Source of the DNA: Acidimicrobiia bacterium
GTDB taxonomy: Bacteria > Actinomycetota > Acidimicrobiia > Spongiisociales > Spongiisociaceae
Assembly (NCBI GenBank): GCA_041576165.1
Contig: JBFGLM010000003.1
Coordinates: 84,839-148,838 of the forward strand
Direction of reading: 5' to 3'
Length of the DNA: 64,000 nucleotides
Position numbers and translations under genes: made by a program. Each line of letters opens with the position of its first letter. The first letter of the stretch is position 1. Under the pieces are notes generated by a model. That model was given only the letters and a program-made list of their open reading frames with translations. It was not told the DNA's origin and did no database searches. Of the stretch, positions 1 through 64,000 are shown piece by piece.

Positions 1-2101
1 GTGTCGGGGTCACGTGACTGATAGTACGGAGGTTGGGCAGATCGGTGGCGGCGGGAACGAAGTAGCTGATCAGGTTGGTGGTCAATGGTTGGCCCTCGGA
101 GCCGAAGCGGGCGTGCTCGAAGAGCGCCTGGCCGGCTCCTTGCGCCACACCGCCGTGTTGCTGGCCTTTGACGAGCATCGGATTGATAACGGTGCCGCAG
201 TCGTCGACCGCGGTGTGTTCTACCAGCCGGACCCACCCAGTTTCGGTGTCCACTTCGACGACTGCGACATGCGTCCCAAATGGATAGGTCGCCGCGCCTT
301 GAGGGTGTTCGACTTCCGCTGCCAGCGGGGAAGAATCTTTTTCGGTGGCTGCCTGGGCGAGGTCCCCCCACGCAATGGCAGTATGCGGCGCTCCCGCCAC
401 CCCGAGGCCGACGCCGGGCACGACCGTGATGTCGGCGACCGCCGCCTCCAGCAGATCGGCAGCAAGCTCGCGCGCCCGATCCACGACCGCATTGCTGGCG
501 ACAAACAGCGAGCTACCCGCAAGTTGCACCGTACGAGACGCGTACGTGCCTCCACCGCGCGGGACCTGGTCGGTGTCTCCCTGCACAACAGTGACCCGAT
601 CGAGCGGTATCTCGAAGCGGTCCGCCACGATCTGCGCGAATGCGGTGGCATGGCCCTGTCCGTGGTTGGCGCCGCCGGCCCGGGCGACGATCGTTCCGTC
701 CCGGGCGACCTCGACGGATCCCAACTCATGTAGCGGGGTCTTGCCAACGGTCACCTCCACGTAGCAGCCAACACCGACGCCGAGTTGGAGCCGGTCGCCA
801 TGGGCGCGACGGGCGTCCCGCTCCGCTATCCATGCTCGATGTGACGACCGGTCCAGCGCAAGATCCAATGCCGAGCCGTAATCACCCGAGTCGTACTCAG
901 TTCCGATGGCGGTGGTGACCGGATCCGTGAAAGGCGGCTGCAGGTTCAATCGTCGCAGTTCCACCGGATCCATTCCTAGCTCCAGCGCCAGCAGGTCCAT
1001 CGCTCGTTCGATGGCCTGGATCGCTTCGGGCCGGCCAGCGCCACGATACGGTCCGGTTGGTGTCGTGTTCGTGACCACGGACCGAAACGAGGCTGCGGCC
1101 CGCGGTATGTCGTAGCAGCCGCACGCCATCTCGAGGGTGTAGCGCGGCAGCCAGGTCGCAACGCCTGGATAGGCGCCCAGGTCGGCGACGACATCGAGCT
1201 GAAAGCCCCGCAGCCGGCCCTCCTGCGTCGCCCCCAGCCGGATGCGCTGGACCTGCGCCCGGCCGTGCACCATGTTGATGAAGTTCTCCGTCCGCCGTTC
1301 GACCCATCGCACCGGCCGGCCGAGCCGGCGCGCCGACTCCGCAACCACCGCATGTTCCACGAGCAGGTCGCCCTTGGCCCCGAAACCCCCGCCGACGTCC
1401 GGCGCTATGATCCGCAGCTGGTCCGAGTCGATCCGCAACATGGCGGCGAGGCTCGTGCGGGTGTTGAACACATCTTGGGTCGAAAGCCACACGGTGAGGC
1501 GCCCATCTGCGTCGACAGTCGCCAAGCAGCCGGAGCCTTCCAGCGGCACTGGCGCCAGCCGCTGGTTGACGAGCCGGTGCTCGACCACGACCTCCGACCC
1601 GGCCAGTGCATCCCCGTCGAACCCGGACCGCTCTTCCAAAGCGATGTTGCTGCCCAAGTCCTCAAAGAGGATGGGCGCATCTGCGGCCATGGCGGCGATC
1701 GGGTCCACGGTGGCCGGCAGCTCGTCGATCTCGGCATAGATGAGACCGGCCGCGTCCGCCGCGATCCGCTCGCTCTCGGCGATGACCACTGCGTAGGGAT
1801 CACCCACGTAGCGGACGGTGGCCGCGAGCGGCGGACGGGCGCATTCCGGTGGCGCTCCCCAGATCTGCAAGGGCGCCAGATCGAGTTCGTGGGCCGTGAG
1901 AACCGCGACGACACCGTCGGCAGACCGGGCCGCCTCGACCTCGACCGAACGGACCCGGCCGTGGGGAAGGTCGGAACGGGCGAACACCGCGTGGAGCACG
2001 CCCGCTGGAGTCATGTCGCCGACATAGGCGCCGGCGCCCCGTATGAGTCGAGGGTCTTCGCGGCGAGTCACGGCTCGCCCGAGAATGCTGCCGCCCGTCA
2101 T
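1..2101 (-). CDS. Xanthine dehydrogenase/CoxL-CutL family molybdopterin-binding large subunit; runs off the left edge
   Basis: Not in the ORF track because there is no stop in the window. Manual translation from ATG 2101 gives MTGGSILGRAVTRREDPRLIRGAGAYVGD..., with VGGGFG and the active-site loop PYRGAGRPEA (~1020-1055). Confidence 0.9.
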   Translation of the reverse strand, partial: MTGGSILGRAVTRREDPRLIRGAGAYVGDMTPAGVLHAVFARSDLPHGRVRSVEVEAARSADGVVAVLTAHELDLAPLQIWGAPPECARPPLAATVRYVGDPYAVVIAESERIAADAAGLIYAEIDELPATVDPIAAMAADAPILFEDLGSNIALEERSGFDGDALAGSEVVVEHRLVNQRLAPVPLEGSGCLATVDADGRLTVWLSTQDVFNTRTSLAAMLRIDSDQLRIIAPDVGGGFGAKGDLLVEHAVVAESARRLGRPVRWVERRTENFINMVHGRAQVQRIRLGATQEGRLRGFQLDVVADLGAYPGVATWLPRYTLEMACGCYDIPRAAASFRSVVTNTTPTGPYRGAGRPEAIQAIERAMDLLALELGMDPVELRRLNLQPPFTDPVTTAIGTEYDSGDYGSALDLALDRSSHRAWIAERDARRAHGDRLQLGVGVGCYVEVTVGKTPLHELGSVEVARDGTIVARAGGANHGQGHATAFAQIVADRFEIPLDRVTVVQGDTDQVPRGGGTYASRTVQLAGSSLFVASNAVVDRARELAADLLEAAVADITVVPGVGLGVAGAPHTAIAWGDLAQAATEKDSSPLAAEVEHPQGAATYPFGTHVAVVEVDTETGWVRLVEHTAVDDCGTVINPMLVKGQQHGGVAQGAGQALFEHARFGSEGQPLTTNLISYFVPAATDLPNLRTISHVTPT

Positions 2102-2125
2102 GGTGCCGGAACCGGGCGCCGCCGC

Positions 2126-3499
2126 TCAGTCAGGGCAATAACCAATCAGATCGAGCAGCACCTTCGCGCCGGGCACCAGCAGCGGTCCGCCGATCTCCAG
2201 GGTTGTCGAGGCTGGCTTGTCACCGTCGAAATGAGCCGCCCACTCCTCGATGCTCTGCGCGAACCACTGAAAATCGGCATGAAACGCCTGCCGCCGGCAG
2301 ATCTGGTCGAGGCTGGTCCCGGCCGCCTCACAGATCTTGGCGACGTTGTCCAGCATGTAGCGCATCTGCAGCTTGGGCGGCTGTCCATACCACGGGAAGT
2401 TGGGATGGCGCTCTGTCGACTCTTCCAACGACCCTTTGTGGTTGAACGGCAGGGTGGTCGAGAAGAACAGGAACTTCCCGGCCTTGACCGCCTGCGGTTC
2501 GTGCCCCAACCCTGGGGGCGCCTTGGTTGTTTCGATGGTTTCGATCTCCAGGTCGGAGTCGCCGGCCAGCAACTTGAAGGCGATCTCGATCCGGCTGCCT
2601 TTCCCGCCGAGTCCCATGTAGGGGATCACTACCCGGGCCGGTGGGTTCTCCGGAAACCAGTGACGCCACACCTTGTCCATGCCTTCGAAATCACGCGGGT
2701 GCCCCAGATAGACCGTGGCCTTCACGGCTCGATCGAGCGACGTGCCGGCGGCATCCGCGATCGCCGCCTGTTTCTTGAGCACGTAGTCGGTGTGCGTCTC
2801 GATGTCGGAGTGGTACCAGAACAGCGGGTTGCGGCGTGCCTCCAGGGCGATGCCGCTCGGCTCGCCGTAATACTCGGACCTACCGAAATCGCCTACCCAA
2901 TCGACCGGGATCTCGCCCGCCAGGAAGACCCAGTCGCCGCGGCGGATCGCCGGGCTGTACCCCGCCAACGGTGACGGCGTCCCTTCGGGAACCTCATAGC
3001 CGATGCTCGGGCCGGGATGCACCTCCGGGTCCATCCCGATCATGTCCACCTCGAGGATCGTGTCTTTCACCAGCAGCCCGGTTTCCCGAATGCCCATCCC
3101 GGTTGACGCAGGGCGCGGCTCCTCGATGAACTCGTTGCGGGTCAAGAGGTAGGGCATGATGTCGATGCGGGGCCAGGTGTTGCCCTGATCGAACTCGTCC
3201 ATCGTGGGATACGGAGACGTGAACCACTGGTAGATGCGAACGATATCGGAGCTGATGTCTATACCGGCGGCTTCCGCCGTCCTCTGCAAGTTCTGCAGGA
3301 CGTAGCGGGACTGGATCTCCAGCTGGTTCTCCACATAGCGGTTGCGCCCATCGCCGCCTGCCTCGGGCGCCAGCCCGGTCTCGAAATCAGACGCGAGCTG
3401 GCCGGCAAAGAACACCCAACCTCCCGCCTTGATGGCTGGGCTATACGGCATCAACGGCTTCGGCTCATCTCCCCATACTGCGGTGCGGTCGCTCGCCAC
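2126..3499 (-). CDS. Rid (YjgF/YER057c/UK114) family protein with three tandem Rid domains
   Basis: Three units: PYSPAIKAGGWVFFAGQ, GYSPAIRRGDWVFLAGE and EPQAVKAGKFLFFS, each ending in PA(S/R)...E(V/I)-like segments. GGAGG RBS upstream of the GTG. Confidence 0.85.
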   Translation of the reverse strand: MASDRTAVWGDEPKPLMPYSPAIKAGGWVFFAGQLASDFETGLAPEAGGDGRNRYVENQLEIQSRYVLQNLQRTAEAAGIDISSDIVRIYQWFTSPYPTMDEFDQGNTWPRIDIMPYLLTRNEFIEEPRPASTGMGIRETGLLVKDTILEVDMIGMDPEVHPGPSIGYEVPEGTPSPLAGYSPAIRRGDWVFLAGEIPVDWVGDFGRSEYYGEPSGIALEARRNPLFWYHSDIETHTDYVLKKQAAIADAAGTSLDRAVKATVYLGHPRDFEGMDKVWRHWFPENPPARVVIPYMGLGGKGSRIEIAFKLLAGDSDLEIETIETTKAPPGLGHEPQAVKAGKFLFFSTTLPFNHKGSLEESTERHPNFPWYGQPPKLQMRYMLDNVAKICEAAGTSLDQICRRQAFHADFQWFAQSIEEWAAHFDGDKPASTTLEIGGPLLVPGAKVLLDLIGYCPD

Positions 3500-3527
3500 A
3501 GCACGCCTCCCTTCTGTTGTCGACTGT

Positions 3528-4331
3528 TCAGACCGAAGCCGCGTCGAGCAGCCCTGTCGCCTCGGTGATCTCGGTTATGCCGCGCAGGTCGTCGGGCAGC
3601 TCCATTCCCCTACGGGCGTAGTACTCGGCGAGAAGCGCCGGGGCGTCGACTACCAGGCCGAGGTGGAGCGAGATGACTTGAAGCGCCGCGTTCTCCGCGA
3701 TCTCGGAGTAGCCGGCGACAATGTCGCGCGGCACGATGACCCGGAAGTCCAGGTTGGCCGCGTCGAACGCCGTCGACAGAACGCAGGCGTCGGTGTAGGT
3801 GCCGGTCAGGATGACGTTGTGAACATCGAGGTTCCGTAGCAAGAATTCCAGGTCGGTCGGGTAGAAAGCCGATAGCCGCTTCTTGGTCCGGATGTAGTAG
3901 TCGCCCTCGATCTCCTCGGTCATCAGGTCGAGCCATTTCGTGCCCTCCCACGAGTGCTCGTCCATCAGCTCGTTGTCCTCGATATAGAGGTAATAGAGCA
4001 CCCGCCAGTTGGCCATGCGGTTGTGTTTGCGGTTGTTCAGATCGTCAATACCGCCGTAGCGCTGCCAGTGCTGAACGTGAATCACGGGCATGCCGAGGTT
4101 GCGGCACTCGGCATGGAAGCGATCGTGGGCGGGGATACGGGCGCGGGCGCGTGGTGCCGGAAGCGTCAACCGCTCGTCGGGACCGACATGGCCCCGGTGC
4201 ATGTCGATCTCGACCACCGCAGTCTTGTCGGGGTCGAGCCAGGTTTCGAACGCGTCGTCGTAGTCAGGGACGCCGCTCGGGAGGACCAGCTTGCGCCCGT
4301 CCTCCATGTAGCAGTACAGCTCGGTTTGCAT
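3528..4331 (-). CDS. Isochorismatase-family cysteine hydrolase (RutB/nicotinamidase-like amidase)
   Basis: Asp-Lys-Cys triad pattern: VEIDMH, KKRLSAF, GTYTDACVLSTAFDA. Confidence 0.88.
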   Translation of the reverse strand: MQTELYCYMEDGRKLVLPSGVPDYDDAFETWLDPDKTAVVEIDMHRGHVGPDERLTLPAPRARARIPAHDRFHAECRNLGMPVIHVQHWQRYGGIDDLNNRKHNRMANWRVLYYLYIEDNELMDEHSWEGTKWLDLMTEEIEGDYYIRTKKRLSAFYPTDLEFLLRNLDVHNVILTGTYTDACVLSTAFDAANLDFRVIVPRDIVAGYSEIAENAALQVISLHLGLVVDAPALLAEYYARRGMELPDDLRGITEITEATGLLDAASV

Positions 4332-4346
4332 TCGTGATCTCCGTTC

Positions 4347-5534
4347 TCAGGCGGCGCAGCCGATCGAAGCCGGGTCGATCGCCTCGCCATCGCCCTGCAG
4401 ACCGATGGTCGGGCTGCCGGCCGTCTCGTCAGGGATGGTGATTGACCCGGACCGGACCGCCTCCACGATCGAGTCGTAGGTGGCACGTTCCTCGTCAGAC
4501 AGCAGACCGGCGATGTTCTCGTACAGCGGCGCCGCGATTTCCGGGTTGTTGGTGGCGTCGAACTCGATGAAGTCTTTCGCTCCGATCTCGCCGTTGGCGG
4601 CTCGTTCGATCACTTGCTGGGAAGTGAAGGTGAGCCCGTGGATCGCAGATGTCAACACCACGTCCGGGCCGAGTTCCTGGCTCTCGTAGTAGGACGGTAT
4701 GACCCAGACCTGGCTGTCTGACTGTTCGGCTGCCTCCAGGATGCCGAAGACCGCCGAGTCGGTGGCAGACAAGATCACGTCTGCACCTCCGGCGATTTCG
4801 GACTGGGCCGCCGACTTGGCAATGGCTGTGTCGATCCACGTGTCGATGTATTGCTGGCTGAACTCGATGTCCGGGTTCACGCACCGCGCACCGAGCACGA
4901 ACGCCTCGGGTTGACGGGTCAGTCCGGGGAACTCGAACCCGTTGAGCGAAGCAATGTGGCCGGTGTCGGTCACCAGTGCGGCCAGCACCCCTGCGAAGAA
5001 GTTGGCGTTGTGTTGAGCCGGGTCGACCCAGCACAGATTGTCCGGCTGGTTATCGCCTCCGGTCGCGTCGCCGGGGTGGTGTGGAGCGAGGCACACCTGG
5101 ACGTCCGGGAACTGCTCCGCCAGCGTGATGGCGGGATCCACCATGGCGCCGTGGGCGATGAGGATGAAGTCGAAGCCTTGCCCGGCAAAGGCTGCTCCCT
5201 GCTGCACCACGGCGTCGGGATCGTTGAGCAGATCGACGGACTCGACCACGATGTTCGGGTTGTTGGCCATGGCCTGCTTGGCCCCGTCGAACCAGGCATT
5301 CGACCAGGAGAGGTCGTCCTCGGTGCCCGGGTAGATCAATGCCACCCGGAAAGGCTCGCCGCTCGGTTCGGCTTCGGTCGCCGCCGTCGTTTCCTCCGGC
5401 GCGGTGGTGCCTTCGGGTGCGGCGGTAGTCGCGGTTTCCTCGTCGCCGTCGCCACAAGCCGCCAGCACCATCACCAGGGCCGTGGCAAGGGCAAGTAGGC
5501 GGAGGAACCCGTCGATTGACCGTAGGTCGCCCAT
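4347..5534 (-). CDS. BMP-family ABC transporter substrate-binding lipoprotein (nucleoside/nucleobase type)
   Basis: Lipobox LAAC, Thr/Glu-rich linker, DDLSWSNA and AGVLAALVTDTGHI motifs; adjacent permeases. Confidence 0.88.
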   Translation of the reverse strand: MGDLRSIDGFLRLLALATALVMVLAACGDGDEETATTAAPEGTTAPEETTAATEAEPSGEPFRVALIYPGTEDDLSWSNAWFDGAKQAMANNPNIVVESVDLLNDPDAVVQQGAAFAGQGFDFILIAHGAMVDPAITLAEQFPDVQVCLAPHHPGDATGGDNQPDNLCWVDPAQHNANFFAGVLAALVTDTGHIASLNGFEFPGLTRQPEAFVLGARCVNPDIEFSQQYIDTWIDTAIAKSAAQSEIAGGADVILSATDSAVFGILEAAEQSDSQVWVIPSYYESQELGPDVVLTSAIHGLTFTSQQVIERAANGEIGAKDFIEFDATNNPEIAAPLYENIAGLLSDEERATYDSIVEAVRSGSITIPDETAGSPTIGLQGDGEAIDPASIGCAA

Positions 5535-5615
5535 GATCTCCTCCCAAGTCGATCTGATGTCTTTGAGTCAGACAAAAGGCACTTTACTGAAGATGAATGC
5601 CGCGTGCCCGGGTGG

Positions 5616-6545
5616 TCAGGCAGACTCGCTCTGGGCCCGGTACGGAATGCCGACCGCGGCCGGGTAGGTGGATCCCGGAGCGAACACCACGGCGACGGTG
5701 GTGACCAGGTAGGGCAGCGCCACCCACAGTTGGGTCGGGATCGATGCCAAGGCGTCCAGCTGGTTGGCCAGAAACTGGAGCCCCTGCGTGAGTCCGAAGC
5801 CGAGCGCATAGATGACAACCCACTTCGGTCGCCATTTGGCGAGGACGACCACGCCCAGTGCGATGAACCCGCGGCCGGCGGTCATTCCCGGGATGAATCC
5901 ACCAGAGGTGCTGAGGACGAGGGCGGCCCCGCCGAGAGCGGCGAATACGCACCCGATGACGACGGCTGGATACCGTAGGCGACGGACGTCGAGGCCGCCG
6001 GATTCGGCGGCCAGCGGGCGCTCACCGGCCGAGCGGGCGTAGAGCCCCCACCAGGTGCGGTTGAGGAGCCAGTGCACCCCGACTGCTAGTCCGAGCGCCA
6101 GGTAGAGCATGATGTTCTGGTCGCCGAGGACGTCGCCGATCCAGCGGATGTCCGTGATCAAAGGCAGTTCGATCGATCCCAGCGTCTCGCCGTTCTGGCC
6201 GGCGAGGTACCGCGAGTGGAGGGTGGCCGTGAAACCGAGCGCGAATATGTTGAACATGAGGCCGGTCACGATCTGATCGGTGCCTCGTCGGACGTAGAGG
6301 TAGGCCAGGATGGCACCGCTGAACAACCCCGACCCGGCTCCGGTGACGATGGCCAGGGGCACGTTGCCGATCTGAATCCCGATGAAGGCGGTGAAGAGAG
6401 CTCCGATCAGCATGGCGCCTTCGATCCCGACGTTGAGGACCCCGGCCTTTTCTGCCACGGCCTCGCCCAGCGCAGCCAGCAGAATCGGCACCGCGAGCTG
6501 GATCCCGATGACGAAGAACGCGATCACGAGCGCTTCAGTGAGCAT
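5616..6545 (-). CDS. ABC transporter permease (nucleoside/BPD_transp_2 type)
   Basis: LAALGEAVAEKAGVLNVGIEG and GMTAGRGFIAL motifs; hydrophobic. Confidence 0.92.
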   Translation of the reverse strand: MLTEALVIAFFVIGIQLAVPILLAALGEAVAEKAGVLNVGIEGAMLIGALFTAFIGIQIGNVPLAIVTGAGSGLFSGAILAYLYVRRGTDQIVTGLMFNIFALGFTATLHSRYLAGQNGETLGSIELPLITDIRWIGDVLGDQNIMLYLALGLAVGVHWLLNRTWWGLYARSAGERPLAAESGGLDVRRLRYPAVVIGCVFAALGGAALVLSTSGGFIPGMTAGRGFIALGVVVLAKWRPKWVVIYALGFGLTQGLQFLANQLDALASIPTQLWVALPYLVTTVAVVFAPGSTYPAAVGIPYRAQSESA

Positions 6546-7605
6546 CGGGGTTCTCTGGGTACTGGAACTTTATGAGCCCGCCGACCATCAACAGGATGAC
6601 GAACACTGCGACGATGATCTCGCCGACACTCGGTGATAACCCGGCTCCCGCCTGCAGGCTGTTGCTCCCCACCCGCAGGATGGCGAAGAATCCGGCCGAC
6701 GCGATGATCCACAACGGGTGAAGCCGGGCGACCAAGGCCACGCCGATCCCCACAAAACCGAAATTCGCCGAGAAGTTCTGGAGCAGGGAGTGATCTCGAC
6801 CTTGGACGATCAACGCCCCGGCCAGACCGGCGAATGCACCGGCGATGAGGAACGCTTGCACGGTGACCCGCTCGGTGCGAATACCGGCGAGTCGGGCCGT
6901 CCGCTCATTTGCTCCGATCGCTCGGATCGAAAACCCGAGCCGGGTCCGGCTGATGGCGATGAACGCGATCACGGCCGAGGCGAGCGCGAGAAAGATCCCG
7001 ATGTCAACCAGGGAACCCGACCAGGGTCGAGCGTACTCGGCGTTGACGGCGATGCTCTCTGTTCGCTGGACAAAGCCCTCCGGAAAGACGTCGAAGATCA
7101 CCCACGCGGCCGTGAAGGTTGCCACGAAGTTCAGCATCAGCGTGGTCACGATCTCGCTGGCGTCGAACCGCGCCTTCAGCCAGCCGGGAATCGCGGCCCA
7201 GACGGCACCGGCCGCGATCGCCCCTGCCGTCACGGCTGCGATCAAGAGGACCCGGGGCCAGGTGTCGGGTAGGGCGATGCCCAGGACGGCTGCGGCCATG
7301 GCACCCGCGGTCATCTGGCCCTCGCCGCCGATGTTCCACAGCCGGGCTGAGAACGGGATGGCGGCCGCGAGCGCTACCAGGATCAGAATCCCCGACACCA
7401 CGATCGTCTGACTCAGGTTGAATGTATTGCCGATCGAGCCGCTGATGAGTGTCCGGCCGACGTCGATGGGGCTGGCCCCGAGAATGGCGACCAGCACGGC
7501 CATTACGGCGAGCGTGCCGGCCAGCGCCAGCAGGGATCGCACCCAGCCGGGAAGCGTCCGGCCGGCGCCGGCCCGAACGAGGTTGGCGGGAACCGGCGTA
7601 TCCAT
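6535..7605 (-). CDS. ABC transporter permease (nucleoside/BPD_transp_2 type)
   Basis: LWNIGGEGQ, SEIVTTLMLNF and GFVGIGVAL motifs. Confidence 0.92.
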   Translation of the reverse strand: MDTPVPANLVRAGAGRTLPGWVRSLLALAGTLAVMAVLVAILGASPIDVGRTLISGSIGNTFNLSQTIVVSGILILVALAAAIPFSARLWNIGGEGQMTAGAMAAAVLGIALPDTWPRVLLIAAVTAGAIAAGAVWAAIPGWLKARFDASEIVTTLMLNFVATFTAAWVIFDVFPEGFVQRTESIAVNAEYARPWSGSLVDIGIFLALASAVIAFIAISRTRLGFSIRAIGANERTARLAGIRTERVTVQAFLIAGAFAGLAGALIVQGRDHSLLQNFSANFGFVGIGVALVARLHPLWIIASAGFFAILRVGSNSLQAGAGLSPSVGEIIVAVFVILLMVGGLIKFQYPENPDAH

Positions 7606-8586
7606 CTATGGCAGGAAGGCGCCGACGCCTTGAATCTCAGCAAGGCGCTTGCGATAGGCAATTCCGGATGCGTCCGGCACTTTGAGGTGCAATTCGTCCC
7701 GAAGATCGGTCGGGATCTGCTCTGGACGCTGGCTCTCGACGACCGCCCGGTCCTGTTCCATGATCGTGTGGGTGAAATCGATGAAACCTTGATCGTGGAT
7801 TGGGTCCAGGTCGTAGTTGCGGGCGATCCAGAGGAACATGTGGGTCGTGGTGTCGTTGGTGGGGGAGGACGCCATTGAGATAAGTGTGCGGTCGCCGCTG
7901 GGGATGGTCTTGCGCAGATGGATCGTGAACGGGCCGGTCAGCCAGTACTCCCATTTGACTATGTCATCTTCTCCTGAATGCAGGGTCGACGGCTCGGGCG
8001 CCTCGTACCAGTAATAGAGCATGCGACCCAGATTCTCGACGGTGTGCTCCGCGACCACCGTTCTCTCCCGGGAGCCGAGGATCCCTTCGTGAACGTATGG
8101 GAAGTGGGACAAATCCATGAAGTTCTCCACCGAACGGCCCGCGGACGTATTCCAGACGTAGTGATGAGACACGAACGTCCTGTATCCGGGGTCATCCCAT
8201 TCATCGTTCGGGAAGGGCGGGATGTCTTCGACCGGTTCATCGAGCGCCAACCACACCAAGCCGAAACGCTCGGCCGTCCGGTAGACGATCGCCCTCGCCT
8301 TGGAGGGGATGGGCGAACCGGGTGGGAGCGACGGAATGTGAACGCAGGCACCGGTCTCGTCATACGCCCAGCCGTGATAGCCGCTACGCAGGATGCCGTC
8401 TTCGATGAAACCACGCGACAGGGCAACGCCGCGGTGAATGCACAGGTCCTTGAATACCCGCACCTCCCCTGACGGGGCGCGAAAGGCAACTAGGTCGTCG
8501 CCGAGCAGAGTGAACCGCTGGGGCTGGTCTCCGACGGCGGACGACTCGGCGATCGGGTGCCAGTAGTTCGCCAGGGTTGCTGCCAT
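7606..8586 (-). CDS. Rieske non-heme iron oxygenase alpha subunit (VanA/NdmA-like demethylase type); second Rieske Cys read as Ser
   Basis: CIHRG...LRSGYHGW Rieske box; mononuclear-Fe site ENFMDLSHFPYVH...EQD. ATG 8586 follows a GAGGAGG RBS. Confidence 0.88.
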   Translation of the reverse strand: MAATLANYWHPIAESSAVGDQPQRFTLLGDDLVAFRAPSGEVRVFKDLCIHRGVALSRGFIEDGILRSGYHGWAYDETGACVHIPSLPPGSPIPSKARAIVYRTAERFGLVWLALDEPVEDIPPFPNDEWDDPGYRTFVSHHYVWNTSAGRSVENFMDLSHFPYVHEGILGSRERTVVAEHTVENLGRMLYYWYEAPEPSTLHSGEDDIVKWEYWLTGPFTIHLRKTIPSGDRTLISMASSPTNDTTTHMFLWIARNYDLDPIHDQGFIDFTHTIMEQDRAVVESQRPEQIPTDLRDELHLKVPDASGIAYRKRLAEIQGVGAFLP

Positions 8587-8603
8587 TGGACGACCCTCCT
8601 CGC

Positions 8604-8689
8604 CGGGCGATTGCCCCCGGACGCTACCAGTTATCATTGACCAGAGTGAAGAAGCATGCAGTGTCATTGAAGTCCGCGGGCGATTGCCC
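8604..8689. promoter_or_regulatory. Divergent promoter region with two copies of near-palindromic CGGGCGATTGCCC and two TCATTGA direct repeats
   Basis: 13-mer at 8604-8616 and 8677-8689; TCATTGA at 8634-8640 and 8664-8670. Confidence 0.45.
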
Positions 8690-8719
8690 AGCGGCGTGTC
8701 GGTCCATGGAGCTCGCTCG

Positions 8720-9133
8720 ATGAGCGGAGGACCCGGCTACGAGCCGGTCATTCCGTCCCGGGCGCGGATCCTCCCCGACGACGACACGTGTCCAGAACTC
8801 CCGATCGTGGTCGAAAGCGGTAGAGCATGGGCCGTGGCCTGGCCAGGCTCGGGCGCTCACCTCCGTTCCATGCATCGCATCTCGCTGCCGGCCTCGGCTT
8901 CGACCGTCCCGCTCCGGCACCCGATGGAATCGGTCTACTACGTCATGGCGGGCGCGGCGGTGGCGCATGACCTCGATCTGCAGCAAGAACATCCGCTCAC
9001 TCTCGGTTCGATGATCTTGATCGATCCGGGAACGCGTTACGAACTGGTGGCAGGTGATGAAGGGGCCGAGCTCGTCGGCGGACCTTGTCCACCCGACCCG
9101 GGCATGTACACACATTTGGGAGAGGGTCACTGA
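8720..9133 (+). CDS. Cupin-domain protein
   Basis: LRHPMESVYYVMAG...GSMILIDPGTRY; TGATG coupling to the next gene; start uncertain. Confidence 0.75.
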   Translation: MSGGPGYEPVIPSRARILPDDDTCPELPIVVESGRAWAVAWPGSGAHLRSMHRISLPASASTVPLRHPMESVYYVMAGAAVAHDLDLQQEHPLTLGSMILIDPGTRYELVAGDEGAELVGGPCPPDPGMYTHLGEGH

Positions 9134-9534
9134 TGGCCATACACGTGCTGCACAAGGATGAACCGGATCTCATGATGCCCATGAGTGCGGCGGACGCCCG
9201 CCTCATCGTGTGGGCGGGCCGCGGGTCGCAGACCGCCAACATGAACTACGTGGACATGCAGCCCGGTGAGCGGAACATCCCGCATACCCATAAGGGCTCG
9301 GAGGACACGCTGTATGTGATCGAGGGCCGCGGCACCATGGAGGATCTCAGTAACGGCCTCGAACTTGCATTCGAGGCGCCGTGCGCAGTGCACGTGCCGG
9401 TCGGCCTGTGGCACGCCGTCAAGGCGGACCGGGGCAGCAACATCGAGAGTGTTGGCGGACCTTCGCCGGCCGACTGGAACATGCTGGTGCGGGTCGGCGG
9501 CTACCAACGGCTCACGATCGGGGACTCGCCGTGA
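9133..9534 (+). CDS. Cupin_2 domain protein with intact metal site
   Basis: PHTHKGSEDTLYVIEG and VPVGLWH motifs; ATG overlaps the previous stop. Confidence 0.85.
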   Translation: MAIHVLHKDEPDLMMPMSAADARLIVWAGRGSQTANMNYVDMQPGERNIPHTHKGSEDTLYVIEGRGTMEDLSNGLELAFEAPCAVHVPVGLWHAVKADRGSNIESVGGPSPADWNMLVRVGGYQRLTIGDSP

Positions 9535-10385
9535 GACATGAGATCACCATCGGACTCGCTCAGATCAGCGCTGAGCCTTACGAAGTCGAGGCAAACCGCA
9601 AGCTATGCGCGGACACCATCAGGGACGCCTTCGGACAAGGGGCCGACCTCGTGGTCCTGCCCGAGCTGATCATTCCCGGCTATGTAGCCGACGCCGCCCG
9701 GCTGTTTCCCATCGCCGAGCCGGTCGGTGGTGAAACGGTCCGCGAATGGACCGACCTGGCAGCCGAGGCCGGCGGCTACGTTGTCGGGGGCCTGGCCGAA
9801 CGCGCCGGCGAGTCTCTGTACAACACCGCAGTTGCGGTCGGCCCGCAAGGACTGATCGGGCATTACCGCAAAACCCACCTGTTCGCCGATGAGAAGGTGG
9901 CCTTCGCACCCGGCGATATGGGGTTCCCGGTGGTGCGGACCCGATTTGGGACCATCGGAATCTGCGTCTGCTACGACCTGAGGTTCGTGGAAGTCGTGCG
10001 GTTGATGGCTCTGCAGGGAGCCGACCTGATTTGTGTCCCGACCGCCTGGCTCCCCGGCTATGACCAGCAGCGGTGGGACGCCGACGGCATGTCGCCCCAG
10101 GGTCGAGGCGCTGAACTCCAAGCCAATCTCAACCAGGTATTCATAGCCTGCGCCTCCCAGGCCGGCATCCACGGGCAATGCGACTTCCTTGGTTCGTCGA
10201 TCCTCATCGACCCGTTCGGAAAGCGGCTGGTGGGCCCGCTGTCCGGCTCGGACGACGAAGTGGTGCTGGCCACGGTGGACATTGCCGATGCCAAGCGCTC
10301 CCAGGTACGGGGGGAGATGATCTCTCCGAGAGCGGACCGCCGCACGGACATCTACCAGATCGCAGTCGACGAGCAGCTGCTCTAA
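9531..10385 (+). CDS. Carbon-nitrogen hydrolase (nitrilase superfamily amidase/carbamoylase)
   Basis: Glu-Lys-Cys triad: LPEL, YRKTHL, CVCYDLRF. GTGA overlap with the upstream stop. Confidence 0.92.
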   Translation: MRHEITIGLAQISAEPYEVEANRKLCADTIRDAFGQGADLVVLPELIIPGYVADAARLFPIAEPVGGETVREWTDLAAEAGGYVVGGLAERAGESLYNTAVAVGPQGLIGHYRKTHLFADEKVAFAPGDMGFPVVRTRFGTIGICVCYDLRFVEVVRLMALQGADLICVPTAWLPGYDQQRWDADGMSPQGRGAELQANLNQVFIACASQAGIHGQCDFLGSSILIDPFGKRLVGPLSGSDDEVVLATVDIADAKRSQVRGEMISPRADRRTDIYQIAVDEQLL

Positions 10386-10480
10386 TTCGTACGTCCACTC
10401 TGCCGTAGGCGAGGTGTCGCCGCGCTCGCTGGGCCGACCACCTAGCTTTGGCGGAGAGGTGGGACAGGAGGAGGCCGAGC

Positions 10481-11086
10481 ATGACCACCCCGGAGCAGCC
10501 CTTCTACCGGCGACGAGGATTCGTCATCGGCGCGATCGTCGTAGCGATTCCCGTGATCGCGGTCGGCTGGTACCTGTTGTCGCCCCTTTTCATCAACCGC
10601 ACGGTCGAAGAAGAGTTTCCACGGGCGGCAATGGCGGCCGTACCGGCCGACATGACGGCAGAACAGGTGGAACAGGAGATGATCGACGCCGAGGGGGACA
10701 ATGTCGAGTCCACCGAGGATATGCCCGAGGCCGATCCCGTAGCGATCGTGACCGGAACCATCATGGGAGCCGACTCGTTCCACCGTGGCTCCGGCACGGC
10801 CACCATCTACGAACTGGCTGATGGCTCGCGCATCCTCCGGCTCGAGGATCTCGATGTGACCAACGGCCCGGATCTGCACGTCTTGCTCTCGCCGGTTGCA
10901 GCTCCCGAGAGCCGAGAGCAGGTAACGGCTGAGGGTTATGTCGACCTGGGAGGTTTGAAGGGCAATCGCGGGTCACAGAACTACGACATACCGGTGGATT
11001 TCGAGATCGGCGGAGAGCTAAGCGTGGTCATCTACTGCCAGCCTTTCCACGTCATATTCTCGACCGCGACGCTCGACCCTGCCTGA
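10481..11086 (+). CDS. DM13 domain membrane-anchored protein
   Basis: N-terminal TM helix; HRGSGTA, NGPDLHV, LKGNRGSQNY and VIYC..F.VIF motifs. Confidence 0.88.
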   Translation: MTTPEQPFYRRRGFVIGAIVVAIPVIAVGWYLLSPLFINRTVEEEFPRAAMAAVPADMTAEQVEQEMIDAEGDNVESTEDMPEADPVAIVTGTIMGADSFHRGSGTATIYELADGSRILRLEDLDVTNGPDLHVLLSPVAAPESREQVTAEGYVDLGGLKGNRGSQNYDIPVDFEIGGELSVVIYCQPFHVIFSTATLDPA

Positions 11087-11119
11087 CGGCGGCAATTCTT
11101 CGTCGCTAGGGTCTCCCGA

Positions 11120-11296
11120 ATGCCGCGCCGATTGCGCTTCGCCGTCGTGGTCTTCGTCGTGACCCTGATCGTCAACGTCGCGGTGCAAGCTGTGTGGCCG
11201 GACGGCGAAGTCGACTGGAGTGCGGCGATCGTGATCAGCCTCGTCACCGCCCTCGCCATATCGGTCATCGAGCAGCGACCTCGCCGCCGTGATTGA
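11120..11296 (+). CDS. Small 58-aa two-TM membrane protein
   Basis: MPRRLRFAVVVFVVTLIVNVAVQAVWPDGEVDWSAAIVISLVTALAISVIEQRPRRRD*. TAGGGT lies 7 nt before the ATG. Absent from the ORF track, which lists nothing under 60 aa. Confidence 0.65.
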   Translation: MPRRLRFAVVVFVVTLIVNVAVQAVWPDGEVDWSAAIVISLVTALAISVIEQRPRRRD

Positions 11297-11406
11297 AACC
11301 AGCCTCGATAACGGCGAGCTCGACCGCCGTGATGGCGCGGTCCACTGGTAGCGCATCGAGCGCGGCACTCCTAGAGTCTCACTCAATCGAGTTTTGGGAG
11401 GACTCA

Positions 11407-12243
11407 ATGCAGATGGTTGACCTGTCGCACACCATGAACATCCACACTCCGGGATGGGTCGGCTATGCGGGCAACAAGATGTATTACGCCCAGACCCTGC
11501 AGACCAACCGCATCGTCGCCCAGCGGATCGAAAGCTCCCTCCATGCTGGCACCCACCTGGACGGGCCGATGCATTCGGTCGATGGTGGAGGTGACATGGC
11601 CTCTCTTGCGTTGGAATTCCTGATCAACAAGGGCGCCATTGTCGACATCAGCGACCAGGTTGACGACTGGGACATCATCACTCCCCAGATGCTCGAAGAC
11701 GCCCCGGTCGAAATCGAGCAGGGCGACATCCTCATCATCCATACGGGCTATCACAAGTACTGGGAGGGCGAAGAGCAGCAGGACCTGGTGCGCTACTTCA
11801 CGATGCACCCGGGCGGGACTCGCGAGCTGGCCGACTGGATGATCGAACGAGAGATCAAGTGGTTCGGGATCGACGCAGGTTCGGGCGACCACCCGATGAA
11901 CACAACCATCCGGAACATGCGTCCCGATCTCCGGGAACAGTTCGAGGAACAGGTCGGCATGACGTGCGAGGAGTTCTTCCCACCGTACGAATACACCCAT
12001 CACCTGAGCGGACGCGTTGTGAAGAATGACATGTTCCCGTTCCACAACTATGCGATGCAGTTCGGACTGATTCACTCCGAAAACGTGGGCGGCGATATCG
12101 ACAAGGTTCTCAATCGCCGAGCCCTGATCGGGGCATTCCCTTGGAAGTACGAAGGTCTCGAGTCGTGCCCGTGCCGCGTGATCGCGTTCCTGGACACGGA
12201 TACGAACGTGGAGGAGTTCACCGGCGAGGCGATGGGCCACTGA
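11407..12243 (+). CDS. Cyclase family metal-dependent amidohydrolase (kynurenine formamidase/isatin hydrolase-like)
   Basis: HAGTHLDGPMH signature; GGAGG RBS. Confidence 0.9.
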   Translation: MQMVDLSHTMNIHTPGWVGYAGNKMYYAQTLQTNRIVAQRIESSLHAGTHLDGPMHSVDGGGDMASLALEFLINKGAIVDISDQVDDWDIITPQMLEDAPVEIEQGDILIIHTGYHKYWEGEEQQDLVRYFTMHPGGTRELADWMIEREIKWFGIDAGSGDHPMNTTIRNMRPDLREQFEEQVGMTCEEFFPPYEYTHHLSGRVVKNDMFPFHNYAMQFGLIHSENVGGDIDKVLNRRALIGAFPWKYEGLESCPCRVIAFLDTDTNVEEFTGEAMGH

Positions 12244-12290
12244 ACCCGAGATTCAACGCCGGCGATCGGCGCGAACACCGCCGCGGCATC

Positions 12291-13124
12291 ATGCTGGCGC
12301 TCGCAGGCATAGCTTCGCTCAGTCCGGAATCGCTCCTCATCCGGCTCGTGGAGGCCGACCGATGGACAATCGTCTTCTGGAGAGGTCTGTTGATGGCGGT
12401 GGGCCTCGGTGCGGCGTCGTCCGTGCTCGCCGGGTCTTCGCGGGTCATCCGTGAGATCGGGCCATGGGGGCTGGTGGTCGGCGCCTTGTTCGGTATCCAG
12501 ACGACCTTGTTCGTCGCGTCGATCACGAACACCACCGTGGCGAACACGCTCGTGGTGATGAGCGCGGCACCACTGTTCGCCGCGGTGTGGGCTCGCGTCT
12601 TCTATTCGCAGCCGGTTGGAACTCGGATGTGGGTGGTCATTGCCATTGCGATGGCTGGCGTCGCCTTCATGTTCTCCGGGAATGTGGGCGGCGGCGCCCT
12701 AGCCGGCGATCTCGCCGCGGTGGGTGCAGCTGCCGCCTTCGGGGGTGTGTTTGTACTCATCAGGCGGCACAAGACCGTCAACATGGTCCCTGCCATGGGC
12801 GTTGGTGGCCTGGTCGGAGCCATTCTCGTGTCACCGCTGGCCGCCCCGGCTTCGATCTCGGTCGCCGATTTTGGCTATCTGGCGACAAGTGGATTCGTGG
12901 TGTTGCCGCTGGGGTTCGGTCTGCTGGCAGTTGCCCCCCGCTATCTACCAGCGGCCGAGGTGGGACTGATAACGCTGCTCGAGACGATTCTGGGTCCGCT
13001 ATGGGTGTGGCTCGCGATCGGCGAGGAGCCAGGGATCAGAACGCTCGTGGGTGGTGCAGTCGTTGTCGGCACCCTGGCAGTGAACACCGCGTTGCTGCTC
13101 GCAGTCGCTCCGCAACCCGACTAG
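12291..13124 (+). CDS. DMT/EamA family transporter
   Basis: About 10 hydrophobic segments; TTVANTL and LLETILGPLWVW motifs; start uncertain. Confidence 0.88.
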   Translation: MLALAGIASLSPESLLIRLVEADRWTIVFWRGLLMAVGLGAASSVLAGSSRVIREIGPWGLVVGALFGIQTTLFVASITNTTVANTLVVMSAAPLFAAVWARVFYSQPVGTRMWVVIAIAMAGVAFMFSGNVGGGALAGDLAAVGAAAAFGGVFVLIRRHKTVNMVPAMGVGGLVGAILVSPLAAPASISVADFGYLATSGFVVLPLGFGLLAVAPRYLPAAEVGLITLLETILGPLWVWLAIGEEPGIRTLVGGAVVVGTLAVNTALLLAVAPQPD

Positions 13125-13213
13125 GCGAATTGATGCTCGACAGGACCGACGCAGGCGGATGGTGCGAGCGAATGCGGTCGTTGCGGGCGCAGCGGTGCCG
13201 GCCGCGAGTGGGT

Positions 13214-14134
13214 TCATCGGAGCCGTGCGGCGAGCGCATCGACCTCGGTACGGGTTGGAAGATAGAGGCCTTCGTGGCTGACGGAGATCGCGCCGGCGGC
13301 ATTGGCGAACGTAACGGCCTCTCCCCAGCCGGCCCCGGAAATGCGCGATGTGACCAGGCCGGCCATGAAGACATCTCCGCCCCCGGTCTCGTCGATCACA
13401 TCGACTCGTGACGTGGGAACGGTCGTGAATCCCTCTGGCCCGGCGATGACGGTACCGCCCGCCCCCAGCTTCACGCAAAGCCGCTGGGCGCCGGCGTCGA
13501 GCAGATCCCGGGCGGCCAATCTCGCCTCGATTTCGCCGGCGACGACGCGCCCGGTCAGCCCGGCGACCTCGGCGAGGTTCGGGGTCAGGACCTCGGCCGC
13601 CGCCAGCGTCGCCACCGACACGGATTCGGGCGGCGTTGGATCTAGGTACAGCGGAACACGCGCAGCCTGCGACCAGGCGGCAAGCTGCTCGAGCGCTGCA
13701 CCGGGAATCTCGGCCTGCGCAACGAGCGCATCACACCGCTCGAGGGCCGGCAACGCCGGCTGCAGGTGCGCCCACTCGAGCCGGTGATTGGCGCCGGGGA
13801 CGAACACCCGGGTCACGTGGTGGCCCGCAACGAGGTCGATAACAACGAATCCGGTGCGATCGCCTTCGATCTCGACAACATGGTTGGCATCGACGCCATC
13901 TTTGGTGATCGCGGCAAGGCATTCCCTGCCGTACTCGTCGGAACCCACGGCGGCGACCAAGGTGACCTCTGCCCCCAACCGGGCGGCCGCTCGGGCTTGG
14001 TTGGCTCCTTTGCCGCCCGGCTCTGCGATGTAGTACTCGGCCATGAGCGGTCCGTGGGGCGCGGGGGCGGATTTGAACAGGTGTATGTCCATGTTGACTC
14101 CGCCGACGACACCGATTCGCGGCTTCATAGGCAT
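13214..14134 (-). CDS. Ribokinase-like PfkB carbohydrate kinase
   Basis: PGGKGANQARAAARLG, TPNLAE and DETGGGDVF motifs. Confidence 0.9.
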   Translation of the reverse strand: MPMKPRIGVVGGVNMDIHLFKSAPAPHGPLMAEYYIAEPGGKGANQARAAARLGAEVTLVAAVGSDEYGRECLAAITKDGVDANHVVEIEGDRTGFVVIDLVAGHHVTRVFVPGANHRLEWAHLQPALPALERCDALVAQAEIPGAALEQLAAWSQAARVPLYLDPTPPESVSVATLAAAEVLTPNLAEVAGLTGRVVAGEIEARLAARDLLDAGAQRLCVKLGAGGTVIAGPEGFTTVPTSRVDVIDETGGGDVFMAGLVTSRISGAGWGEAVTFANAAGAISVSHEGLYLPTRTEVDALAARLR

Positions 14135-14496
14135 TCCCGGTCAACGTTGCGTCCGGGCGGGGCTGGTTGCGCCTGCATTGTGGACCCTCCATGGCTCGAC
14201 AACCGATTGTTCCATCCTCTTGGGCGACATGTACCCTGAGCCCGCGCCCTTCTGGGACTCGGGCCTATCGGCGACTGCAATGAAACGCCCGTTCGAGCAG
14301 CCCCCCAAGCGGCAACACCCGCACCGCGGGCCCATCGCTCGAGATTCGTGACCGCCGTCGGGCCAAGAGCGAGGGTCGAAATACTCTGGTCTCATGGCGT
14401 GGCTCGCCGGAGACTGCGATCAGGGCCTGTCCGCAAGCCGGGGAACGGCATGGAGGCGGCTTGTGCTTGGGCCCATCGACACCAGCGGAGTAGGGA

Positions 14497-15333
14497 GTGA
14501 TTGCGGTGAACCAACCCCTCGAAGTGCCCCAGACGCGAGGTTTGAGCTCCGAAGCGAGCATCGACGTTGCGTTCGTCACTCGCGGGCCGATCCCAGTATC
14601 GGCGCGGCGACACGCCGAGCGCATTCTCGCCTCGCTCGGAGCCAAGGCACCGCGCCCGATCATCTATGCCCGGTTCAAGCTCCGGGTCGAGCCCAGCCGA
14701 CCCCCGGACGAACAAGCGCTCGTACAGGCGACGATCGACGTGAGCGGGAGCCGAATCCGGGCACACGTGGCCAGCCGAAACGTCGAGGAGGCCCTCGATC
14801 TACTGGACGAGCGATTGCGCCGGAGGCTCCGACGCCTCACTGAGCGCCGCCAGGACAACGCCACCCGTCCGTTCCAGACACCGCCGGGAGTGTGGCGTCA
14901 CGGCGACCTGCCGACGAGGCGTCCCGCATACTTTCATCGCGATCCCCAGGACCGCGAGATCATACGCCGCAAGGCATACGCGCCCCGAGCAGTTTCGCTG
15001 GAAGAGGCTCTGTTCGACCTCGACGTGCTCGACCACCGGTTCTTCCTGTTCACAGACCAGGACAGCGGGGAAGACTCGATCGTCTACGAGACCGACGACA
15101 CGGTGGTGGTCCAGCACGTGTCGGGCGGCGTGCCCGAACCGGACCGGGTGCACGCATTGTCGGTTGCGGTGAATACGGCCCAGGCCCCGTCGATGTCGGA
15201 GGCCGACGCCATTGAGCGGCTCGATACTTCCGATGAACCGTTTCTATTCTTCCGCGACCGGGGGACGGACCGGGGAAAGGTCCTTTACCGCAGGTACGAC
15301 GGCCACTATGGGCTGATCGAACCGGCAGACTGA
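14497..15333 (+). CDS. Ribosome hibernation factor, RafH/Rv0079-like (HPF N-domain plus two S30AE C-terminal domains)
   Basis: Duplicated EEALFDLDVLDHRFFLF and DAIERLDTSDEPFLFF segments; C-terminal YRRYDGHYGLI. Confidence 0.82.
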   Translation: MIAVNQPLEVPQTRGLSSEASIDVAFVTRGPIPVSARRHAERILASLGAKAPRPIIYARFKLRVEPSRPPDEQALVQATIDVSGSRIRAHVASRNVEEALDLLDERLRRRLRRLTERRQDNATRPFQTPPGVWRHGDLPTRRPAYFHRDPQDREIIRRKAYAPRAVSLEEALFDLDVLDHRFFLFTDQDSGEDSIVYETDDTVVVQHVSGGVPEPDRVHALSVAVNTAQAPSMSEADAIERLDTSDEPFLFFRDRGTDRGKVLYRRYDGHYGLIEPAD

Positions 15334-15373
15334 TCCCCCCGGGGGGCGGACGCCCGATATCCGGCTCCAGGTC

Positions 15374-16675
15374 TCAGGCTGAATGGTCCCGGTGGGCGAT
15401 CAGGTCGATTTCGATCAGTAGCTCCGGCATCATGATGCCGCCGTCGCCCGACGCCTGATTGGAAGGAATCAGGTTGAGGGTGGGCCAATGACCCACCGGT
15501 TCCCATACCTGCCGCCAGGCACGTTCGAAGCCGCGGTAGTCGCGCTGAGCCCAACACAGAAACACCCGCGCGTCAACGACATTGCGTAGGTCGAGATCGT
15601 TGGCCTCCAGTTGGTGCTTGAGGAGATCCATCGTTCCGCGGACCTGGATCTCGATATCCGACCAATAGTGCGGCAAACCCTTCGGCGCTTGGGTGAACCC
15701 GAAGTTCTCGTAGTCAGGGCACGACACTTGACCGGCCATGAAGAACCACCGCCCGACCTCGATACCCGGAGTGAAATGGACCTTGCGGATGTCTTCGGGA
15801 TGCCACGCGATGCCCTTGCGGGATTCGACCTTTTGATGCTGGTCGTCAGGTGCAATGAACTGTGCGTTCGCAATGAAGATCGCGCCGGGCACCAGCAGGT
15901 CCGGCATCGCCATCGAGGCACGAGTGGGCGGCGACGTTCCGGCCTGGTGGCCCATGTATTGGTCCCAGACTCCGTCGAGATCATGGAAGTTGGCGAGGTC
16001 GATCTCGAAGGCATGGGTCTTCACGCACTGGGTGAGGTCACTCCCGGCAGCCTCCAGCACCTTCCCCCAATTGTCGAACATGTATCGAGCCTGGAGCTCG
16101 GTGTCGGACGCGTAGTAGGGCGCCACCGGGTTGGTAGTGACCGGGATGCCCGTCTCGAAATCGGTCGCTGGGTAACCGGACATGAAGACGAACGGTGCTG
16201 CCTTGACGGCCTGTGGACACCACTCGGCGTCCATCGGGTCGGGCACCGCGTCAATGTTGATCACCGCCCGCCTGTCAGCCGCGTCCCGGTGCAGCGCCAC
16301 GGCGACGAGGCTCAAACGAACGCCGGGAATGATGTGATCGTCACCGCAGACCGCAGTCAGCCGGGCAGGAGGCGCGTCGGGGAAGGCCTCTTTCCACGCC
16401 AGCTTGAACTCGTAGAAGTCTGATGCATCTACGAGATACACCTCAGCCTTGAGCGTGAGCGCGAGTGAGCTACCGGCCTCTTCGAGGATTTCCGCCAGGG
16501 CCACACAGACGGCCTTCGTTTGCGCCGCCACCTCCGACTGGCCGATGTGTGGTGAGATCGAGTCGCTATGCACGACGGCACCGTCGGCGTCGATCGGGTA
16601 GAGCGTGGACACGTAGACGAGATCGTCCTGACGGGACCAGCGGGGTGCGGGTAGTACGTTCATGGGCAGCGGCAC
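15374..16675 (-). CDS. Second triple-domain Rid family protein
   Basis: Three Rid-like units (FPDAPPAR; PQAVKAAPFVFMSG...PPTR; TPGIEVGRWFFMAGQ...LIEIDLIA). GTG 16675 lies 6 nt after GGGAGG. Confidence 0.83.
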   Translation of the reverse strand: MPLPMNVLPAPRWSRQDDLVYVSTLYPIDADGAVVHSDSISPHIGQSEVAAQTKAVCVALAEILEEAGSSLALTLKAEVYLVDASDFYEFKLAWKEAFPDAPPARLTAVCGDDHIIPGVRLSLVAVALHRDAADRRAVINIDAVPDPMDAEWCPQAVKAAPFVFMSGYPATDFETGIPVTTNPVAPYYASDTELQARYMFDNWGKVLEAAGSDLTQCVKTHAFEIDLANFHDLDGVWDQYMGHQAGTSPPTRASMAMPDLLVPGAIFIANAQFIAPDDQHQKVESRKGIAWHPEDIRKVHFTPGIEVGRWFFMAGQVSCPDYENFGFTQAPKGLPHYWSDIEIQVRGTMDLLKHQLEANDLDLRNVVDARVFLCWAQRDYRGFERAWRQVWEPVGHWPTLNLIPSNQASGDGGIMMPELLIEIDLIAHRDHSA

Positions 16676-16792
16676 CGGCAACCTCCCTTTCACCTGCAAT
16701 GAATGCCGTTGAGCCAGACTCTATTCGGTCAACTCGGGCGGTGACGGCCGCTGCGTAGTCGACGGACCAGATCGACAGCGCAGGAGCCGGCC

Positions 16793-18460
16793 TCACCACG
16801 GGAGGCCGTAGACCACTCCGTTTGCGCCGTCAACGGCGAGGCCCCAGTCGGTCGTTATGTGTTCGAGCGACGAGCCCACCAGGTCCTCGATTCGGGTAGC
16901 TGCCAGAGCAGGGATTGCCAGGGCACGAGCCGATTCGAACAAATGCGCGGCCGGACCCCCACCGGTCGTGATCAAGGCCGACGCGTCGAACAACAGCGCC
17001 CCCAAGCCGGGTTCGGGATATATGCCGACGACTACGTCGCGGGGCCGAAAGCCTTCCGCCCTGGCCGGTTCCGGCACGATGCACATTCGTCCGAAGGCGA
17101 TCCCGTGCGAGGCAGACGTCCCGGAGACCATCGCCCCATGGGCTGCGACAACCGCAGCGTTGAAGGGATCCCACCGGTCAAACCCGATGCGGCCGCGGAG
17201 CCTCGGCTCCCGCTTCCCGCTCAAGAGCTGTCGTGCCGTTCCGGCATCGACATGGCCCGCCAGTCCCGGGTGAGTAACCGCTCCAATCTCAACGAGACTG
17301 GTGCGCACGGTGGCGAGGGCGGCGAGTGCGTCTTCCGCCCGCGCCCGGTCGGGTGGGGTCAGGCGGGCGATCACAGCCAGAGCCGGGCCGGGATCGGGTC
17401 CACGGAGGTCGCGCAAACACTTGGCAGCCGTGGCCGCAGCATCCGGCTTGGGCAATCCCCACACTTCGGCTGCCAGAGCTTGTCCTTGGGCGGTCGCGTG
17501 GTGCAGGCTCTCTGCCGGGTCGAGCCGAGCCGGTTGAGCATCGACGGCGGCCAGCTCGGGATCTCCGATCGCCCACGGCAGCACCAGTTGCTCGCCGAGC
17601 GGCCCCGGGTATCGCCGGATGAGGCGGCCCAGTCGCGCCGCCAAATCGGTGGTGAGCGGATCGGGGATGGCGAGCCGGCCGGACGGTGCGGTCTCGACCA
17701 ACTTGTGCAGTTGCAGCAACCACACTTCGTCAGCTGCCATCGCCCACTCGCAGCTGTTGGCCCCCACCATGTCGCGAGCGTCGGTCAGCGCGCCCGCGAC
17801 AGCCCGGAGACGGCGCTCGCCCATCAGTTGAAGCGCTTCTTCGCCGCGCACCGCCTCGCCCGCGACCCGGGCCTGTACCCCCGGCTCCCAGCCCTGCACG
17901 AGCGGCGCGGGCGATCCTTTGACGGCCGTCACCACTACCCCGTCACCGGTGACGCGGGCGGTTCCACCGAAGTCCGGGTCGAGCGCGGGCTGGACGAGCA
18001 CCGCCATGCCGGCGCGCTGCGGCGAGATTCCGGCCGCGTTGAATCGCTCGAGTGCGTGCTGGGTGAACATGGATGCGTAGCAACCGAGCACGGCCTTTGG
18101 CGCTTCGCCCCGGTGCACATCCAGGTAGGAGGTGAACGCACCCGACCACTCGCCCGATCCCTCCAACAGACTCGACGAGCGGACCACCATGGGCACACTG
18201 AACCCGGCCGTTGCGCGTTCCAACTCGATGGCGAGGGCGCCGTCCAGCTCGGAAGAAGTGATCGTCATCCTGGCCCGCCCGGAGTTGTGACGTTCGAGCT
18301 GCTCGCACCCGGCGGCGATGAATGATCTCGATACCGCAGTCGGAACCACGACGCCGGGCAGCACCGCGAGCCCCGCTTGCCGGCCCTTGGCGAGCCACGC
18401 CGCCTTCGCCCCGCCGATGGCCGGGTCGAGGGTCTGACGGTCATCGAGGGTCAGCAGCAC
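16793..18460 (-). CDS. PEP-utilising enzyme: PPDK/PEP-synthase ATP-grasp domain plus phospho-His swivel domain
   Basis: IGGAKAA, VVRSSS..EG...SGAFTS and MAVLVQ motifs; C-terminal GGGPAAHLFESARALAIPA. Confidence 0.82.
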   Translation of the reverse strand: MLLTLDDRQTLDPAIGGAKAAWLAKGRQAGLAVLPGVVVPTAVSRSFIAAGCEQLERHNSGRARMTITSSELDGALAIELERATAGFSVPMVVRSSSLLEGSGEWSGAFTSYLDVHRGEAPKAVLGCYASMFTQHALERFNAAGISPQRAGMAVLVQPALDPDFGGTARVTGDGVVVTAVKGSPAPLVQGWEPGVQARVAGEAVRGEEALQLMGERRLRAVAGALTDARDMVGANSCEWAMAADEVWLLQLHKLVETAPSGRLAIPDPLTTDLAARLGRLIRRYPGPLGEQLVLPWAIGDPELAAVDAQPARLDPAESLHHATAQGQALAAEVWGLPKPDAAATAAKCLRDLRGPDPGPALAVIARLTPPDRARAEDALAALATVRTSLVEIGAVTHPGLAGHVDAGTARQLLSGKREPRLRGRIGFDRWDPFNAAVVAAHGAMVSGTSASHGIAFGRMCIVPEPARAEGFRPRDVVVGIYPEPGLGALLFDASALITTGGGPAAHLFESARALAIPALAATRIEDLVGSSLEHITTDWGLAVDGANGVVYGLPW

Positions 18461-18532
18461 CGCGACGATCCTTCCGACAAACGTGCGCCGCCACCCGTTG
18501 GGCGGCGGCGCACGTTCTCCCTCCCCAGGGTC

Positions 18533-19771
18533 TCAGTCCGTGGCGATGATCTCGTGTTGTTTGTACGTCGAGACCATCTCGTAGCCGGTCTTGGTGACGT
18601 AGAGCATCTCCTCCAGACGCACGCCATGGTCGTGCAGCTTGCCGTTCTGGGTCTCCAGGGCGAAGGTCATACCTTCTTGGATCTCGACCGGGTGGTCGAG
18701 GGACCAAATGCGGGAGATCACCGGCGGGTCATACTGGGCCAGACCGAGGCCATGTCCCCAGTTGTTGGCGGCCGCCTGGTCCTCTTCCTCGTAACCCCAT
18801 TGTTCCTGGGCGGACGGCCATTTTGCCGCTACATCGGCTGTGGTGACTCCCGGTTTCACCATCTCGATCGAGTCCCACAACCACTGGTGGGCGGCGTCAT
18901 AGGTGGCCTGGTGCTCGTCGGTCGGCTTGCCGCCAACGCAGTAGGTGCGGTAGACGCACGACTTGAAGCCGTTCCAGGTCAGTGCGGCCAGGTCGATGAT
19001 GACGAGCTCGCCGGGGCGGATCATCCGGTCGGAGAAGTTGCGCCAGTTCGGCCAGGCGTTGGGGCCGGATGAGACGATGACGTCTTCGACGTCCTCCATA
19101 CCGGGTATGGAGTAGAGCTTTTCGAATCCGAACGCAGCGACCTCGTTCTCGGTCAGGCCCGGTTTGATGAAGTTCGTGATTTCGTAATGAACGTAATCAC
19201 AGATCGCGCCGACGATCGAGAAGGCTTTGATCTCGTCCGGGCTCTTGATGGCGCGGGCGTTCATCATCGGACTCATGCCATCGGTCCATTCGACCCCACG
19301 ACGTTCGAATTCGCGAATCAGATTGATGTCGATGAAGTCGACGCCCAGCGGCTTGTCGGACACGCCGGCATCCTCGAGGTCGTTGGCCAGCGCGTCGACA
19401 AACTTGTTGACCTGCTGGTCGGCGGCCGGCCCGACCGCGCCTTTGATCCAAGCGTAGGAGTAACGGATGTTCTCCTTCGGGATCCACGGATTGTGGACTT
19501 CTAGGTGAAACCCAATGTCACCCTGTTCGTACACGATCGGAGGCTTGCCGGCAGGAAGAACCACGTAGCGGAGGCCCGGCTTGAGGCGGTTCCAGCCGGG
19601 GGTGAGGGTGGAGGAGACGTAGCGCATGTTCTCGTCGTAGAACAACAACAGGGCTCCCAAACCCGCTTTCTCCATCTCGGCGTGAGCCCGTTTCAGCCGC
19701 CAGTCACGGACGTCGGCCCAGTTGATGCCTTCTTTCCAGTCGGTGCTCAGCCCGAAAAACGCTTCCCTCAT
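18533..19771 (-). CDS. M24 (pita-bread) family hydrolase, Xaa-Pro peptidase/creatinase-like
   Basis: ARAIKSPDEI, IIDL, WGHGLG, ALET and GVRLEE motifs; one metal-ligand Asp position is Cys. Confidence 0.88.
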   Translation of the reverse strand: MREAFFGLSTDWKEGINWADVRDWRLKRAHAEMEKAGLGALLLFYDENMRYVSSTLTPGWNRLKPGLRYVVLPAGKPPIVYEQGDIGFHLEVHNPWIPKENIRYSYAWIKGAVGPAADQQVNKFVDALANDLEDAGVSDKPLGVDFIDINLIREFERRGVEWTDGMSPMMNARAIKSPDEIKAFSIVGAICDYVHYEITNFIKPGLTENEVAAFGFEKLYSIPGMEDVEDVIVSSGPNAWPNWRNFSDRMIRPGELVIIDLAALTWNGFKSCVYRTYCVGGKPTDEHQATYDAAHQWLWDSIEMVKPGVTTADVAAKWPSAQEQWGYEEEDQAAANNWGHGLGLAQYDPPVISRIWSLDHPVEIQEGMTFALETQNGKLHDHGVRLEEMLYVTKTGYEMVSTYKQHEIIATD

Positions 19772-19855
19772 GTAGTTCCCTTCCTCCTCTGTTGGCGAAC
19801 CTTGGGCTGGTGGGTGCCCTCGGAGGCACCCACAGCCGGAAGTCGAGGCGTGCCG

Positions 19856-21082
19856 TCAGCCAATGATCGACTGGGCAACCGTCACGAACTCGTCGTTGTC
19901 CAGCAGACCTTTCTTCTCCAGCGACTTCGCCTTGACGGCCATGAGGACTTCCATCAACTGATCCTCGTCTGCGGCGGACATACCGTTGCGGTCCAGCCAG
20001 ATCGCCACTGAATCGAGGCCGGATCCCTTCCCGAGCACGATCTCGGGGGCCGATTGGCCGACCAGCTCGGGCCGGAACGGGAATGCCTCAGTCATGTCGG
20101 CGTCTCCGACATTGTGTACCCAGGTGGCGATGATGCCCGACTCGACGTTGAAGAGGCGGTCACCCACGATCGCCCGGTTGGACGGCATCGTGACTCCGGC
20201 CATCTTCAAGACTTCGTCCGAGATCTTCTTGAAATGCTCGGTCTTGATCCCGGTGTCGATCCCGTACATGGTCAGCAACGCCAGGATGGTTTCTTCAGTC
20301 GGGGTGTTGCCCGAGCGTTCGCCCAGCCCGGTCACGGTCGTCTGCACGACTTCGACACCTTCGGTGACCGCCAGGATCGTGTTGGCCACGCCCATGCCGA
20401 AGTCCATGTGAAAGTGAGTTTCGAGCGGGACGTCTAACGCTTCTTTCGTCTTGCGAGCGAAGAAGGAAACTGCATGGGGGGAGAGCACGCCGAATGTGTC
20501 GACCAAAGCCACCGCGTCCACATGCCCTTCGCTCGCCACAGTCGTGATCATGTTCAGGTACTCGGTGATCGAGGCCCGGGTGGCGTCGATCGGGAAGAAC
20601 GTCACCTTCAGGTCGTGTTCTTTGGCGTACTGGGTAGCCGCAATCGACGACTCGAGGGCCCGTTCCACCGGCCACTTGTAGGCCTTCTCGATCAGATGAT
20701 GGCTGGAGGGGATCTCCATCACGACGCCTTTGGCGCCGCAGTCGATGGCCAGCTGAACGTCGCTGATCATGCACCGGGCGAATGCATACACCTCGGTGTC
20801 CCCGAGGTCCTCCGAAGCGATCGCCCGCACCGCCGCCTCATCGGCCGGCGAGACGGCGGGCAACCCGGCCTCGATCCGGTGGATCCCCGCCTCTGCCAGC
20901 ATCGACGCGATCCGGACCTTCTCGTCGGCCGTGAACTCGACTCCGGCCTGCTGCTCGCCGTCGCGAAGGGTCACGTCGTGGACTTTCACCGTCTCGGGAA
21001 GATTGAAGGCATCGGCGATCTCGGGCAGATAGTTCCACGGGCTGGAGAACCACTTGTCGGTCTTCCACGGTTCATTGGCCAA
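19856..21082 (-). CDS. DRE-TIM metallolyase (homocitrate/isopropylmalate synthase, HMGL-like) without regulatory domain
   Basis: DVTLRDGEQ, HFHMDFG and GLGERSGN motifs; TTG start after GGAGGGAGG. Confidence 0.88.
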   Translation of the reverse strand: MANEPWKTDKWFSSPWNYLPEIADAFNLPETVKVHDVTLRDGEQQAGVEFTADEKVRIASMLAEAGIHRIEAGLPAVSPADEAAVRAIASEDLGDTEVYAFARCMISDVQLAIDCGAKGVVMEIPSSHHLIEKAYKWPVERALESSIAATQYAKEHDLKVTFFPIDATRASITEYLNMITTVASEGHVDAVALVDTFGVLSPHAVSFFARKTKEALDVPLETHFHMDFGMGVANTILAVTEGVEVVQTTVTGLGERSGNTPTEETILALLTMYGIDTGIKTEHFKKISDEVLKMAGVTMPSNRAIVGDRLFNVESGIIATWVHNVGDADMTEAFPFRPELVGQSAPEIVLGKGSGLDSVAIWLDRNGMSAADEDQLMEVLMAVKAKSLEKKGLLDNDEFVTVAQSIIG

Positions 21083-21108
21083 AACGAGCCTCCCTCCGTC
21101 AGCGACTT

Positions 21109-21125
21109 TGCATCATATACGATCA
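21109..21125. promoter_or_regulatory. Putative operator TGCATCATATACGATCA
   Basis: Matches the recurring motif and overlaps a TATGAT -10 on the minus strand. Confidence 0.7.
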
Positions 21126-21223
21126 GTCCAGAGAGTCCCCGGTCGGGGGCGGATTTCTCCTTGCGTTGGCCGCAGGGTGCAGCCTCTCACCAGTGCACCG
21201 GGCGAGATGGCTGTTCCGTGCCC

Positions 21224-22021
21224 TCACCTGCGTCGCAAGCCGAGGAACGGCCCGATTGCGTGCAGAAACCCTTCCGGATCTTGTAGCTGCGGTCCATGGG
21301 CGATCCCGTCGAGCTCCACATAGGTGCTGGACGGGATCAGCTCGTGCAGCTGGCGGCCCATCGCCGGAGGCGTGGCGGCGTCTTCGGAACCGACCACTAC
21401 CAGCGCCGGATTGGCGATCTGGGCGACCGCGTCGAAGTAGTTGACCTTCGACAACGCTTCGCAGGCGCGTTGCAGCGCCACTACGTCGGTCCGGAGCAGC
21501 ACCTCCCGCCGCTCCTCGTACTCCTCGGGATGGGCCGCCAAATAGTCCTCTGGGAAGACTCGGCGGATGGCCACGTCCACGACTCCGGCCATGCCGTGCT
21601 CGGCTGCGGCCGCCGCCATGCCGTGAAAGGCCGGCTTGGCCTCATCAGGAAATCCCGGTCCCGCGCCGACGATGACCATCTTCCCAAATCTCTCGCCGTG
21701 TCTGATCGCCGTGGCAAGTGCCACGAAACCACCGAGACCGTTGCCGAGCACGATCGTGTCTCGGTCGAAGCCGGCTGCCTCGATCAGACCGCCGATCACG
21801 TCCCCATAGGCGTCCATGGAGGGAGGCTGGAGGTCGGTCTCGCCGAAGCCCGGGAGGTCGACCGCGTGCACCCGGAACTGTCGGGCCAGAGCCGGGACCA
21901 CGCGATAGAAAACGTCGCGGTCCGACAGGAGCGAATGCAGGAGGAGGAGGTTTGGGCCTATATCGCCTGTTGATGCCAGCGACACCCGACCGGCCGGCGT
22001 TTCCAGTGTTCGCTCGTTCAT
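21224..22021 (-). CDS. Alpha/beta hydrolase fold protein (PcaD/RutD-like) with Gly at the nucleophile position
   Basis: LLHSL, DLPGFG, GNGLGG, GSEDAATP and GIAHGP motifs. Confidence 0.85.
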   Translation of the reverse strand: MNERTLETPAGRVSLASTGDIGPNLLLLHSLLSDRDVFYRVVPALARQFRVHAVDLPGFGETDLQPPSMDAYGDVIGGLIEAAGFDRDTIVLGNGLGGFVALATAIRHGERFGKMVIVGAGPGFPDEAKPAFHGMAAAAAEHGMAGVVDVAIRRVFPEDYLAAHPEEYEERREVLLRTDVVALQRACEALSKVNYFDAVAQIANPALVVVGSEDAATPPAMGRQLHELIPSSTYVELDGIAHGPQLQDPEGFLHAIGPFLGLRRR

Positions 22022-22226
22022 GGTCGCTCACGCTACTGATTCCGTCCGACGCCCGGCCGGGTGGGCGGGGAGCAATCCTCCAGGGCCGGCGGCCGAGTTT
22101 CGTGTTGTCGACATTTCGAAGTCTGCGAGTCGGCGCCTGGCGCATATCAACCGAGCCGTCATCCGGGGTGGAGCCTCCGAACTGATCAAAGTGAGCCCGC
22201 CTCTACAGCCACGGCGAACCGCGACT

Positions 22227-23576
22227 TCAGCCCTCGGTCAGCCCGGGCCCGGGGATGAACGTACCCGCCCGCGAGTTGTGGGCGCGGCCATCGTGGGCGA
22301 TCTCCACGCCGCCCAGGTAGGTGGATACCGACCGCCCTCGGAACGTGCGCCCGCGGTAGGGACTCCACCCGGCCTTTGACCACAAGTCCGTCTGGTCGAC
22401 GGTCCAGGATCCGGACGGATCGATCAGCACGAAATCGGCGTCGGCCCCTTCGCCCAGGTGACCCTTGCGGGGAAACAGGCCATATTGGCGGGCAGGTGCC
22501 TCGCTGTAGAGACGCGCCACATCGGATATGGCGAGGGTGCCCGCCAGGGCTGCGTCGATCAGGAACGGGAACGTTGTGTCCAGCCCGGGCAAACCGAACG
22601 GGGCCTCCCAGATGTCGCTCGCCAGCTTCTGTTCCATCGTCGAAGGAGCGTGATCGGTCGAGAAGTGGGAGTAGACGCCGGCCCGCACGAGGTCCCACAT
22701 CGTCGCCTCCTCCTCGTCAGACCGGATGCGGGCGGGAGGCGTGAATTTCCGTAGCGCCCCATGCTCCAACACCTCGTCTTCCCGCAGAGTCAGGTACTGC
22801 GGACACGCTTCGGCCGCCACCTGGGTGCCGCGCGCCCGCACGTCCGCCAGCACAGCAGCCACGGGTGGGCTGCTCACATGTGCGATCGTGGCGCGGACCC
22901 CGGTGGCTGAGATCAGTGCGGCCGCGGCGGCAGTTGCTACCAGCTCGGCCTCGCGGTTGCGCCACTCCAACAAGATGCCATTGTCGGATCGCCCGGATTC
23001 CTTCAGCGCGCGCTCTGCCACTGCCGTGATCGATTCGTCCTCGCAGTGGATCAGCGTGACGGCGCCCGCGGCGGCCACCGCTCGCAGCGCGGCCAGCAGG
23101 TGGGCCGGGTCCAACCCGGGCACTCCGTGGGTCGTACACGTGAAGATCTTGAAAAAGGCTACGCCGGCTCGCCACAGATCTCCGATGTGTTCGATGCGGT
23201 CGGGCCAGGTATGCGCTGCGAGGGCATAGTCGACATTGGATCGTCCCACTAGGTGCGACTTCTTCTCGGCCAGATCGGCAACCTCGCGAACGGGGTGTCC
23301 ATGGGTGTGCTCGATGATGGTCGTGACACCTCGTGCTGCGGCGGCGGCGGTGCCGGACGGGAAGTCTTCCCGGGACGTCTCGCCGGGATCCATCAAATGG
23401 ACATGGGTGTCGACGCCGCCGGGCAGGATGTAGAGGTCGGTGGCGTCGATGGTGCGATCGCCGCGAGGCAGATCTACCCCGAAACCGGCCACCTTGCCGT
23501 CCTGGACGAGCAGGTCGGCCCGACGGGTGCCGGTGCCGGAGACAATCGTTCCGCCGGATACAACGATGTCAGTCAT
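22227..23576 (-). CDS. Cyclic amidohydrolase (allantoinase/dihydroorotase/hydantoinase family)
   Basis: PGGVDTHVH, FFKIF, HCED, HVSS and TDHAP motifs. ATG 23576 follows GGAGG; the ORF-track extension to 24158 is spurious. Confidence 0.92.
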   Translation of the reverse strand: MTDIVVSGGTIVSGTGTRRADLLVQDGKVAGFGVDLPRGDRTIDATDLYILPGGVDTHVHLMDPGETSREDFPSGTAAAAARGVTTIIEHTHGHPVREVADLAEKKSHLVGRSNVDYALAAHTWPDRIEHIGDLWRAGVAFFKIFTCTTHGVPGLDPAHLLAALRAVAAAGAVTLIHCEDESITAVAERALKESGRSDNGILLEWRNREAELVATAAAAALISATGVRATIAHVSSPPVAAVLADVRARGTQVAAEACPQYLTLREDEVLEHGALRKFTPPARIRSDEEEATMWDLVRAGVYSHFSTDHAPSTMEQKLASDIWEAPFGLPGLDTTFPFLIDAALAGTLAISDVARLYSEAPARQYGLFPRKGHLGEGADADFVLIDPSGSWTVDQTDLWSKAGWSPYRGRTFRGRSVSTYLGGVEIAHDGRAHNSRAGTFIPGPGLTEG

Positions 23577-23592
23577 GGGCGACCTCCCGGTC

Positions 23593-23609
23593 TGCACAAT
23601 ATATGATCC
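23593..23609. promoter_or_regulatory. Putative operator TGCACAATATATGATCC in a 55-bp divergent gap
   Basis: Motif match between divergent starts at 23576 and 23632. Confidence 0.68.
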
Positions 23610-23631
23610 GGTCCGGACAGGAGGTTTCGAG

Positions 23632-24618
23632 ATGACAGTCGGGCTCGGATTGGTCGGGACCGGATGGTGGGGCAAAGCACTGACAGAGGCTGCTGCTACG
23701 TCGGGAGAGGCCAGAGTCGCGGCGTGTTTCGCCCGCACCAAGGAAAGCCGGGACGCGTTCGCCGCCGAGTACGACTGCGTGGCCGCCGATAGCTTGGAGC
23801 AGCTGTTGGCCGATCCGGCTGTCGAGGGGGTGATGATCGCCACCGCCCACGCCAGCCACCTCGAGCTGATCGAAGCCGCGGCAGCCGCCGGCAAGCCCAT
23901 CTTTGTCGAGAAGCCGCTCACCCTCACCGTGGAGGAAGGCCGCAAAGCTGTCGCCGCCGCCGAAGCCGCCGGCGTTCCGTTGCAGGTCGGGCACCAACGC
24001 CGCCGTACGGCGGCCAACCGGGCGATCAAGAAGATGATCGATGCCGGCGAGTTGGGAGAGATCCAGGCGATAGAGACCAACCAGTCCGTTCCCAACGCGC
24101 AGAAGCATCCGGAAACCGCGTGGCGCCGCGTCCGGGCCGAGAGCCCGCTGGGCGGCATGACCTCATTGGGCGTTCACAAGATCGACACGATGCACTACTT
24201 CGTCGGGCCCATGAAGCGGGTGTTCACGTTTACCAAGAACACCATGGAGAAGCCGGAGATGGACGAAGCGACCGTGGTCGCTGTTGAGTTCGAGAGCGGG
24301 GCGCTCGGAACCCTGATCACGTCTTTCGTGGTGCCGGTCATCTCACGGATCAGCGTGTACGGGTACAAGGGCACAGCTCACAACGAAGCCGACGGGACCA
24401 GGCTCCTGACCCAGACGATCGAGGGCGGTCCGGTCCGTACGGAAGTCGAGCTGGAACCGGTCGATCCCATTGCCGAACAGCTCGCCGAATTCGCTCGGGT
24501 GGTTCGGGGCGAGGGCTCGCCTGAGACCGGTGGGCGGGAAGGTCTGGCCGTGGTCTCGGCCATGGAGGCCATGATCCGCAGCGCCGAAGAGGACCGGCCG
24601 GTAACGGTGGAGTACTGA
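23632..24618 (+). CDS. Gfo/Idh/MocA family oxidoreductase
   Basis: GTGWWG, FVEKP, GHQRR and GVHKID motifs; AGGAGG RBS. Confidence 0.92.
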   Translation: MTVGLGLVGTGWWGKALTEAAATSGEARVAACFARTKESRDAFAAEYDCVAADSLEQLLADPAVEGVMIATAHASHLELIEAAAAAGKPIFVEKPLTLTVEEGRKAVAAAEAAGVPLQVGHQRRRTAANRAIKKMIDAGELGEIQAIETNQSVPNAQKHPETAWRRVRAESPLGGMTSLGVHKIDTMHYFVGPMKRVFTFTKNTMEKPEMDEATVVAVEFESGALGTLITSFVVPVISRISVYGYKGTAHNEADGTRLLTQTIEGGPVRTEVELEPVDPIAEQLAEFARVVRGEGSPETGGREGLAVVSAMEAMIRSAEEDRPVTVEY

Positions 24619-24651
24619 CGGACGGGCCGCAGCCATGTTGGGGATGGTCGG

Positions 24652-25659
24652 TCAGGACTCGTCCACCGTCATCAGCACCTTGAGAGAGCTGGTGTCTTGG
24701 ACGGCCTCGAAGGCGCCGGCGGCTTCCTCCAGACTGAAGCGATGTGTCACGATTGGCTCGACGTCAAGCGCCCCGTCCGCGACCAGCTTGACCCCCCGTT
24801 CGTAGTCGGCGGGCATGGCCGCCCGCGGATTGTGGATCGTCAATTCCTTGAAATAGAACTGGTAGTAGGGGAGACCTTCGCTGCCGCCGGTCAGCGTCCC
24901 GAAAACGAGAACCTCGCCGCCGACTTTCGTGAGGTCGATGGTTTGGGCCAATGTGGCCTCGGTGCCGGCCGCTTCCAGGCCGAGATCGGCACCGAGTCCA
25001 CCGGTCACCTCATCGACCAGCCGCCGGGCATCGTCGGGGGCCCCCACCACATCGGCGCCCATGTCGGCGGCAATGTCGCGTTTCCACTCCGAGCGGTTGA
25101 TACCGATCACCGTCACGCCTCGTTGCTTGAGCAGTTGAACCATCAGCAAGCCGGCGACTCCCAGGCCAACGACCACCACGACGTCGCCGGGAAACACGTT
25201 GACGGCACGCTGGGCGTGGACAACCGTTCCTAACACCTGGAGTATGCCGCTGGCAGTCGCTCCAACCGAGTCGGGCACCGGGATGAGCCGCTCCTCCGGC
25301 ACTCGCACGTATTTGGCGAACACACCGTCGACTTCGCGGCCCATCAGCCCGCCATTCAGGCAGATGTGGGGCCGCCCGGCCCGGCACATCGGACAGTGCC
25401 CGCACGCCATCGCCGGGTCGACCAGGACGCGCTGGCCGGCTGTGGTGATGGCCAGCTCCCCGGGCTCCACCACAGTGGCGATCGCCTCGTGTCCCATGGT
25501 GAGCGGACGTGGGGTCGCGATCGACCCTTTGAAGACCTTGACGTCGGTGCCGCAGATTCCGACCGTTTTGACTTCCAGCAGGGCCCCTGATCCGGGCCCC
25601 GGTTCGGGAGCGTCAACGACCGCCAGTTCGCTGTCTCCGATGACCTGTACCGCTCGCAT
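24652..25659 (-). CDS. Zn-dependent medium-chain alcohol dehydrogenase
   Basis: GICGTD, GHE, structural-Zn motif CGHCPMC..C and GLGVAG. Confidence 0.92.
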   Translation of the reverse strand: MRAVQVIGDSELAVVDAPEPGPGSGALLEVKTVGICGTDVKVFKGSIATPRPLTMGHEAIATVVEPGELAITTAGQRVLVDPAMACGHCPMCRAGRPHICLNGGLMGREVDGVFAKYVRVPEERLIPVPDSVGATASGILQVLGTVVHAQRAVNVFPGDVVVVVGLGVAGLLMVQLLKQRGVTVIGINRSEWKRDIAADMGADVVGAPDDARRLVDEVTGGLGADLGLEAAGTEATLAQTIDLTKVGGEVLVFGTLTGGSEGLPYYQFYFKELTIHNPRAAMPADYERGVKLVADGALDVEPIVTHRFSLEEAAGAFEAVQDTSSLKVLMTVDES

Positions 25660-25733
25660 GCCACTCCTTGGTCTACGGCGAGCATGATATGCAAATGGTG
25701 CGGCCGCCGGCCCGTCGGTAATGTCGCCCCGCC

Positions 25734-26540
25734 ATGTCCGATGACGCAGGAACCGAAACGGTGGTCGAGGTGGTGGGAGCCACCGTGATGAAGGCCGGAC
25801 GGCAGCTCATCACCGATGTCGACTGGACGATCCGCCGCGGCGAGCGCTGGGTGCTCTTCGGCGCGAACGGATCGGGCAAGACCACTCTGCTCAACGTCGT
25901 GTCCACCTATCAATTCCCGGCCCGCGGCACCGTTCGAGTGTTCGGGAAGCAGCTGGGCCGCACCGATGTTCGGGAGCTCCGCCCGCGGATCGGATACGTC
26001 GGGCCGGCCCCAGCTGCGCTCGTCCGCTCATATCTGAAGAGTCGCGACATCGTCGTGACGGGAAAGCACGCGGCCTTTGTCGACACCCGTTGGCACACGT
26101 ATACCGACGCCGATTGGATCGCTGCGGATCGTCATCTCGAAACGCTCCAGGCCACCCAGCTGGCAGCCCGGGAATTCGCCAATCTGTCGGAGGGCGAGAA
26201 AAAGCGTGTGCTGATCGCCCGGGCACTCATGGCCAACCCCGAGCTCCTCCTGCTGGACGAGCCCGGCGCCGGCCTCGACCTGGGAGCTCGAGAACGGCTC
26301 GTGGCGTCGCTGGCCGCGCTCGCCCACGATCCCGACGCGCCCACCGTGATCCTGGTGACCCACCACGTGGAGGAGATTCCGCCCGGGTTCAGCCAGGTGC
26401 TGACGCTGGCCGGTGGTCGGGTCGTTGCGTCGGGGCCGATCGAAGAGGTGCTCAACAGCGCCACGTTGTCGGAGGCGTACGCCATGCCGCTCAAGCTGGA
26501 ACGTTCGGGCGATCGGTACCGGGCGTGGGGGGATATCTGA
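25734..26540 (+). CDS. Stand-alone ABC ATP-binding protein (ModF-like)
   Basis: Walker A GANGSGKT, LSEGE, LLLDEP and THH motifs. Confidence 0.9.
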   Translation: MSDDAGTETVVEVVGATVMKAGRQLITDVDWTIRRGERWVLFGANGSGKTTLLNVVSTYQFPARGTVRVFGKQLGRTDVRELRPRIGYVGPAPAALVRSYLKSRDIVVTGKHAAFVDTRWHTYTDADWIAADRHLETLQATQLAAREFANLSEGEKKRVLIARALMANPELLLLDEPGAGLDLGARERLVASLAALAHDPDAPTVILVTHHVEEIPPGFSQVLTLAGGRVVASGPIEEVLNSATLSEAYAMPLKLERSGDRYRAWGDI

Positions 26541-26589
26541 TCGGCGCCCCGGCTTGCGATACGCTGGACGGGCCGACGGAGAGCAGCTG

Positions 26590-27270
26590 ATGGCCGAACA
26601 GATCGATATTGCCGAGTTGTTGACGATCGGTGACCGCCCGGGTCACCGGCAAACGGCCCACGAGTTCGTGCGCGAGACATTGCGCGCCGCGATCCTGAGC
26701 GGCCGCTTGCCCGGCGGGACTCGCCTCGTCCAGGCCGACATCGCAGACATGCTGGAGGTGAGCACGACGCCCGTGCGGGAAGCCCTGCGCGACCTCGCCT
26801 CGGAAGGCATGATCCGGCTGGACGCTCATCGCGGTGGCGTGGTGCATGAGCTCAGCAGTGAGGAACTCATCGAGATCTACAACATCAGAGCGATCCTCGA
26901 ACCGGCGGCAATGCGCCAGGCGGTGGAGGGTATGACCGACGACGTGATTGAGCGGGTGGCCCGCATCCACGAGAAAATGGCCGCAGATCCCCAGTCGTCC
27001 GATTTCGTCGACGACAACCGCGACTTTCACCTGGCCATCTACGACGCGGCCGGTTCGCCCCGGCTGGCAGCCATCCTCAAGGGTCTGCTCGACGCGTCGG
27101 TGATGTACGTCAGCGCGGGCCATCGTCTGCGCCCAGAGTTACGAGACCAGGCGGTTGCCGGCCACGCCCACATCCTCGATGCTCTGCGCCGTCGTGACGC
27201 CGACGCAGCTGCCGCCGCCATCCTCACGCACATCAACATCCCGCGCTCTGTGCTGCTCAAGGAAGAGTGA
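26590..27270 (+). CDS. GntR family transcriptional regulator (FCD domain)
   Basis: VSTTPVREAL wHTH; NRDFH...H...H FCD residues. Confidence 0.93.
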   Translation: MAEQIDIAELLTIGDRPGHRQTAHEFVRETLRAAILSGRLPGGTRLVQADIADMLEVSTTPVREALRDLASEGMIRLDAHRGGVVHELSSEELIEIYNIRAILEPAAMRQAVEGMTDDVIERVARIHEKMAADPQSSDFVDDNRDFHLAIYDAAGSPRLAAILKGLLDASVMYVSAGHRLRPELRDQAVAGHAHILDALRRRDADAAAAAILTHINIPRSVLLKEE

Positions 27271-27334
27271 TTCGACCGGCCGCGAGTCCGCGAGGGCGCG
27301 AAGTCCGCGCAGTCTTGACCCGACCTGGTGGGCC

Positions 27335-27351
27335 ACCATCACATAAGATCT
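27335..27351. promoter_or_regulatory. Weaker putative operator ACCATCACATAAGATCT
   Basis: Partial motif match 25 nt upstream of the 27377 start. Confidence 0.5.
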
Positions 27352-27376
27352 ACGAACCCTGGGAGGAGAGAGAGCG

Positions 27377-28378
27377 GTGAGCGTGCCGACGATCGATATC
27401 CACTGCCATCTGGCCACACCGGCCGCAGCCGAGCTGCAAGCGCCCCACAAGCGGCCTGAGTATGAGCCGTACGACTACTTCATGGGCCAGGACTCGAAGG
27501 AACAGAACAAGAAGATGTATCCGACGATCGTCGAGGCGCTGCGAAACCCGGAAGCTCGGATCGAATATATGGACTCGATGGGCATCCAGATCCAGGGACT
27601 GGCGACGTTCGTGTCCGAATACGCGTACTGGGCGCCGACCAGGGTCGGAATCGAGTCGTCCCGGATCCAGAACGACAACATCGCCCGGGCGGTGGCCGAT
27701 CATCCCGACCGCTACATCGGTTTCGGGGCCACCGTCCCCCTGCAGGATGTCGACGCCGCCATCGCGGAGATGGAGCGAGCGGTGGACGACCTGGGCTTCA
27801 AGGGCCTGCAGATCGGCGGCACAGTCGACGGCCACAACCTCGACGAGCCCCGCTTCCGTCCGTTCTGGCAGGCGGTGGCCGCCCGCGGGATTCCGGTGAT
27901 CATTCATCCCAACGGTTACGAGGAGAGCCACCGGTTCGGCGACTACTTCATGACGAATTGCATCGGCAACCCGCTAGAAACGATGGTGGCCGCCAACCGG
28001 ATGATCTTTTCCGGGTTGTTCGAAGAGCTACCCGACCTCAAGGTGGTACTGCTCCACGGAGGCGGCTACCTGCCTTTCTACACGGCCCGGGCCGACCACA
28101 CCTGGAAGGTGCGGCCCGAGACGCGGGCCCACATTCCTGATCACCCGCCGAGCCACTACATGCGCAAGCTCTACTACGACACGATGGTGTTCGACCCGCT
28201 GTACCTGCGCCATCTCATCGAGATAGTGGGTGCCGACCGGGTGATGGCGGGAACTGATTTCCCGTTCGACATGGGCGAGACGGACCCGTTGGGTCTCATC
28301 GACCGAGTCGAGGGGTTGTCCGGCGAGGAGCGGGATGGCATCAAGGGCGGCAATGCCGCCCGGCTCTTCGGGGTGTGA
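27377..28378 (+). CDS. Amidohydrolase_2 family protein (ACMSD-like decarboxylase/hydratase)
   Basis: IDIHCH, IIHP, HGGG, YYDT, GTDFPF and GGNA motifs. Confidence 0.9.
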   Translation: MSVPTIDIHCHLATPAAAELQAPHKRPEYEPYDYFMGQDSKEQNKKMYPTIVEALRNPEARIEYMDSMGIQIQGLATFVSEYAYWAPTRVGIESSRIQNDNIARAVADHPDRYIGFGATVPLQDVDAAIAEMERAVDDLGFKGLQIGGTVDGHNLDEPRFRPFWQAVAARGIPVIIHPNGYEESHRFGDYFMTNCIGNPLETMVAANRMIFSGLFEELPDLKVVLLHGGGYLPFYTARADHTWKVRPETRAHIPDHPPSHYMRKLYYDTMVFDPLYLRHLIEIVGADRVMAGTDFPFDMGETDPLGLIDRVEGLSGEERDGIKGGNAARLFGV

Positions 28379-28386
28379 ACCCGCAG

Positions 28387-29166
28387 TCAGTTGGTGGACT
28401 CGGCTGCGATACTTCGCAATCTGGACGCCAGGCCGGCCTCACCCTTGATCTCGAGGGCCCCGGTGGTCGCCCGGCCCCATATCCAGAGGTCGAGATCTGC
28501 CGCCCGGCCGCTCAGCCGCATTTTCGGGTCGAGCTCGTCCGCGCCGACCACCTGCACAGAATCAAGGTCGTATTGTGCCCGCGTGTTTGGTGAGGTTCCC
28601 GTCAACCGGCCGAACATCAGGCCCCAGGTGCCGCCGTGGTCGGTCTCGGTGATGATCGCGCTGTTTCCGTCCGGAGTGAAGGTGCTCCACGACGGGAACC
28701 CGTCGATTTGGACGTTCAGGATCTCATCGATGCCGTCGGCCGCCAGCGCCGGATCCACCGGGGTGAGGCGCCCAACACACAGCTCGGCGTCAATGCGGTG
28801 AATGAGGGCCTCGTGTGCCTGCCGACGTCGAACCCAGCCGATTGTCTGATCCGGTTCGAACCAGGTCCAGCAACTGGCCTCCGCCGGCTGGCCGTTCAAC
28901 GCCCGGTGTAGCCGGGCTGACTGCTCGTTGGCCAAGCCCCGAAGAAGCGACGGTTCCGGCCGGGTCAGATCGGGCACGAGCTCGGGTTGCATCAATGGAC
29001 CTTCGACGATCGATGCCCAGAAGTGCTGCACTTCCGCCAGGTGCCAGACGAGATCGGCCATCGTCCACCCAGGACAGGAGGGAATGGCTTTGCTCAGGTC
29101 GGCGACTGTGGCGGCGTCGGCAAAGCGTTGCGATTCATTGGCGAGCGCCGCCAGGTGGTCAACCAT
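28387..29166 (-). CDS. Mycothiol-dependent maleylpyruvate isomerase (MDMPI/DinB) family protein
   Basis: PSCPGWTMADLVWHL and RRQAHEALIHRID motifs. Confidence 0.88.
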   Translation of the reverse strand: MVDHLAALANESQRFADAATVADLSKAIPSCPGWTMADLVWHLAEVQHFWASIVEGPLMQPELVPDLTRPEPSLLRGLANEQSARLHRALNGQPAEASCWTWFEPDQTIGWVRRRQAHEALIHRIDAELCVGRLTPVDPALAADGIDEILNVQIDGFPSWSTFTPDGNSAIITETDHGGTWGLMFGRLTGTSPNTRAQYDLDSVQVVGADELDPKMRLSGRAADLDLWIWGRATTGALEIKGEAGLASRLRSIAAESTN

Positions 29167-29301
29167 GATGGCGGGCACGTTAATGGTGTCGCCGGCCCCG
29201 CGCCCGGCCCAGGACCCACGTTCACCAACGGTGGCTGCAGGTGCGCACGGCGCGCACAGATCGCCGCCAGCCATCCGCATGCCGGGGGGCCCACGAAGGG
29301 T

Positions 29302-30276
29302 TCAGCCGGCGTCCTGCATTTCCCGGCCGCGTGGAATGATCTCTCGTCCGGGTCCTTCCGCTTCGTCGTCGACCATCTGGGCCGGGAATCCCGGAGCGAG
29401 AATCCGAGCGCCGACGGCCTCTTCGAGGCGTCGGATGATGTTCGGCGACCACTCTCGGGGCCCGTAACGCTCGATGGCGTCGTCGAATATGTCCACCAGC
29501 AGCGGAGACACGTCGAGTGGAACCTGGTGTCGGTCGGCGATGGCCTGAAACAACCCGATGTCCTTGGCAACGAGGTCCATCGTGAAGTTGATGTCCCGGG
29601 AGCCGTTGAGGATCACCTGGCTCTCGGTCTCATGAACAAACGAGTTCCCCGACGAAATGCGAATGGCCTCGTACGTGGTGGTGAGGTCCATTCCGGCTTG
29701 CTGAGCCGTGACCAGGGCTTCGGCCAGAGACACCAGATTGGCCGTAGCAAGGTAGTTGGTGAGCACTTTCAGAATGGAGGCGGAGCCCAGCGGACCGGTG
29801 TGCAATATGCGGCGGCCCATCACTGTCAGCAGCGGGAGCATCGCCTCGAATGTGGCCCGGTCGGCGCCGCCGAAGATCGAGATGTTGCCGGTTGCCGCCC
29901 GGTGGCACCCGCCCGAGACCGGACAGTCGATGGCAGAGGCCCCGGTTGCGATGACCTTGGCGCCGAGGCGCTGCACTTCGTCTGGATCAGTCGTGCTCAT
30001 CTCGGCCCATGTCTTGCCCGCCGACAATCCGGCCAGGACACCGTCGCTCGCTTCGAGCACCGCAGCCGAGATCTCCGGGCTCGGGAGGCACGTGATGACC
30101 ACGTCGCACCGCTCGGCCATGGCCTTGCCCGAGCCGACGGTGGCTGCCCCGGCGTCCACCAACGGTGCCAGCGCGGCCGGATCCAGGTCCCGGACCGTGA
30201 GGTCGATGCCATTTCGCAGGAGGCTGGTCGCCAGCTTGCTACCGACGTTGCCCAATCCGATGAAGCCCACCTTCAT
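29302..30276 (-). CDS. NAD(P)-dependent beta-hydroxyacid dehydrogenase (3-hydroxyisobutyrate dehydrogenase family)
   Basis: MKVGFIGLGNVG, DCPVSGG, LKVLTN and KDIGL motifs. Confidence 0.92.
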   Translation of the reverse strand: MKVGFIGLGNVGSKLATSLLRNGIDLTVRDLDPAALAPLVDAGAATVGSGKAMAERCDVVITCLPSPEISAAVLEASDGVLAGLSAGKTWAEMSTTDPDEVQRLGAKVIATGASAIDCPVSGGCHRAATGNISIFGGADRATFEAMLPLLTVMGRRILHTGPLGSASILKVLTNYLATANLVSLAEALVTAQQAGMDLTTTYEAIRISSGNSFVHETESQVILNGSRDINFTMDLVAKDIGLFQAIADRHQVPLDVSPLLVDIFDDAIERYGPREWSPNIIRRLEEAVGARILAPGFPAQMVDDEAEGPGREIIPRGREMQDAG

Positions 30277-30429
30277 GTCTATTCCTTTCGTGCGCCGGGC
30301 AGGGGGAACCGGCGGGGAGCGCCGCGGCCGGGCCGGCCCGGACGATACATCGTCGCCGCACGATCCCATCCGAGAAACCAGGGCTCAGAGGGGTTGATCC
30401 GGGGAACGGACCGGCTCATACTGCGGCCG

Positions 30430-31431
30430 ATGTTGACCGAGTCCCAGCTCCACCAATTCGCCGAGCAGGGTTACCTGGTTGTGCCCGACGTACTGTCCGA
30501 GGAGGAGCTGGATCCGGTCGTCGACGAGTATGAGGCGGCGCTGGGACGGGCCGCCCGCCGCCAGCGCGAGCTCGGCAACCTGACCTCCACTCGTGCCGAG
30601 CTGGCATTCGCCGACCGCTACACAGCGCTGATCACCGAGAACCCCGACGTTTTCTACTACCTCGGCATCTCGCTGCCGCTCGACTACGAGGAACTCGACC
30701 CCGAACTCGTCCGGGTCCACACCGGGCCGGCCCTGTTCGATCTGCTCCGCCATCCGGCACTGCTCGACATAGTGGAACCAATTGTCGGTCCCGAGATCGC
30801 CCTGAACCCCGTGCTGCAAGCGCGCCTCAAACCGCCTCAGCGGCTTCTGACCGGGGCGATGGCCTCATACTCGAACGTCGGCGCCACCACATGGCACCAG
30901 GACTTCGGGGCGGTCATGGACGACGCCATCGACACCAACATGCTGACGGTGTGGGTCGCGATGACCGACGCCACCGAGGACATGGGTTGCCTGGTGGTCC
31001 AGCCGGGGTCGCACCGGGAGGGAACGCTCACGCTGCACTGCCCGGGTGTGGCCAACCCCGCTGAGAACTACATTCCTCGAGCCATGCTGGATCGTCACAG
31101 CATCGCACCGGTGCCACTGCCGTGTACCCGCGGAACCCTCGTGCTGCTATCCAAGTACACCGAGCATGGAGCGCTGCCGAATGTGTCCGATCAGCTGCGG
31201 TGGAGCTTCGATCTGCGCTATCAGCCGGCCGGCCAGCCCACCGGCCGACCAGCGTTTCCCTCCTTCCTGCTCCGCAGCCGGTCAGATCCGGACCGCGAGG
31301 TCACTGATCCCGCCGAATATGCGGCTGCTTGGGAGGCAACTCGGGGCCGGATCCTGGCGGGCGAGATGGACGGCCCGCTCTACGAACAGGGGCGCTGGCT
31401 CAAGAACCGCGATAACCCCGTGTGCGCCTGA
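30430..31431 (+). CDS. Phytanoyl-CoA dioxygenase (PhyH) family Fe(II)/2-oxoglutarate oxygenase
   Basis: FAEQGYLVV, WHQD, GCL..PGSH, EHG and RWSFDLRY motifs; CATACT-N7-ATG. Confidence 0.9.
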   Translation: MLTESQLHQFAEQGYLVVPDVLSEEELDPVVDEYEAALGRAARRQRELGNLTSTRAELAFADRYTALITENPDVFYYLGISLPLDYEELDPELVRVHTGPALFDLLRHPALLDIVEPIVGPEIALNPVLQARLKPPQRLLTGAMASYSNVGATTWHQDFGAVMDDAIDTNMLTVWVAMTDATEDMGCLVVQPGSHREGTLTLHCPGVANPAENYIPRAMLDRHSIAPVPLPCTRGTLVLLSKYTEHGALPNVSDQLRWSFDLRYQPAGQPTGRPAFPSFLLRSRSDPDREVTDPAEYAAAWEATRGRILAGEMDGPLYEQGRWLKNRDNPVCA

Positions 31432-32652
31432 TCACAGCAGGAGCCGCTCTTCATATTCGACCCTGCTGAGGATGCGCGGCTCGTCCTCGGTGATCAGCAC
31501 CATGTCCTCTATTCGCACCCCGCCACCGCCTGGGGTGTCGGGTACCCAGACCAGCGGTTCCACCGCAAACACCATGTTCGGCTGGAAGTCATATGTGGGC
31601 GCGCCCGGCAATGTTTCGCCGATGTAGGGGGGCTCGTTGGCGCCCATGCCGATGCCGTGTCCGATGAACAAGCTGAACAGGTGCTCGGCCAGCCCGTAGT
31701 CACCGATCTTGTTGATGATGGCGTCGGCCACGTCCTTGTTGGTGAACCCGGGACGCATCTTCTCGAAGCCGGCGTGCAAGCCCTCGTACACTGCGGTGTA
31801 GATCTTCTTCTGCGCCGCCGACGGCTTGCCCACGATGGTGGTGCGGCCGATATCTGAGAAATACCCGTTCCACATCGCACCGATGTCGATGAAACAGAGG
31901 TCCTGGTTCCGCATGATCTTGTCGGTGGCCAGCCGGTGGGGTGGTGACATGTGCTCGCCCGACGCCACGAATGGCGTGATCACATGGGCCATCTCTCCGC
32001 CCAGGTAGAACAGGGTCTGCATGGCGTCTCCCGCCACCTCCAGCTCGCGGCGGCCCGCCCGGGTCTCATCGAGCGCCCGCTGGGTGACGGAATCTCCGAT
32101 GGCGCAGGCCTCTTCGATCACGGGGATCTCCAGATCGGATTTCACCCACCGGGCGTGGTGGAGCACCGTGTCGCCATCGACCAGCTCCAGGTCGGGCAAG
32201 TGCCGGCGCATCGCCTCCACAAAGCTGATGTTGGCCTGGTCTACCCCCAGCCGGCCCTGTCCGTAGCCGCGATCCCGCAGGATCGGCCCGAGTATGTCTT
32301 TGACGAACCCGTCTACCAGCTCCGCCTGTTCCATGATCGGGATGGCGTGCGCCTCGCCGATCCACGACATCCCGAAGTTGGCCTTGTCGATCTCCCCGCC
32401 GGAACACAGCAAAACCGGGTCCGCGTCGGGTCCCAGCAAAGCGCCGTTGAGCGACGTGGTCTTGCCCGCGATCAGCTGGGCGCGCAAGGCCGTGAGGTAA
32501 CGCACGTTCTCGTCTTTCCACACCAGCAACGCGTCGATATCCGAGTCCCGCAGCGAGGCCTGGGCGGCGGCAACGCGCTCCCGGCGTAGCGCGGCAAAGT
32601 CGTACCGGTCCTCCCAGTCGACCGCGAACGGGCCCTTGGCGTATCCGGACAT
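31432..32652 (-). CDS. Second M24 family hydrolase
   Basis: FIDIG..GYFSDIGRT, GHGIG, AVEP and GVRIED motifs; GAGGAGG RBS. Confidence 0.9.
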   Translation of the reverse strand: MSGYAKGPFAVDWEDRYDFAALRRERVAAAQASLRDSDIDALLVWKDENVRYLTALRAQLIAGKTTSLNGALLGPDADPVLLCSGGEIDKANFGMSWIGEAHAIPIMEQAELVDGFVKDILGPILRDRGYGQGRLGVDQANISFVEAMRRHLPDLELVDGDTVLHHARWVKSDLEIPVIEEACAIGDSVTQRALDETRAGRRELEVAGDAMQTLFYLGGEMAHVITPFVASGEHMSPPHRLATDKIMRNQDLCFIDIGAMWNGYFSDIGRTTIVGKPSAAQKKIYTAVYEGLHAGFEKMRPGFTNKDVADAIINKIGDYGLAEHLFSLFIGHGIGMGANEPPYIGETLPGAPTYDFQPNMVFAVEPLVWVPDTPGGGGVRIEDMVLITEDEPRILSRVEYEERLLL

Positions 32653-32677
32653 CGGGTGCCCTCCTCTCGGCAGATCA

Positions 32678-32694
32678 TGCATCGTATAAGATCG
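32678..32694. promoter_or_regulatory. Putative operator TGCATCGTATAAGATCG
   Basis: Motif match between the divergent M24 and peroxiredoxin-like genes. Confidence 0.72.
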
Positions 32695-32726
32695 GCGTTC
32701 AGTTTGGCCGTTCCGAGAGGTGATGG

Positions 32727-33722
32727 GTGACAGACATCCCGGTCCAGGATCCGGCAAGTGGGCTCGACCCTGTCGATTTCGAACCGGTGGGACCCAAAGT
32801 AAAAGAACCCTTCCCGGATCTGGTGCTTCCCGATCAGACGGGCGCCCTCGTCGATCTGCATGCGCATCGGGCGGGTCGACGGGCGATTGTTGTATTCCAC
32901 CGCAGCGCCGACTGGTGACCGTGGTGCAAGATGCAGCTGGTCGAGCTGCAGGAATCGACTGCCGCGTCCGGCATTGCCGTGTTTGCAATCAGCTACGACC
33001 CGGTAGATGTCCTGGCCGGCTTTGCCCGGGAGCACAACATCACCTATCCGTTGCTGGCCGACGTTGGCTCAAAAGCGATCGAAGAGCTCGGCTTGCTTCA
33101 CCAGGACATGGACCGGGAACGCGCCTACTGGGGTCGTGAGACGGAGGACCGGCACCGCCGGCTGCCGTACCCGGCCACTTTCGTGCTCGACGAAGACGGG
33201 CTCGTAGTCGACAAAGTGATCGAGCGGTCACACCGCAACCGGCCGACGGGCCAGATGTTGCTCGAGGATCTCGGCGTCGGACCGACGGCGGGGGAGGTGC
33301 AGGCCTCCGCGGCCGGTGACGGGCTCGCCGTCACCGCCTGGGTCCCGGCGGCCGACTACTTCCCGAACCAGATCTTCCGGGTGGGAGTTCGGGTGGCAGT
33401 GGCGGATGGGTTACATCTGTACGTACCGCCGACGCCTAGCTGGTACCAGCATCTCGACGTCTCCATCGACGCGCCACCGGGCGTCTACTGGGACCCGCCC
33501 CACCTCCCGGAGGGAGCATCCTTCCGGGTCGACGGGCTCGATGAAGAGTTCTGGGTTGTGGACGGCAGCGTGACCCTGTCGTGTCCGGTGCATATCCACG
33601 AGGACGTGGGAGACGTCGTTCTCGGTGTGAGGGTGCGGTACCAGGCGTGCAGCTCGGACGCGTGCCTGATTCCCGACAACCTGGCGTTGGAGCTGCCGCT
33701 GCGGAGCCGGGGGAAGCTGTGA
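32727..33722 (+). CDS. Probable selenoprotein: AhpC/TSA peroxiredoxin-like domain (UxxC) fused to a DsbD N-terminal-like domain
   Basis: ORFs 32727..32918 and 32931..33722 are in the same frame. Read-through gives FHRSADW-U-PWCKMQLVEL. C-terminal YQACSSDACLIP. A hairpin follows the TGA. Confidence 0.85.
32932..32950 (+). other. Candidate bacterial SECIS hairpin
   Basis: TGCAGCT-GGTCG-AGCTGCA, a perfect 7-bp stem with a G-initiated loop 20 nt after TGA 32916-32918. Confidence 0.7.
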
Positions 33723-34630
33723 CGTACGAGGTGCGCGTCGGCGGCTATGCCCCCCGTGACTCGACCCACAGCCAGGCCGTTGCGCATTTCGCTGAGCGCT
33801 TCAACCGGCGCTTGGGCCGTGATGACGCAGTGGACATCTTGTGGAACATCCTCGACGAGAGTCGGCCCGCTTCGGACCTGCTGTCGATGGTCGAGGCCGG
33901 CGAATTGACCTGGTGCTACTTCTCGTCGAGCTACCTGGGCTCCCGGGTGCCGGAACTCAACGCACTGGAGCTGCCGTTTCTCTTCTCCAGCCTCGACGAG
34001 GCGCATGCCGCCCTCGATGGCGAGTTCGGTGCGTGGCTCACGGCCGCCACCGAGCGGCGCACGCCTTACGAGGTGCTCGGCTACTGGGACAACGGGTTTC
34101 GTCATTTCACCAACCGGCTTCGGCCCGTCCGGCAGCCATCCGACGTCACTGGGATGACGGTGCGACTGCAGCCGAACGCCATCCATGAGGCGATGGTGGA
34201 AGCTTGGGGCGGCGTTCCGCGGCCGGTGGAATTGAGCGAAGGTATCCGGCTCATCTCCGCAGGCGAAGTCGACGCCCAGGAGAATCCACTCGCCAACACC
34301 GTGGCCTACGAGGTCGATCAGGTACATCACCACGTCACCATGTCCGGCCACCTGTACGGGGCGAGAGGCCTGTACGCCAACCGCGCCGCGCTCGCGGCCA
34401 TGCCACCGGTGGTTGCCGCAGCAGTCCGGGCCGCCGCCTGCGACGCGATCATGTTCCAGCGCGGTGCCGCCGCCGCGTATGAGGCCGAACTACGGCGCCG
34501 GCTCGAAGGACGTGGCGTCGAGTTCGTGGACCTCACCGGACCAGAGCGGGAGCAGTTCGTCGCTGCCACCGCTGGTGTCATCGAACGAGCACGTGCGGAT
34601 CAACCAGCGGACACCCCGTGGCCAGCGTGA
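33719..34630 (+). CDS. TRAP transporter DctP-type substrate-binding protein, no evident signal peptide
   Basis: LELPFLF, WDNGFRHFTN and VDAQENP motifs; GTGA coupling with the upstream stop. Confidence 0.85.
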   Translation: MTYEVRVGGYAPRDSTHSQAVAHFAERFNRRLGRDDAVDILWNILDESRPASDLLSMVEAGELTWCYFSSSYLGSRVPELNALELPFLFSSLDEAHAALDGEFGAWLTAATERRTPYEVLGYWDNGFRHFTNRLRPVRQPSDVTGMTVRLQPNAIHEAMVEAWGGVPRPVELSEGIRLISAGEVDAQENPLANTVAYEVDQVHHHVTMSGHLYGARGLYANRAALAAMPPVVAAAVRAAACDAIMFQRGAAAAYEAELRRRLEGRGVEFVDLTGPEREQFVAATAGVIERARADQPADTPWPA

Positions 34631-35382
34631 CTTGGGCGTTCGCAGGGCGAACGGTAGCGATCACCGGGTCGGCTGTCGGAATGGGCCAGGCTGCGGTGCA
34701 CGCATTCGCCGGAGCCGGAGCTCGCGTGTTCGGGCTCGATGTCGATGAGGATCGGGGCCGCGCTGTGTGCGACGCCGCCCGGAATGCCGGCGGCGACGCG
34801 ACGTTTCTGCCGGCCGATGTCACGTCCAAGCCGCAAGTCGTGAGGGCGTTCGAAGAGATCGCCCGGTCCGGCGGGCTCGACGTGCTCATCAACAACGCGG
34901 GCGGGTTCTGGGAGCAGCTGACCACCGAGGAAACGTCAGAGGAGGAGTGGGACAAGGTCATCGACCTGAATCTCAAGAGTGTGTTCCTGTGCTCGCAGGC
35001 GGCCGCTCCCATGCTGAAGGTGTCGGGAGCCGGGCGGATCATCACGGTCAGCTCCCTCGCCGGCCAGACGACTATGTACCGGTCGTCTCCGCCGTATTCC
35101 GCTGCCAAGGCGGGGGTGCTGGCCCTGAGCCGGGTCCTGGCCTACGAACTGGCCGAGTTCGGGGTCACGTCCAATGCGATCGCGCCCAGCGCCGTGCTCA
35201 CCGAGCGAGTCAAGGAGGTTCGGGGTCCAGAAGAGCGGGCCAGGACGCAGGAGACCATTCCTCTCGGTCGGTACGGCGAGGTAGAGGACATCGTCAATTG
35301 GATGCTCTTCCTGGCGTCTGATGAGGCGGCCTACATGACCGGTCAAACCGTGTCAGTCAACGGCGGGAGGTTCATGGCATGA
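34618..35382 (+). CDS. SDR family oxidoreductase
   Basis: TGSAVGMG, NNAG, YSAAK and MTGQ motifs. Confidence 0.93.
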   Translation: MASVTWAFAGRTVAITGSAVGMGQAAVHAFAGAGARVFGLDVDEDRGRAVCDAARNAGGDATFLPADVTSKPQVVRAFEEIARSGGLDVLINNAGGFWEQLTTEETSEEEWDKVIDLNLKSVFLCSQAAAPMLKVSGAGRIITVSSLAGQTTMYRSSPPYSAAKAGVLALSRVLAYELAEFGVTSNAIAPSAVLTERVKEVRGPEERARTQETIPLGRYGEVEDIVNWMLFLASDEAAYMTGQTVSVNGGRFMA

Positions 35383-36224
35383 TCGGCTTTGTTGGATTGG
35401 GACGGATGGGTTTCCCCATGGCCCGCAACCTGGCGGAGGCGGGCCATCAGGTGGTTGCCGTCGATTCATCGCCTCAGGCGGTTTCCCGAGCTCGTGACGC
35501 CGGTATCGACGCGTCCTCGGACCTCGCCGCCTTGGCGAATGTCGACACGGTGTGCTCATCGTTGCCGGACACCGCCGAAGTCGAGCAGGTGTATGCCGGC
35601 GTTCTGCTGGACGAACTGGCTGAAGGCGCTATCTGCGTGGATCTGTCCACCATCTCCATCCAGGGTTCGCGGCGAATCGCGGCGGTGGCGGCCGAACGCG
35701 GGATCTCGTTTCTGGATGCGCCTGTCAGCGGGACGGTCCCGCATGCCGCGGCAGCCACCCTGGCGATCATGGTTGGGGGCGACCCCGAGGCGCTCGCCTC
35801 CGTCCGTCCGATTCTCGATGTGCTCAGCTCGACGGTTCACCATATGGGACCGAATGGCGCCGGGTTGATCATGAAACTGATCACGAACCGGCTGCTCAGC
35901 GCGTGTACTGCGGCTATCGCCGAGTCGGTTCTCAGCATGGAGAGGAACCACATCGACCTCGAAGAAGGTTTGGCGTTCCTGGCGGGCAGCGCAGTGCCCA
36001 AGCTGATCGATTACAAAGGGCCGGCGTTGCGAACCCGGGACTATTCGCCGAACTTCACCGTGGACCTGATGCGTAAAGACCTCCGCCATGCGGCGGCGCG
36101 GGCCGGTCCCGACCGCATGGCGCGGCTGGTGCACGAGATCTTCGACGAAGCCGCCGCCCTGGGTCACGGCGACGAGGACATTGCGGCCATCATCGAAACG
36201 TTCGGCGCTGAGGTGTCGAGTTGA
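35379..36224 (+). CDS. Beta-hydroxyacid dehydrogenase (tartronate semialdehyde reductase/3-hydroxyisobutyrate dehydrogenase family)
   Basis: GFVGLGRMG, DAPVSG, MKLITN and KDL motifs. Confidence 0.92.
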   Translation: MIGFVGLGRMGFPMARNLAEAGHQVVAVDSSPQAVSRARDAGIDASSDLAALANVDTVCSSLPDTAEVEQVYAGVLLDELAEGAICVDLSTISIQGSRRIAAVAAERGISFLDAPVSGTVPHAAAATLAIMVGGDPEALASVRPILDVLSSTVHHMGPNGAGLIMKLITNRLLSACTAAIAESVLSMERNHIDLEEGLAFLAGSAVPKLIDYKGPALRTRDYSPNFTVDLMRKDLRHAAARAGPDRMARLVHEIFDEAAALGHGDEDIAAIIETFGAEVSS

Positions 36225-36436
36225 CTGACGACGGCCGGCATGATCGGAAGCGGGCGGCGATGGCTGCCAATCTGGCCGAGCAAAGCGGGCGTTCGCTGGA
36301 GGATTGGGTAGAGCTGGTCGACCGGGCGGAAGTAGCGGGCTTCATGGAGGTCGTGGGATGGCTGAAACAGACACACGGCCTCGGTCATTTCCAGGCCCGG
36401 CTGGTGGCGGAAGCGCACCGGGACCGGCCTGGTTGA
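36221..36436 (+). CDS. DUF4287-like small protein
   Basis: NLAEQSGRSLEDW...WLKQTHGLGHFQA. Confidence 0.7.
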   Translation: MTDDGRHDRKRAAMAANLAEQSGRSLEDWVELVDRAEVAGFMEVVGWLKQTHGLGHFQARLVAEAHRDRPG

Positions 36437-36490
36437 GCGGGCAGTACCCGCCCCCGCCCGGTAGCGTGACCTGGTTTGAAGGAGGAGCCC

Positions 36491-36877
36491 ATGGCTGAGC
36501 TGATCATGTTCGACGAGCAGGAGCAGGTGGAGCGTGGCGACGGGATCACCAGCGTCCGCCTGACGCCTCATCCGCTGGAGGAGCAAGGTTTCACAGTGGG
36601 TGTGACCACCTTTCCGCCGGGCACCAGCATCCGGCTCCACAGCCACAACTGCATCGAGCAAGTAACGATGCTGGAAGGTGAGGGCATCGTCGTGCTCAAT
36701 GGTGTGGAGCGAGAAGTCAAGCCGTACGACACCACGCAGGTACCGGCCGGCGACTTCCACCGCTTCATCAATCGGGGCGCCGGTCAGATGCGCATCCTCT
36801 GGGTTTACGGTGCGATAGATGTGACCCGCACCTTCGCCGACACGGGCGAGACCGTTCCGCAGTTCCACCGACCATGA
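36491..36877 (+). CDS. Cupin_2 domain protein
   Basis: LHSHNCIEQV...VPAGDFHRFIN; GGAGG RBS. Confidence 0.88.
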   Translation: MAELIMFDEQEQVERGDGITSVRLTPHPLEEQGFTVGVTTFPPGTSIRLHSHNCIEQVTMLEGEGIVVLNGVEREVKPYDTTQVPAGDFHRFINRGAGQMRILWVYGAIDVTRTFADTGETVPQFHRP

Positions 36878-37920
36878 GCCGCTATCCCGTTTCCCGCCTG
36901 CACACCTTCATCCAGGACGTGCTCGTGGCCCAGGACGTCCTGCCGGAACACGCCGAGATAACTGCCACTCGAATGCTCGACGCCGATCTACGCGGCCGAA
37001 GCGGCCACGGCATCATCCGGCTACCTCTCTACACCTCGCGCATTCGGGGCGGAGGTACCAACTTGCGGCCGGACATACGACTGGTGAGAGAAACCCCGGT
37101 CAGCGGCCTGGTCGATGGAGATGACGGGCTGGGGCACCCGATTCTCGAGTTCGCCTCGGATACGGCGATTGCCAAAGCGTCCGAGGCCGGCATGGCGTGG
37201 GTGGGAACCCGCAACTCGAATCACGCCGGCGCCGCCGGGGTCTGGGTGAACAAGGTTGTGAAAGAAGGCTTGATCGGTATCTACATGGCCGTCGCCAACG
37301 CCAACGGGATGCCGCCGTGGGGCGGACGGGAGCGGCTGCTCGGTACGAATCCGATCGCGATCGGTATCCCGACCAAGAACCGTCCCGCGTTTCAGCTCGA
37401 CATCGCGACCACCGTCGTGTCGCACGGCACTATCAAAGTCGCGGCTCAGGCGGGCGAGCAGATGCCGGAGGGGTGGGTGGTTGACTTCGAGGGGAACCCG
37501 ATCACCGACCCCGACAAGGCCCACGAAGGCTTTCTCTTGCCGATTGGCGGGTACAAGGGCTCGGGGCTCAACATCGTGATCGGCCTGCTCGCCGGCGCCA
37601 TGAACGGAGCCGCCTTCGGCCGCGATGTGATCGATTTCCGGGCCGAAGTCGGCCGTAACACGAATACCGGCCAGGCCCTGTTCGTCATGCGGCCCGACCT
37701 GTTTGGCGACGAGGACGACGTGCTCGGGCGCTTTGACCTTTCGCTCGACGAGTTGCAGGACTCCGAGTCAGTGACCGGGGAGCCGATTCGCCTTCCCGGC
37801 GCCCAAGCCGAAGTGACCGAAAGCGAGGTGCGGGCCACCGGAGTAGAGGTTCCCGTGGCGCTCCTGGCCCAGCTCCGGGAGCTGGCCGACGAGTTCGGGG
37901 TGGAGGATCGGTTGGAGTGA
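36874..37920 (+). CDS. Ldh_2 family oxidoreductase (AllD/ComC/YiaK-like)
   Basis: ADLRG..GHG, NSNHAG, GTNPIA, DIAT and GGYKGSGL motifs. Confidence 0.92.
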   Translation: MSRYPVSRLHTFIQDVLVAQDVLPEHAEITATRMLDADLRGRSGHGIIRLPLYTSRIRGGGTNLRPDIRLVRETPVSGLVDGDDGLGHPILEFASDTAIAKASEAGMAWVGTRNSNHAGAAGVWVNKVVKEGLIGIYMAVANANGMPPWGGRERLLGTNPIAIGIPTKNRPAFQLDIATTVVSHGTIKVAAQAGEQMPEGWVVDFEGNPITDPDKAHEGFLLPIGGYKGSGLNIVIGLLAGAMNGAAFGRDVIDFRAEVGRNTNTGQALFVMRPDLFGDEDDVLGRFDLSLDELQDSESVTGEPIRLPGAQAEVTESEVRATGVEVPVALLAQLRELADEFGVEDRLE

Positions 37921-38954
37921 AGTTTCGGACCGCCGAGGAGCTGCTGGCGGCGGGGCGCAATGCCTTGCCGGCCGTTCTCGCGGATCACATCGCGGCGGGC
38001 GCGGGTGACGAGAGCACCGTGGCGGCCAATCGGGCAGCGCTCGGGCGGGTTGGTCTGGTCCCGTCCGTGGCGACGGGGGTGGGACAGGCGTCATCGGCTA
38101 CCGACCTATTGGGCGTTCCGCTGGCGGTGCCCGTGCTGACCGCGCCGATGGGCCCGGTAGAGCTGATCGACCCCGGCGGGGCGGTGTCGGTCGCGCGAGG
38201 CGCAGCGGCGGCCGGCATCGCGACGATCGCGGCGCTCACGTCGGCTCCGGTCCTCGAGGAGGTAGCCAAGGTCGAGTGCCCCCTGCTGTTCCAGCTCTAT
38301 TGGTGGGGGAACCGGGACTGGATCTCCCGCATGATCGAGCGGATCGAAGCCGCCGGCGCCGCGGCCGTGGTCATCACCGTGGACGCACCCGCCTACGGCA
38401 CCCGGCGGCGCGACATGGAGAACAGTTTCGACCACCACGGCCAGATGGTCATGCCGAATCTGGCCGGCGCGCCCGCCGAGCGGGCGGAACGGCTGGCCCA
38501 CCAGGCCGCATTCCATTGGGACGATCTCGAGTGGCTGTGCTCGAGAACCCGTTTGCCGACCGTGGTCAAAGGGATTCTGTCGGCCCGCGATGCCCGCAGC
38601 GCAGTCGAAGTTGGTGCGGCTGCGATATACGTTTCGAATCACGGTGGACGCGCCCTGGCCGGTCAGGTCGGCACGGCCGACGCACTGGAGGACGTAGCGG
38701 AAGCCATCGGCGCGATGGTGCCGATCATCGTCGACGGAGGCTTCAGGACGGCGGAAGACGTCGCCAAGGGGCTTGCGCTGGGGGCGACCGCCGTGGCGCT
38801 CGGGCGGCCGGTGGCGTGGGCGCTCGCCGCCGGCGGCGCTGACGGCGTCGGCGAGTTCGTGAACCTGATCGGGGAGGACCTCCGCACGGCTCTCACCATT
38901 CTGGGCGCTCGCACGCCCGTCGCACTGAGTCATCGACACGTTCGCGCAATCTGA
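37917..38954 (+). CDS. FMN-dependent alpha-hydroxy acid oxidase/dehydrogenase
   Basis: TVD, VVKG, SNHGGR, DGGFR and GRP motifs. Confidence 0.92.
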   Translation: MKFRTAEELLAAGRNALPAVLADHIAAGAGDESTVAANRAALGRVGLVPSVATGVGQASSATDLLGVPLAVPVLTAPMGPVELIDPGGAVSVARGAAAAGIATIAALTSAPVLEEVAKVECPLLFQLYWWGNRDWISRMIERIEAAGAAAVVITVDAPAYGTRRRDMENSFDHHGQMVMPNLAGAPAERAERLAHQAAFHWDDLEWLCSRTRLPTVVKGILSARDARSAVEVGAAAIYVSNHGGRALAGQVGTADALEDVAEAIGAMVPIIVDGGFRTAEDVAKGLALGATAVALGRPVAWALAAGGADGVGEFVNLIGEDLRTALTILGARTPVALSHRHVRAI

Positions 38955-38961
38955 GGAGGCA

Positions 38962-39624
38962 ATGATGCCCATAATCGATTTGACGGCAGAGCTGAGCGAG
39001 AACACCTACAGCCCGCCATCGGTCAACGTGCCGCTGGGCGTCACGGTATACACCAAGGAACCGGACTGGATTGCGACCAAAGTCGACATGATGTTGCACG
39101 CCGGTTCGCACGTGGACTTCTCCAGGCACTACCGGGCCGACGGCGAATGCGCCGAGGACGTGGAACTCGATCGGGTGTGCGGACCGGCCATCGTGGTGGA
39201 CGTGAGCGACATCGAGCCGGATTCGCCCATCACACCGGAACTCCTGCGCGAGCGGTCACCCGAGTTCGAGCGCGGCGATATCATCCTGGTCCGCACCGGC
39301 TGGTCCGATGTGGCCTGGGGTGATTTTCCCCGCTACTACGTCGAGTCGCCGTGGTGCGAACCGGCCGCTGCCGAGTGGTTGGTGTCACACCGACCTAAGG
39401 CGGTCGGATTCGATTGCTTCAGTGAACAGGCGGCGCGCTGGTCGGACTACAACGCAGAGGATTTCCACATCCATCGCATCATCGGAGACTCCGGCGCCAT
39501 CCTCATGCAGCAACTGACGCGTCTCGATCAGCTGCCCATCGGCGAACGCGTCCAGTTCTACGCCCCGTTCCTGGCGGTCCGTGGGGCGGAAGGGGCCCCG
39601 GCCCGCTTCTTCGCGGTCATCTGA
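38962..39624 (+). CDS. Second cyclase family amidohydrolase
   Basis: HAGSHVDFSRH, GDIILVRTGW and GAEGAPAR motifs. Confidence 0.88.
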   Translation: MMPIIDLTAELSENTYSPPSVNVPLGVTVYTKEPDWIATKVDMMLHAGSHVDFSRHYRADGECAEDVELDRVCGPAIVVDVSDIEPDSPITPELLRERSPEFERGDIILVRTGWSDVAWGDFPRYYVESPWCEPAAAEWLVSHRPKAVGFDCFSEQAARWSDYNAEDFHIHRIIGDSGAILMQQLTRLDQLPIGERVQFYAPFLAVRGAEGAPARFFAVI

Positions 39625-39647
39625 GCCGAGCAGCACCAGCTGCGGGT

Positions 39648-39935
39648 TCAGGCACCAAACTCCTCGATCAGGATCGCCCAGCCCTCGGAGTTCTCCGTCC
39701 GCAAGGGCAAGATCTCCTGGTACTCAGGCGAGTAGTACCACGCGTCGAAATCGTCGCGTGACTCGAACTCCAAGACGACCGTCCGGTTGCGAGGTTCACC
39801 CTCGATCACCTCTCCCGGACCTGCCAGCACGCGACGGCACAGGCCCTCCTGAGTTGCGCCAACCAGCTTTGGGTATTCTGCGTATCCGTCCGGGTTGGTG
39901 ACCGAGTAGTTCGTCACGAAGTACCACTTGCCCAT
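39648..39935 (-). CDS. DUF1330 family protein
   Basis: VVLEFES...WYYSPEYQ...R pattern. Confidence 0.85.
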   Translation of the reverse strand: MGKWYFVTNYSVTNPDGYAEYPKLVGATQEGLCRRVLAGPGEVIEGEPRNRTVVLEFESRDDFDAWYYSPEYQEILPLRTENSEGWAILIEEFGA

Positions 39936-39938
39936 CGC

Positions 39939-41027
39939 TCACGCCTCCAGACTCGACTCATCGACCATCACTCCGAGGCCCGGTGCAGTCGGGACCATCC
40001 ACCCGCCTTGCTCCGGCCAGCGCGGTTCGGTGACGACATCATCCGCCAGGCCCTGGTTGGCCGGGCTGGCGCCGTAGTGAATGCGGTGCATGGCGGCCGC
40101 GCAATGCACGTTTGCCATCGCCGCCACGCTCGACTCGGCGATCTTGCCCGCCAAGTTGATGTGTAGCCCGAGCAGATCGCACAGGGTCGCACCCCGCATC
40201 ACTCCGGTGATCCCTCCCAGCTTCACGAGTTTGAGACTGACTCCGGCCACCCCGGTGCCGCCGAAGGCCATCACGTCGCCGAACGTGTGGACGCTCTGGT
40301 CGGCGCAGATCGGGATCGGCGAGCGCTGCGCCACTCGCACCATCGCAGCGTGATCACCCTGCGGGATGGGCTGTTCGATGAAGCGAATCGGCAGTCCGGC
40401 GAGGCGATCCAAAAACGCCACGGCCTGGGGCTCGGACCATCCCTGGTTGGCGTCGCCACAGATCACGGTGTCGTCGGGCAAGGCGTCCGTGATCGCCCGC
40501 ACCTCTTCGAACTCTGTGTCAGTGTCGGCGATGCCGAGCTTGATCTTGAACCAGCGAAACCCGGCGTCGTACTTGGCACGGGCGGCCTCGGCATCCGCGC
40601 TGGGATTGCCGCTGCCCACCATCGTCAGCGCCGGAACGAACTCGCGGTTCGCTCCTCCGATCAGTTCGGACACCGGCACCCCGTAGTGGTGTCCGGCGAG
40701 GTCGTGCAGCGCGATGTCGATTGCGCCGATCGCGGTGTGGTTGCCGTAGATCATCTTCTGCATTGCGAACCACAGTTCGGTTCGTCGGAGCGGGTCCTCG
40801 CCGACGATTCGCGGGCCGAGAAAATCGAGCGCGTCGCGAATGCGGTTCTGCGTTTCACCGGTGAGGTCGGTGGCTTCCACGCCTTCGCCCCAGCCGACCG
40901 TGCCGTCGTCCGCTGTGACCTTGACCAGCACATTGTTCGATTGCTCGATCGTGATGTGCGCCATCTTTATCGGCTTGGCCAGGGGCACGGCGATGGGAAA
41001 TGTGTCGACGGTTGCGATCTTCATCAT
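39939..41027 (-). CDS. Enolase superfamily, muconate lactonising enzyme/dipeptide epimerase-like
   Basis: GWGE, FKIK, DANQ, IEQP, ADQS and KLVKLGG motifs. Confidence 0.9.
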   Translation of the reverse strand: MMKIATVDTFPIAVPLAKPIKMAHITIEQSNNVLVKVTADDGTVGWGEGVEATDLTGETQNRIRDALDFLGPRIVGEDPLRRTELWFAMQKMIYGNHTAIGAIDIALHDLAGHHYGVPVSELIGGANREFVPALTMVGSGNPSADAEAARAKYDAGFRWFKIKLGIADTDTEFEEVRAITDALPDDTVICGDANQGWSEPQAVAFLDRLAGLPIRFIEQPIPQGDHAAMVRVAQRSPIPICADQSVHTFGDVMAFGGTGVAGVSLKLVKLGGITGVMRGATLCDLLGLHINLAGKIAESSVAAMANVHCAAAMHRIHYGASPANQGLADDVVTEPRWPEQGGWMVPTAPGLGVMVDESSLEA

Positions 41028-41052
41028 TGTCCTCCGGATTGGGCGGGCCAAC

Positions 41053-41069
41053 CGATCCTATAGGATGCA
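41053..41069. promoter_or_regulatory. Putative operator (reverse complement TGCATCCTATAGGATCG)
   Basis: Perfect palindromic core ATCCTATAGGAT between divergent starts at 41027 and 41099. Confidence 0.75.
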
Positions 41070-41098
41070 GGACTTGGGCTCCGAGAGGAAGAGGCGAC

Positions 41099-41989
41099 GT
41101 GAAACTGGTCACGTTCATCACCGACGATGCTGCCTCGGCGGCCATCGGCATCCTTCATGACGATGGTTCGATCACCGATCTAGCCACAGATCCGACGCTG
41201 CCGACAACGATGGTTGACTTCGTTGCGCTGGGTCAAAAAGGCCTTGATGCCACCGGCGCGGTAGTGGCCTCCGGTTCCGTCATCCCGGCCCGCCGGGTGA
41301 AGCTGCTCGCCCCGATCCGGCCCCGCAACAACATCATGGCGGTCGGCCGCAACTACCGCGACCACGCGCAGGAGTTCACCGAGAGCGGCTTCGACGCGTC
41401 AGAAGTGAAGATGATTCCCGACTTCCCGATCATCTTCACCAAGGCCACGACCAGCATCGTCGGCCCCGGCGAACCGATCGATATCTCCAACGACCCGCTC
41501 AACAGGAGCGACTACGAGGGGGAACTCGGAGTGATCATCGGTCCGGGAGGTAAGCGTATTTCACGCGATGAAGCGTGGAACTACGTCTACGGTTACACCG
41601 TCATCAACGACGTGACCGCCCGTGAACTGCAAAAGCGGCACGTGCAGTTCTTCATCGGCAAGAGCCCAGAGACCTATTGCCCGATGGGGCCGTGCATTGT
41701 GACCCGCGACGAGATTCCCGACATCACCGCCGCGCGTCTGCGCACTCTGGTCAACGGAGAGTTGCGCCAGGACGCGCAGATATCGCAATTGATCTTCGAC
41801 ATCCCGCGGCTGATCGAGACGCTCTCGGATGGGATACGGCTCGAGCCGGGTGACATCATCGCCACCGGCACGCCGGTCGGTACCGGCATGGGACTCGACC
41901 CTCCCGTGTATCTCGAGGACGGCGATGTGATCGAGGTCAGCGTGGACGGCATCGGTACGCTGCGTAACCCTGTCGTGGTCGGAACCTGA
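41099..41989 (+). CDS. Fumarylacetoacetate hydrolase family protein
   Basis: GRNY..H, DYEGEL, NDVTAR, GKS and GDIIATGTP motifs. Confidence 0.93.
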   Translation: MKLVTFITDDAASAAIGILHDDGSITDLATDPTLPTTMVDFVALGQKGLDATGAVVASGSVIPARRVKLLAPIRPRNNIMAVGRNYRDHAQEFTESGFDASEVKMIPDFPIIFTKATTSIVGPGEPIDISNDPLNRSDYEGELGVIIGPGGKRISRDEAWNYVYGYTVINDVTARELQKRHVQFFIGKSPETYCPMGPCIVTRDEIPDITAARLRTLVNGELRQDAQISQLIFDIPRLIETLSDGIRLEPGDIIATGTPVGTGMGLDPPVYLEDGDVIEVSVDGIGTLRNPVVVGT

Positions 41990-42000
41990 CCCCGGTTGCA

Positions 42001-42585
42001 TCATGCGGTGGCGATTGCGGTCTCCCGGCCCGCCACCTTCCATTGAGCGGTGACCGATGTGCCGGCATCCCGGAAGAGGTTCATGACCGGGCAGCGGGTC
42101 TCGACGTTGCGGGCCAGCTGGCGGACCCGATCATCCGATTCGTCGGTGTGGATGACGATCTCGACATCGATGTGCTCGAAGTACGGGCGCACGCCGGCAA
42201 CCCCCCGCGGGCCGCGCAAGTCGAAGATTCCGCCGGCGTTGAAGTCGACCCCCTCGTACTCGAAGCCCATAGCCGCGGCCACGCCATGCAGAATTGCGCC
42301 TTCACAACCCACCAACGACGCCAGGAGATTCTCGAAGGGAGTAGGAGCAGTGTTGGTGCCTCCCGATGTGGCCGGCTCGTCCGTCGCCACGACGTCGAAG
42401 TCCCGAATCTTGACTTCGGTCCGGGTGCCGCCGAAGTTCACTCCGACCACGTCCCGAAACGTCTGCTTACGGGTCGTCGGGTCGATGGTGGGTTCGATGA
42501 TATCGGCGGCATCAAAGGTGCGTTTCCAGGACGGGTGAAAATCGCTGGTCGTGTCGACTTTTGGGGCATTGACTGAATCCTGCAT
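42001..42585 (-). CDS. OsmC family protein
   Basis: DEP...GG...PTP.E.LLASLVGC...RCPV; leaderless TACACT-N7-ATG. Confidence 0.88.
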   Translation of the reverse strand: MQDSVNAPKVDTTSDFHPSWKRTFDAADIIEPTIDPTTRKQTFRDVVGVNFGGTRTEVKIRDFDVVATDEPATSGGTNTAPTPFENLLASLVGCEGAILHGVAAAMGFEYEGVDFNAGGIFDLRGPRGVAGVRPYFEHIDVEIVIHTDESDDRVRQLARNVETRCPVMNLFRDAGTSVTAQWKVAGRETAIATA

Positions 42586-42591
42586 GATGCA
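42575..42591. promoter_or_regulatory. Putative operator (reverse complement TGCATCATGCAGGATTC) over the osmC-like start codon
   Basis: Motif match directly downstream of the -10 element. Confidence 0.55.
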
Positions 42592-42642
42592 AAGTGTACG
42601 GCAATCAGGCGGCGCCCAGCCGGACGCCCTACGATTCGGCCG

Positions 42643-43836
42643 GTGATCGTGGAAGTCGTTGCAGTCGGTACCGAACTCCTCATCGGCCAGATCGTCAACT
42701 CGAACGTGGCGACCATCGGCCGCCGGCTGGCCGATGCCGGTTTCGACGCCCATTTCCAGACGACGGTCGGCGACAACCTCGAGCGGCTGACGGACGCTAT
42801 TCGCCTCGCAGCCCGCCGGGCCGACGCCGTGATCCTCACCGGCGGGATCGGCCCCACGCAGGACGACCTCACCCGGGAGGCGATCTGTGCGTTTGCCGGC
42901 AGGAAGATGGCCCGTGACTCCGAGCATGCGGACGCCATCCGCCGCCGCATCATGGCTACCCGCGGGTCCGTCAGCGAGAACGTCCTCCGCATGGCCGACT
43001 ACCCGGAGGGCTCGACACCCCTGCTGAATGCAAAGGGTGTTGCCCTCGGGGTTGCGCTCGAGCACGACGGGAGTTGGGTGTTCGCGCTGCCGGGCGTGCC
43101 CCGGGAGATGGAGACCATGCTCGACGAACAAGTGATGCCGCGGCTGCGGGCCGCCTCCGGCGAACCGGCCGTGCTGAAGAGCAGGGTCTTGCGCACATGG
43201 GGTTACGGGGAATCGCAGATATCCGAGATGCTCGACGACCTGTACGCATCAAAAAATCCGTCCGTTGCATTCCTCATCCGCGATTCTGAGGTGCGGATCC
43301 GGATCAGCGCCAAGGCGGAGACCGAGCGAGAAGCGTCCGCAATGATCCGCAAAGTGGAAGCGGTTGTCGAGGAGCGTCTCGGCGAGGCGATCTTCGGGCG
43401 GGATGACGACACGATCGAGGTTCTGCTGGTCCGAATGCTGCGCGAACGAGGCTGGCGCCTGGGAACAGTGGAGACATCCACGCTGGGGACGGTCGGCACC
43501 CGCTTGGCGACAGCCAGCGGGGGCAGGGACGTGTATGCCGGGAGCGTCACCTTGGGTGGTAGCAGCCTCGAGCTCGCGGACGACGACGCAATCGCTCTGC
43601 TCGGCTGGGGGCCGCTGGGAGCGGATCTCGTGGTGGCGACGGGCGAGATCCTGGGAAGCATGGACGGACCGAACTCCACCCGGCGGGTGGGAGTGGCCGT
43701 TCGCACTCCCGACGGCGTGGTCAGCCGGTCGATTCGGTCGCTGGGCGACGACGAACGGGCTCGGCGTTTCGCCGTCAACGGAGCGCTGCACGTGGCCCGT
43801 CTGGCGATGAGCGGGGCCGAGGACCAGGCGTCGTGA
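42643..43836 (+). CDS. cinA: CinA family protein (MoCF/ADP-ribose pyrophosphatase-like domain plus degenerate PncC domain)
   Basis: VGTELLIGQIVNSN, TGGIGPTQDDLT, LPGVPREM and GESQI motifs. Confidence 0.9.
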   Translation: MIVEVVAVGTELLIGQIVNSNVATIGRRLADAGFDAHFQTTVGDNLERLTDAIRLAARRADAVILTGGIGPTQDDLTREAICAFAGRKMARDSEHADAIRRRIMATRGSVSENVLRMADYPEGSTPLLNAKGVALGVALEHDGSWVFALPGVPREMETMLDEQVMPRLRAASGEPAVLKSRVLRTWGYGESQISEMLDDLYASKNPSVAFLIRDSEVRIRISAKAETEREASAMIRKVEAVVEERLGEAIFGRDDDTIEVLLVRMLRERGWRLGTVETSTLGTVGTRLATASGGRDVYAGSVTLGGSSLELADDDAIALLGWGPLGADLVVATGEILGSMDGPNSTRRVGVAVRTPDGVVSRSIRSLGDDERARRFAVNGALHVARLAMSGAEDQAS

Positions 43837-44324
43837 AGCTGCAGTTCTATACGATCGAGCGGCCCGGTCCCGGAACTCTCTCCACCATGGGCCGGCCGCC
43901 TGGCGACCTCTGGCTGCGGGAACACATGGCGGGGCTGGCCAAGGCCGGCATCACCACCATCGTTTCCATGCTCATGCCGGAGGAGGCATCGCGGCTTGGA
44001 CTCTCCGCGGAAGACAACCTGGCAGTCGACTGCGGCCTCGAATTCCTGTCGGTGCCGCTGCCCGACCTGAGCGTCCCTTCCGACGACTTGATCGAGCCGA
44101 GCGCATGGATCCGGGCCAACCTGCATCGGGGCGGGCACGTGCTCGTGCACTGTCGGGCCGGGATCGGCCGCTCGTCTTTGATGGCCGCCACGGTTCTGGT
44201 GGACGAAGGCTTCGCTCCCGACGCGGCGTGGGCGGCCGTCTCAAAAGCCCGGGGCATGGCGGTGCCCGACACCGGCGGACAACGGCGCTGGCTCGCGGCC
44301 CGGGCGGCTCGGACGCCGGACTGA
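43833..44324 (+). CDS. Dual-specificity/tyrosine phosphatase family protein
   Basis: HCRAGIGRS P-loop; VPDT..Q. Confidence 0.9.
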   Translation: MKLQFYTIERPGPGTLSTMGRPPGDLWLREHMAGLAKAGITTIVSMLMPEEASRLGLSAEDNLAVDCGLEFLSVPLPDLSVPSDDLIEPSAWIRANLHRGGHVLVHCRAGIGRSSLMAATVLVDEGFAPDAAWAAVSKARGMAVPDTGGQRRWLAARAARTPD

Positions 44325-44381
44325 CCGGCGCAGCGCCGCCTCTTCTTACGGACCCGGCCGTGCCGCCGACATTGTTGTTTG

Positions 44382-47300
44382 ATGACCGCCACAGAGCCGC
44401 CCGAGCCGCGGCATACCGTTGTCCTCGTTCACGGCCCGAGCAGCGTCACGAAATCGGCCGTGAAACGGCTCAAGCGCGTGCTGGGCGGAGCGGCCACGAT
44501 CTCCCTGGTCGCGGCCGCGCCGGATGCCGAGCCGGTGGTACGACGGCTGGCCGGGCCCGATGTCGGCGCGGCACCCGGATCGGGGCGAACGGCACTCGAC
44601 CGGCGGCTGGAGTCCTACGGTGACGGACAGGTGCTACTGGTCCACGACGACGTCTCGGTGGATGAGGGGGCGCTCACCGAACTGAGCCGCGTCGCCCGCC
44701 GGACCGGTGTCCCGGCCGGCCCGCTCGTCCCCAAGACCGATCGAGCCGCCGGATATTGCCTGGTCGGTCGGCCGCTGGACCTTGTGGCGCTACCGCTCAT
44801 TCTCGGCGATTCGGCGCCGACACTGTCCCCGGCGCTGGCAGTCGGGGTTGCCTCCCAGGTACGACACGACGAACGCTGTGCGCCTGCGAAGCTGTCGGCC
44901 CGGCCGCTCGTCACTGCCTCATTGATCGTGCGGGACGAGGAGCACATGCTGGGCGAGTGCCTGGCCTCCCTCGACGGGTTCGCCGACCGGGTCGTCGTAT
45001 GCGACACCGGCTCGGTCGATCGGACCATGGAAATCGCGCGCACGTCCGGCGCTGAAGTAGTGAGCTGGCGGTGGGAGGACGATTTCGCAGCAGCCCGCAA
45101 TGTCGCGCTGGACCACGCTCGGGACAGCACCTGGGTCCTGTGGATTGACGCCGACGAGCGCCTGGTCTGTGTCGACCCGGTCGCTGCCCGACACGCGCTC
45201 GCAGCAGCTGAGGGCGCGCCCGAATCCTGGCTGTTGGAGGTCGAAAGCACCCGGTCCAACGGGCCGACCAGCATCGGGACCGCCCAGCGCTTGTTCCGAC
45301 CCGCAGGGCTGGGATTCGTGGGCGCCATCCACGAGGAGCTACGCCGGTTCGATGGCGGTGTGCCGTTGCACCGGCGTCTGCCTCACGTACGGATCGCGCA
45401 CCTCGGATACGACCACACCCTCTGCGACCTCGCAGCCAAAGCGAGCCGCAACGTCGCGATCGCCCATCGTGCGCATGCCATGGCGCCCACCACCAAGACC
45501 GCTCTCGACCTCGCGCGCTCGCTGGCGTTCGACGGGCGCTCGCTCGAGGAGCTGCAATCCGTCCTCGAAACGGGTCTGGGGCTCGCAGACGCGTCCGATC
45601 CAATTCGCGCCGAGCTGCTGGCGCTCAAGGCCCGGCAAGAGCTGCAGCTCGACCAGACGGAGAAGGCTTTCGCCAGTGCCCGGGGCGCGCTCGATCAGGC
45701 TCCCGGCAACGATGTTGCGGCCGCGGTGTTTGCGAAATCGGCGGTGGCGCTCGGCCGGGATGCCGACCTCGTCGAGGTAATGGCCCGACCGCGGGGCGGC
45801 GATGGGATACGAGTACCGCAGAATCGGGCCGTCGCGCTCGCCCACGCCGCCGGCGCCGCCGCTCGGCTGGCCGACGATGACCGGGCGGCCGCATGGCTCG
45901 GATCCGCTCACGACCTGCTGGGCGGCGCGGAGGACCGGTGGATGACGCTGCTCGACGCCCTCGGCGACGTCGCGCCCGAGGCAGCCCGCCGCGCGGTCGA
46001 CCGGTTGGAGTATGTCGACGAACAGGCGGTCCACTCCGCCGCGTTGCGGCTTTGGGGCGCCGACCGAGCCCGTGCCTTGCGCCCGCGGTCCGCCGAGGAA
46101 CACCCGCTTGCGACGGGCGGAATCACCTTCTCTTTCGGGGCGCTGCGGCTGCCTGTACCCGATGAGATTCTCGCCGCGTGGATTCCCCCCGGCCGCCGGA
46201 TACTGGACTGGACCGGGAACCCCCAGCTCACCGAGCGGCTACGAAAGCGAGCCGCCGAGCTGGATACGGTGGGAGCCGACGACTTGCCGGACACGCTGCA
46301 CGCAATGGCGGCGGCCGGCGGACGGGTGGATGTTGCTGTGGGGGGCGTTGCCCCACGGGATGTCCCGAGCCTGTTGCCATTGTTGCGGGCGGTGCTCGAT
46401 CCAGCCGGCATGCTCGCCATCTGGGAAGTAGACGAGGCTGGCAACATCCCGGCCGCGACCGGAGCGGCGGATCGGGGCCGGATAGACCCTGCGCTCCTGA
46501 CCGGTCATGGGTTCATGCCGGAGGCGCCGGCACCGGGCGATGTCATCGCCGCCCGCCCCACCTGGGATGCCGGCACCTTCACAGCTCCGCGAGTAGCCGC
46601 CACAAGCACTGTATGGGTAGCGAGCCCCGAACCGTTGCCAGACCAGATGCGGCTGGCCTACAGAGCGTCGATTCCGGGCAACCAGGAGGTCGAGTTCGTC
46701 CCGGAGCGCCGGTTGACTGAGCTGCCCGCAGCCGATCCGGTGTTGGTGACCGATGCACACGTGATGCCCGATCCGCGGTGGATTCAGGCCGCGCTCGACG
46801 CGTTTGCGGCCGAGCGGGGACCCGTCGGCATCCGCCTGATCGATCGCGCGGGGACGGTGGTGCAAGCGGGTGCTACACCAGACGGGCGCATGATCGGCGC
46901 CGGCGAAGACGCAGCAGCACCCATCGTGCAGTCCGACCTCCGAGACGTGCGGCTCCGGACCCCGTTCGTGGCCGCCGCCGGGACCCTTACGCGCGATTCC
47001 GACGTCGGCGGCCGCCTCCTCGCCGCACCGGTAGCCGTTGCGCTCTCCCCGCACCAACCGGTCGGCCGGGGAGTGGCGATCACCGAGATGTACGGCGACA
47101 CGGCACTGTTCCTGGGAGGACCCGCCCCTGGTCGTGAACACCCGGAAGAATCGGCTGCGCTCGACAAGATCTTCGACCGCCTCCTCGAGGCGGGAATCAC
47201 CCCGGTGTACCAGTGGGAGCCGGGGCAGTCACCGGACCCGTACGTACTGCACCGCTGGCGGCGGAGGGGCGTCGTCGTGTTCGATCCGTCGCCGATGCGG

Positions 47301-48788
47301 ACCCGCCTCGACCAGTTCTCCCCTGATCCGCAGCGCCCGCGAGCTGATGCGCTGGTGGTGGCTTTTGCGCCGCTGGCGATCATCTATATGTCGGACGCCA
47401 GCCTGGACTGGGATTTCCAATCGATCGCGGGGCGGGCCGGCACTGCCTGCTCGTATTACACGGGCGTGATGAACGCCAAGCAGTTCGGATCGCGCGTCGA
47501 CCGGGCGTGTCCGCTGCCGCAGCTCGCCGACGAGTTGGTCGACGCGACCCAACGGATGGCCGATGGGCGATCGCCCGTCATCCCCAGCTTTGCAGCGGTG
47601 GACCACGTCGCGGGATTGGTGTCGATCGTCATTCCCGTCTTCAACCGATGGGATCTGACGGCTGCGTGCCTCGATTCGATCAAGCGCCACACATCCGGCC
47701 CGTACGAGGTGATTGTGATCGACAACGGGTCGACGGATGAAACCGCGGCCGGTCTGCAGGGCGCGGCCGTTACGGTCGTGACCAATGATGAGAACCGCGG
47801 GTTCCCGGCCGCGGTCAACCAGGGAATCGCACAGGCCCGGGGCGAATACGTCTGCCTGCTCAACAACGACACGGAGGTGACCGAAGGCTGGCTCGAGGCG
47901 CTGCTGAGCGCCGTGGCGATCCCCGGCACCGGGGTCGTGGGACCCCGATCGAACCAGATTGCCGGCCTCCAGCGGGTAGCCGACGCTCCCCGCCTGGCGG
48001 ACCGCACCGACGCACTCCAGTGGGCGTCTGACTGGAAAGCCACTGCAGGATCGCGGACGTGGCGCACAACGCGTTTGATCGGTTTTTGCATGCTGGCCCG
48101 CCGGGCGACCTTTGAGGAGGTCGGGGGATTCGACGAAGGGTTCGGCATCGGCAACTTCGAGGATGATGACTTCGGCCGTCGGGTGATGGAGACCGGTCGG
48201 ACGTTGCGGGTGGCCGACGGCTCGGTTGTGCTCCACCACGGAAGTGCCACGTTCCAAGCGCTCGATCTGGACTACGCAGCGATCATGCATCAAGCCGCCC
48301 GGCATCGAGCCGTCGGCCCGAGCGAGGCCGGCGCTGCCGCCGCCACGGTCGTCTTGAGCGACTCCAACCCGGCGGGAGCGGCCTCCTGCGCAGCCACCGC
48401 CCTGCGGATAACCGACCGGGTTCGGATCGTGGAGCGCGGTGCGGTGGCAGCTACTGAGCTGGCGGCCGCTGCAGTGCGGGGCGGCACTGTGGAAGTGGTT
48501 GGTGCCGATTGGGCAGACGATGCCGGAGCGCAAGGTGCGGTGGCCGATATCACAGAACCGTTTGTCTTGGTGGTCGGCTCGAATGAGCGGATCGAGGGTG
48601 AGGATTGGGGTCAGGCCCGGGCGGAGATCGAGTCGTTCTCCGAACGCCCGGTCGAGATCCGGGCCCCGGGCGGGTCCGAAGTGCGGCTCGTTCCCTCGGG
48701 CGACGGCCTCGTGGGCGCCATTGGTACGCAGAGCAGCGTCCGGGCGCGGACGTTCTGGCTGGTCCCGGGCGACGGGGGCGCGGCTTAA
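44382..48788 (+). CDS. Large multidomain glycosyltransferase (two GT2 domains, TPR-like helical region, degenerate extra domains)
   Basis: IVRDEE..DTGSVD..DDFAAARN..IDADE and SIVIPVFN..DNGSTD..LLNND..GGFDE..EDDD. Confidence 0.85.
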   Translation: MTATEPPEPRHTVVLVHGPSSVTKSAVKRLKRVLGGAATISLVAAAPDAEPVVRRLAGPDVGAAPGSGRTALDRRLESYGDGQVLLVHDDVSVDEGALTELSRVARRTGVPAGPLVPKTDRAAGYCLVGRPLDLVALPLILGDSAPTLSPALAVGVASQVRHDERCAPAKLSARPLVTASLIVRDEEHMLGECLASLDGFADRVVVCDTGSVDRTMEIARTSGAEVVSWRWEDDFAAARNVALDHARDSTWVLWIDADERLVCVDPVAARHALAAAEGAPESWLLEVESTRSNGPTSIGTAQRLFRPAGLGFVGAIHEELRRFDGGVPLHRRLPHVRIAHLGYDHTLCDLAAKASRNVAIAHRAHAMAPTTKTALDLARSLAFDGRSLEELQSVLETGLGLADASDPIRAELLALKARQELQLDQTEKAFASARGALDQAPGNDVAAAVFAKSAVALGRDADLVEVMARPRGGDGIRVPQNRAVALAHAAGAAARLADDDRAAAWLGSAHDLLGGAEDRWMTLLDALGDVAPEAARRAVDRLEYVDEQAVHSAALRLWGADRARALRPRSAEEHPLATGGITFSFGALRLPVPDEILAAWIPPGRRILDWTGNPQLTERLRKRAAELDTVGADDLPDTLHAMAAAGGRVDVAVGGVAPRDVPSLLPLLRAVLDPAGMLAIWEVDEAGNIPAATGAADRGRIDPALLTGHGFMPEAPAPGDVIAARPTWDAGTFTAPRVAATSTVWVASPEPLPDQMRLAYRASIPGNQEVEFVPERRLTELPAADPVLVTDAHVMPDPRWIQAALDAFAAERGPVGIRLIDRAGTVVQAGATPDGRMIGAGEDAAAPIVQSDLRDVRLRTPFVAAAGTLTRDSDVGGRLLAAPVAVALSPHQPVGRGVAITEMYGDTALFLGGPAPGREHPEESAALDKIFDRLLEAGITPVYQWEPGQSPDPYVLHRWRRRGVVVFDPSPMRTRLDQFSPDPQRPRADALVVAFAPLAIIYMSDASLDWDFQSIAGRAGTACSYYTGVMNAKQFGSRVDRACPLPQLADELVDATQRMADGRSPVIPSFAAVDHVAGLVSIVIPVFNRWDLTAACLDSIKRHTSGPYEVIVIDNGSTDETAAGLQGAAVTVVTNDENRGFPAAVNQGIAQARGEYVCLLNNDTEVTEGWLEALLSAVAIPGTGVVGPRSNQIAGLQRVADAPRLADRTDALQWASDWKATAGSRTWRTTRLIGFCMLARRATFEEVGGFDEGFGIGNFEDDDFGRRVMETGRTLRVADGSVVLHHGSATFQALDLDYAAIMHQAARHRAVGPSEAGAAAATVVLSDSNPAGAASCAATALRITDRVRIVERGAVAATELAAAAVRGGTVEVVGADWADDAGAQGAVADITEPFVLVVGSNERIEGEDWGQARAEIESFSERPVEIRAPGGSEVRLVPSGDGLVGAIGTQSSVRARTFWLVPGDGGAA

Positions 48789-48818
48789 TCGGCGGGTCAC
48801 TGGGCCGACTGGTCCACC

Positions 48819-49652
48819 ATGTCCCTTTCCTGCAGCATCATCATCCCCGCCTACAACCGGGTAGACCTGACCGCCCAGTGTCTTCAAGCCCTCGTGCAGA
48901 ACACGACCGGCGTGTCGTACGAAGTGATCATCGTCGACAACGCGTCGACCGATGCGACTCCCGAGTTGTGTGCCTCTCTCGGCGGAAACGCCACGGTCAT
49001 CCGCAACGATGAGAACCTCGGTTTCGCCCGGGCGTGCAACCAGGGGGCCCGGGCGGCAGCCACCGATCGCCTGCTGTTCCTCAACACCGACACCCAGCCC
49101 TTCCCCGACTGGCTACTGCCGCTGCTTGCCGTCCTCGAGCAGGAGCCCGATGTCGGCGCCGTTGGCTGCAAGCTGTTGTTCCCGGATGGCACAGTCCAGC
49201 ACGGTGGGGTGGTGCTGGTGCAGCAACCCTCCTACCCCACGCTGGGAGCACAGCACATGCCGTATCGGGTGCCGGCGGATGACGCTCTGGCGAACCTGCG
49301 CCGGGATGTCTCGGTGGCAACAGCCGCCAGCATCCTCATCCGCCGCCAGGCCTTCGATCAGGTTGGGGGATTCGACGAGGAGTACTGGAACGGCTACGAG
49401 GACGTTGACTTGTGCCTGGCGCTGGGCGCAGCCGGCTGGCGCATCGTCTATGAGCCGGCCAGCGTGTTGATACATCACGAGTCGGCGTCGGGCGCAGAGC
49501 GGTTCTCGAAGTGGGAAGCCAATGTCGACCGGCTGCAGGCCAAGTGGGCAGCCAAGGTGACACCCGACTACGTCGTGGATGACGGTGGCGAAGCCCGGCC
49601 TCATCCCGCCGGCATTCACTCGCAGGCGATCGCCGCAGCTGGCCCTCGATGA
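48819..49652 (+). CDS. GT2 family glycosyltransferase
   Basis: SIIIPAYN, DNASTD, GFARACN, EDVDLC and HHES motifs. Confidence 0.93.
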   Translation: MSLSCSIIIPAYNRVDLTAQCLQALVQNTTGVSYEVIIVDNASTDATPELCASLGGNATVIRNDENLGFARACNQGARAAATDRLLFLNTDTQPFPDWLLPLLAVLEQEPDVGAVGCKLLFPDGTVQHGGVVLVQQPSYPTLGAQHMPYRVPADDALANLRRDVSVATAASILIRRQAFDQVGGFDEEYWNGYEDVDLCLALGAAGWRIVYEPASVLIHHESASGAERFSKWEANVDRLQAKWAAKVTPDYVVDDGGEARPHPAGIHSQAIAAAGPR

Positions 49653-50503
49653 CCGAATTGCTCGCTGCCGCACGCCCGGCCAGCGGCCAAGGCATAGCCG
49701 CGCCCTATCGCCGCGACCTTCCGGACACGATCGTGAGTGTTGTTGGCATGCACCGCAGCGGGACCTCACTGGTCACCCGAATCCTGAATCTGCTCGGCGT
49801 CGGCCTCGGCCCCGACGACCAGCTGATGAGTCCCCATGCCGAGGACAATCCGACCGGCTACTGGGAGAACCAGGCGATCGTCGACTTGAACGACGAGCTA
49901 CTCGCCGCGCTGGGCGGATCCTGGGACAACCCGCCCCGGCTCGGGGCCGGCTGGGAGTTCGGCGACATCCCGATGTCGTATCGGTCCCCGGCCCGCGCGC
50001 TGGTTGGGCCCGTAGTAGACGGTTCGGCCGTCGCCGGCTGGAAGGATCCTCGCATGAGCGTCCTACTGCCGTTCTGGAAGACGGTGGTCCCGGTGACCTC
50101 CACGGTGTTGCTGGTCCGTCATCCCTTTCAGGTCGCTGCATCTCTCGCCACTCGAGATCGGATGCACAGCGAGGACGCTGCCCGGTTGTGGACTCGCCAC
50201 ACGGTTGACGGGTGGCGCAACCACAGCAACCGGATCGTCGTGAACTTCGACGCCGTGGTCGAGGACCCGGCGTACTGTGCCGCCCACCTCGCAGCTTTTC
50301 TCGGACTCGAGGAGCCGAGTGCAGCCGTCATGCACGAAGTGCGCAGCTTCGCCGACCCGACAATGCGGCATCACCAGGACTTCGTGCCGGAAGTTGGTCA
50401 GAACATGGCCCTGGCGTTGTCGCTGTTCACAGTGGTGGAGAGCCAGTCCTTCAGTTTGGTGGATCGCCTGTTTTCCGCCGTAGCCGAGGAGTGGGGCAGT
50501 TAG
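49649..50503 (+). CDS. Sulfotransferase family protein
   Basis: PAPS-binding loop GMHRSGTS; WKDPR and VRHP..VAASL motifs. Confidence 0.85.
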   Translation: MTELLAAARPASGQGIAAPYRRDLPDTIVSVVGMHRSGTSLVTRILNLLGVGLGPDDQLMSPHAEDNPTGYWENQAIVDLNDELLAALGGSWDNPPRLGAGWEFGDIPMSYRSPARALVGPVVDGSAVAGWKDPRMSVLLPFWKTVVPVTSTVLLVRHPFQVAASLATRDRMHSEDAARLWTRHTVDGWRNHSNRIVVNFDAVVEDPAYCAAHLAAFLGLEEPSAAVMHEVRSFADPTMRHHQDFVPEVGQNMALALSLFTVVESQSFSLVDRLFSAVAEEWGS

Positions 50504-52617
50504 GCCGCCGGCGGCGGACTCAATCTTCGAGCCCAGGCCTGGAACAACCGGTCGAGCAACATCGCCAGCAGCACAATTGCCAATCCCGCCGCGAAGCCGG
50601 TGCCGACCGAGTCGCTGCGCCGCAGCCCCCGCACTGTCTCTAGCCCGAGGCCGCCGCCGCCGACCAGCCCGGCGATCACAACCATCGCCAGGACCAGCAT
50701 CACCGTCTGGTTGATCCCGGCGATGATCGTGGGCATCGCCAGCGGCACCTGGATCTTGCGCAGCGTCTGGCCGCGGGTGGCGCCAAAAGCCGTCGCCGCT
50801 TCGGTTGCCTGCACCGACACTTGGCGAATACCCAGGTTCGTCAGCCGGGTGGCGGCGGGCAGGGCATACAACACCGAAGCGATAATTCCCGGAATCCGGC
50901 CCACGTTGAAAAGGATGATCACCGGCACGAGCAGAACGAAACTAGGGATCGTCTGCAGGAAATCCAGCGCCGGTTTGAGAAGCCGTTCGAAGAGGTCGCT
51001 GCGGGAAGCCAGCACCCCGAGCGGTATCCCCACCAAAATCGACAGGATCACCGCCACGATGGTTTGGGCCAGTGTGTCCATTGACAGTTCCCACATGCCG
51101 AGCAGGCCCAACCCGGCCAGCGCAGCCGCCGCAAACACGGCCAGACCGGGACCCCCGAGTCGCCACCCGGCCACCACCGTGGCCGCCACGACCACCGGCC
51201 ACGCCAGACCTGAACTGAACAGCTCGCGAAGCGGGGTTACGGCATAGATGGTGATGAAGTCGCTGAGCGGTCCGGTCCCGATCGGCAGGTCGCCGATCTG
51301 ATACAGGTTGACGCCAACCCAATCGACCACGCTGTCGACCGGTCCCGCGAAAGAGATAGAGAAGCCCGACGGAAAGTCATGGATGCCGGTCCCAGCTCCA
51401 GCGATCAGACCGGTGGCGAGCAGCATCCCCGCCAGCGACCGGCGGGGATGTCGTATGACCGCTGCGGCCCCCGCGTCCCAGCCGGTGCGATGGAGGCCGC
51501 CCGCCAGCGCCCGGGACAGCGGCTGTGACGTCCGGACAACCAGCCTGTCCAGCGCGCCCAGCCCATCTTCCACTGCCCGCACGATGCCCGCGCCCGACCA
51601 ACGATCAGGGAAGATCCGCAAATTGCCCCGGTCGCTCCCCAGGCCGGCCACCCCATGGGTGATCCGGTCCATGATGATGGCCAGCACGACAATGGCGAGC
51701 CCGGCTTCCAGCGCACGGCCGACGAACAAACGGCGCAGCGACTCGAGCACCACCTGTCCGAGACCGCCGGCACCGATCAAGGCGGCAATGACGACGATGC
51801 CGAGGGCCATCATGATGGTCTGGTTGATCCCCGTCAGGATGGTGGGCATGGCCAGCGGCAGCTGGACCTTGCGCAGGGTCTGCCCTGGGGTCGCTCCGAA
51901 CATCAACGATGCCTCGACTGCAGACTCCGGCACAGAGCGGATGCCAAGAGTCGTCAGCCGCACTACGGGCGGGAGCGCATAGACGACGGTGGCGATGATG
52001 GCCGGCACGCGAGCGATGCCGAACAGCAGCACGACCGGGATCAGGTAGACGAAAGCCGGGAGCGTCTGCATGGCATCGAGTACCGGTCGCAGCGCCCGCT
52101 CCACCCCTTCGCGCTGCGCCGCCCAGATCCCGAGCGGCACCCCGATCATTACTGCGATGACCACGGCGACGCCCATCAGCGCAAACGTCTGGAGGCTCTC
52201 CTCCCACAAGCCGACGGCGCCGAAATAGACAACCCCGGCGGCCGCCAGCAACCCGGCCCGGAGCCCGAGAATCGCCGTCGCCAGCATCCCGATGCCGGTG
52301 ACCGTCACGAACCACGGCAACCACAGCAATGCCCGCTCGACCAGCCGCAGGCCCGTGTCGATGACGTTGCTGATCGGGTTGAACACTGCAGTGAAGGACC
52401 AATGACGGGTCTGGTTGTTGATCACCCAGCGCCGCGCGTCGTTGATCCACTCTGCGAAGGGGATCCTCCACGAATCAGGGAATGCGCCAACCGTGTCCAT
52501 GGACAGTTCCAAGGCGAGCAAACTGACGATCACCAACCCGACGCCGACAACCCGCCGGACGCGCTGGCGCCGATCGGCGGCCAGGCGCAAGTTCACGGCC
52601 GTCACGGCAGTGGTCAT
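50500..52617 (-). CDS. Glycine betaine/proline-type ABC permease with two fused ProW-like domains
   Basis: Duplicated LD.(M/L)QT.P.FV...RLT.LGIR...KVQLPLA...GINQT. Confidence 0.92.
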   Translation of the reverse strand: MTTAVTAVNLRLAADRRQRVRRVVGVGLVIVSLLALELSMDTVGAFPDSWRIPFAEWINDARRWVINNQTRHWSFTAVFNPISNVIDTGLRLVERALLWLPWFVTVTGIGMLATAILGLRAGLLAAAGVVYFGAVGLWEESLQTFALMGVAVVIAVMIGVPLGIWAAQREGVERALRPVLDAMQTLPAFVYLIPVVLLFGIARVPAIIATVVYALPPVVRLTTLGIRSVPESAVEASLMFGATPGQTLRKVQLPLAMPTILTGINQTIMMALGIVVIAALIGAGGLGQVVLESLRRLFVGRALEAGLAIVVLAIIMDRITHGVAGLGSDRGNLRIFPDRWSGAGIVRAVEDGLGALDRLVVRTSQPLSRALAGGLHRTGWDAGAAAVIRHPRRSLAGMLLATGLIAGAGTGIHDFPSGFSISFAGPVDSVVDWVGVNLYQIGDLPIGTGPLSDFITIYAVTPLRELFSSGLAWPVVVAATVVAGWRLGGPGLAVFAAAALAGLGLLGMWELSMDTLAQTIVAVILSILVGIPLGVLASRSDLFERLLKPALDFLQTIPSFVLLVPVIILFNVGRIPGIIASVLYALPAATRLTNLGIRQVSVQATEAATAFGATRGQTLRKIQVPLAMPTIIAGINQTVMLVLAMVVIAGLVGGGGLGLETVRGLRRSDSVGTGFAAGLAIVLLAMLLDRLFQAWARRLSPPPAA

Positions 52618-53651
52618 CGGGCTTCCTCGCTGTGGAGCAGCGCCGCCACCGAGTCCCGGTCGACCACGCCGACGACAGCGCCCGTCTCATCGATCACGCT
52701 GATCGCGCTCGGGTCCCCGAGCAAACGGGGCAGGACCGCCTCCAGCACGGTCGTGACCGGAACCGGCGCCCCGGTCGCAACGACCCCGTCCGCAGGTGTC
52801 ATGACCGATCGCACCGTGACCACCTTGGTCTTGGGCGCATCCTTCGTGAACTCGCGGACGTAGTCGTCGGCCGGCCGGGACACAACCTCCTCTGGAGTCC
52901 CGACCTGGACGAACACCCCGTCCTTCATGATGGCGATCCGGTCGCCGAGCTTGAGCGCCTCCTGGAAGTCATGTGTGATGAACACGAGTGTCCGGTGCAT
53001 ACCCGCCTGGAGCGACAGCAGCTCGTCTTGCATGTCGCGCCGTATGAGAGGGTCTAGCGCCGAGAAAGGCTCATCGAAGAAGAGGATTTCGGGCTCGACG
53101 CACAACGCCCGCGCCAGCCCCACCCGCTGCTGCATTCCGCCGGAGAGTTGCTGCGGGTAATGATCGCCCCACGTTTCCAGCCCCACCACTTCGAGCACCT
53201 GCATCGCCCGCTCGTAGCGCTGCGCCTTGGGAACGCCTTGCACCTCGAGCCCGAATGCCACGTTGTCCAGCACCCGCCGATGGGGAAACAGCCCAAAATG
53301 CTGGAACACCATTGAGACCCGACGCCGGCGCAGGTCTCGCAATGCTTCGTCGTCGAGCGTCCCGATCGGGACGCCGTCGATCCTGATTTCTCCCGCTGTG
53401 GGCTCGATCAGTCTGGAGAGACACCGAATGAGTGTCGACTTGCCGCTGCCGGAGAGGCCCATGACGACGAACGTCTCACCTCGACGCACGGAGAACGTCA
53501 CGTCGTGTACGGCGACGAGACACCCGGTCTCGTCCACCACCTCCTGCCGGCTGCGTCCCTGCACGCTCAGCTGCTGCGCGAGCTGCGGATTGTCACCGAA
53601 GATCTTCCACACGCTGTGGCAGGCGAGGGGTTCGTGATCGCTTGTCGCCAT
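52614..53651 (-). CDS. Glycine betaine/proline-type ABC ATP-binding protein (ProV-like)
   Basis: [16 protein letters not shown] and [12 protein letters not shown] motifs; start could extend to 53675. Confidence 0.93.
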
Positions 53652-53748
53652 CTGGGCTGTTCCCGACACCTTCACGTGGCGAACCGGTCTCGATCAGTAC
53701 CATAGCCAGCTGTGGCTGGGAGAAGCCCCGGCCCCGAAAGGGGACACC

Positions 53749-54759
53749 ATGACACGACGAATGACCAGACTCCTCGCGTTGCTGGCGGCGCTGGCCCTGG
53801 TCGCAGCGGCCTGCGGAAGCGACGAGGGTGAGGGTGAAGAGGGAGTCGAGACGACCGCAGCAGCAGAAGACACAGCTGCGGCGGATCTCGGTGACCTGAC
53901 GACCATCCGGCTGGCCGTCAACCCGTGGAACGGATCAGCGGTCAATGTCGAGGTGGCGAAACAACTTCTCGAGAACGAACTCGGCTACACGGTGGAGACG
54001 GTTGACATCGACGAGAATGCGCAGTGGTCGGCGATCAACACCGGCGACCTCCACGCCTCGCTCGAGGTGTGGCCCTCGGGACACGCGCAGAACGTCGCCG
54101 ACTTCATCGATAATCCCGATGGAAATGTCGTGAACGTCGGGTTGTTGGGTCCGGTCGGCAAGATCGGCTGGTACGTACCCACCTACGTCGTCGACGAGAA
54201 TCCGGAGTTGGCCACCTGGGAAGGCTTCACTAATCCAGAGCTGGCCGGACTATTCGCCACCGCGGAGACGGGCGACCTCGGCCAGTTCTTGGGGGGCGAT
54301 CCCAGTTTCGTTCAGTACGACGGCGACATCATCAGCAACCTGGGGTTACCGCTGGAAGTTGTGTTCGCCGGCTCGGAAGAGGCGATCCTGGCCGCGCTGG
54401 ACTCGGCGGTGAGCCGCGAAGAGCCGTTGCTCTTCTACTTCTGGACGCCCCACTCGGTCCACAACGCGTTCGACCTGACCGAAGTGCAACTGCCGGAGTA
54501 TTCCGACGGATGTTATGCCAACGCCGACGCAGGTGGCGTCGACTGTGACTACCCGGCCGACGATCTGTTCAAGATCGCCTGGGCGGACCTGGAGATCCAG
54601 GCGCCGGCTGCGTACACCTTGTTGCGCAATATGTCGTACAGCACCGATGACCAGATCGCGATGCTGGCGACGGTCGAGACCGACGGGAAGTCCATCGAAG
54701 AGGCTGCGGCCGAATGGATCGCCGGCAACGAGTCGGTCTGGCAGACCTGGCTGCCCTGA
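53749..54759 (+). CDS. Glycine betaine/choline-type ABC substrate-binding lipoprotein (ProX/OpuAC-like)
   Basis: Lipobox AAAC; LEVW, GWYVP and YFWTPH motifs. Confidence 0.9.
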   Translation: MTRRMTRLLALLAALALVAAACGSDEGEGEEGVETTAAAEDTAAADLGDLTTIRLAVNPWNGSAVNVEVAKQLLENELGYTVETVDIDENAQWSAINTGDLHASLEVWPSGHAQNVADFIDNPDGNVVNVGLLGPVGKIGWYVPTYVVDENPELATWEGFTNPELAGLFATAETGDLGQFLGGDPSFVQYDGDIISNLGLPLEVVFAGSEEAILAALDSAVSREEPLLFYFWTPHSVHNAFDLTEVQLPEYSDGCYANADAGGVDCDYPADDLFKIAWADLEIQAPAAYTLLRNMSYSTDDQIAMLATVETDGKSIEEAAAEWIAGNESVWQTWLP

Positions 54760-54896
54760 GCCACCGGTCGGGTTGAGATGACGGGCCGGCGCCGGTGGGC
54801 TAAGGCCTCGGTGCACCGGCCGCCGGTTCCTTCGTCTCGACCGAGCAGCCGAGCCGATCTTGCGGACCGACCGTGGAGGGGAGGCGGGACGTGACG

Positions 54897-55676
54897 ATGG
54901 AGCTGGACGGAAGGGTGGCGGTCGTGACCGGCGCCGGCCAGGGCATCGGCCGGGCGATCGCACTGCACTGCGCGGCTGCCGGAGCCGATGTTGTGCTGGC
55001 TGCTCGATCGGTCGGGAAGCTGGCGGAAGTTGCAGGGAACGTGGCGTCGCAGGGGCGACGGGCCGAAGTGGTGCCCACAGACGTCGCCGACCCGGCCGCA
55101 ATCGACGCGTTGGTTGCAGCTACCGACCGGGCATTCGGACGAGTCGACGTACTCGTCAACAACAGCGGCATCGCCGGACCGACCGCCTTGGCGTGGGATA
55201 CGTCGGTCGATGATTGGCACCGCACGCTTGATGTGAACCTCACCGGACCGTGGCTGTGCTGCCGGGCCTTCCTGCCCCGCATGATCGATGCTGGCTCGGG
55301 CAGCATCATCAACATCGGCTCTATCACCGGCAAGCGCCCGCTGCTGGGAAGAACTCCGTACGCCGCCACCAAAGCCGGCTTGATCGGAATCACGCGCACG
55401 TTGGCCGAGGAAGCCGGCCCGCACGGCATTCGCGTGAACCTGATCTCTCCAGGAGCCGTCGAGGGTCCCCGTATCGATGCGGTGTTCGAAGCACAGGCAA
55501 GGGCCCGCGGCACGAGTCCCCAGGAGATCCGAACCGATTTCGAGGCCATGTCGCCGATGCGACGCTTGGTGACCGCCGACGACGTTGCCCGGGCTGTCGT
55601 GTTTCTGGCCTCCGATGCCGCGGCGGGGATAACAGGGGTCGACCTCAACGTCACCACCGGTACTGTCATGTACTGA
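54897..55676 (+). CDS. SDR family oxidoreductase
   Basis: TGAGQGIG, NNSG and YAATK motifs. Confidence 0.93.
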   Translation: MELDGRVAVVTGAGQGIGRAIALHCAAAGADVVLAARSVGKLAEVAGNVASQGRRAEVVPTDVADPAAIDALVAATDRAFGRVDVLVNNSGIAGPTALAWDTSVDDWHRTLDVNLTGPWLCCRAFLPRMIDAGSGSIINIGSITGKRPLLGRTPYAATKAGLIGITRTLAEEAGPHGIRVNLISPGAVEGPRIDAVFEAQARARGTSPQEIRTDFEAMSPMRRLVTADDVARAVVFLASDAAAGITGVDLNVTTGTVMY

Positions 55677-56042
55677 GGCCCGATCCTCGGCGGCTGGACG
55701 TCATTTCCCAGGGTTTGGTGGCTGGGAGCCCCCTGGAGCTTCAGGATCGGCGCGGCGGCGGTGACGTTGAGCGTCGACTAGGTACCGGGTGCGGTAGTGG
55801 GCATTCCGACCCGGTCATGGCTGGGCGGCCGCCGCGGCGAAGAGGCAGGTGCCAGGTCGAAACCTCTGCCTCCAGCCGCGCCACGGCCGCGACGGCGACG
55901 GCATCGAGGGTCCGATCCCCAAGCCCGGCATTGGAACTCCGGCGCGGAGTCGGCCGGAGTCGGGAATGAGCCATCGGGCCTCGGGACCGGGTGAGCACAA
56001 TCGATGACGCCGCCATCCCGGGATGATGCCTCACGCCCGAGA

Positions 56043-56693
56043 TCACAAACCTGCCCGATCGGGCGGGTTGCTGCCACGTTCCGTCTCGTCCAACAACCCC
56101 CACCGGGCTACGGTGGCGATGGCCTGCGAGCGGTTGGCGACGCCCATCCGGGTATAGAGGTCGGTCAGCATCCGAAAGATCTCGCGCTCGCTATAGCCGC
56201 ATTCGTCGGCGATCTGGTTGGTCTTGGCTCCTCCCGCCAGCAGCCTGAGCGCCGTCGTTTCCACCTCGGACAGCCACACGGTATCCGGTGGTGACTGGGC
56301 GCCGGCGACTGCCATCTGGCGGGCTATCTCGGATGGAATTAGGGCAATCCCGCGAGCCGCGGCTTCGATCGCCTCGATGATGGTCTCCATGGGCGCGTCC
56401 CACCGAACGGCGCCTGCGCAACCCGCCCGGAATGCCTGTTGGTACAGATGCTTGGTTGCGTGCTCGATCAGGGCCACGACCACGAGTCCCCGCTTGCTCC
56501 GAATCAAACGCTGGATATCGCCGATGTCGTCGGCTGTCCGGCGGTCGTGCACCAGCAGCCGTTCACCGCCGCGTAGTACCCACTCGCCGGCCCGGATCGG
56601 GTAGTCGACCTGATATCCGCGCTTCTGCAAACCGGCGGCAAGTCCGGTAGCGACGACTTCTGCGGGATGGACGATGCCTACGGTTGGTGCCAC
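56043..56693 (-). CDS. NarL/LuxR-type regulator with atypical receiver domain
   Basis: C-terminal LS..E...L.LLA.G....IA...YSER HTH; TACGAT-N7-GTG. Confidence 0.8.
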   Translation of the reverse strand: MAPTVGIVHPAEVVATGLAAGLQKRGYQVDYPIRAGEWVLRGGERLLVHDRRTADDIGDIQRLIRSKRGLVVVALIEHATKHLYQQAFRAGCAGAVRWDAPMETIIEAIEAAARGIALIPSEIARQMAVAGAQSPPDTVWLSEVETTALRLLAGGAKTNQIADECGYSEREIFRMLTDLYTRMGVANRSQAIATVARWGLLDETERGSNPPDRAGL

Positions 56694-56809
56694 ACCCGCG
56701 ATCGTATCCGGATCTCCGGTCGGTGCTGGTCGGCCGGGCGGTTCCGCGGGTCTGGGGGGCAAGTTGCCAGCGTCCGGGCGCGACGAGCCCGGACGCTGCA
56801 AGCCGCGGT

Positions 56810-57616
56810 TCAGCTGGTCCGGCGTGACCGATACGTGAGCATCAGCCCACCCAGTCCGAGCAAGGCAGAACCGGTGAGCGCCATGCCGGCGACGGGCAGC
56901 CCGGTCAGGGGAAGATCACCCGACGGCCGTTCTACCTGCCGGGGCTTGACCCCGATCGTCGGCTTCGTGGTCGTCTCCGGAGCTTTCGTCGTAGACGTCA
57001 CCTGGCTGGTGGGCGCCACCTTGGTGGTCGTCGTGGTCGTCGCCTTGGTCGTCGGCGCGACTGTGGTGGTCGTGGTCGCCTTGGTCGTCGGGGCGACTGT
57101 GGTGGTCGTGGTCGCCTTGGTCGGGGCGACTGTGGTGGTCGTGGTCGCCTTGGTCGTCGGGGCGACTTTGGTGGTCGTGGTCGCCTTGGTCGGGGCGACT
57201 TTGGTCGTCGTCGTTACCTTGGTCGGGGCGACTTTCGTCGTCGTCGTGACCTTGCTGGTCGTCGTTGTCGAGTGCTGCGGGCAATGGCATGCCTTCACCC
57301 CGCGCAGTCCCGTTCCAGTCCACGACCCCGATGCGCCATAGATGGTCTCCATGCCGGCGTCGGACCGGAAGTGAACGCGGAAATGGGAGGGATCGGCACC
57401 GCTCGCCGACCATGTCACACCCTCATCGCTCCAGCTGAACGACGTGCTGGCTCCGTTCACGTCCAGCTCAGTCGTCCCCACCGGTACCTTGACGCACATC
57501 GTGGCCGTGGACGGAGCGTGCTCCGTGGCCAGTACCGGCTGTGTGAAGGCGATTATCAACAACACCAACGAACCCGCAAAAAGGGCTCGAGGGCCTGCAC
57601 CTGAGATACGCATCAT
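56810..57616 (-). CDS. Secreted Thr-rich protein with an LPXTG sorting signal
   Basis: Signal peptide; TTTT(K/T)VAPT(T)KA repeats; LPLTG followed by a hydrophobic segment and RSRR. Confidence 0.8.
   Translation of the reverse strand: MMRISGAGPRALFAGSLVLLIIAFTQPVLATEHAPSTATMCVKVPVGTTELDVNGASTSFSWSDEGVTWSASGADPSHFRVHFRSDAGMETIYGASGSWTGTGLRGVKACHCPQHSTTTTSKVTTTTKVAPTKVTTTTKVAPTKATTTTKVAPTTKATTTTTVAPTKATTTTTVAPTTKATTTTTVAPTTKATTTTTTKVAPTSQVTSTTKAPETTTKPTIGVKPRQVERPSGDLPLTGLPVAGMALTGSALLGLGGLMLTYRSRRTS
57010..57268. repeat. Coding tandem repeat, about 7 imperfect 33-39 nt units
   Basis: Recurrent ttggtcg(tcg)gggcgact(g/t)tggtggtcgtggtcgcc. Confidence 0.9.
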
Positions 57617-57703
57617 CCTCCTGGTCTTTCGTTGACGGTGTTCCCATACGCACCGTCGGCCACCGATCGCTAGTGAGATCGGGTTGCAAAAAATCTGATA
57701 CTT

Positions 57704-57739
57704 ACTTAGCGCTCATTAAGTGCCTAACGTATGTTAAGT
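57704..57739. promoter_or_regulatory. Two abutting 18-bp imperfect palindromes, putative TetR operators
   Basis: ACTTAGCGCTCATTAAGT and GCCTAACGTATGTTAAGT overlap the TAAGTT -10 of the leaderless TetR gene. Confidence 0.7.
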
Positions 57740-57747
57740 TATCGTGG

Positions 57748-58374
57748 ATGTCAACCACTGTCTATAGGTCTTCGGACCCGAGTCAGGCGGACTCGAGCGT
57801 TTCCGACACCCGCCGGCGGATTGTGGAAGTGGCGCTGAAGCATTTCGAAGCCAGCGGGTATGAGGCTGCGACAGTGCGCGCCATCGCGGAGGAGCTGGGC
57901 GTCACCACCCCCGCCCTCTACTACCACTTTGCGAACAAAGACGCGATCCTCGAAGCGGCCGTTTCCCCCTATCTCGAAGAGGTCGCCGCCATGCTCAGCG
58001 CATCGGAGCAAGATGCCGATCCCGGCTCGCTGCTGAGTGTGTACGCCGGCATCCTGAACCGGCACCGCCCCATCGCTCGATTCTTGTATCGCGACTTGTC
58101 CGCCTCGAAGCATCACCTCATAAAGGACTTGGCGGAGGCGCAGCTGACCGAGATCCGGCGCCGATTGTCGAGCGGCTCAGAAGAGCTTGGAATGCGGATA
58201 CGGGTTGCAGCGGCGCTGGGTGCGCTCCGGCGCCCATTTGTGTGGCTGGACGATGACGTCGAACCATACCTCGACGAGCTCGTGGCCATCGCGGCCGGAA
58301 TCCTCGCGGCCTCTCCTGCTCCGGCTCGGAAGAAGGCGCAGGCCGGGCGCTCTCCAAGCGAACCGGCACAATAG
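57748..58374 (+). CDS. TetR/AcrR family regulator
   Basis: GYEAATVRAIAEELGVTTPALYYHFANK. Confidence 0.93.
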   Translation: MSTTVYRSSDPSQADSSVSDTRRRIVEVALKHFEASGYEAATVRAIAEELGVTTPALYYHFANKDAILEAAVSPYLEEVAAMLSASEQDADPGSLLSVYAGILNRHRPIARFLYRDLSASKHHLIKDLAEAQLTEIRRRLSSGSEELGMRIRVAAALGALRRPFVWLDDDVEPYLDELVAIAAGILAASPAPARKKAQAGRSPSEPAQ

Positions 58375-58480
58375 GTCAGTTGTCTGCCGCCTCCGTCATG
58401 TTCTGCCGGGCCCGAGGTGCCACCCTTGCGGGCGTGCCGGAAGGCGGCGCGAGAGGGGAGTCATCCTGCGGGTTCGCAAC

Positions 58481-58765
58481 GTGATCTGGTTGGTCCTGGT
58501 CCTGACGCTGATGACAGCACCGATTGCGAGCGCTCGGAGCGCAACCGAACGCCCGGGTGAGGCACCTACGTTGTCTCTATCCGAGCCGGTCATGGAGATG
58601 TCGTCGCTGGCGGTCGTGCGGGACGTGCGCCCCGATCGGGTCACCTATACCGTCACGCACCACGGCGCCCGTCCGATCCGCTTCGAAGTCGACGACGCCA
58701 CCAACGGTTGCCACTTCGTCATCGCTTCGTTGTTGGGACGCGAGATTCGCCATTGCGCCAGCTGA
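58481..58765 (+). CDS. Small hypothetical secreted protein
   Basis: Signal-peptide-like VIWLVLVLTLMTAPIASA; start uncertain. Confidence 0.4.
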   Translation: MIWLVLVLTLMTAPIASARSATERPGEAPTLSLSEPVMEMSSLAVVRDVRPDRVTYTVTHHGARPIRFEVDDATNGCHFVIASLLGREIRHCAS

Positions 58766-58774
58766 CGCGTCCCT

Positions 58775-59251
58775 TCATGCCTGGTAGCGCTTGAATGCGT
58801 CTTCGATGATGACGATTGCATCCTCGATCGACCGCCACCCCAATGTGGCGGTTTTCTTGTCTTCCAGGTCCTTGTAGACGGCGAAGAAATGCTCCAGTTC
58901 CCGGAGCAGGTGGTCTGGAACACTCGACAGGTCCGGCGTGTCTCTCCAGAGCGGATCACCCACCGGCACACCTAGGATCTTGTGGTCGGCCGACCCCTGG
59001 TCTTCCATCAGAAAAACACCGAGGGGACGGATCCGGATCCGGCATCCTGGGAACGTCGGCTCGCTGACCAGCGCGAGCGCGTCCAGCGGGTCGCCATCTT
59101 CGGCGAGGCTGTCCGGAATGAACCCGTAGTCGGCCGGATAGCGTGTCGCAGTGAACAGCATCCGATCGAGGAAGATCTCGCCGGTAGCGTGGTCGACCTC
59201 GTATTTGTTGCGGCTACCTTTCGGGATCTCAACCACCATCGTTACCAGCAT
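58775..59251 (-). CDS. ppa: Family I inorganic pyrophosphatase
   Basis: EIPKGSRNKYE, YPADYG, DGDPLD and HFFAVYKDLE motifs. Confidence 0.96.
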   Translation of the reverse strand: MLVTMVVEIPKGSRNKYEVDHATGEIFLDRMLFTATRYPADYGFIPDSLAEDGDPLDALALVSEPTFPGCRIRIRPLGVFLMEDQGSADHKILGVPVGDPLWRDTPDLSSVPDHLLRELEHFFAVYKDLEDKKTATLGWRSIEDAIVIIEDAFKRYQA

Positions 59252-59399
59252 GAGCGGACTGTACCGCCGCCGCGCAGGGTTGAAGGCAAGATGACGCCCG
59301 GCCAGGATCGGGATGGCGCATCTCCGCCAAGGTCGGCAGGTCCGCCCCCCAATCATCTCTCGATAATCGAGTTGAGCCCTGAGCGAGGTGGCTTTGTCG

Positions 59400-60365
59400 A
59401 TGACCGCGCCGACGCGCCCCGCCCCGCAACCCGGTGCGCGCCCTGGTTTGGCCGCCCGGTTGTGGCGCGCCGGCGCGCTCACCGTCGGTTTCCTGTTGCT
59501 GGCGGTCGGAACCGGGGCCGACCTGGAGGGGCTCTCGGCTGCAATAGCGCAGGGGTCGGGAGCGATGAACCGTGTCGGCGGCGATATCGCGATACCGGCG
59601 AGCGACGCCCGCCGCGAGGATGCCGGCTGCCTCCCGGAACGGGCTCCTCCGGGGGCATGGATGCAGCTGCCCGATGGTCACGGAGGAGCGATCTATCAGC
59701 TGGCTCAGCCGGATCCTGCCACCAGCCCTGAGCACATCTGGTGGGATCGAGCGGACGGTCCTGGCGGTGTGCTGGTGGAAGCAGACACCGACTCGGCTGT
59801 TCGTCCCTATGCATCCGCGGCCGACGGGGACGAGGCCGCGTTGTGGTTCACCACCCGGGAGCGCGGAGTGGGCGCAACCGATGACGTTGTGTCGCTCTAC
59901 CGCCTTGATCTCCGGTCCGGCCGTCGAGACCTCATAGTTCACGGCATCGGCGGCTTCGAGGTGGAGCCCTTGGCGGTGAGTGTCTCCCCGGGCGGACTGC
60001 TCGTCAGCAACGCAGACTCCACCGGATCCTGGTTTGAGCTCTATGACAGCTTCGGCGATCCCATCGATTGGCCGGCCAACCCGCATCCGGTTGACGACTA
60101 CACCCACAAGACCGTGTATGGAGCGTTGAGCCCGGACGGCGGGACCATCGCCTCCATCGAGGCAGTGGCGGATGAGCCGTGGAGCCTGGTGATCCGGGCG
60201 CGCGACACCGCTGAGGTCCTCAGCACTGACCCGGATGTCTTGCCCGAGCTGCGTCGTGTCATGTGGGTCGCGACGGCGGCGAGCGGGTTCGAGTTTGCAG
60301 CCGAGACCGAGGTCGGCGCCTTCGTGTGCGTAAACGTTCCTTGGGATTTCGGCCCCGTCCGGTGA
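59400..60365 (+). CDS. Hypothetical membrane-anchored or secreted protein, possibly beta-propeller-like
   Basis: N-terminal hydrophobic segment; LYRLDL and ALSPDG motifs; fills the gap between genes. Confidence 0.55.
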   Translation: MTAPTRPAPQPGARPGLAARLWRAGALTVGFLLLAVGTGADLEGLSAAIAQGSGAMNRVGGDIAIPASDARREDAGCLPERAPPGAWMQLPDGHGGAIYQLAQPDPATSPEHIWWDRADGPGGVLVEADTDSAVRPYASAADGDEAALWFTTRERGVGATDDVVSLYRLDLRSGRRDLIVHGIGGFEVEPLAVSVSPGGLLVSNADSTGSWFELYDSFGDPIDWPANPHPVDDYTHKTVYGALSPDGGTIASIEAVADEPWSLVIRARDTAEVLSTDPDVLPELRRVMWVATAASGFEFAAETEVGAFVCVNVPWDFGPVR

Positions 60366-60423
60366 GAGGCCGGACATCACGTCCGGACGTTGCGCAACGC
60401 CCCTGGGTTCCCGTAGCTGGGCG

Positions 60424-61359
60424 TCATGTACGGGTGTCGGAATGGCGGGTCGGTTCAACGCCGTTTCCCTGCGACAAGGCGATGGGTCCGTGGAGGTAGG
60501 TGCGGACGGTCGGGTAGGCCAGGTCCACGCCGGCCTCGGCGTCGAACTGCTCTAGAACGTCGGTCCAGATCGCTTGCTCAACGTCGCGTTTCGTGCGGGG
60601 ATCCACCAGCAGTCGAGCGGTGAGCAACACACCGCTGTCCCGCACCGACAGGTACACCGTGGGTGTCAGGGCTCCCACCTTGATGTGATAACTACGCGCA
60701 GTCTCGCGGATCCGGTTGCCGGCGGAGCGTTCCACGTCTGGTGCCCGGTCCCGCAACGTGTTCTTGATGATTTGGATGGCTCGTCCGCGGTCCGACTCGA
60801 AGGTGATCAGGACGGGGATCTCGTGCCAGATGTACTCGAAGCCCTCGGTGTAATTGGCGACCTGGTTGGTGAATAGGATCCCGTTGGGTATGTGCACCAG
60901 CCGGCCGGTGGACTGATCCGCATCAACCCAGTTGCCGATCTCCATCAGCGAGAAACGGAACAGCCGGATGTCCACGACATCGCCCCTCGTGCCGTCGACT
61001 TCGATCCGATCGCTCACCCGGAACGGCCGGCGGCTCATGATGTAGAGCCAGCCCGCCAGGTTCTTCAAGACGTCGGACAGGGCAATGGCGACACCTGCAG
61101 ATATCAGGCCGAGGAAGGTTGGCAGGTCGTTGAATGCATCGATCCAGATCCACGCCAGGATCGCCAGGATGATCACTGATGCGGTGTAATTGGCAACCTT
61201 GCTGGCTCGGTAACTCACCCACGCTTCCTCGAACCGTTTGTCCATCGTGCGCAGGATCAGCCAGCGGGCGACGACGATGACGGAGATTGCGAGCACCGAC
61301 GCAATCAGCTTGCCTTCCGTGGCCGGTGAGATGCCGAGCGCCTCAGAGAGGAAGGTCAT
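60424..61359 (-). CDS. MscS family mechanosensitive channel
   Basis: Three TM segments; RPFRVSDRIEV..RGDVVDI, IPN and LAYPT motifs; start 61359-61371. Confidence 0.9.
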   Translation of the reverse strand: MTFLSEALGISPATEGKLIASVLAISVIVVARWLILRTMDKRFEEAWVSYRASKVANYTASVIILAILAWIWIDAFNDLPTFLGLISAGVAIALSDVLKNLAGWLYIMSRRPFRVSDRIEVDGTRGDVVDIRLFRFSLMEIGNWVDADQSTGRLVHIPNGILFTNQVANYTEGFEYIWHEIPVLITFESDRGRAIQIIKNTLRDRAPDVERSAGNRIRETARSYHIKVGALTPTVYLSVRDSGVLLTARLLVDPRTKRDVEQAIWTDVLEQFDAEAGVDLAYPTVRTYLHGPIALSQGNGVEPTRHSDTRT

Positions 61360-61666
61360 CGCATTACTCAATCGAGTCTGACGACCCGCTGAGGCGCGCG
61401 GGGCGAGGTTGACGTTTCAACATGGACGGTACTCCTTGTGGCCGTGACGGCCGGGCCACTCGCCGAAGCCGGGGTGAGATGATCGTTGGTGTTGGTCGAG
61501 GTCGTGCGGAGTCTCCTCGAGTCGACGCGGCTCTTCCGCGGCGATGTCGCCGGTTGCCGGTTCGACCACGATCGTACCGGACCACTTGCCGTGTACCACT
61601 TACGAAATAGAGGCGTCCACCTACGTGCGTAGCCGCATGGTCGCCCCGGCGGTGTGGCTATCGCTC

Positions 61667-63526
61667 TCAGGGGCTGATTTCCACCGTGAGCACGACGCGT
61701 CCCACCAAGACTCCGAGTTCGTACCAGCTGACTTCCACCTCGAGTGGTCCGACCAGATTCGATGGGAACTGGAACGAGTGATCCTTGCGGGCGACGTCGG
61801 ACTGATCAACGATCAAAGTCTCGACTGACGCCAGCGGATCGCCGCCATTGACCCGGAACTCGGTCCGCGTGCCCGCATCCAGGAGTTGATTCCGTTCGGT
61901 CGGGCTGGCTGAGGACCATCCGGCGAGTTCCGCTCCTTCCTTGATGTGGAATTCGGCGTCGGCTGATATCGACCGGTTGGCCGCGCACTGAAGTGGATCG
62001 GCGCACGCGTCGAGGGCGGACTGTGCGTCGAGTGCTTCGCCGTTCGTGGTGGTTGGTCGGGGCTTCGGCTGGAGAAGGAGCAGGTCGAGCGCCCGGGCCA
62101 GGAAGCTGGCCATCTGGGCCCGGGTGACGCCGTCGGCGGGGCAGTACTGACCGACCGCACATCCGACCGTGATCCCGGCCTCGGCGACGCGGTTGATAGC
62201 GTCTTCGTGGGTGTTGCCGTTGTCGTCGGTGAAATAGTCGCTGCTCGCCGGGGGCAGAGACAGCGCCCGGCTGAGAAAACTCGCCATCTGGGCGCGGATG
62301 ACGAATCGCTGCGGGCAGTACACGATGCCTTGGCTATCGCAACCGAAGGTGATGCTCGCCAGGCGGATGGCTTCGATGGCGGCTTCGTGGGTGTCGCCGT
62401 CGTCGTCCAGCACCGACCCGCCCGGGCCGCATGCCGGCACCGTGGCACCAGGATTGGCCACGGGCGGCGGAGCTGCCGGTGCGGCGATGTCGAGCGACAG
62501 CTCGGCCAGGTAGCCGTCGTTCTCGAGCGGATCAGCCGAATTGTCTACCCCTCGATCCGTCACGAACATGTTCCACCCGCTACCGGATGTGGCCGGGGCC
62601 AGCACGATGCCGGATGAGCGTTTCAACCCTGCCGCCGTGATTGTGATGAGCCGGACCAACACGCCGGTTCGGGAGAACTCATAGACCAGGTTGCCGTCGA
62701 CCACGAGAAGGTTGCCGTTCAGCCCGTCGTAGGCGATGCCCTCGGGCCCGATCGCTCCGACTTCCCCCACGTCGAAGGATGAGACGACATCGTCAGCACC
62801 GTCATATATCGCGTCGGTGCCGGGGGAGACTCGGAACACTGCGTCGTGGGTGCCATCGACCAGATACAGATCGCCGGTCACAGGGTCCACTGCGATGCCT
62901 TCTGGATCGGTCGACCCAAAGCAGGCGGTTCCGAATGAGGTGACGGTGTCGTCCGGCGTGCCGAATCGTCCATCCGGGCCCGGGACGATCATGTGCACCC
63001 GCTTGGCCGCGTCATCCGCAACGTACAAGACTCCGCTGGAGCTGTCGTGGGTCACGCCCGACGGCTCTGACGAGTAGGGCTCGGTGACCCCCGTGTCGCT
63101 GAGCGCGCCGGCCCTGGTCATCGTGTACAGGTTGACGTCCTGAAACAGCGCTACTTCGTCCACCTCCGAATCGGATACCAGCAGACGATCGGAGTCGGAG
63201 ATGAACGTGATGCCGGTCGGATCGGGGCTGGGTGGATCGATCGACCACAACGGCGATATCGCCACCAGTGACGCATCGACGGTCGGGACTCCGAGAGGAA
63301 CCGCCGGCGATTGCTCGTCCTCCGCCACCGCATGGTCATCTGCAGCCAATGGCACGGGCGGCGCGACCAGTGCGATCAGCAGCGCGGCAATCGCCAGGAC
63401 GCCCCTTGGATACCCCTGGGCAAAGGGTCTTGTCGTCCGACCCGCCGAGCCATCCGGGCAAATCCGCCGGAGACTTCCCCCGGCCGCCCCTTTCGTTCTG
63501 GTGCCGCCGGGGCTCTGAGGAGACAT
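61667..63526 (-). CDS. Secreted surface protein: beta-propeller (DPEGIA-type repeats) plus SLH-like repeats
   Basis: DPTGIT/EPSGVT/DPEGIA/GPEGIA blades; two DD.G.THE.AI...AGIT.GC...YCP...RAQMASFL units; start uncertain. Confidence 0.8.
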   Translation of the reverse strand: MSPQSPGGTRTKGAAGGSLRRICPDGSAGRTTRPFAQGYPRGVLAIAALLIALVAPPVPLAADDHAVAEDEQSPAVPLGVPTVDASLVAISPLWSIDPPSPDPTGITFISDSDRLLVSDSEVDEVALFQDVNLYTMTRAGALSDTGVTEPYSSEPSGVTHDSSSGVLYVADDAAKRVHMIVPGPDGRFGTPDDTVTSFGTACFGSTDPEGIAVDPVTGDLYLVDGTHDAVFRVSPGTDAIYDGADDVVSSFDVGEVGAIGPEGIAYDGLNGNLLVVDGNLVYEFSRTGVLVRLITITAAGLKRSSGIVLAPATSGSGWNMFVTDRGVDNSADPLENDGYLAELSLDIAAPAAPPPVANPGATVPACGPGGSVLDDDGDTHEAAIEAIRLASITFGCDSQGIVYCPQRFVIRAQMASFLSRALSLPPASSDYFTDDNGNTHEDAINRVAEAGITVGCAVGQYCPADGVTRAQMASFLARALDLLLLQPKPRPTTTNGEALDAQSALDACADPLQCAANRSISADAEFHIKEGAELAGWSSASPTERNQLLDAGTRTEFRVNGGDPLASVETLIVDQSDVARKDHSFQFPSNLVGPLEVEVSWYELGVLVGRVVLTVEISP

Positions 63527-63535
63527 CGAACCCGC

Positions 63536-64000
63536 TCAGCTCGAGATGTGGACGCCGTCCATGTCCAACGCCGGGTCGATTCCCAATGCGGACGTGTCGA
63601 GTTCGAGGCTGGTGACGCCGGATGTCGTGGCGCCGAACGTGCCGGCAAAACGGGCTGCATCTTCGTCGTTGACCGTATCGGCACCTGCGCTGACGGCGCC
63701 TCGAGCCGAGAACACGAGGTCCACGTCGTTGTCGAACGAGACTGCGTTCAGATCGGCTGAGCCGATCGAGACGTCACTCCCGTCAAAGTAGAGCGAGAAG
63801 GAGCCTGACGTGTTCGAACCGTATGAGCCGGTGACTCTGTGTACGTCCTCGTCGGCGCCCGTGGCTCCGCCGGCCGCGATATTGCCGCGCGTCGACACAC
63901 CCAGGGTTCCATCGGCAAACTCGTGGAGTCCGTCGATGTCCTCGCTCGCCGTATCGAGACCCACGTCGCTTCCGTCGAAGTAGAACGAGAAGCTGCCCGC
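63536..64000 (-). CDS. C-terminal part of a repeat-containing extracellular protein; begins beyond the right edge
   Basis: Frame is open to 64000; repeated FS.YFDGSDV...(E/A)D(I/L)(D/N) units. Confidence 0.7.
   Translation of the reverse strand, partial: AGSFSFYFDGSDVGLDTASEDIDGLHEFADGTLGVSTRGNIAAGGATGADEDVHRVTGSYGSNTSGSFSLYFDGSDVSIGSADLNAVSFDNDVDLVFSARGAVSAGADTVNDEDAARFAGTFGATTSGVTSLELDTSALGIDPALDMDGVHISS

Follow-up and report, generated by a model that had tools for sequence, protein, structure and literature searches.

The window, i.e., the whole 64,000-nucleotide stretch of DNA that was analysed, carries two minus-strand genes, each encoding a single polypeptide with three tandem Rid-like units. 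The genes and their units, with selected residues, are:

2126..3499, minus strand: protein 1 (P0001), 457-aa single-chain triple-Rid protein, GTG start, class I (Ser/Arg/Ser at the Arg105 column)
3020..3499, minus strand: protein 1 unit 1, aa 1-160; Y19, G33, N70, S132-T133, E150
2555..3019, minus strand: protein 1 unit 2, aa 161-315; Y181, G195, K243, D275, R289, E305
2126..2554, minus strand: protein 1 unit 3, aa 316-457 and stop; E334 (Tyr17 column), T348, N385, S431, L448
15374..16675, minus strand: protein 2, 433-aa single-chain triple-Rid protein, GTG start, class II (Arg/Arg/hydrophobic)
16268..16675, minus strand: protein 2 unit 1, aa 1-136; A10, T24, A59, R105, S122
15830..16267, minus strand: protein 2 unit 2, aa 137-282; C153, G167, N202, R252, I268
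15374..15829, minus strand: protein 2 unit 3, aa 283-433 and stop; F301, G315, L351, L400, E422

Protein 2 can also be read from a TTG start as a 441-aa product (15374..16699, minus strand). The GTG start at 16675 (433 aa) is likelier than the TTG at 16699, because the relatives of protein 2 are mostly 433-439 aa long (coverage of the 441-aa reading, 96-98%). An earlier note on this DNA had described three tandem Rid-like units per protein and proposed PF01042 as a check; this Pfam family indeed matched three stretches in protein 1 (E 7.4e-38, 129.7 bits) and three in protein 2 (E 8.8e-31, 106.9 bits), scores that are far beyond chance (cut-off 27.3). The unit lengths are 160/155/142 aa in protein 1 and 136/146/151 aa in protein 2, with boundaries placed by eye, with which the envelopes of a unit HMM built for this analysis agree roughly. 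In the unit alignment, unit 1 of protein 1 has extra residues inserted in the region of its second helix.

The same unit HMM was used to locate the columns of RidA Arg105 and Glu120 (protein 2 in 433-aa numbering). At the Arg105 column, units 1/2/3 bear S132/R289/S431 in protein 1 and R105/R252/L400 in protein 2; at the Glu120 column, they bear E150/E305/L448 and S122/I268/E422, respectively. These columns agree exactly with the Arg motifs (PAS/PAR/PAS and PAR/PTR/PTL) and the Glu motifs (EVD/EIA/LLD in protein 1, EID in unit 3 only of protein 2) that had been picked out from the letters. Unit 2 alone bears Arg at the Arg105 column of protein 1, and unit 3 of this protein has Glu (E334) in place of Tyr17 and Leu (L448) in place of Glu120. 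In protein 2, unit 1 keeps its Arg together with a degenerate Tyr/Glu face, and an aromatic/Glu face is found in unit 3 only. The complete set of the seven invariant RidA residues occurs in none of the six units.

AlphaFold (AF2) models of protein 1 (pLDDT 93.8, pTM 0.93) and protein 2 (pLDDT 93.4, pTM 0.92) are confident and predict a covalent pseudo-trimer for both, as the earlier note had proposed. That note had also named a full-length match to a characterised family as counting against its reading; by sequence there is none, and the PDB sequence matches of both proteins are all single-domain chains, none longer than 165 aa. Solved Rid proteins carry bound ligands in the PDB, e.g., 3k0t with glucose. 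In Foldseek, single units matched solved Rid chains with TM 0.80-0.91, and the whole-chain matches among the rows listed were exclusively the three-domain chorismatases 5a3k, 5ag3 and 4bps (TM 0.45-0.48 query-normalised and 0.55-0.61 target-normalised, over 388-418 columns). Since the best whole-chain structural matches of both models are chorismatases, both proteins might be chorismatase-like lyases of the FkbO/Hyg5/XanB2 type, with chorismate or a similar carboxylated ring as substrate; Hyg5 needs a near-C-terminal Glu334 (PMC7170507), and in protein 2 the last unit bears a Glu (E422) at the Glu120 column. However, the identity to both models is only 10-14%, the query-normalised TM stays below 0.5, the corresponding last-unit residue of protein 1 is Leu, PF01042 is still matched by all three units, and the neighbourhood has no shikimate or natural-product genes, all of which makes a chorismatase-like activity very improbable.

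The asymmetric Arg/Glu pattern is family-wide and not peculiar to one genome. Across 44 relatives with 61-86% identity to protein 1, S132, R289, S431, E150 and E305 do not vary, and neither do E334, K243 and many flanking residues; in unit 1, W92, S95, P98, T99, W109, Y117, P130, A131 and T133 are invariant together with S132. The 49 relatives of protein 2 (44-88% identity) all have R252, and conservation is 90% or higher at R105 and E422. Among 80 distant in-register representatives, the unit 1 Ser is kept in 62, and unit 2 keeps Arg in 56, Glu in 74 and Tyr/Phe in 55, with Lys or Arg at its Asn57 column in 44. Columns that are at least 70% conserved in these 80 number 14, 26 and 23 in units 1, 2 and 3, respectively, unit 2 being the most conserved. 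Relatives of protein 1 at E <= 1e-5 amount to 893 among 8000 scored candidates, and the 120 matches listed are 441-489 aa long. Exactly three unit matches were found in 322 of 329 proteins of 380-520 aa (two in 5, four in 2). These 322 triple proteins divide into class I (S-R-S, 132), class II (R-R-M/L/I/V, 107) and others (83), and proteins 1 and 2 are members of two different, widespread asymmetric families. A fully symmetric R-R-R / Y-Y-Y / E-E-E set occurs in 2/322 (P0278 and P0299), and a further 2/322 have Arg in all units with otherwise degenerate faces.

In Rid trimers (PMC12218379, Fig. 5), one chain supplies Arg and Asn89, and its neighbour supplies Tyr17, Gly31, Asn57, Pro and Glu. 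Coupling between the Arg face (A) and the Tyr/Glu face (B) was calculated as APC-corrected mutual information from 202 sequences (effective number 107). The A(k)-B(k+1) pairs had a mean coupling of 0.0132, and 7.0% of them exceeded 0.1; the A(k)-B(k-1) pairs had a mean of -0.0105, and 1.4% exceeded 0.1. The preference runs in the same direction at all three interfaces, and 0 of 2000 random column sets reached the observed difference. In class II alone, the coupling is weak (0.0040 vs. -0.0012, effective number 48). These values, which are coupling statistics rather than a measured geometry, indicate that unit k turns its Arg face to the Tyr/Glu face of unit k+1. The direct co-occurrence of Arg in unit 2 and Glu in unit 3 (39/56 vs. 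2/24, Fisher p 3e-7) does not survive on a tree, which has only 3 Arg-state changes; an independent-pair test of this link is not significant.

With this pairing, the pocket between units 1 and 2 of protein 1 would bring S132-T133 together with Y181, G195, K243 and E305, residues that are conserved superfamily-wide; that between units 2 and 3 would combine R289 with E334, T348, N385 and L448; and that between units 3 and 1, which seems relaxed, would combine S431 with Y19, G33, N70 and E150. Protein 1 would then have no pocket combining Arg, Tyr and Glu, i.e., no canonical RidA pocket, because its sole Arg faces a unit with Glu at Tyr17 and Leu at Glu120. Protein 2 has exactly one near-canonical pocket under either unit pairing, despite its two Arg residues, because unit 3 alone provides the aromatic/Glu face. 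The earlier note had proposed one or two specialised sites, but the Arg count does not equal the number of working sites, because Rid pockets draw residues from two neighbouring chains.

Both proteins could in principle be ordinary fused RidA-type scavengers of 2-aminoacrylate or other reactive imines, in which degenerate pockets are tolerated decay because one pocket suffices. The source annotations, without exception 'enamine deaminase RidA' or 'Rid family hydrolase', are in keeping with this, as are the TIGR00004 score of protein 1 (126.2 summed over the three units, above the cut-off of 106.25), the near-canonical pocket retained in protein 2 and the existence of symmetric triples. However, the supposedly decayed positions show no drift, with S132, S431, E334 and K243 invariant in the 44 relatives and the unit 1 Ser retained in most of the distant representatives, and protein 1 would lack an Arg-Tyr-Glu pocket altogether. 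Moreover, class II genes occur as several paralogues on a single contig and at adjoining locus tags, which is unusual for housekeeping, and the operon context of protein 1 is catabolic and conserved, suggesting that general scavenging is unlikely. The genes around protein 1 are:

2..2101, minus strand: molybdenum hydroxylase large subunit, xanthine dehydrogenase / CO dehydrogenase family (Pfam MoCoBD_1/2, Ald_Xan_dh_C)
3528..4331, minus strand: isochorismatase-family cysteine hydrolase (PF00857), 28 nt upstream of protein 1
4347-5534, minus strand: Bmp/PnrA-type ABC substrate-binding protein (Pfam)
5616-6545 and 6535-7605, minus strand: two ABC permeases (Pfam)
7606..8667, minus strand: Rieske / VanA-like oxygenase (Pfam), first gene of the same-strand run
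8684-9133, plus strand: cupin (Pfam), divergent from the protein 1 run
9381-10385, plus strand: carbon-nitrogen (CN) hydrolase (Pfam), divergent from the protein 1 run

The molybdenum hydroxylase gene begins 24 nt past protein 1 and leaves the window. In 80 related loci, the isochorismatase-like gene was found in 53 (median 71% identity), the Bmp binding protein in 52, the permeases in 49 and 49, the molybdenum hydroxylase large subunit in 40, the cupin in 39, the CN hydrolase in 38 and the Rieske / VanA-like oxygenase in 20; the molybdenum hydroxylase gene lies at most 100 nt from the triple-Rid gene in 31/80, and the isochorismatase-like gene within 3 kb of it in 32/80. The operon is conserved across Actinomycetota, which favours the dedicated pathway role that the earlier note had suggested. 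Full-length PDB sequence matches of the isochorismatase-family hydrolase include biuret hydrolase 6xjm, RutB 8bkd and the 'putative amidase' 6azo, and N-carbamoylsarcosine amidohydrolase 1nba matches over about 170 residues, i.e., most of the hydrolase. The best PDB sequence match of the Bmp binding protein is 6pi5, an 'atrazine periplasmic binding protein' (E 4.8e-19); the CN hydrolase is matched best by the PDB sequences 6ypa, 1j31 and 3ivz (nitrilase / beta-ureidopropionase). Judged by these sequence matches, the neighbours point to ureido and N-heterocycle chemistry, but their NCBIfam scores all lie far under the cut-offs (BiuH 59.5 vs. 370, RutB 37.1 vs. 378). In 23 proteobacterial and verrucomicrobial loci, the molybdenum hydroxylase and the Bmp protein were found in none and the isochorismatase-like gene in one; those loci have other partners, namely a TRZ/ATZ-like amidohydrolase (7), SDRs (13) and a CocE/NonD hydrolase (9). 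The operon is an actinobacterial feature; provided that the triple-Rid protein has one and the same function wherever it occurs, the step it carries out does not depend on the molybdenum hydroxylase.

The adjoining molybdenum hydroxylase gene, together with the loss of the canonical catalytic constellation and the bound ligands of solved Rid proteins, would also suit a non-catalytic protein 1, i.e., a subunit that binds small molecules or is accessory to the hydroxylase or the transporter, its pockets holding the heterocycle without turning it over. This is quite unlikely, since homologues with 57-64% identity are found in Proteobacteria with none of the 23 loci having a molybdenum hydroxylase nearby, and the very strong conservation of the polar pocket residues is more typical of catalysis.

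Biuret hydrolase acts downstream of the cyanuric acid hydrolase AtzD. Protein 1 might itself be the ring-opening cyclic amidase of the pathway, equivalent in function to cyanuric acid hydrolase or barbiturase, with a putative site made of the conserved unit 1 Ser-Thr and Lys243, Tyr181 and Glu305 of unit 2; its substrate would be a lactam produced by the adjacent molybdenum hydroxylase, and the BiuH/RutB-like hydrolase would take the ureido product. The closeness of the hydroxylase gene, the biuret hydrolase and RutB matches of the nearby hydrolase, the atrazine-binding-protein-like receptor, and the frequent Ser for Arg in unit 1 and Lys/Arg at the unit 2 Asn57 column are consistent with this role, and AtzD, which uses Ser-Lys dyads, is thought to derive from concatenated YjgF monomers (PMC3758960). 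However, AtzD has its active site, including three Ser-Lys dyads and a Mg site, inside the central barrel rather than in outer inter-unit pockets, and its repeat units are four-stranded. In addition, PF01042 is the sole Pfam family on protein 1 at E <= 0.1, no AtzD chain is among the Foldseek rows listed, and four other candidate C-N hydrolases are already present in the operon. The link to AtzD that had been drawn in the earlier note therefore remains an analogy, and cyclic amidase activity of protein 1 is doubtful.

The reading that we tentatively favour, at somewhat short of an even chance, is that both genes encode single-chain Rid pseudo-trimers with unequal pockets, belonging to two families, and act as dedicated C-N enzymes of N-heterocycle catabolism rather than as RidA scavengers. 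Starting from an ordinary Rid homotrimer, its three inter-unit pockets would have diverged into unequal ones. The substrate and reaction that we infer for protein 1 are those of a dedicated enzyme in a molybdenum-hydroxylase-dependent N-heterocycle degradation pathway: a ring compound would be imported via the Bmp-type ABC transporter and hydroxylated beside the nitrogen, its ring would be opened and de-amidated by the neighbouring BiuH/RutB-like, CN-hydrolase and cyclase-like ureido/amide hydrolases, and the triple-Rid protein would process the resulting enamine, imine or carbamoylated intermediate. Such a step would parallel RutC after RutB, with a remodelled pocket instead of the canonical Arg pocket. 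In protein 2, an Arg would form the near-canonical pocket together with three residues of unit 3 (F301, G315 and E422), and this protein most likely works as a single-site enzyme of the enamine/imine deaminase type. Its upstream neighbours, assigned by Pfam/NCBIfam, are:

16793-18460, minus strand: PEP-utilising-type enzyme
18533-19771, minus strand: M24 creatinase/prolidase-like hydrolase
19856-21082, minus strand: HMGL-like protein

In the gene context of this window, protein 2 is the final gene of another hydrolase-rich catabolic operon.

The triple-Rid architecture itself has been published before: Niehaus et al. (2015, BMC Genomics) named it '3x-RidA', with EF_0115 of Enterococcus faecalis V583 as an example, and left it uncharacterised in the passages concerned (PMC4433059). 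In the literature searched, no description was found of the two large asymmetric triple-Rid families, of the k/k+1 face pairing or the resulting pockets of proteins 1 and 2, or of the conserved Bmp transporter/hydrolase/molybdenum hydroxylase operon of protein 1. Like the 3x-RidA proteins, proteins 1 and 2 have three tandem Rid domains in one polypeptide, presumed to form a covalently linked trimer (PMC4433059), but they lack threefold equivalence (Ser/Arg/Ser and Arg/Arg/Leu at the Arg column), whereas those passages treat the 3x-RidA proteins as RidA proteins without further analysis. The symmetric triples P0278 and P0299 are probably what the 2015 name describes. The RidA / YjgF / TdcF homotrimers (2-iminobutanoate/2-iminopropanoate deaminase) share the Rid fold of each unit and the inter-unit pockets, and differ from proteins 1 and 2 in having three chains rather than one; the units of the latter are 136-160 aa long with longer loops.

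Among the matches listed, the chorismatases FkbO/Hyg5 (4bps, 5a3k, 5ag3) are the sole solved single chains whose fold can be superposed on the entire models in sequential order, although their chains are about 100 residues shorter and their context is natural-product or xanthomonadin biosynthesis, in contrast to the catabolic context of proteins 1 and 2. The 'Toblerone' fold of AtzD / barbiturase likewise has three YjgF-like repeats in one chain, for which concatenation has been proposed, and AtzD pathway partners are resembled by the biuret-hydrolase-like enzyme and the receptor beside protein 1; however, its four-stranded repeats and central-barrel site (PMC3758960) set it apart from proteins 1 and 2, in which all units are still recognisable PF01042 domains. 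RutC is a 3-aminoacrylate deaminase whose gene lies in the rut operon for uracil use (PMC8113886). The likeness of the protein 1 cluster to RutB-RutC is an isochorismatase-family ureido-amide hydrolase gene beside a Rid-family gene in a nucleobase-type catabolic cluster; RutB provides the substrate of RutC. However, the RutC NCBIfam model scores only 78.4 and 54.8 on the two Rid proteins, far under its cut-off (169), the RutB score being likewise far under its own, and the protein 1 cluster has molybdenum hydroxylases in place of a RutA-type monooxygenase.

Proteins 1 and 2, both triple-Rid proteins, are encoded by the following open reading frames.

2126–3499, minus strand: protein 1 (P0001), 457 aa, GTG start
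15374–16699, minus strand: protein 2 (P0002), 441 aa, TTG start

The earlier note had read three tandem Rid-like units into each chain, and a Pfam scan bears this out, since PF01042 matches three separate stretches in protein 1 (E = 7.4e-38, 129.7 bits) and three in protein 2 (E = 8.8e-31, 106.9 bits), above the gathering score of 27.3. Both proteins belong, by Pfam score, to the Rid/YjgF/YER057c/UK114 superfamily. The relatives of protein 2 are mostly 433–439 aa long and span 96–98% of the 441-aa reading, so that the GTG at 16675 (433 aa), which the earlier note had chosen, is the likelier true start; the 433-aa form is used to number the residues of protein 2. In NCBIfam, nothing beyond the generic TIGR00004 subfamily (cut-off 106.25) is available, for which protein 1 scores 126.2 summed over its three units and protein 2 scores 83.4. 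The RutC model TIGR03610 gives 78.4 and 54.8 bits, respectively, below its equivalog cut-off of 169.1, and both proteins lie far under the NCBIfam cut-off for an enamine/imine deaminase equivalog. A sequence search of the PDB with either protein returned only single-domain Rid chains of at most 165 residues and no closely covering structure.

The AlphaFold2 models of protein 1 (pLDDT 93.8, pTM 0.93) and protein 2 (pLDDT 93.4, pTM 0.92) were assigned secondary structure by DSSP, and each model shows three copies of the chorismate-mutase-like strand–helix pattern of Rid proteins (beta-alpha-beta-alpha-beta-beta). In a Foldseek search against the PDB, the best matches of both models are the chorismatases 5a3k, 5ag3 and 4bps, which superpose over the whole chain in sequential order (388–418 aligned columns, E from 1.6e-11 to 3.9e-10) with query-normalised TM scores of 0.45–0.48, target-normalised TM scores of 0.55–0.61 and 10–14% identity. 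These are followed by single Rid chains, each covering one unit with TM scores of 0.80–0.91. Chorismatases are known single-chain, three-domain relatives of the Rid trimer, and the models therefore support the view, already put forward in the earlier note, that both proteins would fold as covalent pseudo-trimers, with a predicted ring whose pockets lie between neighbouring units.

To locate the catalytic positions, a unit HMM was built from the pooled, aligned units of both families, and the RidA-invariant columns were read from it, with the Tyr17, Gly31, Asn57 and Arg columns anchored on alignments to 2dyy (PH0854) and the Glu column on 2csl. Seven residues are described as invariant in RidA, namely Tyr17, Gly31, Asn57, Asn89, Arg105, Pro114 and Glu120 (PMC12218379); six of these columns were scored, Pro114 being left out as the alignment is unreliable there.

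Residues in the RidA columns Tyr17, Gly31, Asn57, Asn89, Arg105 and Glu120, in this order
Protein 1, unit 1: Y19, G33, N70, D101, S132, E150
Protein 1, unit 2: Y181, G195, K243, D275, R289, E305
Protein 1, unit 3: E334, T348, N385, I417, S431, L448
Protein 2, unit 1: A10, T24, A59, K91, R105, S122
Protein 2, unit 2: C153, G167, N202, D234, R252, I268
Protein 2, unit 3: F301, G315, L351, E384, L400, E422

No unit of either protein carries the full RidA-subfamily set over the six columns scored, and the asymmetric pattern of Arg and Glu motifs noticed earlier proved exact for both. The pattern is a property of the families: 44 relatives of protein 1 (61–86% identical) all share S132, R289, S431, E150 and E305, together with W92, S95, P98, T99, W109 and Y117 of an insertion in unit 1, and 49 relatives of protein 2 (44–88% identical) all have R252 and keep R105 and E422 at 90% conservation or more.

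The earlier note had counted active sites by their Arg residues. This count needs correction, since each pocket of the Rid trimer is built from two neighbouring chains, of which one contributes Arg and Asn89 and the other Tyr17, Gly31, Asn57, Pro and Glu (PMC12218379, legend of Fig. 5), and the number of Arg residues therefore does not equal the number of intact pockets. Which faces meet was addressed by APC-corrected mutual information over 202 in-register sequences (effective number 107), between 14 columns of the "Arg face" and 28 columns of the "Tyr/Glu face".

Coupling of Arg-face columns in unit k to Tyr/Glu-face columns in a neighbouring unit
Unit k with unit k+1: mean 0.0132; 7.0% of pairs above 0.1; top-five means per interface 0.236, 0.238 and 0.178
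Unit k with unit k-1: mean -0.0105; 1.4% of pairs above 0.1; top-five means per interface 0.099, 0.133 and 0.151

In 2000 random column-set pairs, a difference between the two directions as large as the observed one never occurred, which suggests that in protein 1 the Arg-bearing side of each unit k packs against the Tyr/Glu side of unit k+1. A few of the top couplings point the opposite way. In class II, the class of protein 2, the coupling is weak and the set shallow (0.0040 vs. -0.0012, effective number 48). The co-occurrence of Arg in unit 2 with Glu in the Tyr17 column of unit 3 was also considered as a stand-alone proof of contact and rejected: the counts (39/56 vs. 2/24, Fisher p = 3e-7) ignore the tree, on which only three changes occur, and the association does not hold in an independent-pairs test.

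With the pairing that the couplings favour, the pocket between units 1 and 2 of protein 1 would combine S132-T133 with Y181, G195, K243 and E305, all of which are conserved across the superfamily, and it would be flanked by the unit 1 insertion with its invariant residues. The pocket between units 2 and 3 would place R289 opposite E334, T348, N385 and L448, and that between units 3 and 1 would place S431 opposite Y19, G33, N70 and E150, the latter pocket being the least conserved in distant relatives. No pocket of protein 1 would then hold Arg, Tyr and Glu together; the opposite pairing would give one. In protein 2, the aromatic/Gly/Glu face occurs in unit 3 only and both of its possible partners carry an Arg, so that exactly one near-canonical pocket (Arg with F301, G315 and E422) is predicted whatever the handedness; of the remaining pockets, one would have an Arg with a hydrophobic opposite face and one would be dead.

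At E ≤ 1e-5, a search with protein 1 gave 893 cluster representatives among 8000 candidates scored, and the 120 relatives listed are all 441–489 aa long and 61–100% identical; protein 2 has 197 cluster representatives at the same threshold. When 1.84 billion representatives were scanned in full with protein 1, 2286 proteins passed E ≤ 1e-3, 126 of them also E ≤ 1e-30; many are 410–470 aa long and align collinearly with the query at identities as low as about 27%. In a search for shorter relatives, the matches listed are mostly short, partial and of high identity, many on contigs of a few kb, and they are read as fragments; no clear case of a stand-alone single-domain close relative was seen among the 120 matches listed. 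No match at 1e-20 was found by tblastn of protein 1 against 72,556 plasmids.

Among 329 proteins of 380–520 aa with unit matches, 322 have three units, five have two and two have four. The Arg105 column of the 322 triple proteins reads S-R-S in 132 (class I, which includes protein 1), R-R-M/L/I/V in 107 (class II) and otherwise in 83. Four triple-Rid proteins keep Arg in all three units: P0278 and P0299 are fully symmetric (R-R-R, Y-Y-Y, E-E-E), and P0328 and P0349 have degenerate Tyr and Glu columns. P0278 (420 aa) is not encoded in the window, and no further Rid gene was detected there by Pfam on 42 open reading frames of the 20–64 kb part or by tblastn with three triple-Rid proteins, which returned the two known genes alone; the genome of protein 1 may hold one symmetric and two asymmetric triple-Rid genes. 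Several class II genes can lie in one genome, as seen for five different cluster representatives on one contig of 3,408,909 bases and for a Dehalococcoidia record with three genes of consecutive tags (GEU28_10505, GEU28_10510, GEU28_10515) and several more elsewhere. One Acidimicrobiia locus, L010, has two triple-Rid-cluster open reading frames on opposite strands within 11.8 kb.

The distant relatives of protein 1 were examined in a set of 90 three-unit representatives from a 50%-identity library together with P0001, from which 10 with Arg in unit 1 were removed to leave 80 in register. In the Arg105 column, unit 1 has Ser in 62/80, unit 2 has Arg in 56/80 (Thr in 14, Leu in 7) and unit 3 is variable (Ser in 27/80). 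Glu occupies the Glu120 column of unit 2 in 74/80, of unit 1 in 33/80 and of unit 3 in none of the 80, and the Tyr17 column holds Tyr or Phe in unit 2 in 55/80 and Glu in unit 3 in 41/80. Columns at least 70% conserved number 26 in unit 2, 23 in unit 3 and 14 in unit 1. Judged from these alignments, unit 2 is the conserved hub of the family.

Proteins 1 and 2 are 27–29% identical, and their best BLAST alignment is one unit out of register. Profile–profile scores sum to 204.7 in register, to 390.3 when units 2, 3 and 1 of protein 1 are set against units 1, 2 and 3 of protein 2, and to 350.4 for the other shift, with mean identities of 0.66 in register and 0.77 and 0.77 for the two cyclic shifts. 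An in-register orthology of the units is disfavoured by both measures, which separate neither the two shifts from each other nor cyclic permutation from independent concatenation; a unit tree of 117 rows is largely without resolution (53/114 branches open).

The gene of protein 1 lies in a tight same-strand run, listed here in transcription order.

7606–8667, minus strand: Rieske/VanA-like oxygenase, first in transcription order
Between the Rieske and Bmp genes, minus strand: two permeases
4347–5534, minus strand: Bmp/PnrA-type binding protein, 15-nt gap to the next gene
3528–4331, minus strand: isochorismatase-family hydrolase, 28-nt gap to the gene of protein 1
2–2101, minus strand, running off the window: molybdenum hydroxylase large subunit, 24 nt after the gene of protein 1

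Divergently upstream of this run are genes for a cupin, a carbon–nitrogen hydrolase and a cyclase-family protein, with a DM13 "electron transfer" domain protein (10448–11086, plus strand) between the last two. One scan of species-representative genomes with protein 1 yielded 80 loci, in which its relatives are 83–86% identical in the closest loci (Acidimicrobiia, pointing to the lineage of the window itself), 62–69% in Thermoleophilia and 56–67% in Alpha- and Gammaproteobacteria and one Verrucomicrobiales record. As lower bounds, since many loci are cut by contig ends, tblastn found homologues of the isochorismatase-like protein in 53 of the 80 loci, of the Bmp protein in 52, of the permeases in 49 and 49, of the Mo-hydroxylase large subunit in 40, of the cupin in 39, of the carbon–nitrogen hydrolase in 38, of the Rieske protein in 20 and of the cyclase in 11; the DM13, PfkB, HPF, PEP-utilising and HMGL-like genes had no tblastn match in these loci. 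The Mo-hydroxylase gene is within 100 nt of the triple-Rid gene in 31/80 loci, and the isochorismatase-like gene is within 100 nt in 14/80 and within 3 kb in 32/80.

When the loci were sorted by hand, on the basis of record titles, into 57 of actinobacterial type and 23 of proteobacterial or verrucomicrobial type, the isochorismatase-like gene was found in 51/57 vs. 1/23, Bmp in 52/57 vs. 0/23 and the Mo-hydroxylase in 40/57 vs. 0/23, showing that the operon is an actinobacterial feature. The partners in the 23 other loci are instead SDRs (13), a CocE/NonD hydrolase (9), a TRZ/ATZ-like amidohydrolase (7), and different binding proteins or MFS carriers. Among cultured relatives with a homologue of protein 1, Ponticaulis profundi and Beijerinckia sp. 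L45 do not have the actinobacterial operon.

All neighbours of protein 1 score far under the NCBIfam equivalog cut-offs, so that none of their names can be transferred, and their structural relatives indicate a theme. The best solved relative of the Bmp protein is 6pi5, an "atrazine periplasmic binding protein" (E = 4.8e-19). Full-length alignments of the isochorismatase-like protein are obtained with biuret hydrolase 6xjm, RutB 8bkd and the "putative amidase" 6azo, and an alignment of about 170 residues with N-carbamoylsarcosine amidohydrolase 1nba. The carbon–nitrogen hydrolase is closest to the archaeal nitrilase/beta-ureidopropionase-type proteins 6ypa, 1j31 and 3ivz, and two or three Mo-hydroxylase genes occur per locus. 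The operon would thus serve the uptake, hydroxylation and stepwise C–N hydrolysis of an N-heterocycle via ureido or amide intermediates; the published work searched holds nothing relevant on it.

The ABC transporter beside protein 1 comprises the binding protein and two permeases, with no ATPase gene within the window. In the loci of relatives, the triple-Rid gene is followed, at a distance of one or two genes, by a gene for a 513-aa double ATPase, which comes after that of the Mo-hydroxylase or an M24 gene; the ATPase scores best against the NCBIfam model "putative B6 ABC transporter ATP-binding protein" (447.6 bits, cut-off 670), and in this genome the ATPase gene probably sits just outside the window start. 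An M24 creatinase/prolidase-like gene is beside or one gene from the triple-Rid gene in 24 of 48 Acidimicrobiia-type loci (L004–L008, L011, L012, L016, L021–L035), and this recurrent pairing may be meaningful. The window has a different M24 gene two genes upstream of protein 2 (18533–19771) and a third at 31432–32988.

In the Rut pathway, an isochorismatase-family hydrolase (RutB) releases an enamine, which is deaminated by a Rid protein (RutC). RutC is described as a 3-aminoacrylate deaminase encoded in the rut operon (PMC8113886, abstract), and protein 1 may analogously process a ring-opened pathway intermediate, in a rebuilt pocket. The main rival would make protein 1 the amidase that opens the ring, analogous to AtzD or barbiturase. 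The fold of these enzymes has been proposed to derive from concatenated YjgF units (PMC3758960), but the same source places their active site in a central barrel with three Ser-Lys dyads and a metal site. Nor is a link to AtzD given by the matches: at E ≤ 0.1, Pfam returns PF01042 alone for protein 1 and PF01042 with a weak LST1 match under the cut-off for protein 2, with no AtzD/barbiturase family, and no AtzD chain is among the Foldseek matches listed for either model.

Besides the processing of a ring-opened intermediate, a more far-reaching reading, which we consider unlikely, is that class I constitutes a new family of ring-opening (or ureido-cleaving) hydrolases that act directly after the Mo-hydroxylase of a widespread actinobacterial pathway whose ring compound resembles a pyrimidine, purine or triazine, using the Ser/Thr-Lys-Tyr-Glu pocket between units 1 and 2 that fusion made possible, and that it is a living intermediate between the Rid homotrimer and the Toblerone-fold amidases. 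If true, class I would represent an evolutionary step merely postulated by Peat et al. 2013. The gene of protein 2 closes a run that comprises, upstream of it, an HMGL-like gene, the M24 creatinase/prolidase-like hydrolase and a PEP-utilising-type enzyme, and because of its one near-canonical pocket protein 2 would be a better candidate for a true enamine/imine deaminase than protein 1. The triple-Rid proteins carry only the source names "enamine deaminase RidA" or "Rid family hydrolase", and the ESM Atlas clusters only the names RidA or L-PSP; the public labels "RidA" and "Rid family hydrolase" probably mis-state the chemistry.

Other genes of the window were observed in passing. A ribosome hibernation factor (S30AE plus C-terminal domain; 14497–15333, plus strand) is convergent with protein 2, and the true start of its 278-aa open reading frame is probably further downstream, since the family match begins only at residue 37. 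An 814-aa open reading frame (28987–31431, plus strand) has a PhyH dioxygenase match at residues 491–738 only, with no Pfam match in its first ~490 residues, and may be over-extended in GC-rich DNA. A second catabolic stretch (26413–43836) encodes a GntR/FCD regulator, an Amidohydro_2 protein, a TRAP-type DctP binding protein, an SDR, a 3-hydroxyisobutyrate-dehydrogenase-like protein, an Ldh_2 protein, an FMN-dependent dehydrogenase, a second cyclase-family protein, a mandelate-racemase-like enolase and an FAA-hydrolase protein. A 1469-aa open reading frame with two glycosyltransferase family 2 domains (44379–48788, plus strand) is followed by a GT2 gene (48819–49652) and a sulfotransferase-family gene (49649–50503), and 44379–50503 resembles a cluster for polysaccharide or the cell envelope.

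Few small enzymes are as widespread as the Rid proteins, and to our knowledge most Rid subfamilies still have no assigned function. Fusion of the subunits lifts the constraint of three identical pockets, and the two families appear to have used this freedom: a conserved hub arose in one unit, Ser took the place of Arg in one rebuilt pocket, and a further pocket was abandoned. They thus offer a concrete, testable case of a homo-oligomer turning into an asymmetric single-chain enzyme, a route put forward for cyanuric acid hydrolase but not observed there. Protein 1 is also a marker of a conserved operon, putatively for N-heterocycle catabolism and not described so far, that occurs in Acidimicrobiia of soil and sponges and in other Actinomycetota.

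The fused architecture itself has a name. Niehaus et al. 2015 (PMC4433059) described "3x-RidA", three Rid domains fused in tandem, with EF_0115 as the example, and presumed "covalently linked trimer units" without taking them further; no other paper on it was found in full-text searches, and the supplementary files of that study may list members. The architecture is therefore named but unstudied, and the asymmetric classes and the operon are, as far as the searched literature shows, undescribed. Proteins 1 and 2 share the tandem three-domain fusion of 3x-RidA but are not covalent copies of a homotrimer with an Arg in each domain, having Ser/Arg/Ser and Arg/Arg/Leu instead. With the chorismatases (FkbO/Hyg5/XanB2) they have in common, according to the models, a three-domain pseudo-trimeric fold, but not sequence kinship (identity 10–14%) together with the last-unit acidic residue. 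Glu334 in the last unit of Hyg5 is essential (PMC7170507); if it can be equated with the last-unit Glu120 column, the corresponding residues would be L448 in protein 1 and E422 in protein 2. For protein 1 and its isochorismatase-like neighbour, the closest functional parallel would be the RutB–RutC pair.

Follow-up and report, generated by a model that had tools for sequence, protein, structure and literature searches.

The 64-kb stretch of DNA analysed here (the window) carries on its forward strand a single reading frame that runs from a GTG at 32727 to a TGA at 33720–33722 and is interrupted only once, by a TGA at 32916–32918 in the motif RSADW-TGA-PWC. Because of this one internal codon, translation table 11 yields two ORFs, 32727..32918 and 32931..33722. 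We read the locus as one gene, with the internal TGA translated as selenocysteine (Sec, U), and the features on which this reading draws are the following.

32715..32720, + strand: Shine-Dalgarno-like GAGAGG 5' of the start, read off the sequence
32727..33722, + strand: whole putative selenoprotein gene, GTG start, TGA stop, 331 codons plus stop (translation with TGA as U)
32799..33209, + strand: Prx-like thioredoxin-fold domain with U64-P-W-C67 (residues 25–161; Pfam AhpC-TSA, PF00578, E 9.6e-22)
32916..32918, + strand: predicted Sec codon UGA, residue U64 of W-U-P-W-C, a conserved TGA column in the homologues
32932..32950, + strand: predicted SECIS hairpin, stems 32932–32938 (UGCAGCU) and 32944–32950 (AGCUGCA), loop GGUCG at 32939–32943
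32933–32939 with 32943–32949, + strand: family-conserved core pairs of the hairpin, from pairing in 78 sequences
33345..33680, + strand: DsbD-alpha/ScsB-alpha-like Ig-fold domain (residues 207–318; Pfam DsbD_N, 30.2 bits against a cut-off of 25)
33648..33665, + strand: Cys308-x4-Cys313 in YQACSSDAC (codons 33648–33650 and 33663–33665), conserved in aligned homologues
33719..34630, + strand: downstream DctP-family gene (Pfam DctP, E 1.4e-47), start GTG overlapping the stop of the selenoprotein gene (GTGA)

Translation bears out the initial annotation of this DNA, which had described two in-frame ORFs parted by one TGA at the first redox position of W-TGA-P-W-C, a product of about 331 residues (read-through gives exactly that number) and the peptide YQACSSDAC, with C308 and C313, in the C-terminal part. 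The hairpin it had described is likewise right in every coordinate, with a perfect 7-bp stem that starts 13 nt 3' of the TGA and a GGTCG loop that starts after 20 nt.

A further claim, that the gene heads a catabolic operon, stands only in part. It may hold locally, given the GTGA overlap with the DctP-family gene, 3' of which lie closely packed SDR and 3-hydroxyisobutyrate-dehydrogenase-like genes, and co-transcription of the selenoprotein gene with those downstream genes is plausible in the source genome. The operon context is not, however, a trait of the family, since the window locus has no neighbour in common with the other loci: among 393 crude flanking ORFs from 81 loci the largest cluster spans four loci and none includes the window locus. 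Nor does gene neighbourhood across the same 81 loci point to a reductant or client. As a separate observation on the downstream gene, the Pfam match of the DctP-family ORF (33719–34630, + strand) begins at residue 9 and its N-terminus, VTYEVRVGGYAPRD..., has no signal peptide; an alternative in-frame start at 33581 adds none either, which is unusual for a periplasmic binding protein.

Conservation of the in-frame TGA

A scan of one genome per species located 431 stretches that encode a relative of the protein. The best 80 of the 431 were fetched and, together with the window and two genomes of the same order (G049 and G059), make up a set of 83 loci and 85 sites, the difference arising because one locus (L114) has three tandem copies. 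TGA occupies the same column in 80 of these 85 sites, and the remaining five (L097, L103, L107, L113 and L121) have a Cys codon, TGT or TGC, in its place; both a conserved TGA and Cys-containing homologues, which the initial annotation had suggested looking for, are therefore present. The titles of the locus records name Acidimicrobiia, Chloroflexota, Dehalococcoidia, Methylomirabilota/Rokubacteria, Acidobacteriota, Gemmatimonadota, Myxococcota, Binatia and others. Among 60 same-order relatives, full-length orthologues occur only in G049 (53% identity) and G059 (48%), each with one in-frame TGA at the same column within W-stop-P-W-C, and the 28 same-family genomes gave no full-length match to this query. 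Residues R59, S60, W63, U/C64, P65, C67, Q306 and C308 are invariant in 78 aligned sequences; C313 is present in 77 of the 78, the lone exception having what looks like a frame-shifted tail.

The prediction that standard annotation would split the gene is borne out in the databases, where 113 of the 120 listed protein relatives cover at most 79% of the query and start at a Met just 3' of the TGA. The seven longer ones comprise three with WCPxC (P0042, P0054 and P0067), three with WWPxC and one with a deletion; we take WWPxC to reflect a gene caller that used code 4 and translated the TGA as Trp. If the TGA were instead a true stop, the locus would be a pseudogene or a pair of genes, encoding a 63-residue fragment and a 263-residue protein from ATG 32931. 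That ATG exists, table 11 gives exactly these two ORFs and public gene calls use the 263-residue form, but such a reading does not explain a TGA kept across several phyla at 30–55% identity with Cys codons elsewhere. Nor does it agree with the protein itself, for read-through supplies the rest of the thioredoxin fold as an open and conserved N-terminal part, and the 263-residue product is left without strands and the first redox residue of that fold. We regard a true stop at this position as very improbable.

The initial annotation had named TGC or TGT in place of the TGA as a finding that would count against a selenoprotein. Metagenome contigs from four runs of three studies, one run of the first study being possibly the source sample, cover 32916–32918 and list TGA and no other letter. 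In the same contig searches, sequences of other organisms converge on 55–60 nt at window positions 32896–32954, running from RSADW-UGA through the hairpin, with loose ends on both sides, and contig depth is 13–27 in the bin that holds the TGA as against about 5–8 in most flanking bins. The stretch 32896–32954 is conserved across organisms at the level of nucleotides.

The hairpin and the selenocysteine machinery

Within the 64-kb window, counting both strands, comparable hairpins follow only 7 of 1608 TGA trinucleotides, TGA 32916 included, where a comparable hairpin has a perfect stem of at least 7 bp that starts 8–20 nt downstream and a loop of 3–8 nt with G in position 1 or 2. The 76 nt around the hairpin (32910–32985) have a folding energy that is ordinary for this G+C-rich DNA (z = -0.59), so that position and conservation, not energy, make the case for it. 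An Rfam search of 32700–33200 at E up to 10 gave chance-level matches alone, with no SECIS family among them.

Conservation was scored over seven pairs, nucleotides 18–24 with 28–34 numbered from the U of the UGA. In the 78 aligned Sec sites these pairs are formed in 94.5% of cells, compared with 10–44% when the 3' partner is slid by one to three columns, and the pairing and covariation scores of the hairpin are reached by none of 500 shuffles. The hairpin also overlaps a conserved peptide, QLVELQ, whose codons double as the SECIS stem-loop. Since hairpin conservation thereby largely coincides with conserved amino acids, selection on the RNA can be separated from selection on the protein only by compensatory changes and by the contrast between Cys and Sec forms, and both are available here. 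Compensatory double-sided changes are seen at four of the seven pairs (GC>AU in 10 sequences, GC>CG in 2 and CG>GC in 4); two loci, L082 and L087, have ELVEFQ in place of QLVELQ, and a CG>GC swap at pair 19–33 preserves their stem. The Sec sites have 529 of 560 cells paired, six core pairs kept in 77 of 80 sites and the loop G25-U26 in all 80, whereas in the Cys forms the corresponding figures are 25 of 35 cells, one of five and, for the loop G-U, two of five. Val72, the codon of which supplies the loop G-U, is changed to Ala or Ile in Cys forms only. The hairpin has decayed in four of the five Cys forms and persists in the TGA forms.

The SECIS element of E. coli fdhF is a short hairpin soon after the UGA with G-U in its apical loop (GGUC). 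The window loop, GGUCG, is comparable in position, starting at nucleotide 24 from the U of the UGA, and unlike the fdhF element in stem sequence and lower stem. Because the GGUCG loop sits where the fdhF loop sits, we infer that the UGA is read as Sec; on this comparative evidence SelB with Sec-tRNA(Sec) would bind the hairpin 13 nt past the UGA and insert Sec at codon 64. The window hairpin also lies just 3' of the UGA and has a G in a small apical loop, as the Sargasso Sea study (PMC1088965) requires of such elements.

Machinery for the insertion of Sec is present in the source genome, where the initial annotation had proposed to look for selA, selB, selC and selD. The assembly (G000) is a metagenome bin of 5.1 Mb in 161 contigs, 96.5% complete with 7.5% contamination, and contains two tRNA-Sec genes with anticodon TCA (C1:33376-33466 and C145:1292-1382), two selA-selB pairs (C24:55512-58621 and C100:605-3619) and selD (C1:171385-172317, minus strand, 397 bits to its family). 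Because selD is itself interrupted by a single in-frame TGA, its product too looks like a selenoprotein in this genome. Across the order, selA scores above its cut-off in 57 of 61 genomes (a tally that includes the unpublished G032 and G043), and the 56 relatives among these have a single match each above that cut-off; the doubling occurs in the source bin alone. Given the doubled tRNA-Sec, selA and selB, the contamination of 7.5% and the size of 5.1 Mb, this may be a mixed bin of two related organisms, and the possibility exists in a strict sense that one of them supplied the window contig and the other the Sec genes. The doubling qualifies the evidence from the machinery but does not contradict it.

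The last alternative for the codon, that TGA stands for another residue such as Trp (as in code 4 or code 25) or that sequencing misread a TGC or TGT as TGA, has the WWPxC relatives in its favour and is next to negligible, since TGA is also the gene's own stop and that of many orthologues, homologues without TGA have Cys and not Trp at the site, the Sec machinery is present and the contigs list no other letter. The conserved TGA, the Cys homologues, the covarying hairpin and the Sec machinery together uphold the hidden selenoprotein that had been proposed, and we conclude that 32727..33722 is very probably one gene for a 331-residue selenoprotein, with UGA 32916–32918 read as Sec. A run search found no RNA sequencing runs containing the gene.

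Two side observations concern other redoxins. The source genome has a second thioredoxin-fold match with one in-frame TGA (C64:21418-21894, minus strand), and many weak redoxin matches in same-order relatives also have a single TGA; as such matches recur, the order seems rich in redoxin selenoproteins.

Domain architecture and cellular location

Both Pfam assignments are above their cut-offs (AhpC-TSA at 77.7 bits against 26, and DsbD_N as listed above), in agreement with the peroxiredoxin-like and DsbD-N-like domains first proposed for the two halves of the protein. No NCBIfam model reaches its cut-off, the thiol-peroxidase models scoring 35 bits against 140 and ResA 20.8 bits against 170. 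An AlphaFold2 model built on 78 homologues has a pLDDT of 94.2 and a pTM of 0.90. Residues 21–187 of this model match peroxiredoxins best, AhpE (5id2_A) at Z 20.2 with an rmsd of 2.0 over 146 aligned residues and BcpB at Z 19.6, and PrxQ (4gqf_A) matches the N-terminal domain with a Foldseek E of 4.4e-11; ResA (Z 15.3) and CcmG (Z 12.4) are weaker matches. Residues 189–326 match the periplasmic N-terminal domain of ScsB (6c29_A), which is of the DsbD-alpha type, at Z 11.6, with an rmsd of 2.6 over 125 aligned residues, at rank 50. This ScsB-alpha fold match came from the structure search only: the best 60 of 173 matches of the family profile to PDB sequences were to the N-terminal domain alone, and the C-terminal 142 residues gave no match to PDB sequences at E up to 10.

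The active site sets the N-terminal domain apart from its nearest structural relatives. PrxQ/BCP and AhpE (4gqf, 5id2, 5epf) have the peroxidatic motif PxxxTxxC where this protein has RSADW-U-P-W-C, with Ser60 in place of the Pro and Sec64 in place of the Thr, both columns being invariant in 78 sequences. For these reasons, and because its active site is W-U-x-x-C, the domain is not a canonical peroxiredoxin. With ResA, CcmG and TlpA it shares a site of the W-C-x-x-C type in a thioredoxin fold with a Prx-like insertion; unlike it, those are exported or membrane-anchored Cys proteins.

The C-terminal domain resembles DsbD alpha and the N-terminal domain of ScsB (6c29, Proteus mirabilis) in its Ig-like beta-sandwich and in a Cys pair near the C-terminal strands. 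The conserved Cys pair of DsbD alpha is thus represented here by Cys308 and Cys313, for which a redox role is predicted from conservation. The E. coli DsbD alpha pair is Cys103/Cys109, and here the spacing is x4. The window domain further differs in having neither a membrane beta domain nor an export signal, so that two marks of DsbD alpha, a periplasmic location and a position N-terminal to the membrane-embedded DsbD beta domain, are not found. The DsbD-alpha fold is otherwise known from the cell envelope.

The location of the protein follows from its N-terminus. An in-frame stop at 32721–32723, two codons 5' of the GTG, together with a hydrophilic N-terminus without a hydrophobic segment, rules out a signal peptide, as had been suggested at the outset, and there is no transmembrane domain in the 331 residues. 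On the lack of a signal peptide we take the protein to be cytoplasmic. The family as a whole is divided in this respect. Judged by a crude hydrophobicity rule, the N-terminus is signal-like at 25 of 83 sites (L090 being borderline among the 25) and not so at 58, with L082 and L087 unscored and the records of L098 and L100 ending too near upstream to score. The signal-like group includes all five Cys forms and all other scored acidobacterial and gemmatimonadal loci; the Acidimicrobiia, Chloroflexota and Methylomirabilota forms have no signal-like N-terminus. As signal-like N-termini split by group in this way, the family has exported and signal-less branches, and the window protein belongs to the signal-less one.

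Proposed function and relation to known selenoproteins

We propose that the N-terminal Prx-like thioredoxin fold acts through W-U64-P-W-C67, a UxxC site of the thioredoxin type. The exposed U64 selenolate, with C67 as resolving residue, would exchange selenenylsulfide and disulfide bonds with Cys308/Cys313 of the fused alpha-like domain, and in this way the protein would transfer reducing equivalents between a reductant upstream of it and a client, either a protein or a peroxide. There is precedent for the pairing of domains, in that DsbD-gamma and CcmG exchange with DsbD-alpha and CcmG is a known partner of that domain. By this analogy we give selenol/thiol exchange between U64 and Cys308/Cys313 roughly even chances.

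The main functional rival to a relay keeps the selenoprotein and makes it a peroxidase, in which U64 reduces peroxides and C67 and then Cys308/Cys313 resolve and recycle the selenenic acid, the C-terminal domain serving as a built-in reductant. The nearest structures to the N-terminal domain are indeed peroxiredoxins, ahead of ResA and CcmG, Pfam places the domain in AhpC-TSA, and relays of the ScsB/TlpA type that feed envelope peroxiredoxins have been described. The placement of Sec at the first, thioredoxin-type position of W-U-x-x-C, the loss of the Pro and Thr of PxxxTxxC to Ser60 and Sec64 and the distance of the thiol-peroxidase models from their cut-off all speak against it, and we consider a peroxidase unlikely.

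Returning to the relay, we advance a more specific and more tentative hypothesis, which we hold to be possible at somewhat less than even chances. The signal-less branch (Acidimicrobiia, Chloroflexota and Methylomirabilota) may represent a cytoplasmic use of the DsbD-alpha fold as a self-contained relay from selenolate to dithiol, the alpha-like domain being charged or discharged by the Sec redoxin domain, and the invariant QLVELQ helix may be held mainly by the needs of the SECIS RNA and less by those of the protein.

Selenoproteins of this kind have been known since 2004–2008 and are routinely cut in two by gene callers. The Sargasso Sea study (PMC1088965) describes a Prx-like protein family in which UxxC takes the place of TxxU, and a 2026 review (PMC13188914) lists a Prx-like thiol:disulfide oxidoreductase of PF00578 with UxxC/UxxU as a high-confidence prediction and quotes PxxxTxxC as the peroxiredoxin motif. 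Dataset S1 of the GOS study (PMC2398784) contains under '#Prx-like 1' reads with ...RSADWUPYCKAQLVELQ..., in which QLVELQ appears 12 times, and one read that continues to ...YQACDDAIC.... As these reads carry both QLVELQ and YQACDDAIC, the subfamily had been collected as a selenoprotein by 2008. Prx-like 1 and the window protein share the PF00578 fold, UxxC with Sec first, homologues with Cys at the Sec position and a SECIS immediately 3' of the UGA; they differ in that another Prx-like 1 entry of Dataset S1, a single example, has one domain and the window protein two, and the window protein moreover has no signal peptide. A fusion of a Prx-like selenoprotein domain with DsbD_N (PF11412) was not found named in the literature searched, on which Figure S1 of PMC2398784 and other supplements may bear.

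Current knowledge of selenoproteins is not overturned by this locus, and what it adds is only mildly new: the fusion architecture, the presence of a DsbD-alpha-like domain in a protein without a signal peptide, which we take to be cytoplasmic, and the example of a SECIS within codons. Relatives are present in at least 431 species-level genomes, and the truncated database entries bear names such as 'peroxiredoxin' or 'DsbD family protein'. The family also offers a clean teaching case of a SECIS inside conserved codons, with Cys forms that lose the hairpin as a built-in control, and the lack of an export signal on its DsbD-alpha-like domain is a hint of an unstudied cytoplasmic thiol relay.

Two further observations concern other members of the family. 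A Longimicrobiales record (L114:679-3225) has three tandem fusion genes, and each of them has the redox-site TGA, a hairpin of its own and an N-terminus that is signal-like. A sub-branch (loci L046, L048, L051 and L054 and proteins P0069, P0076, P0079, P0084 and P0089) has a conserved C-terminal extension of about 80 residues (...NPGYE...RRIVE.P...) past the alpha-like domain.
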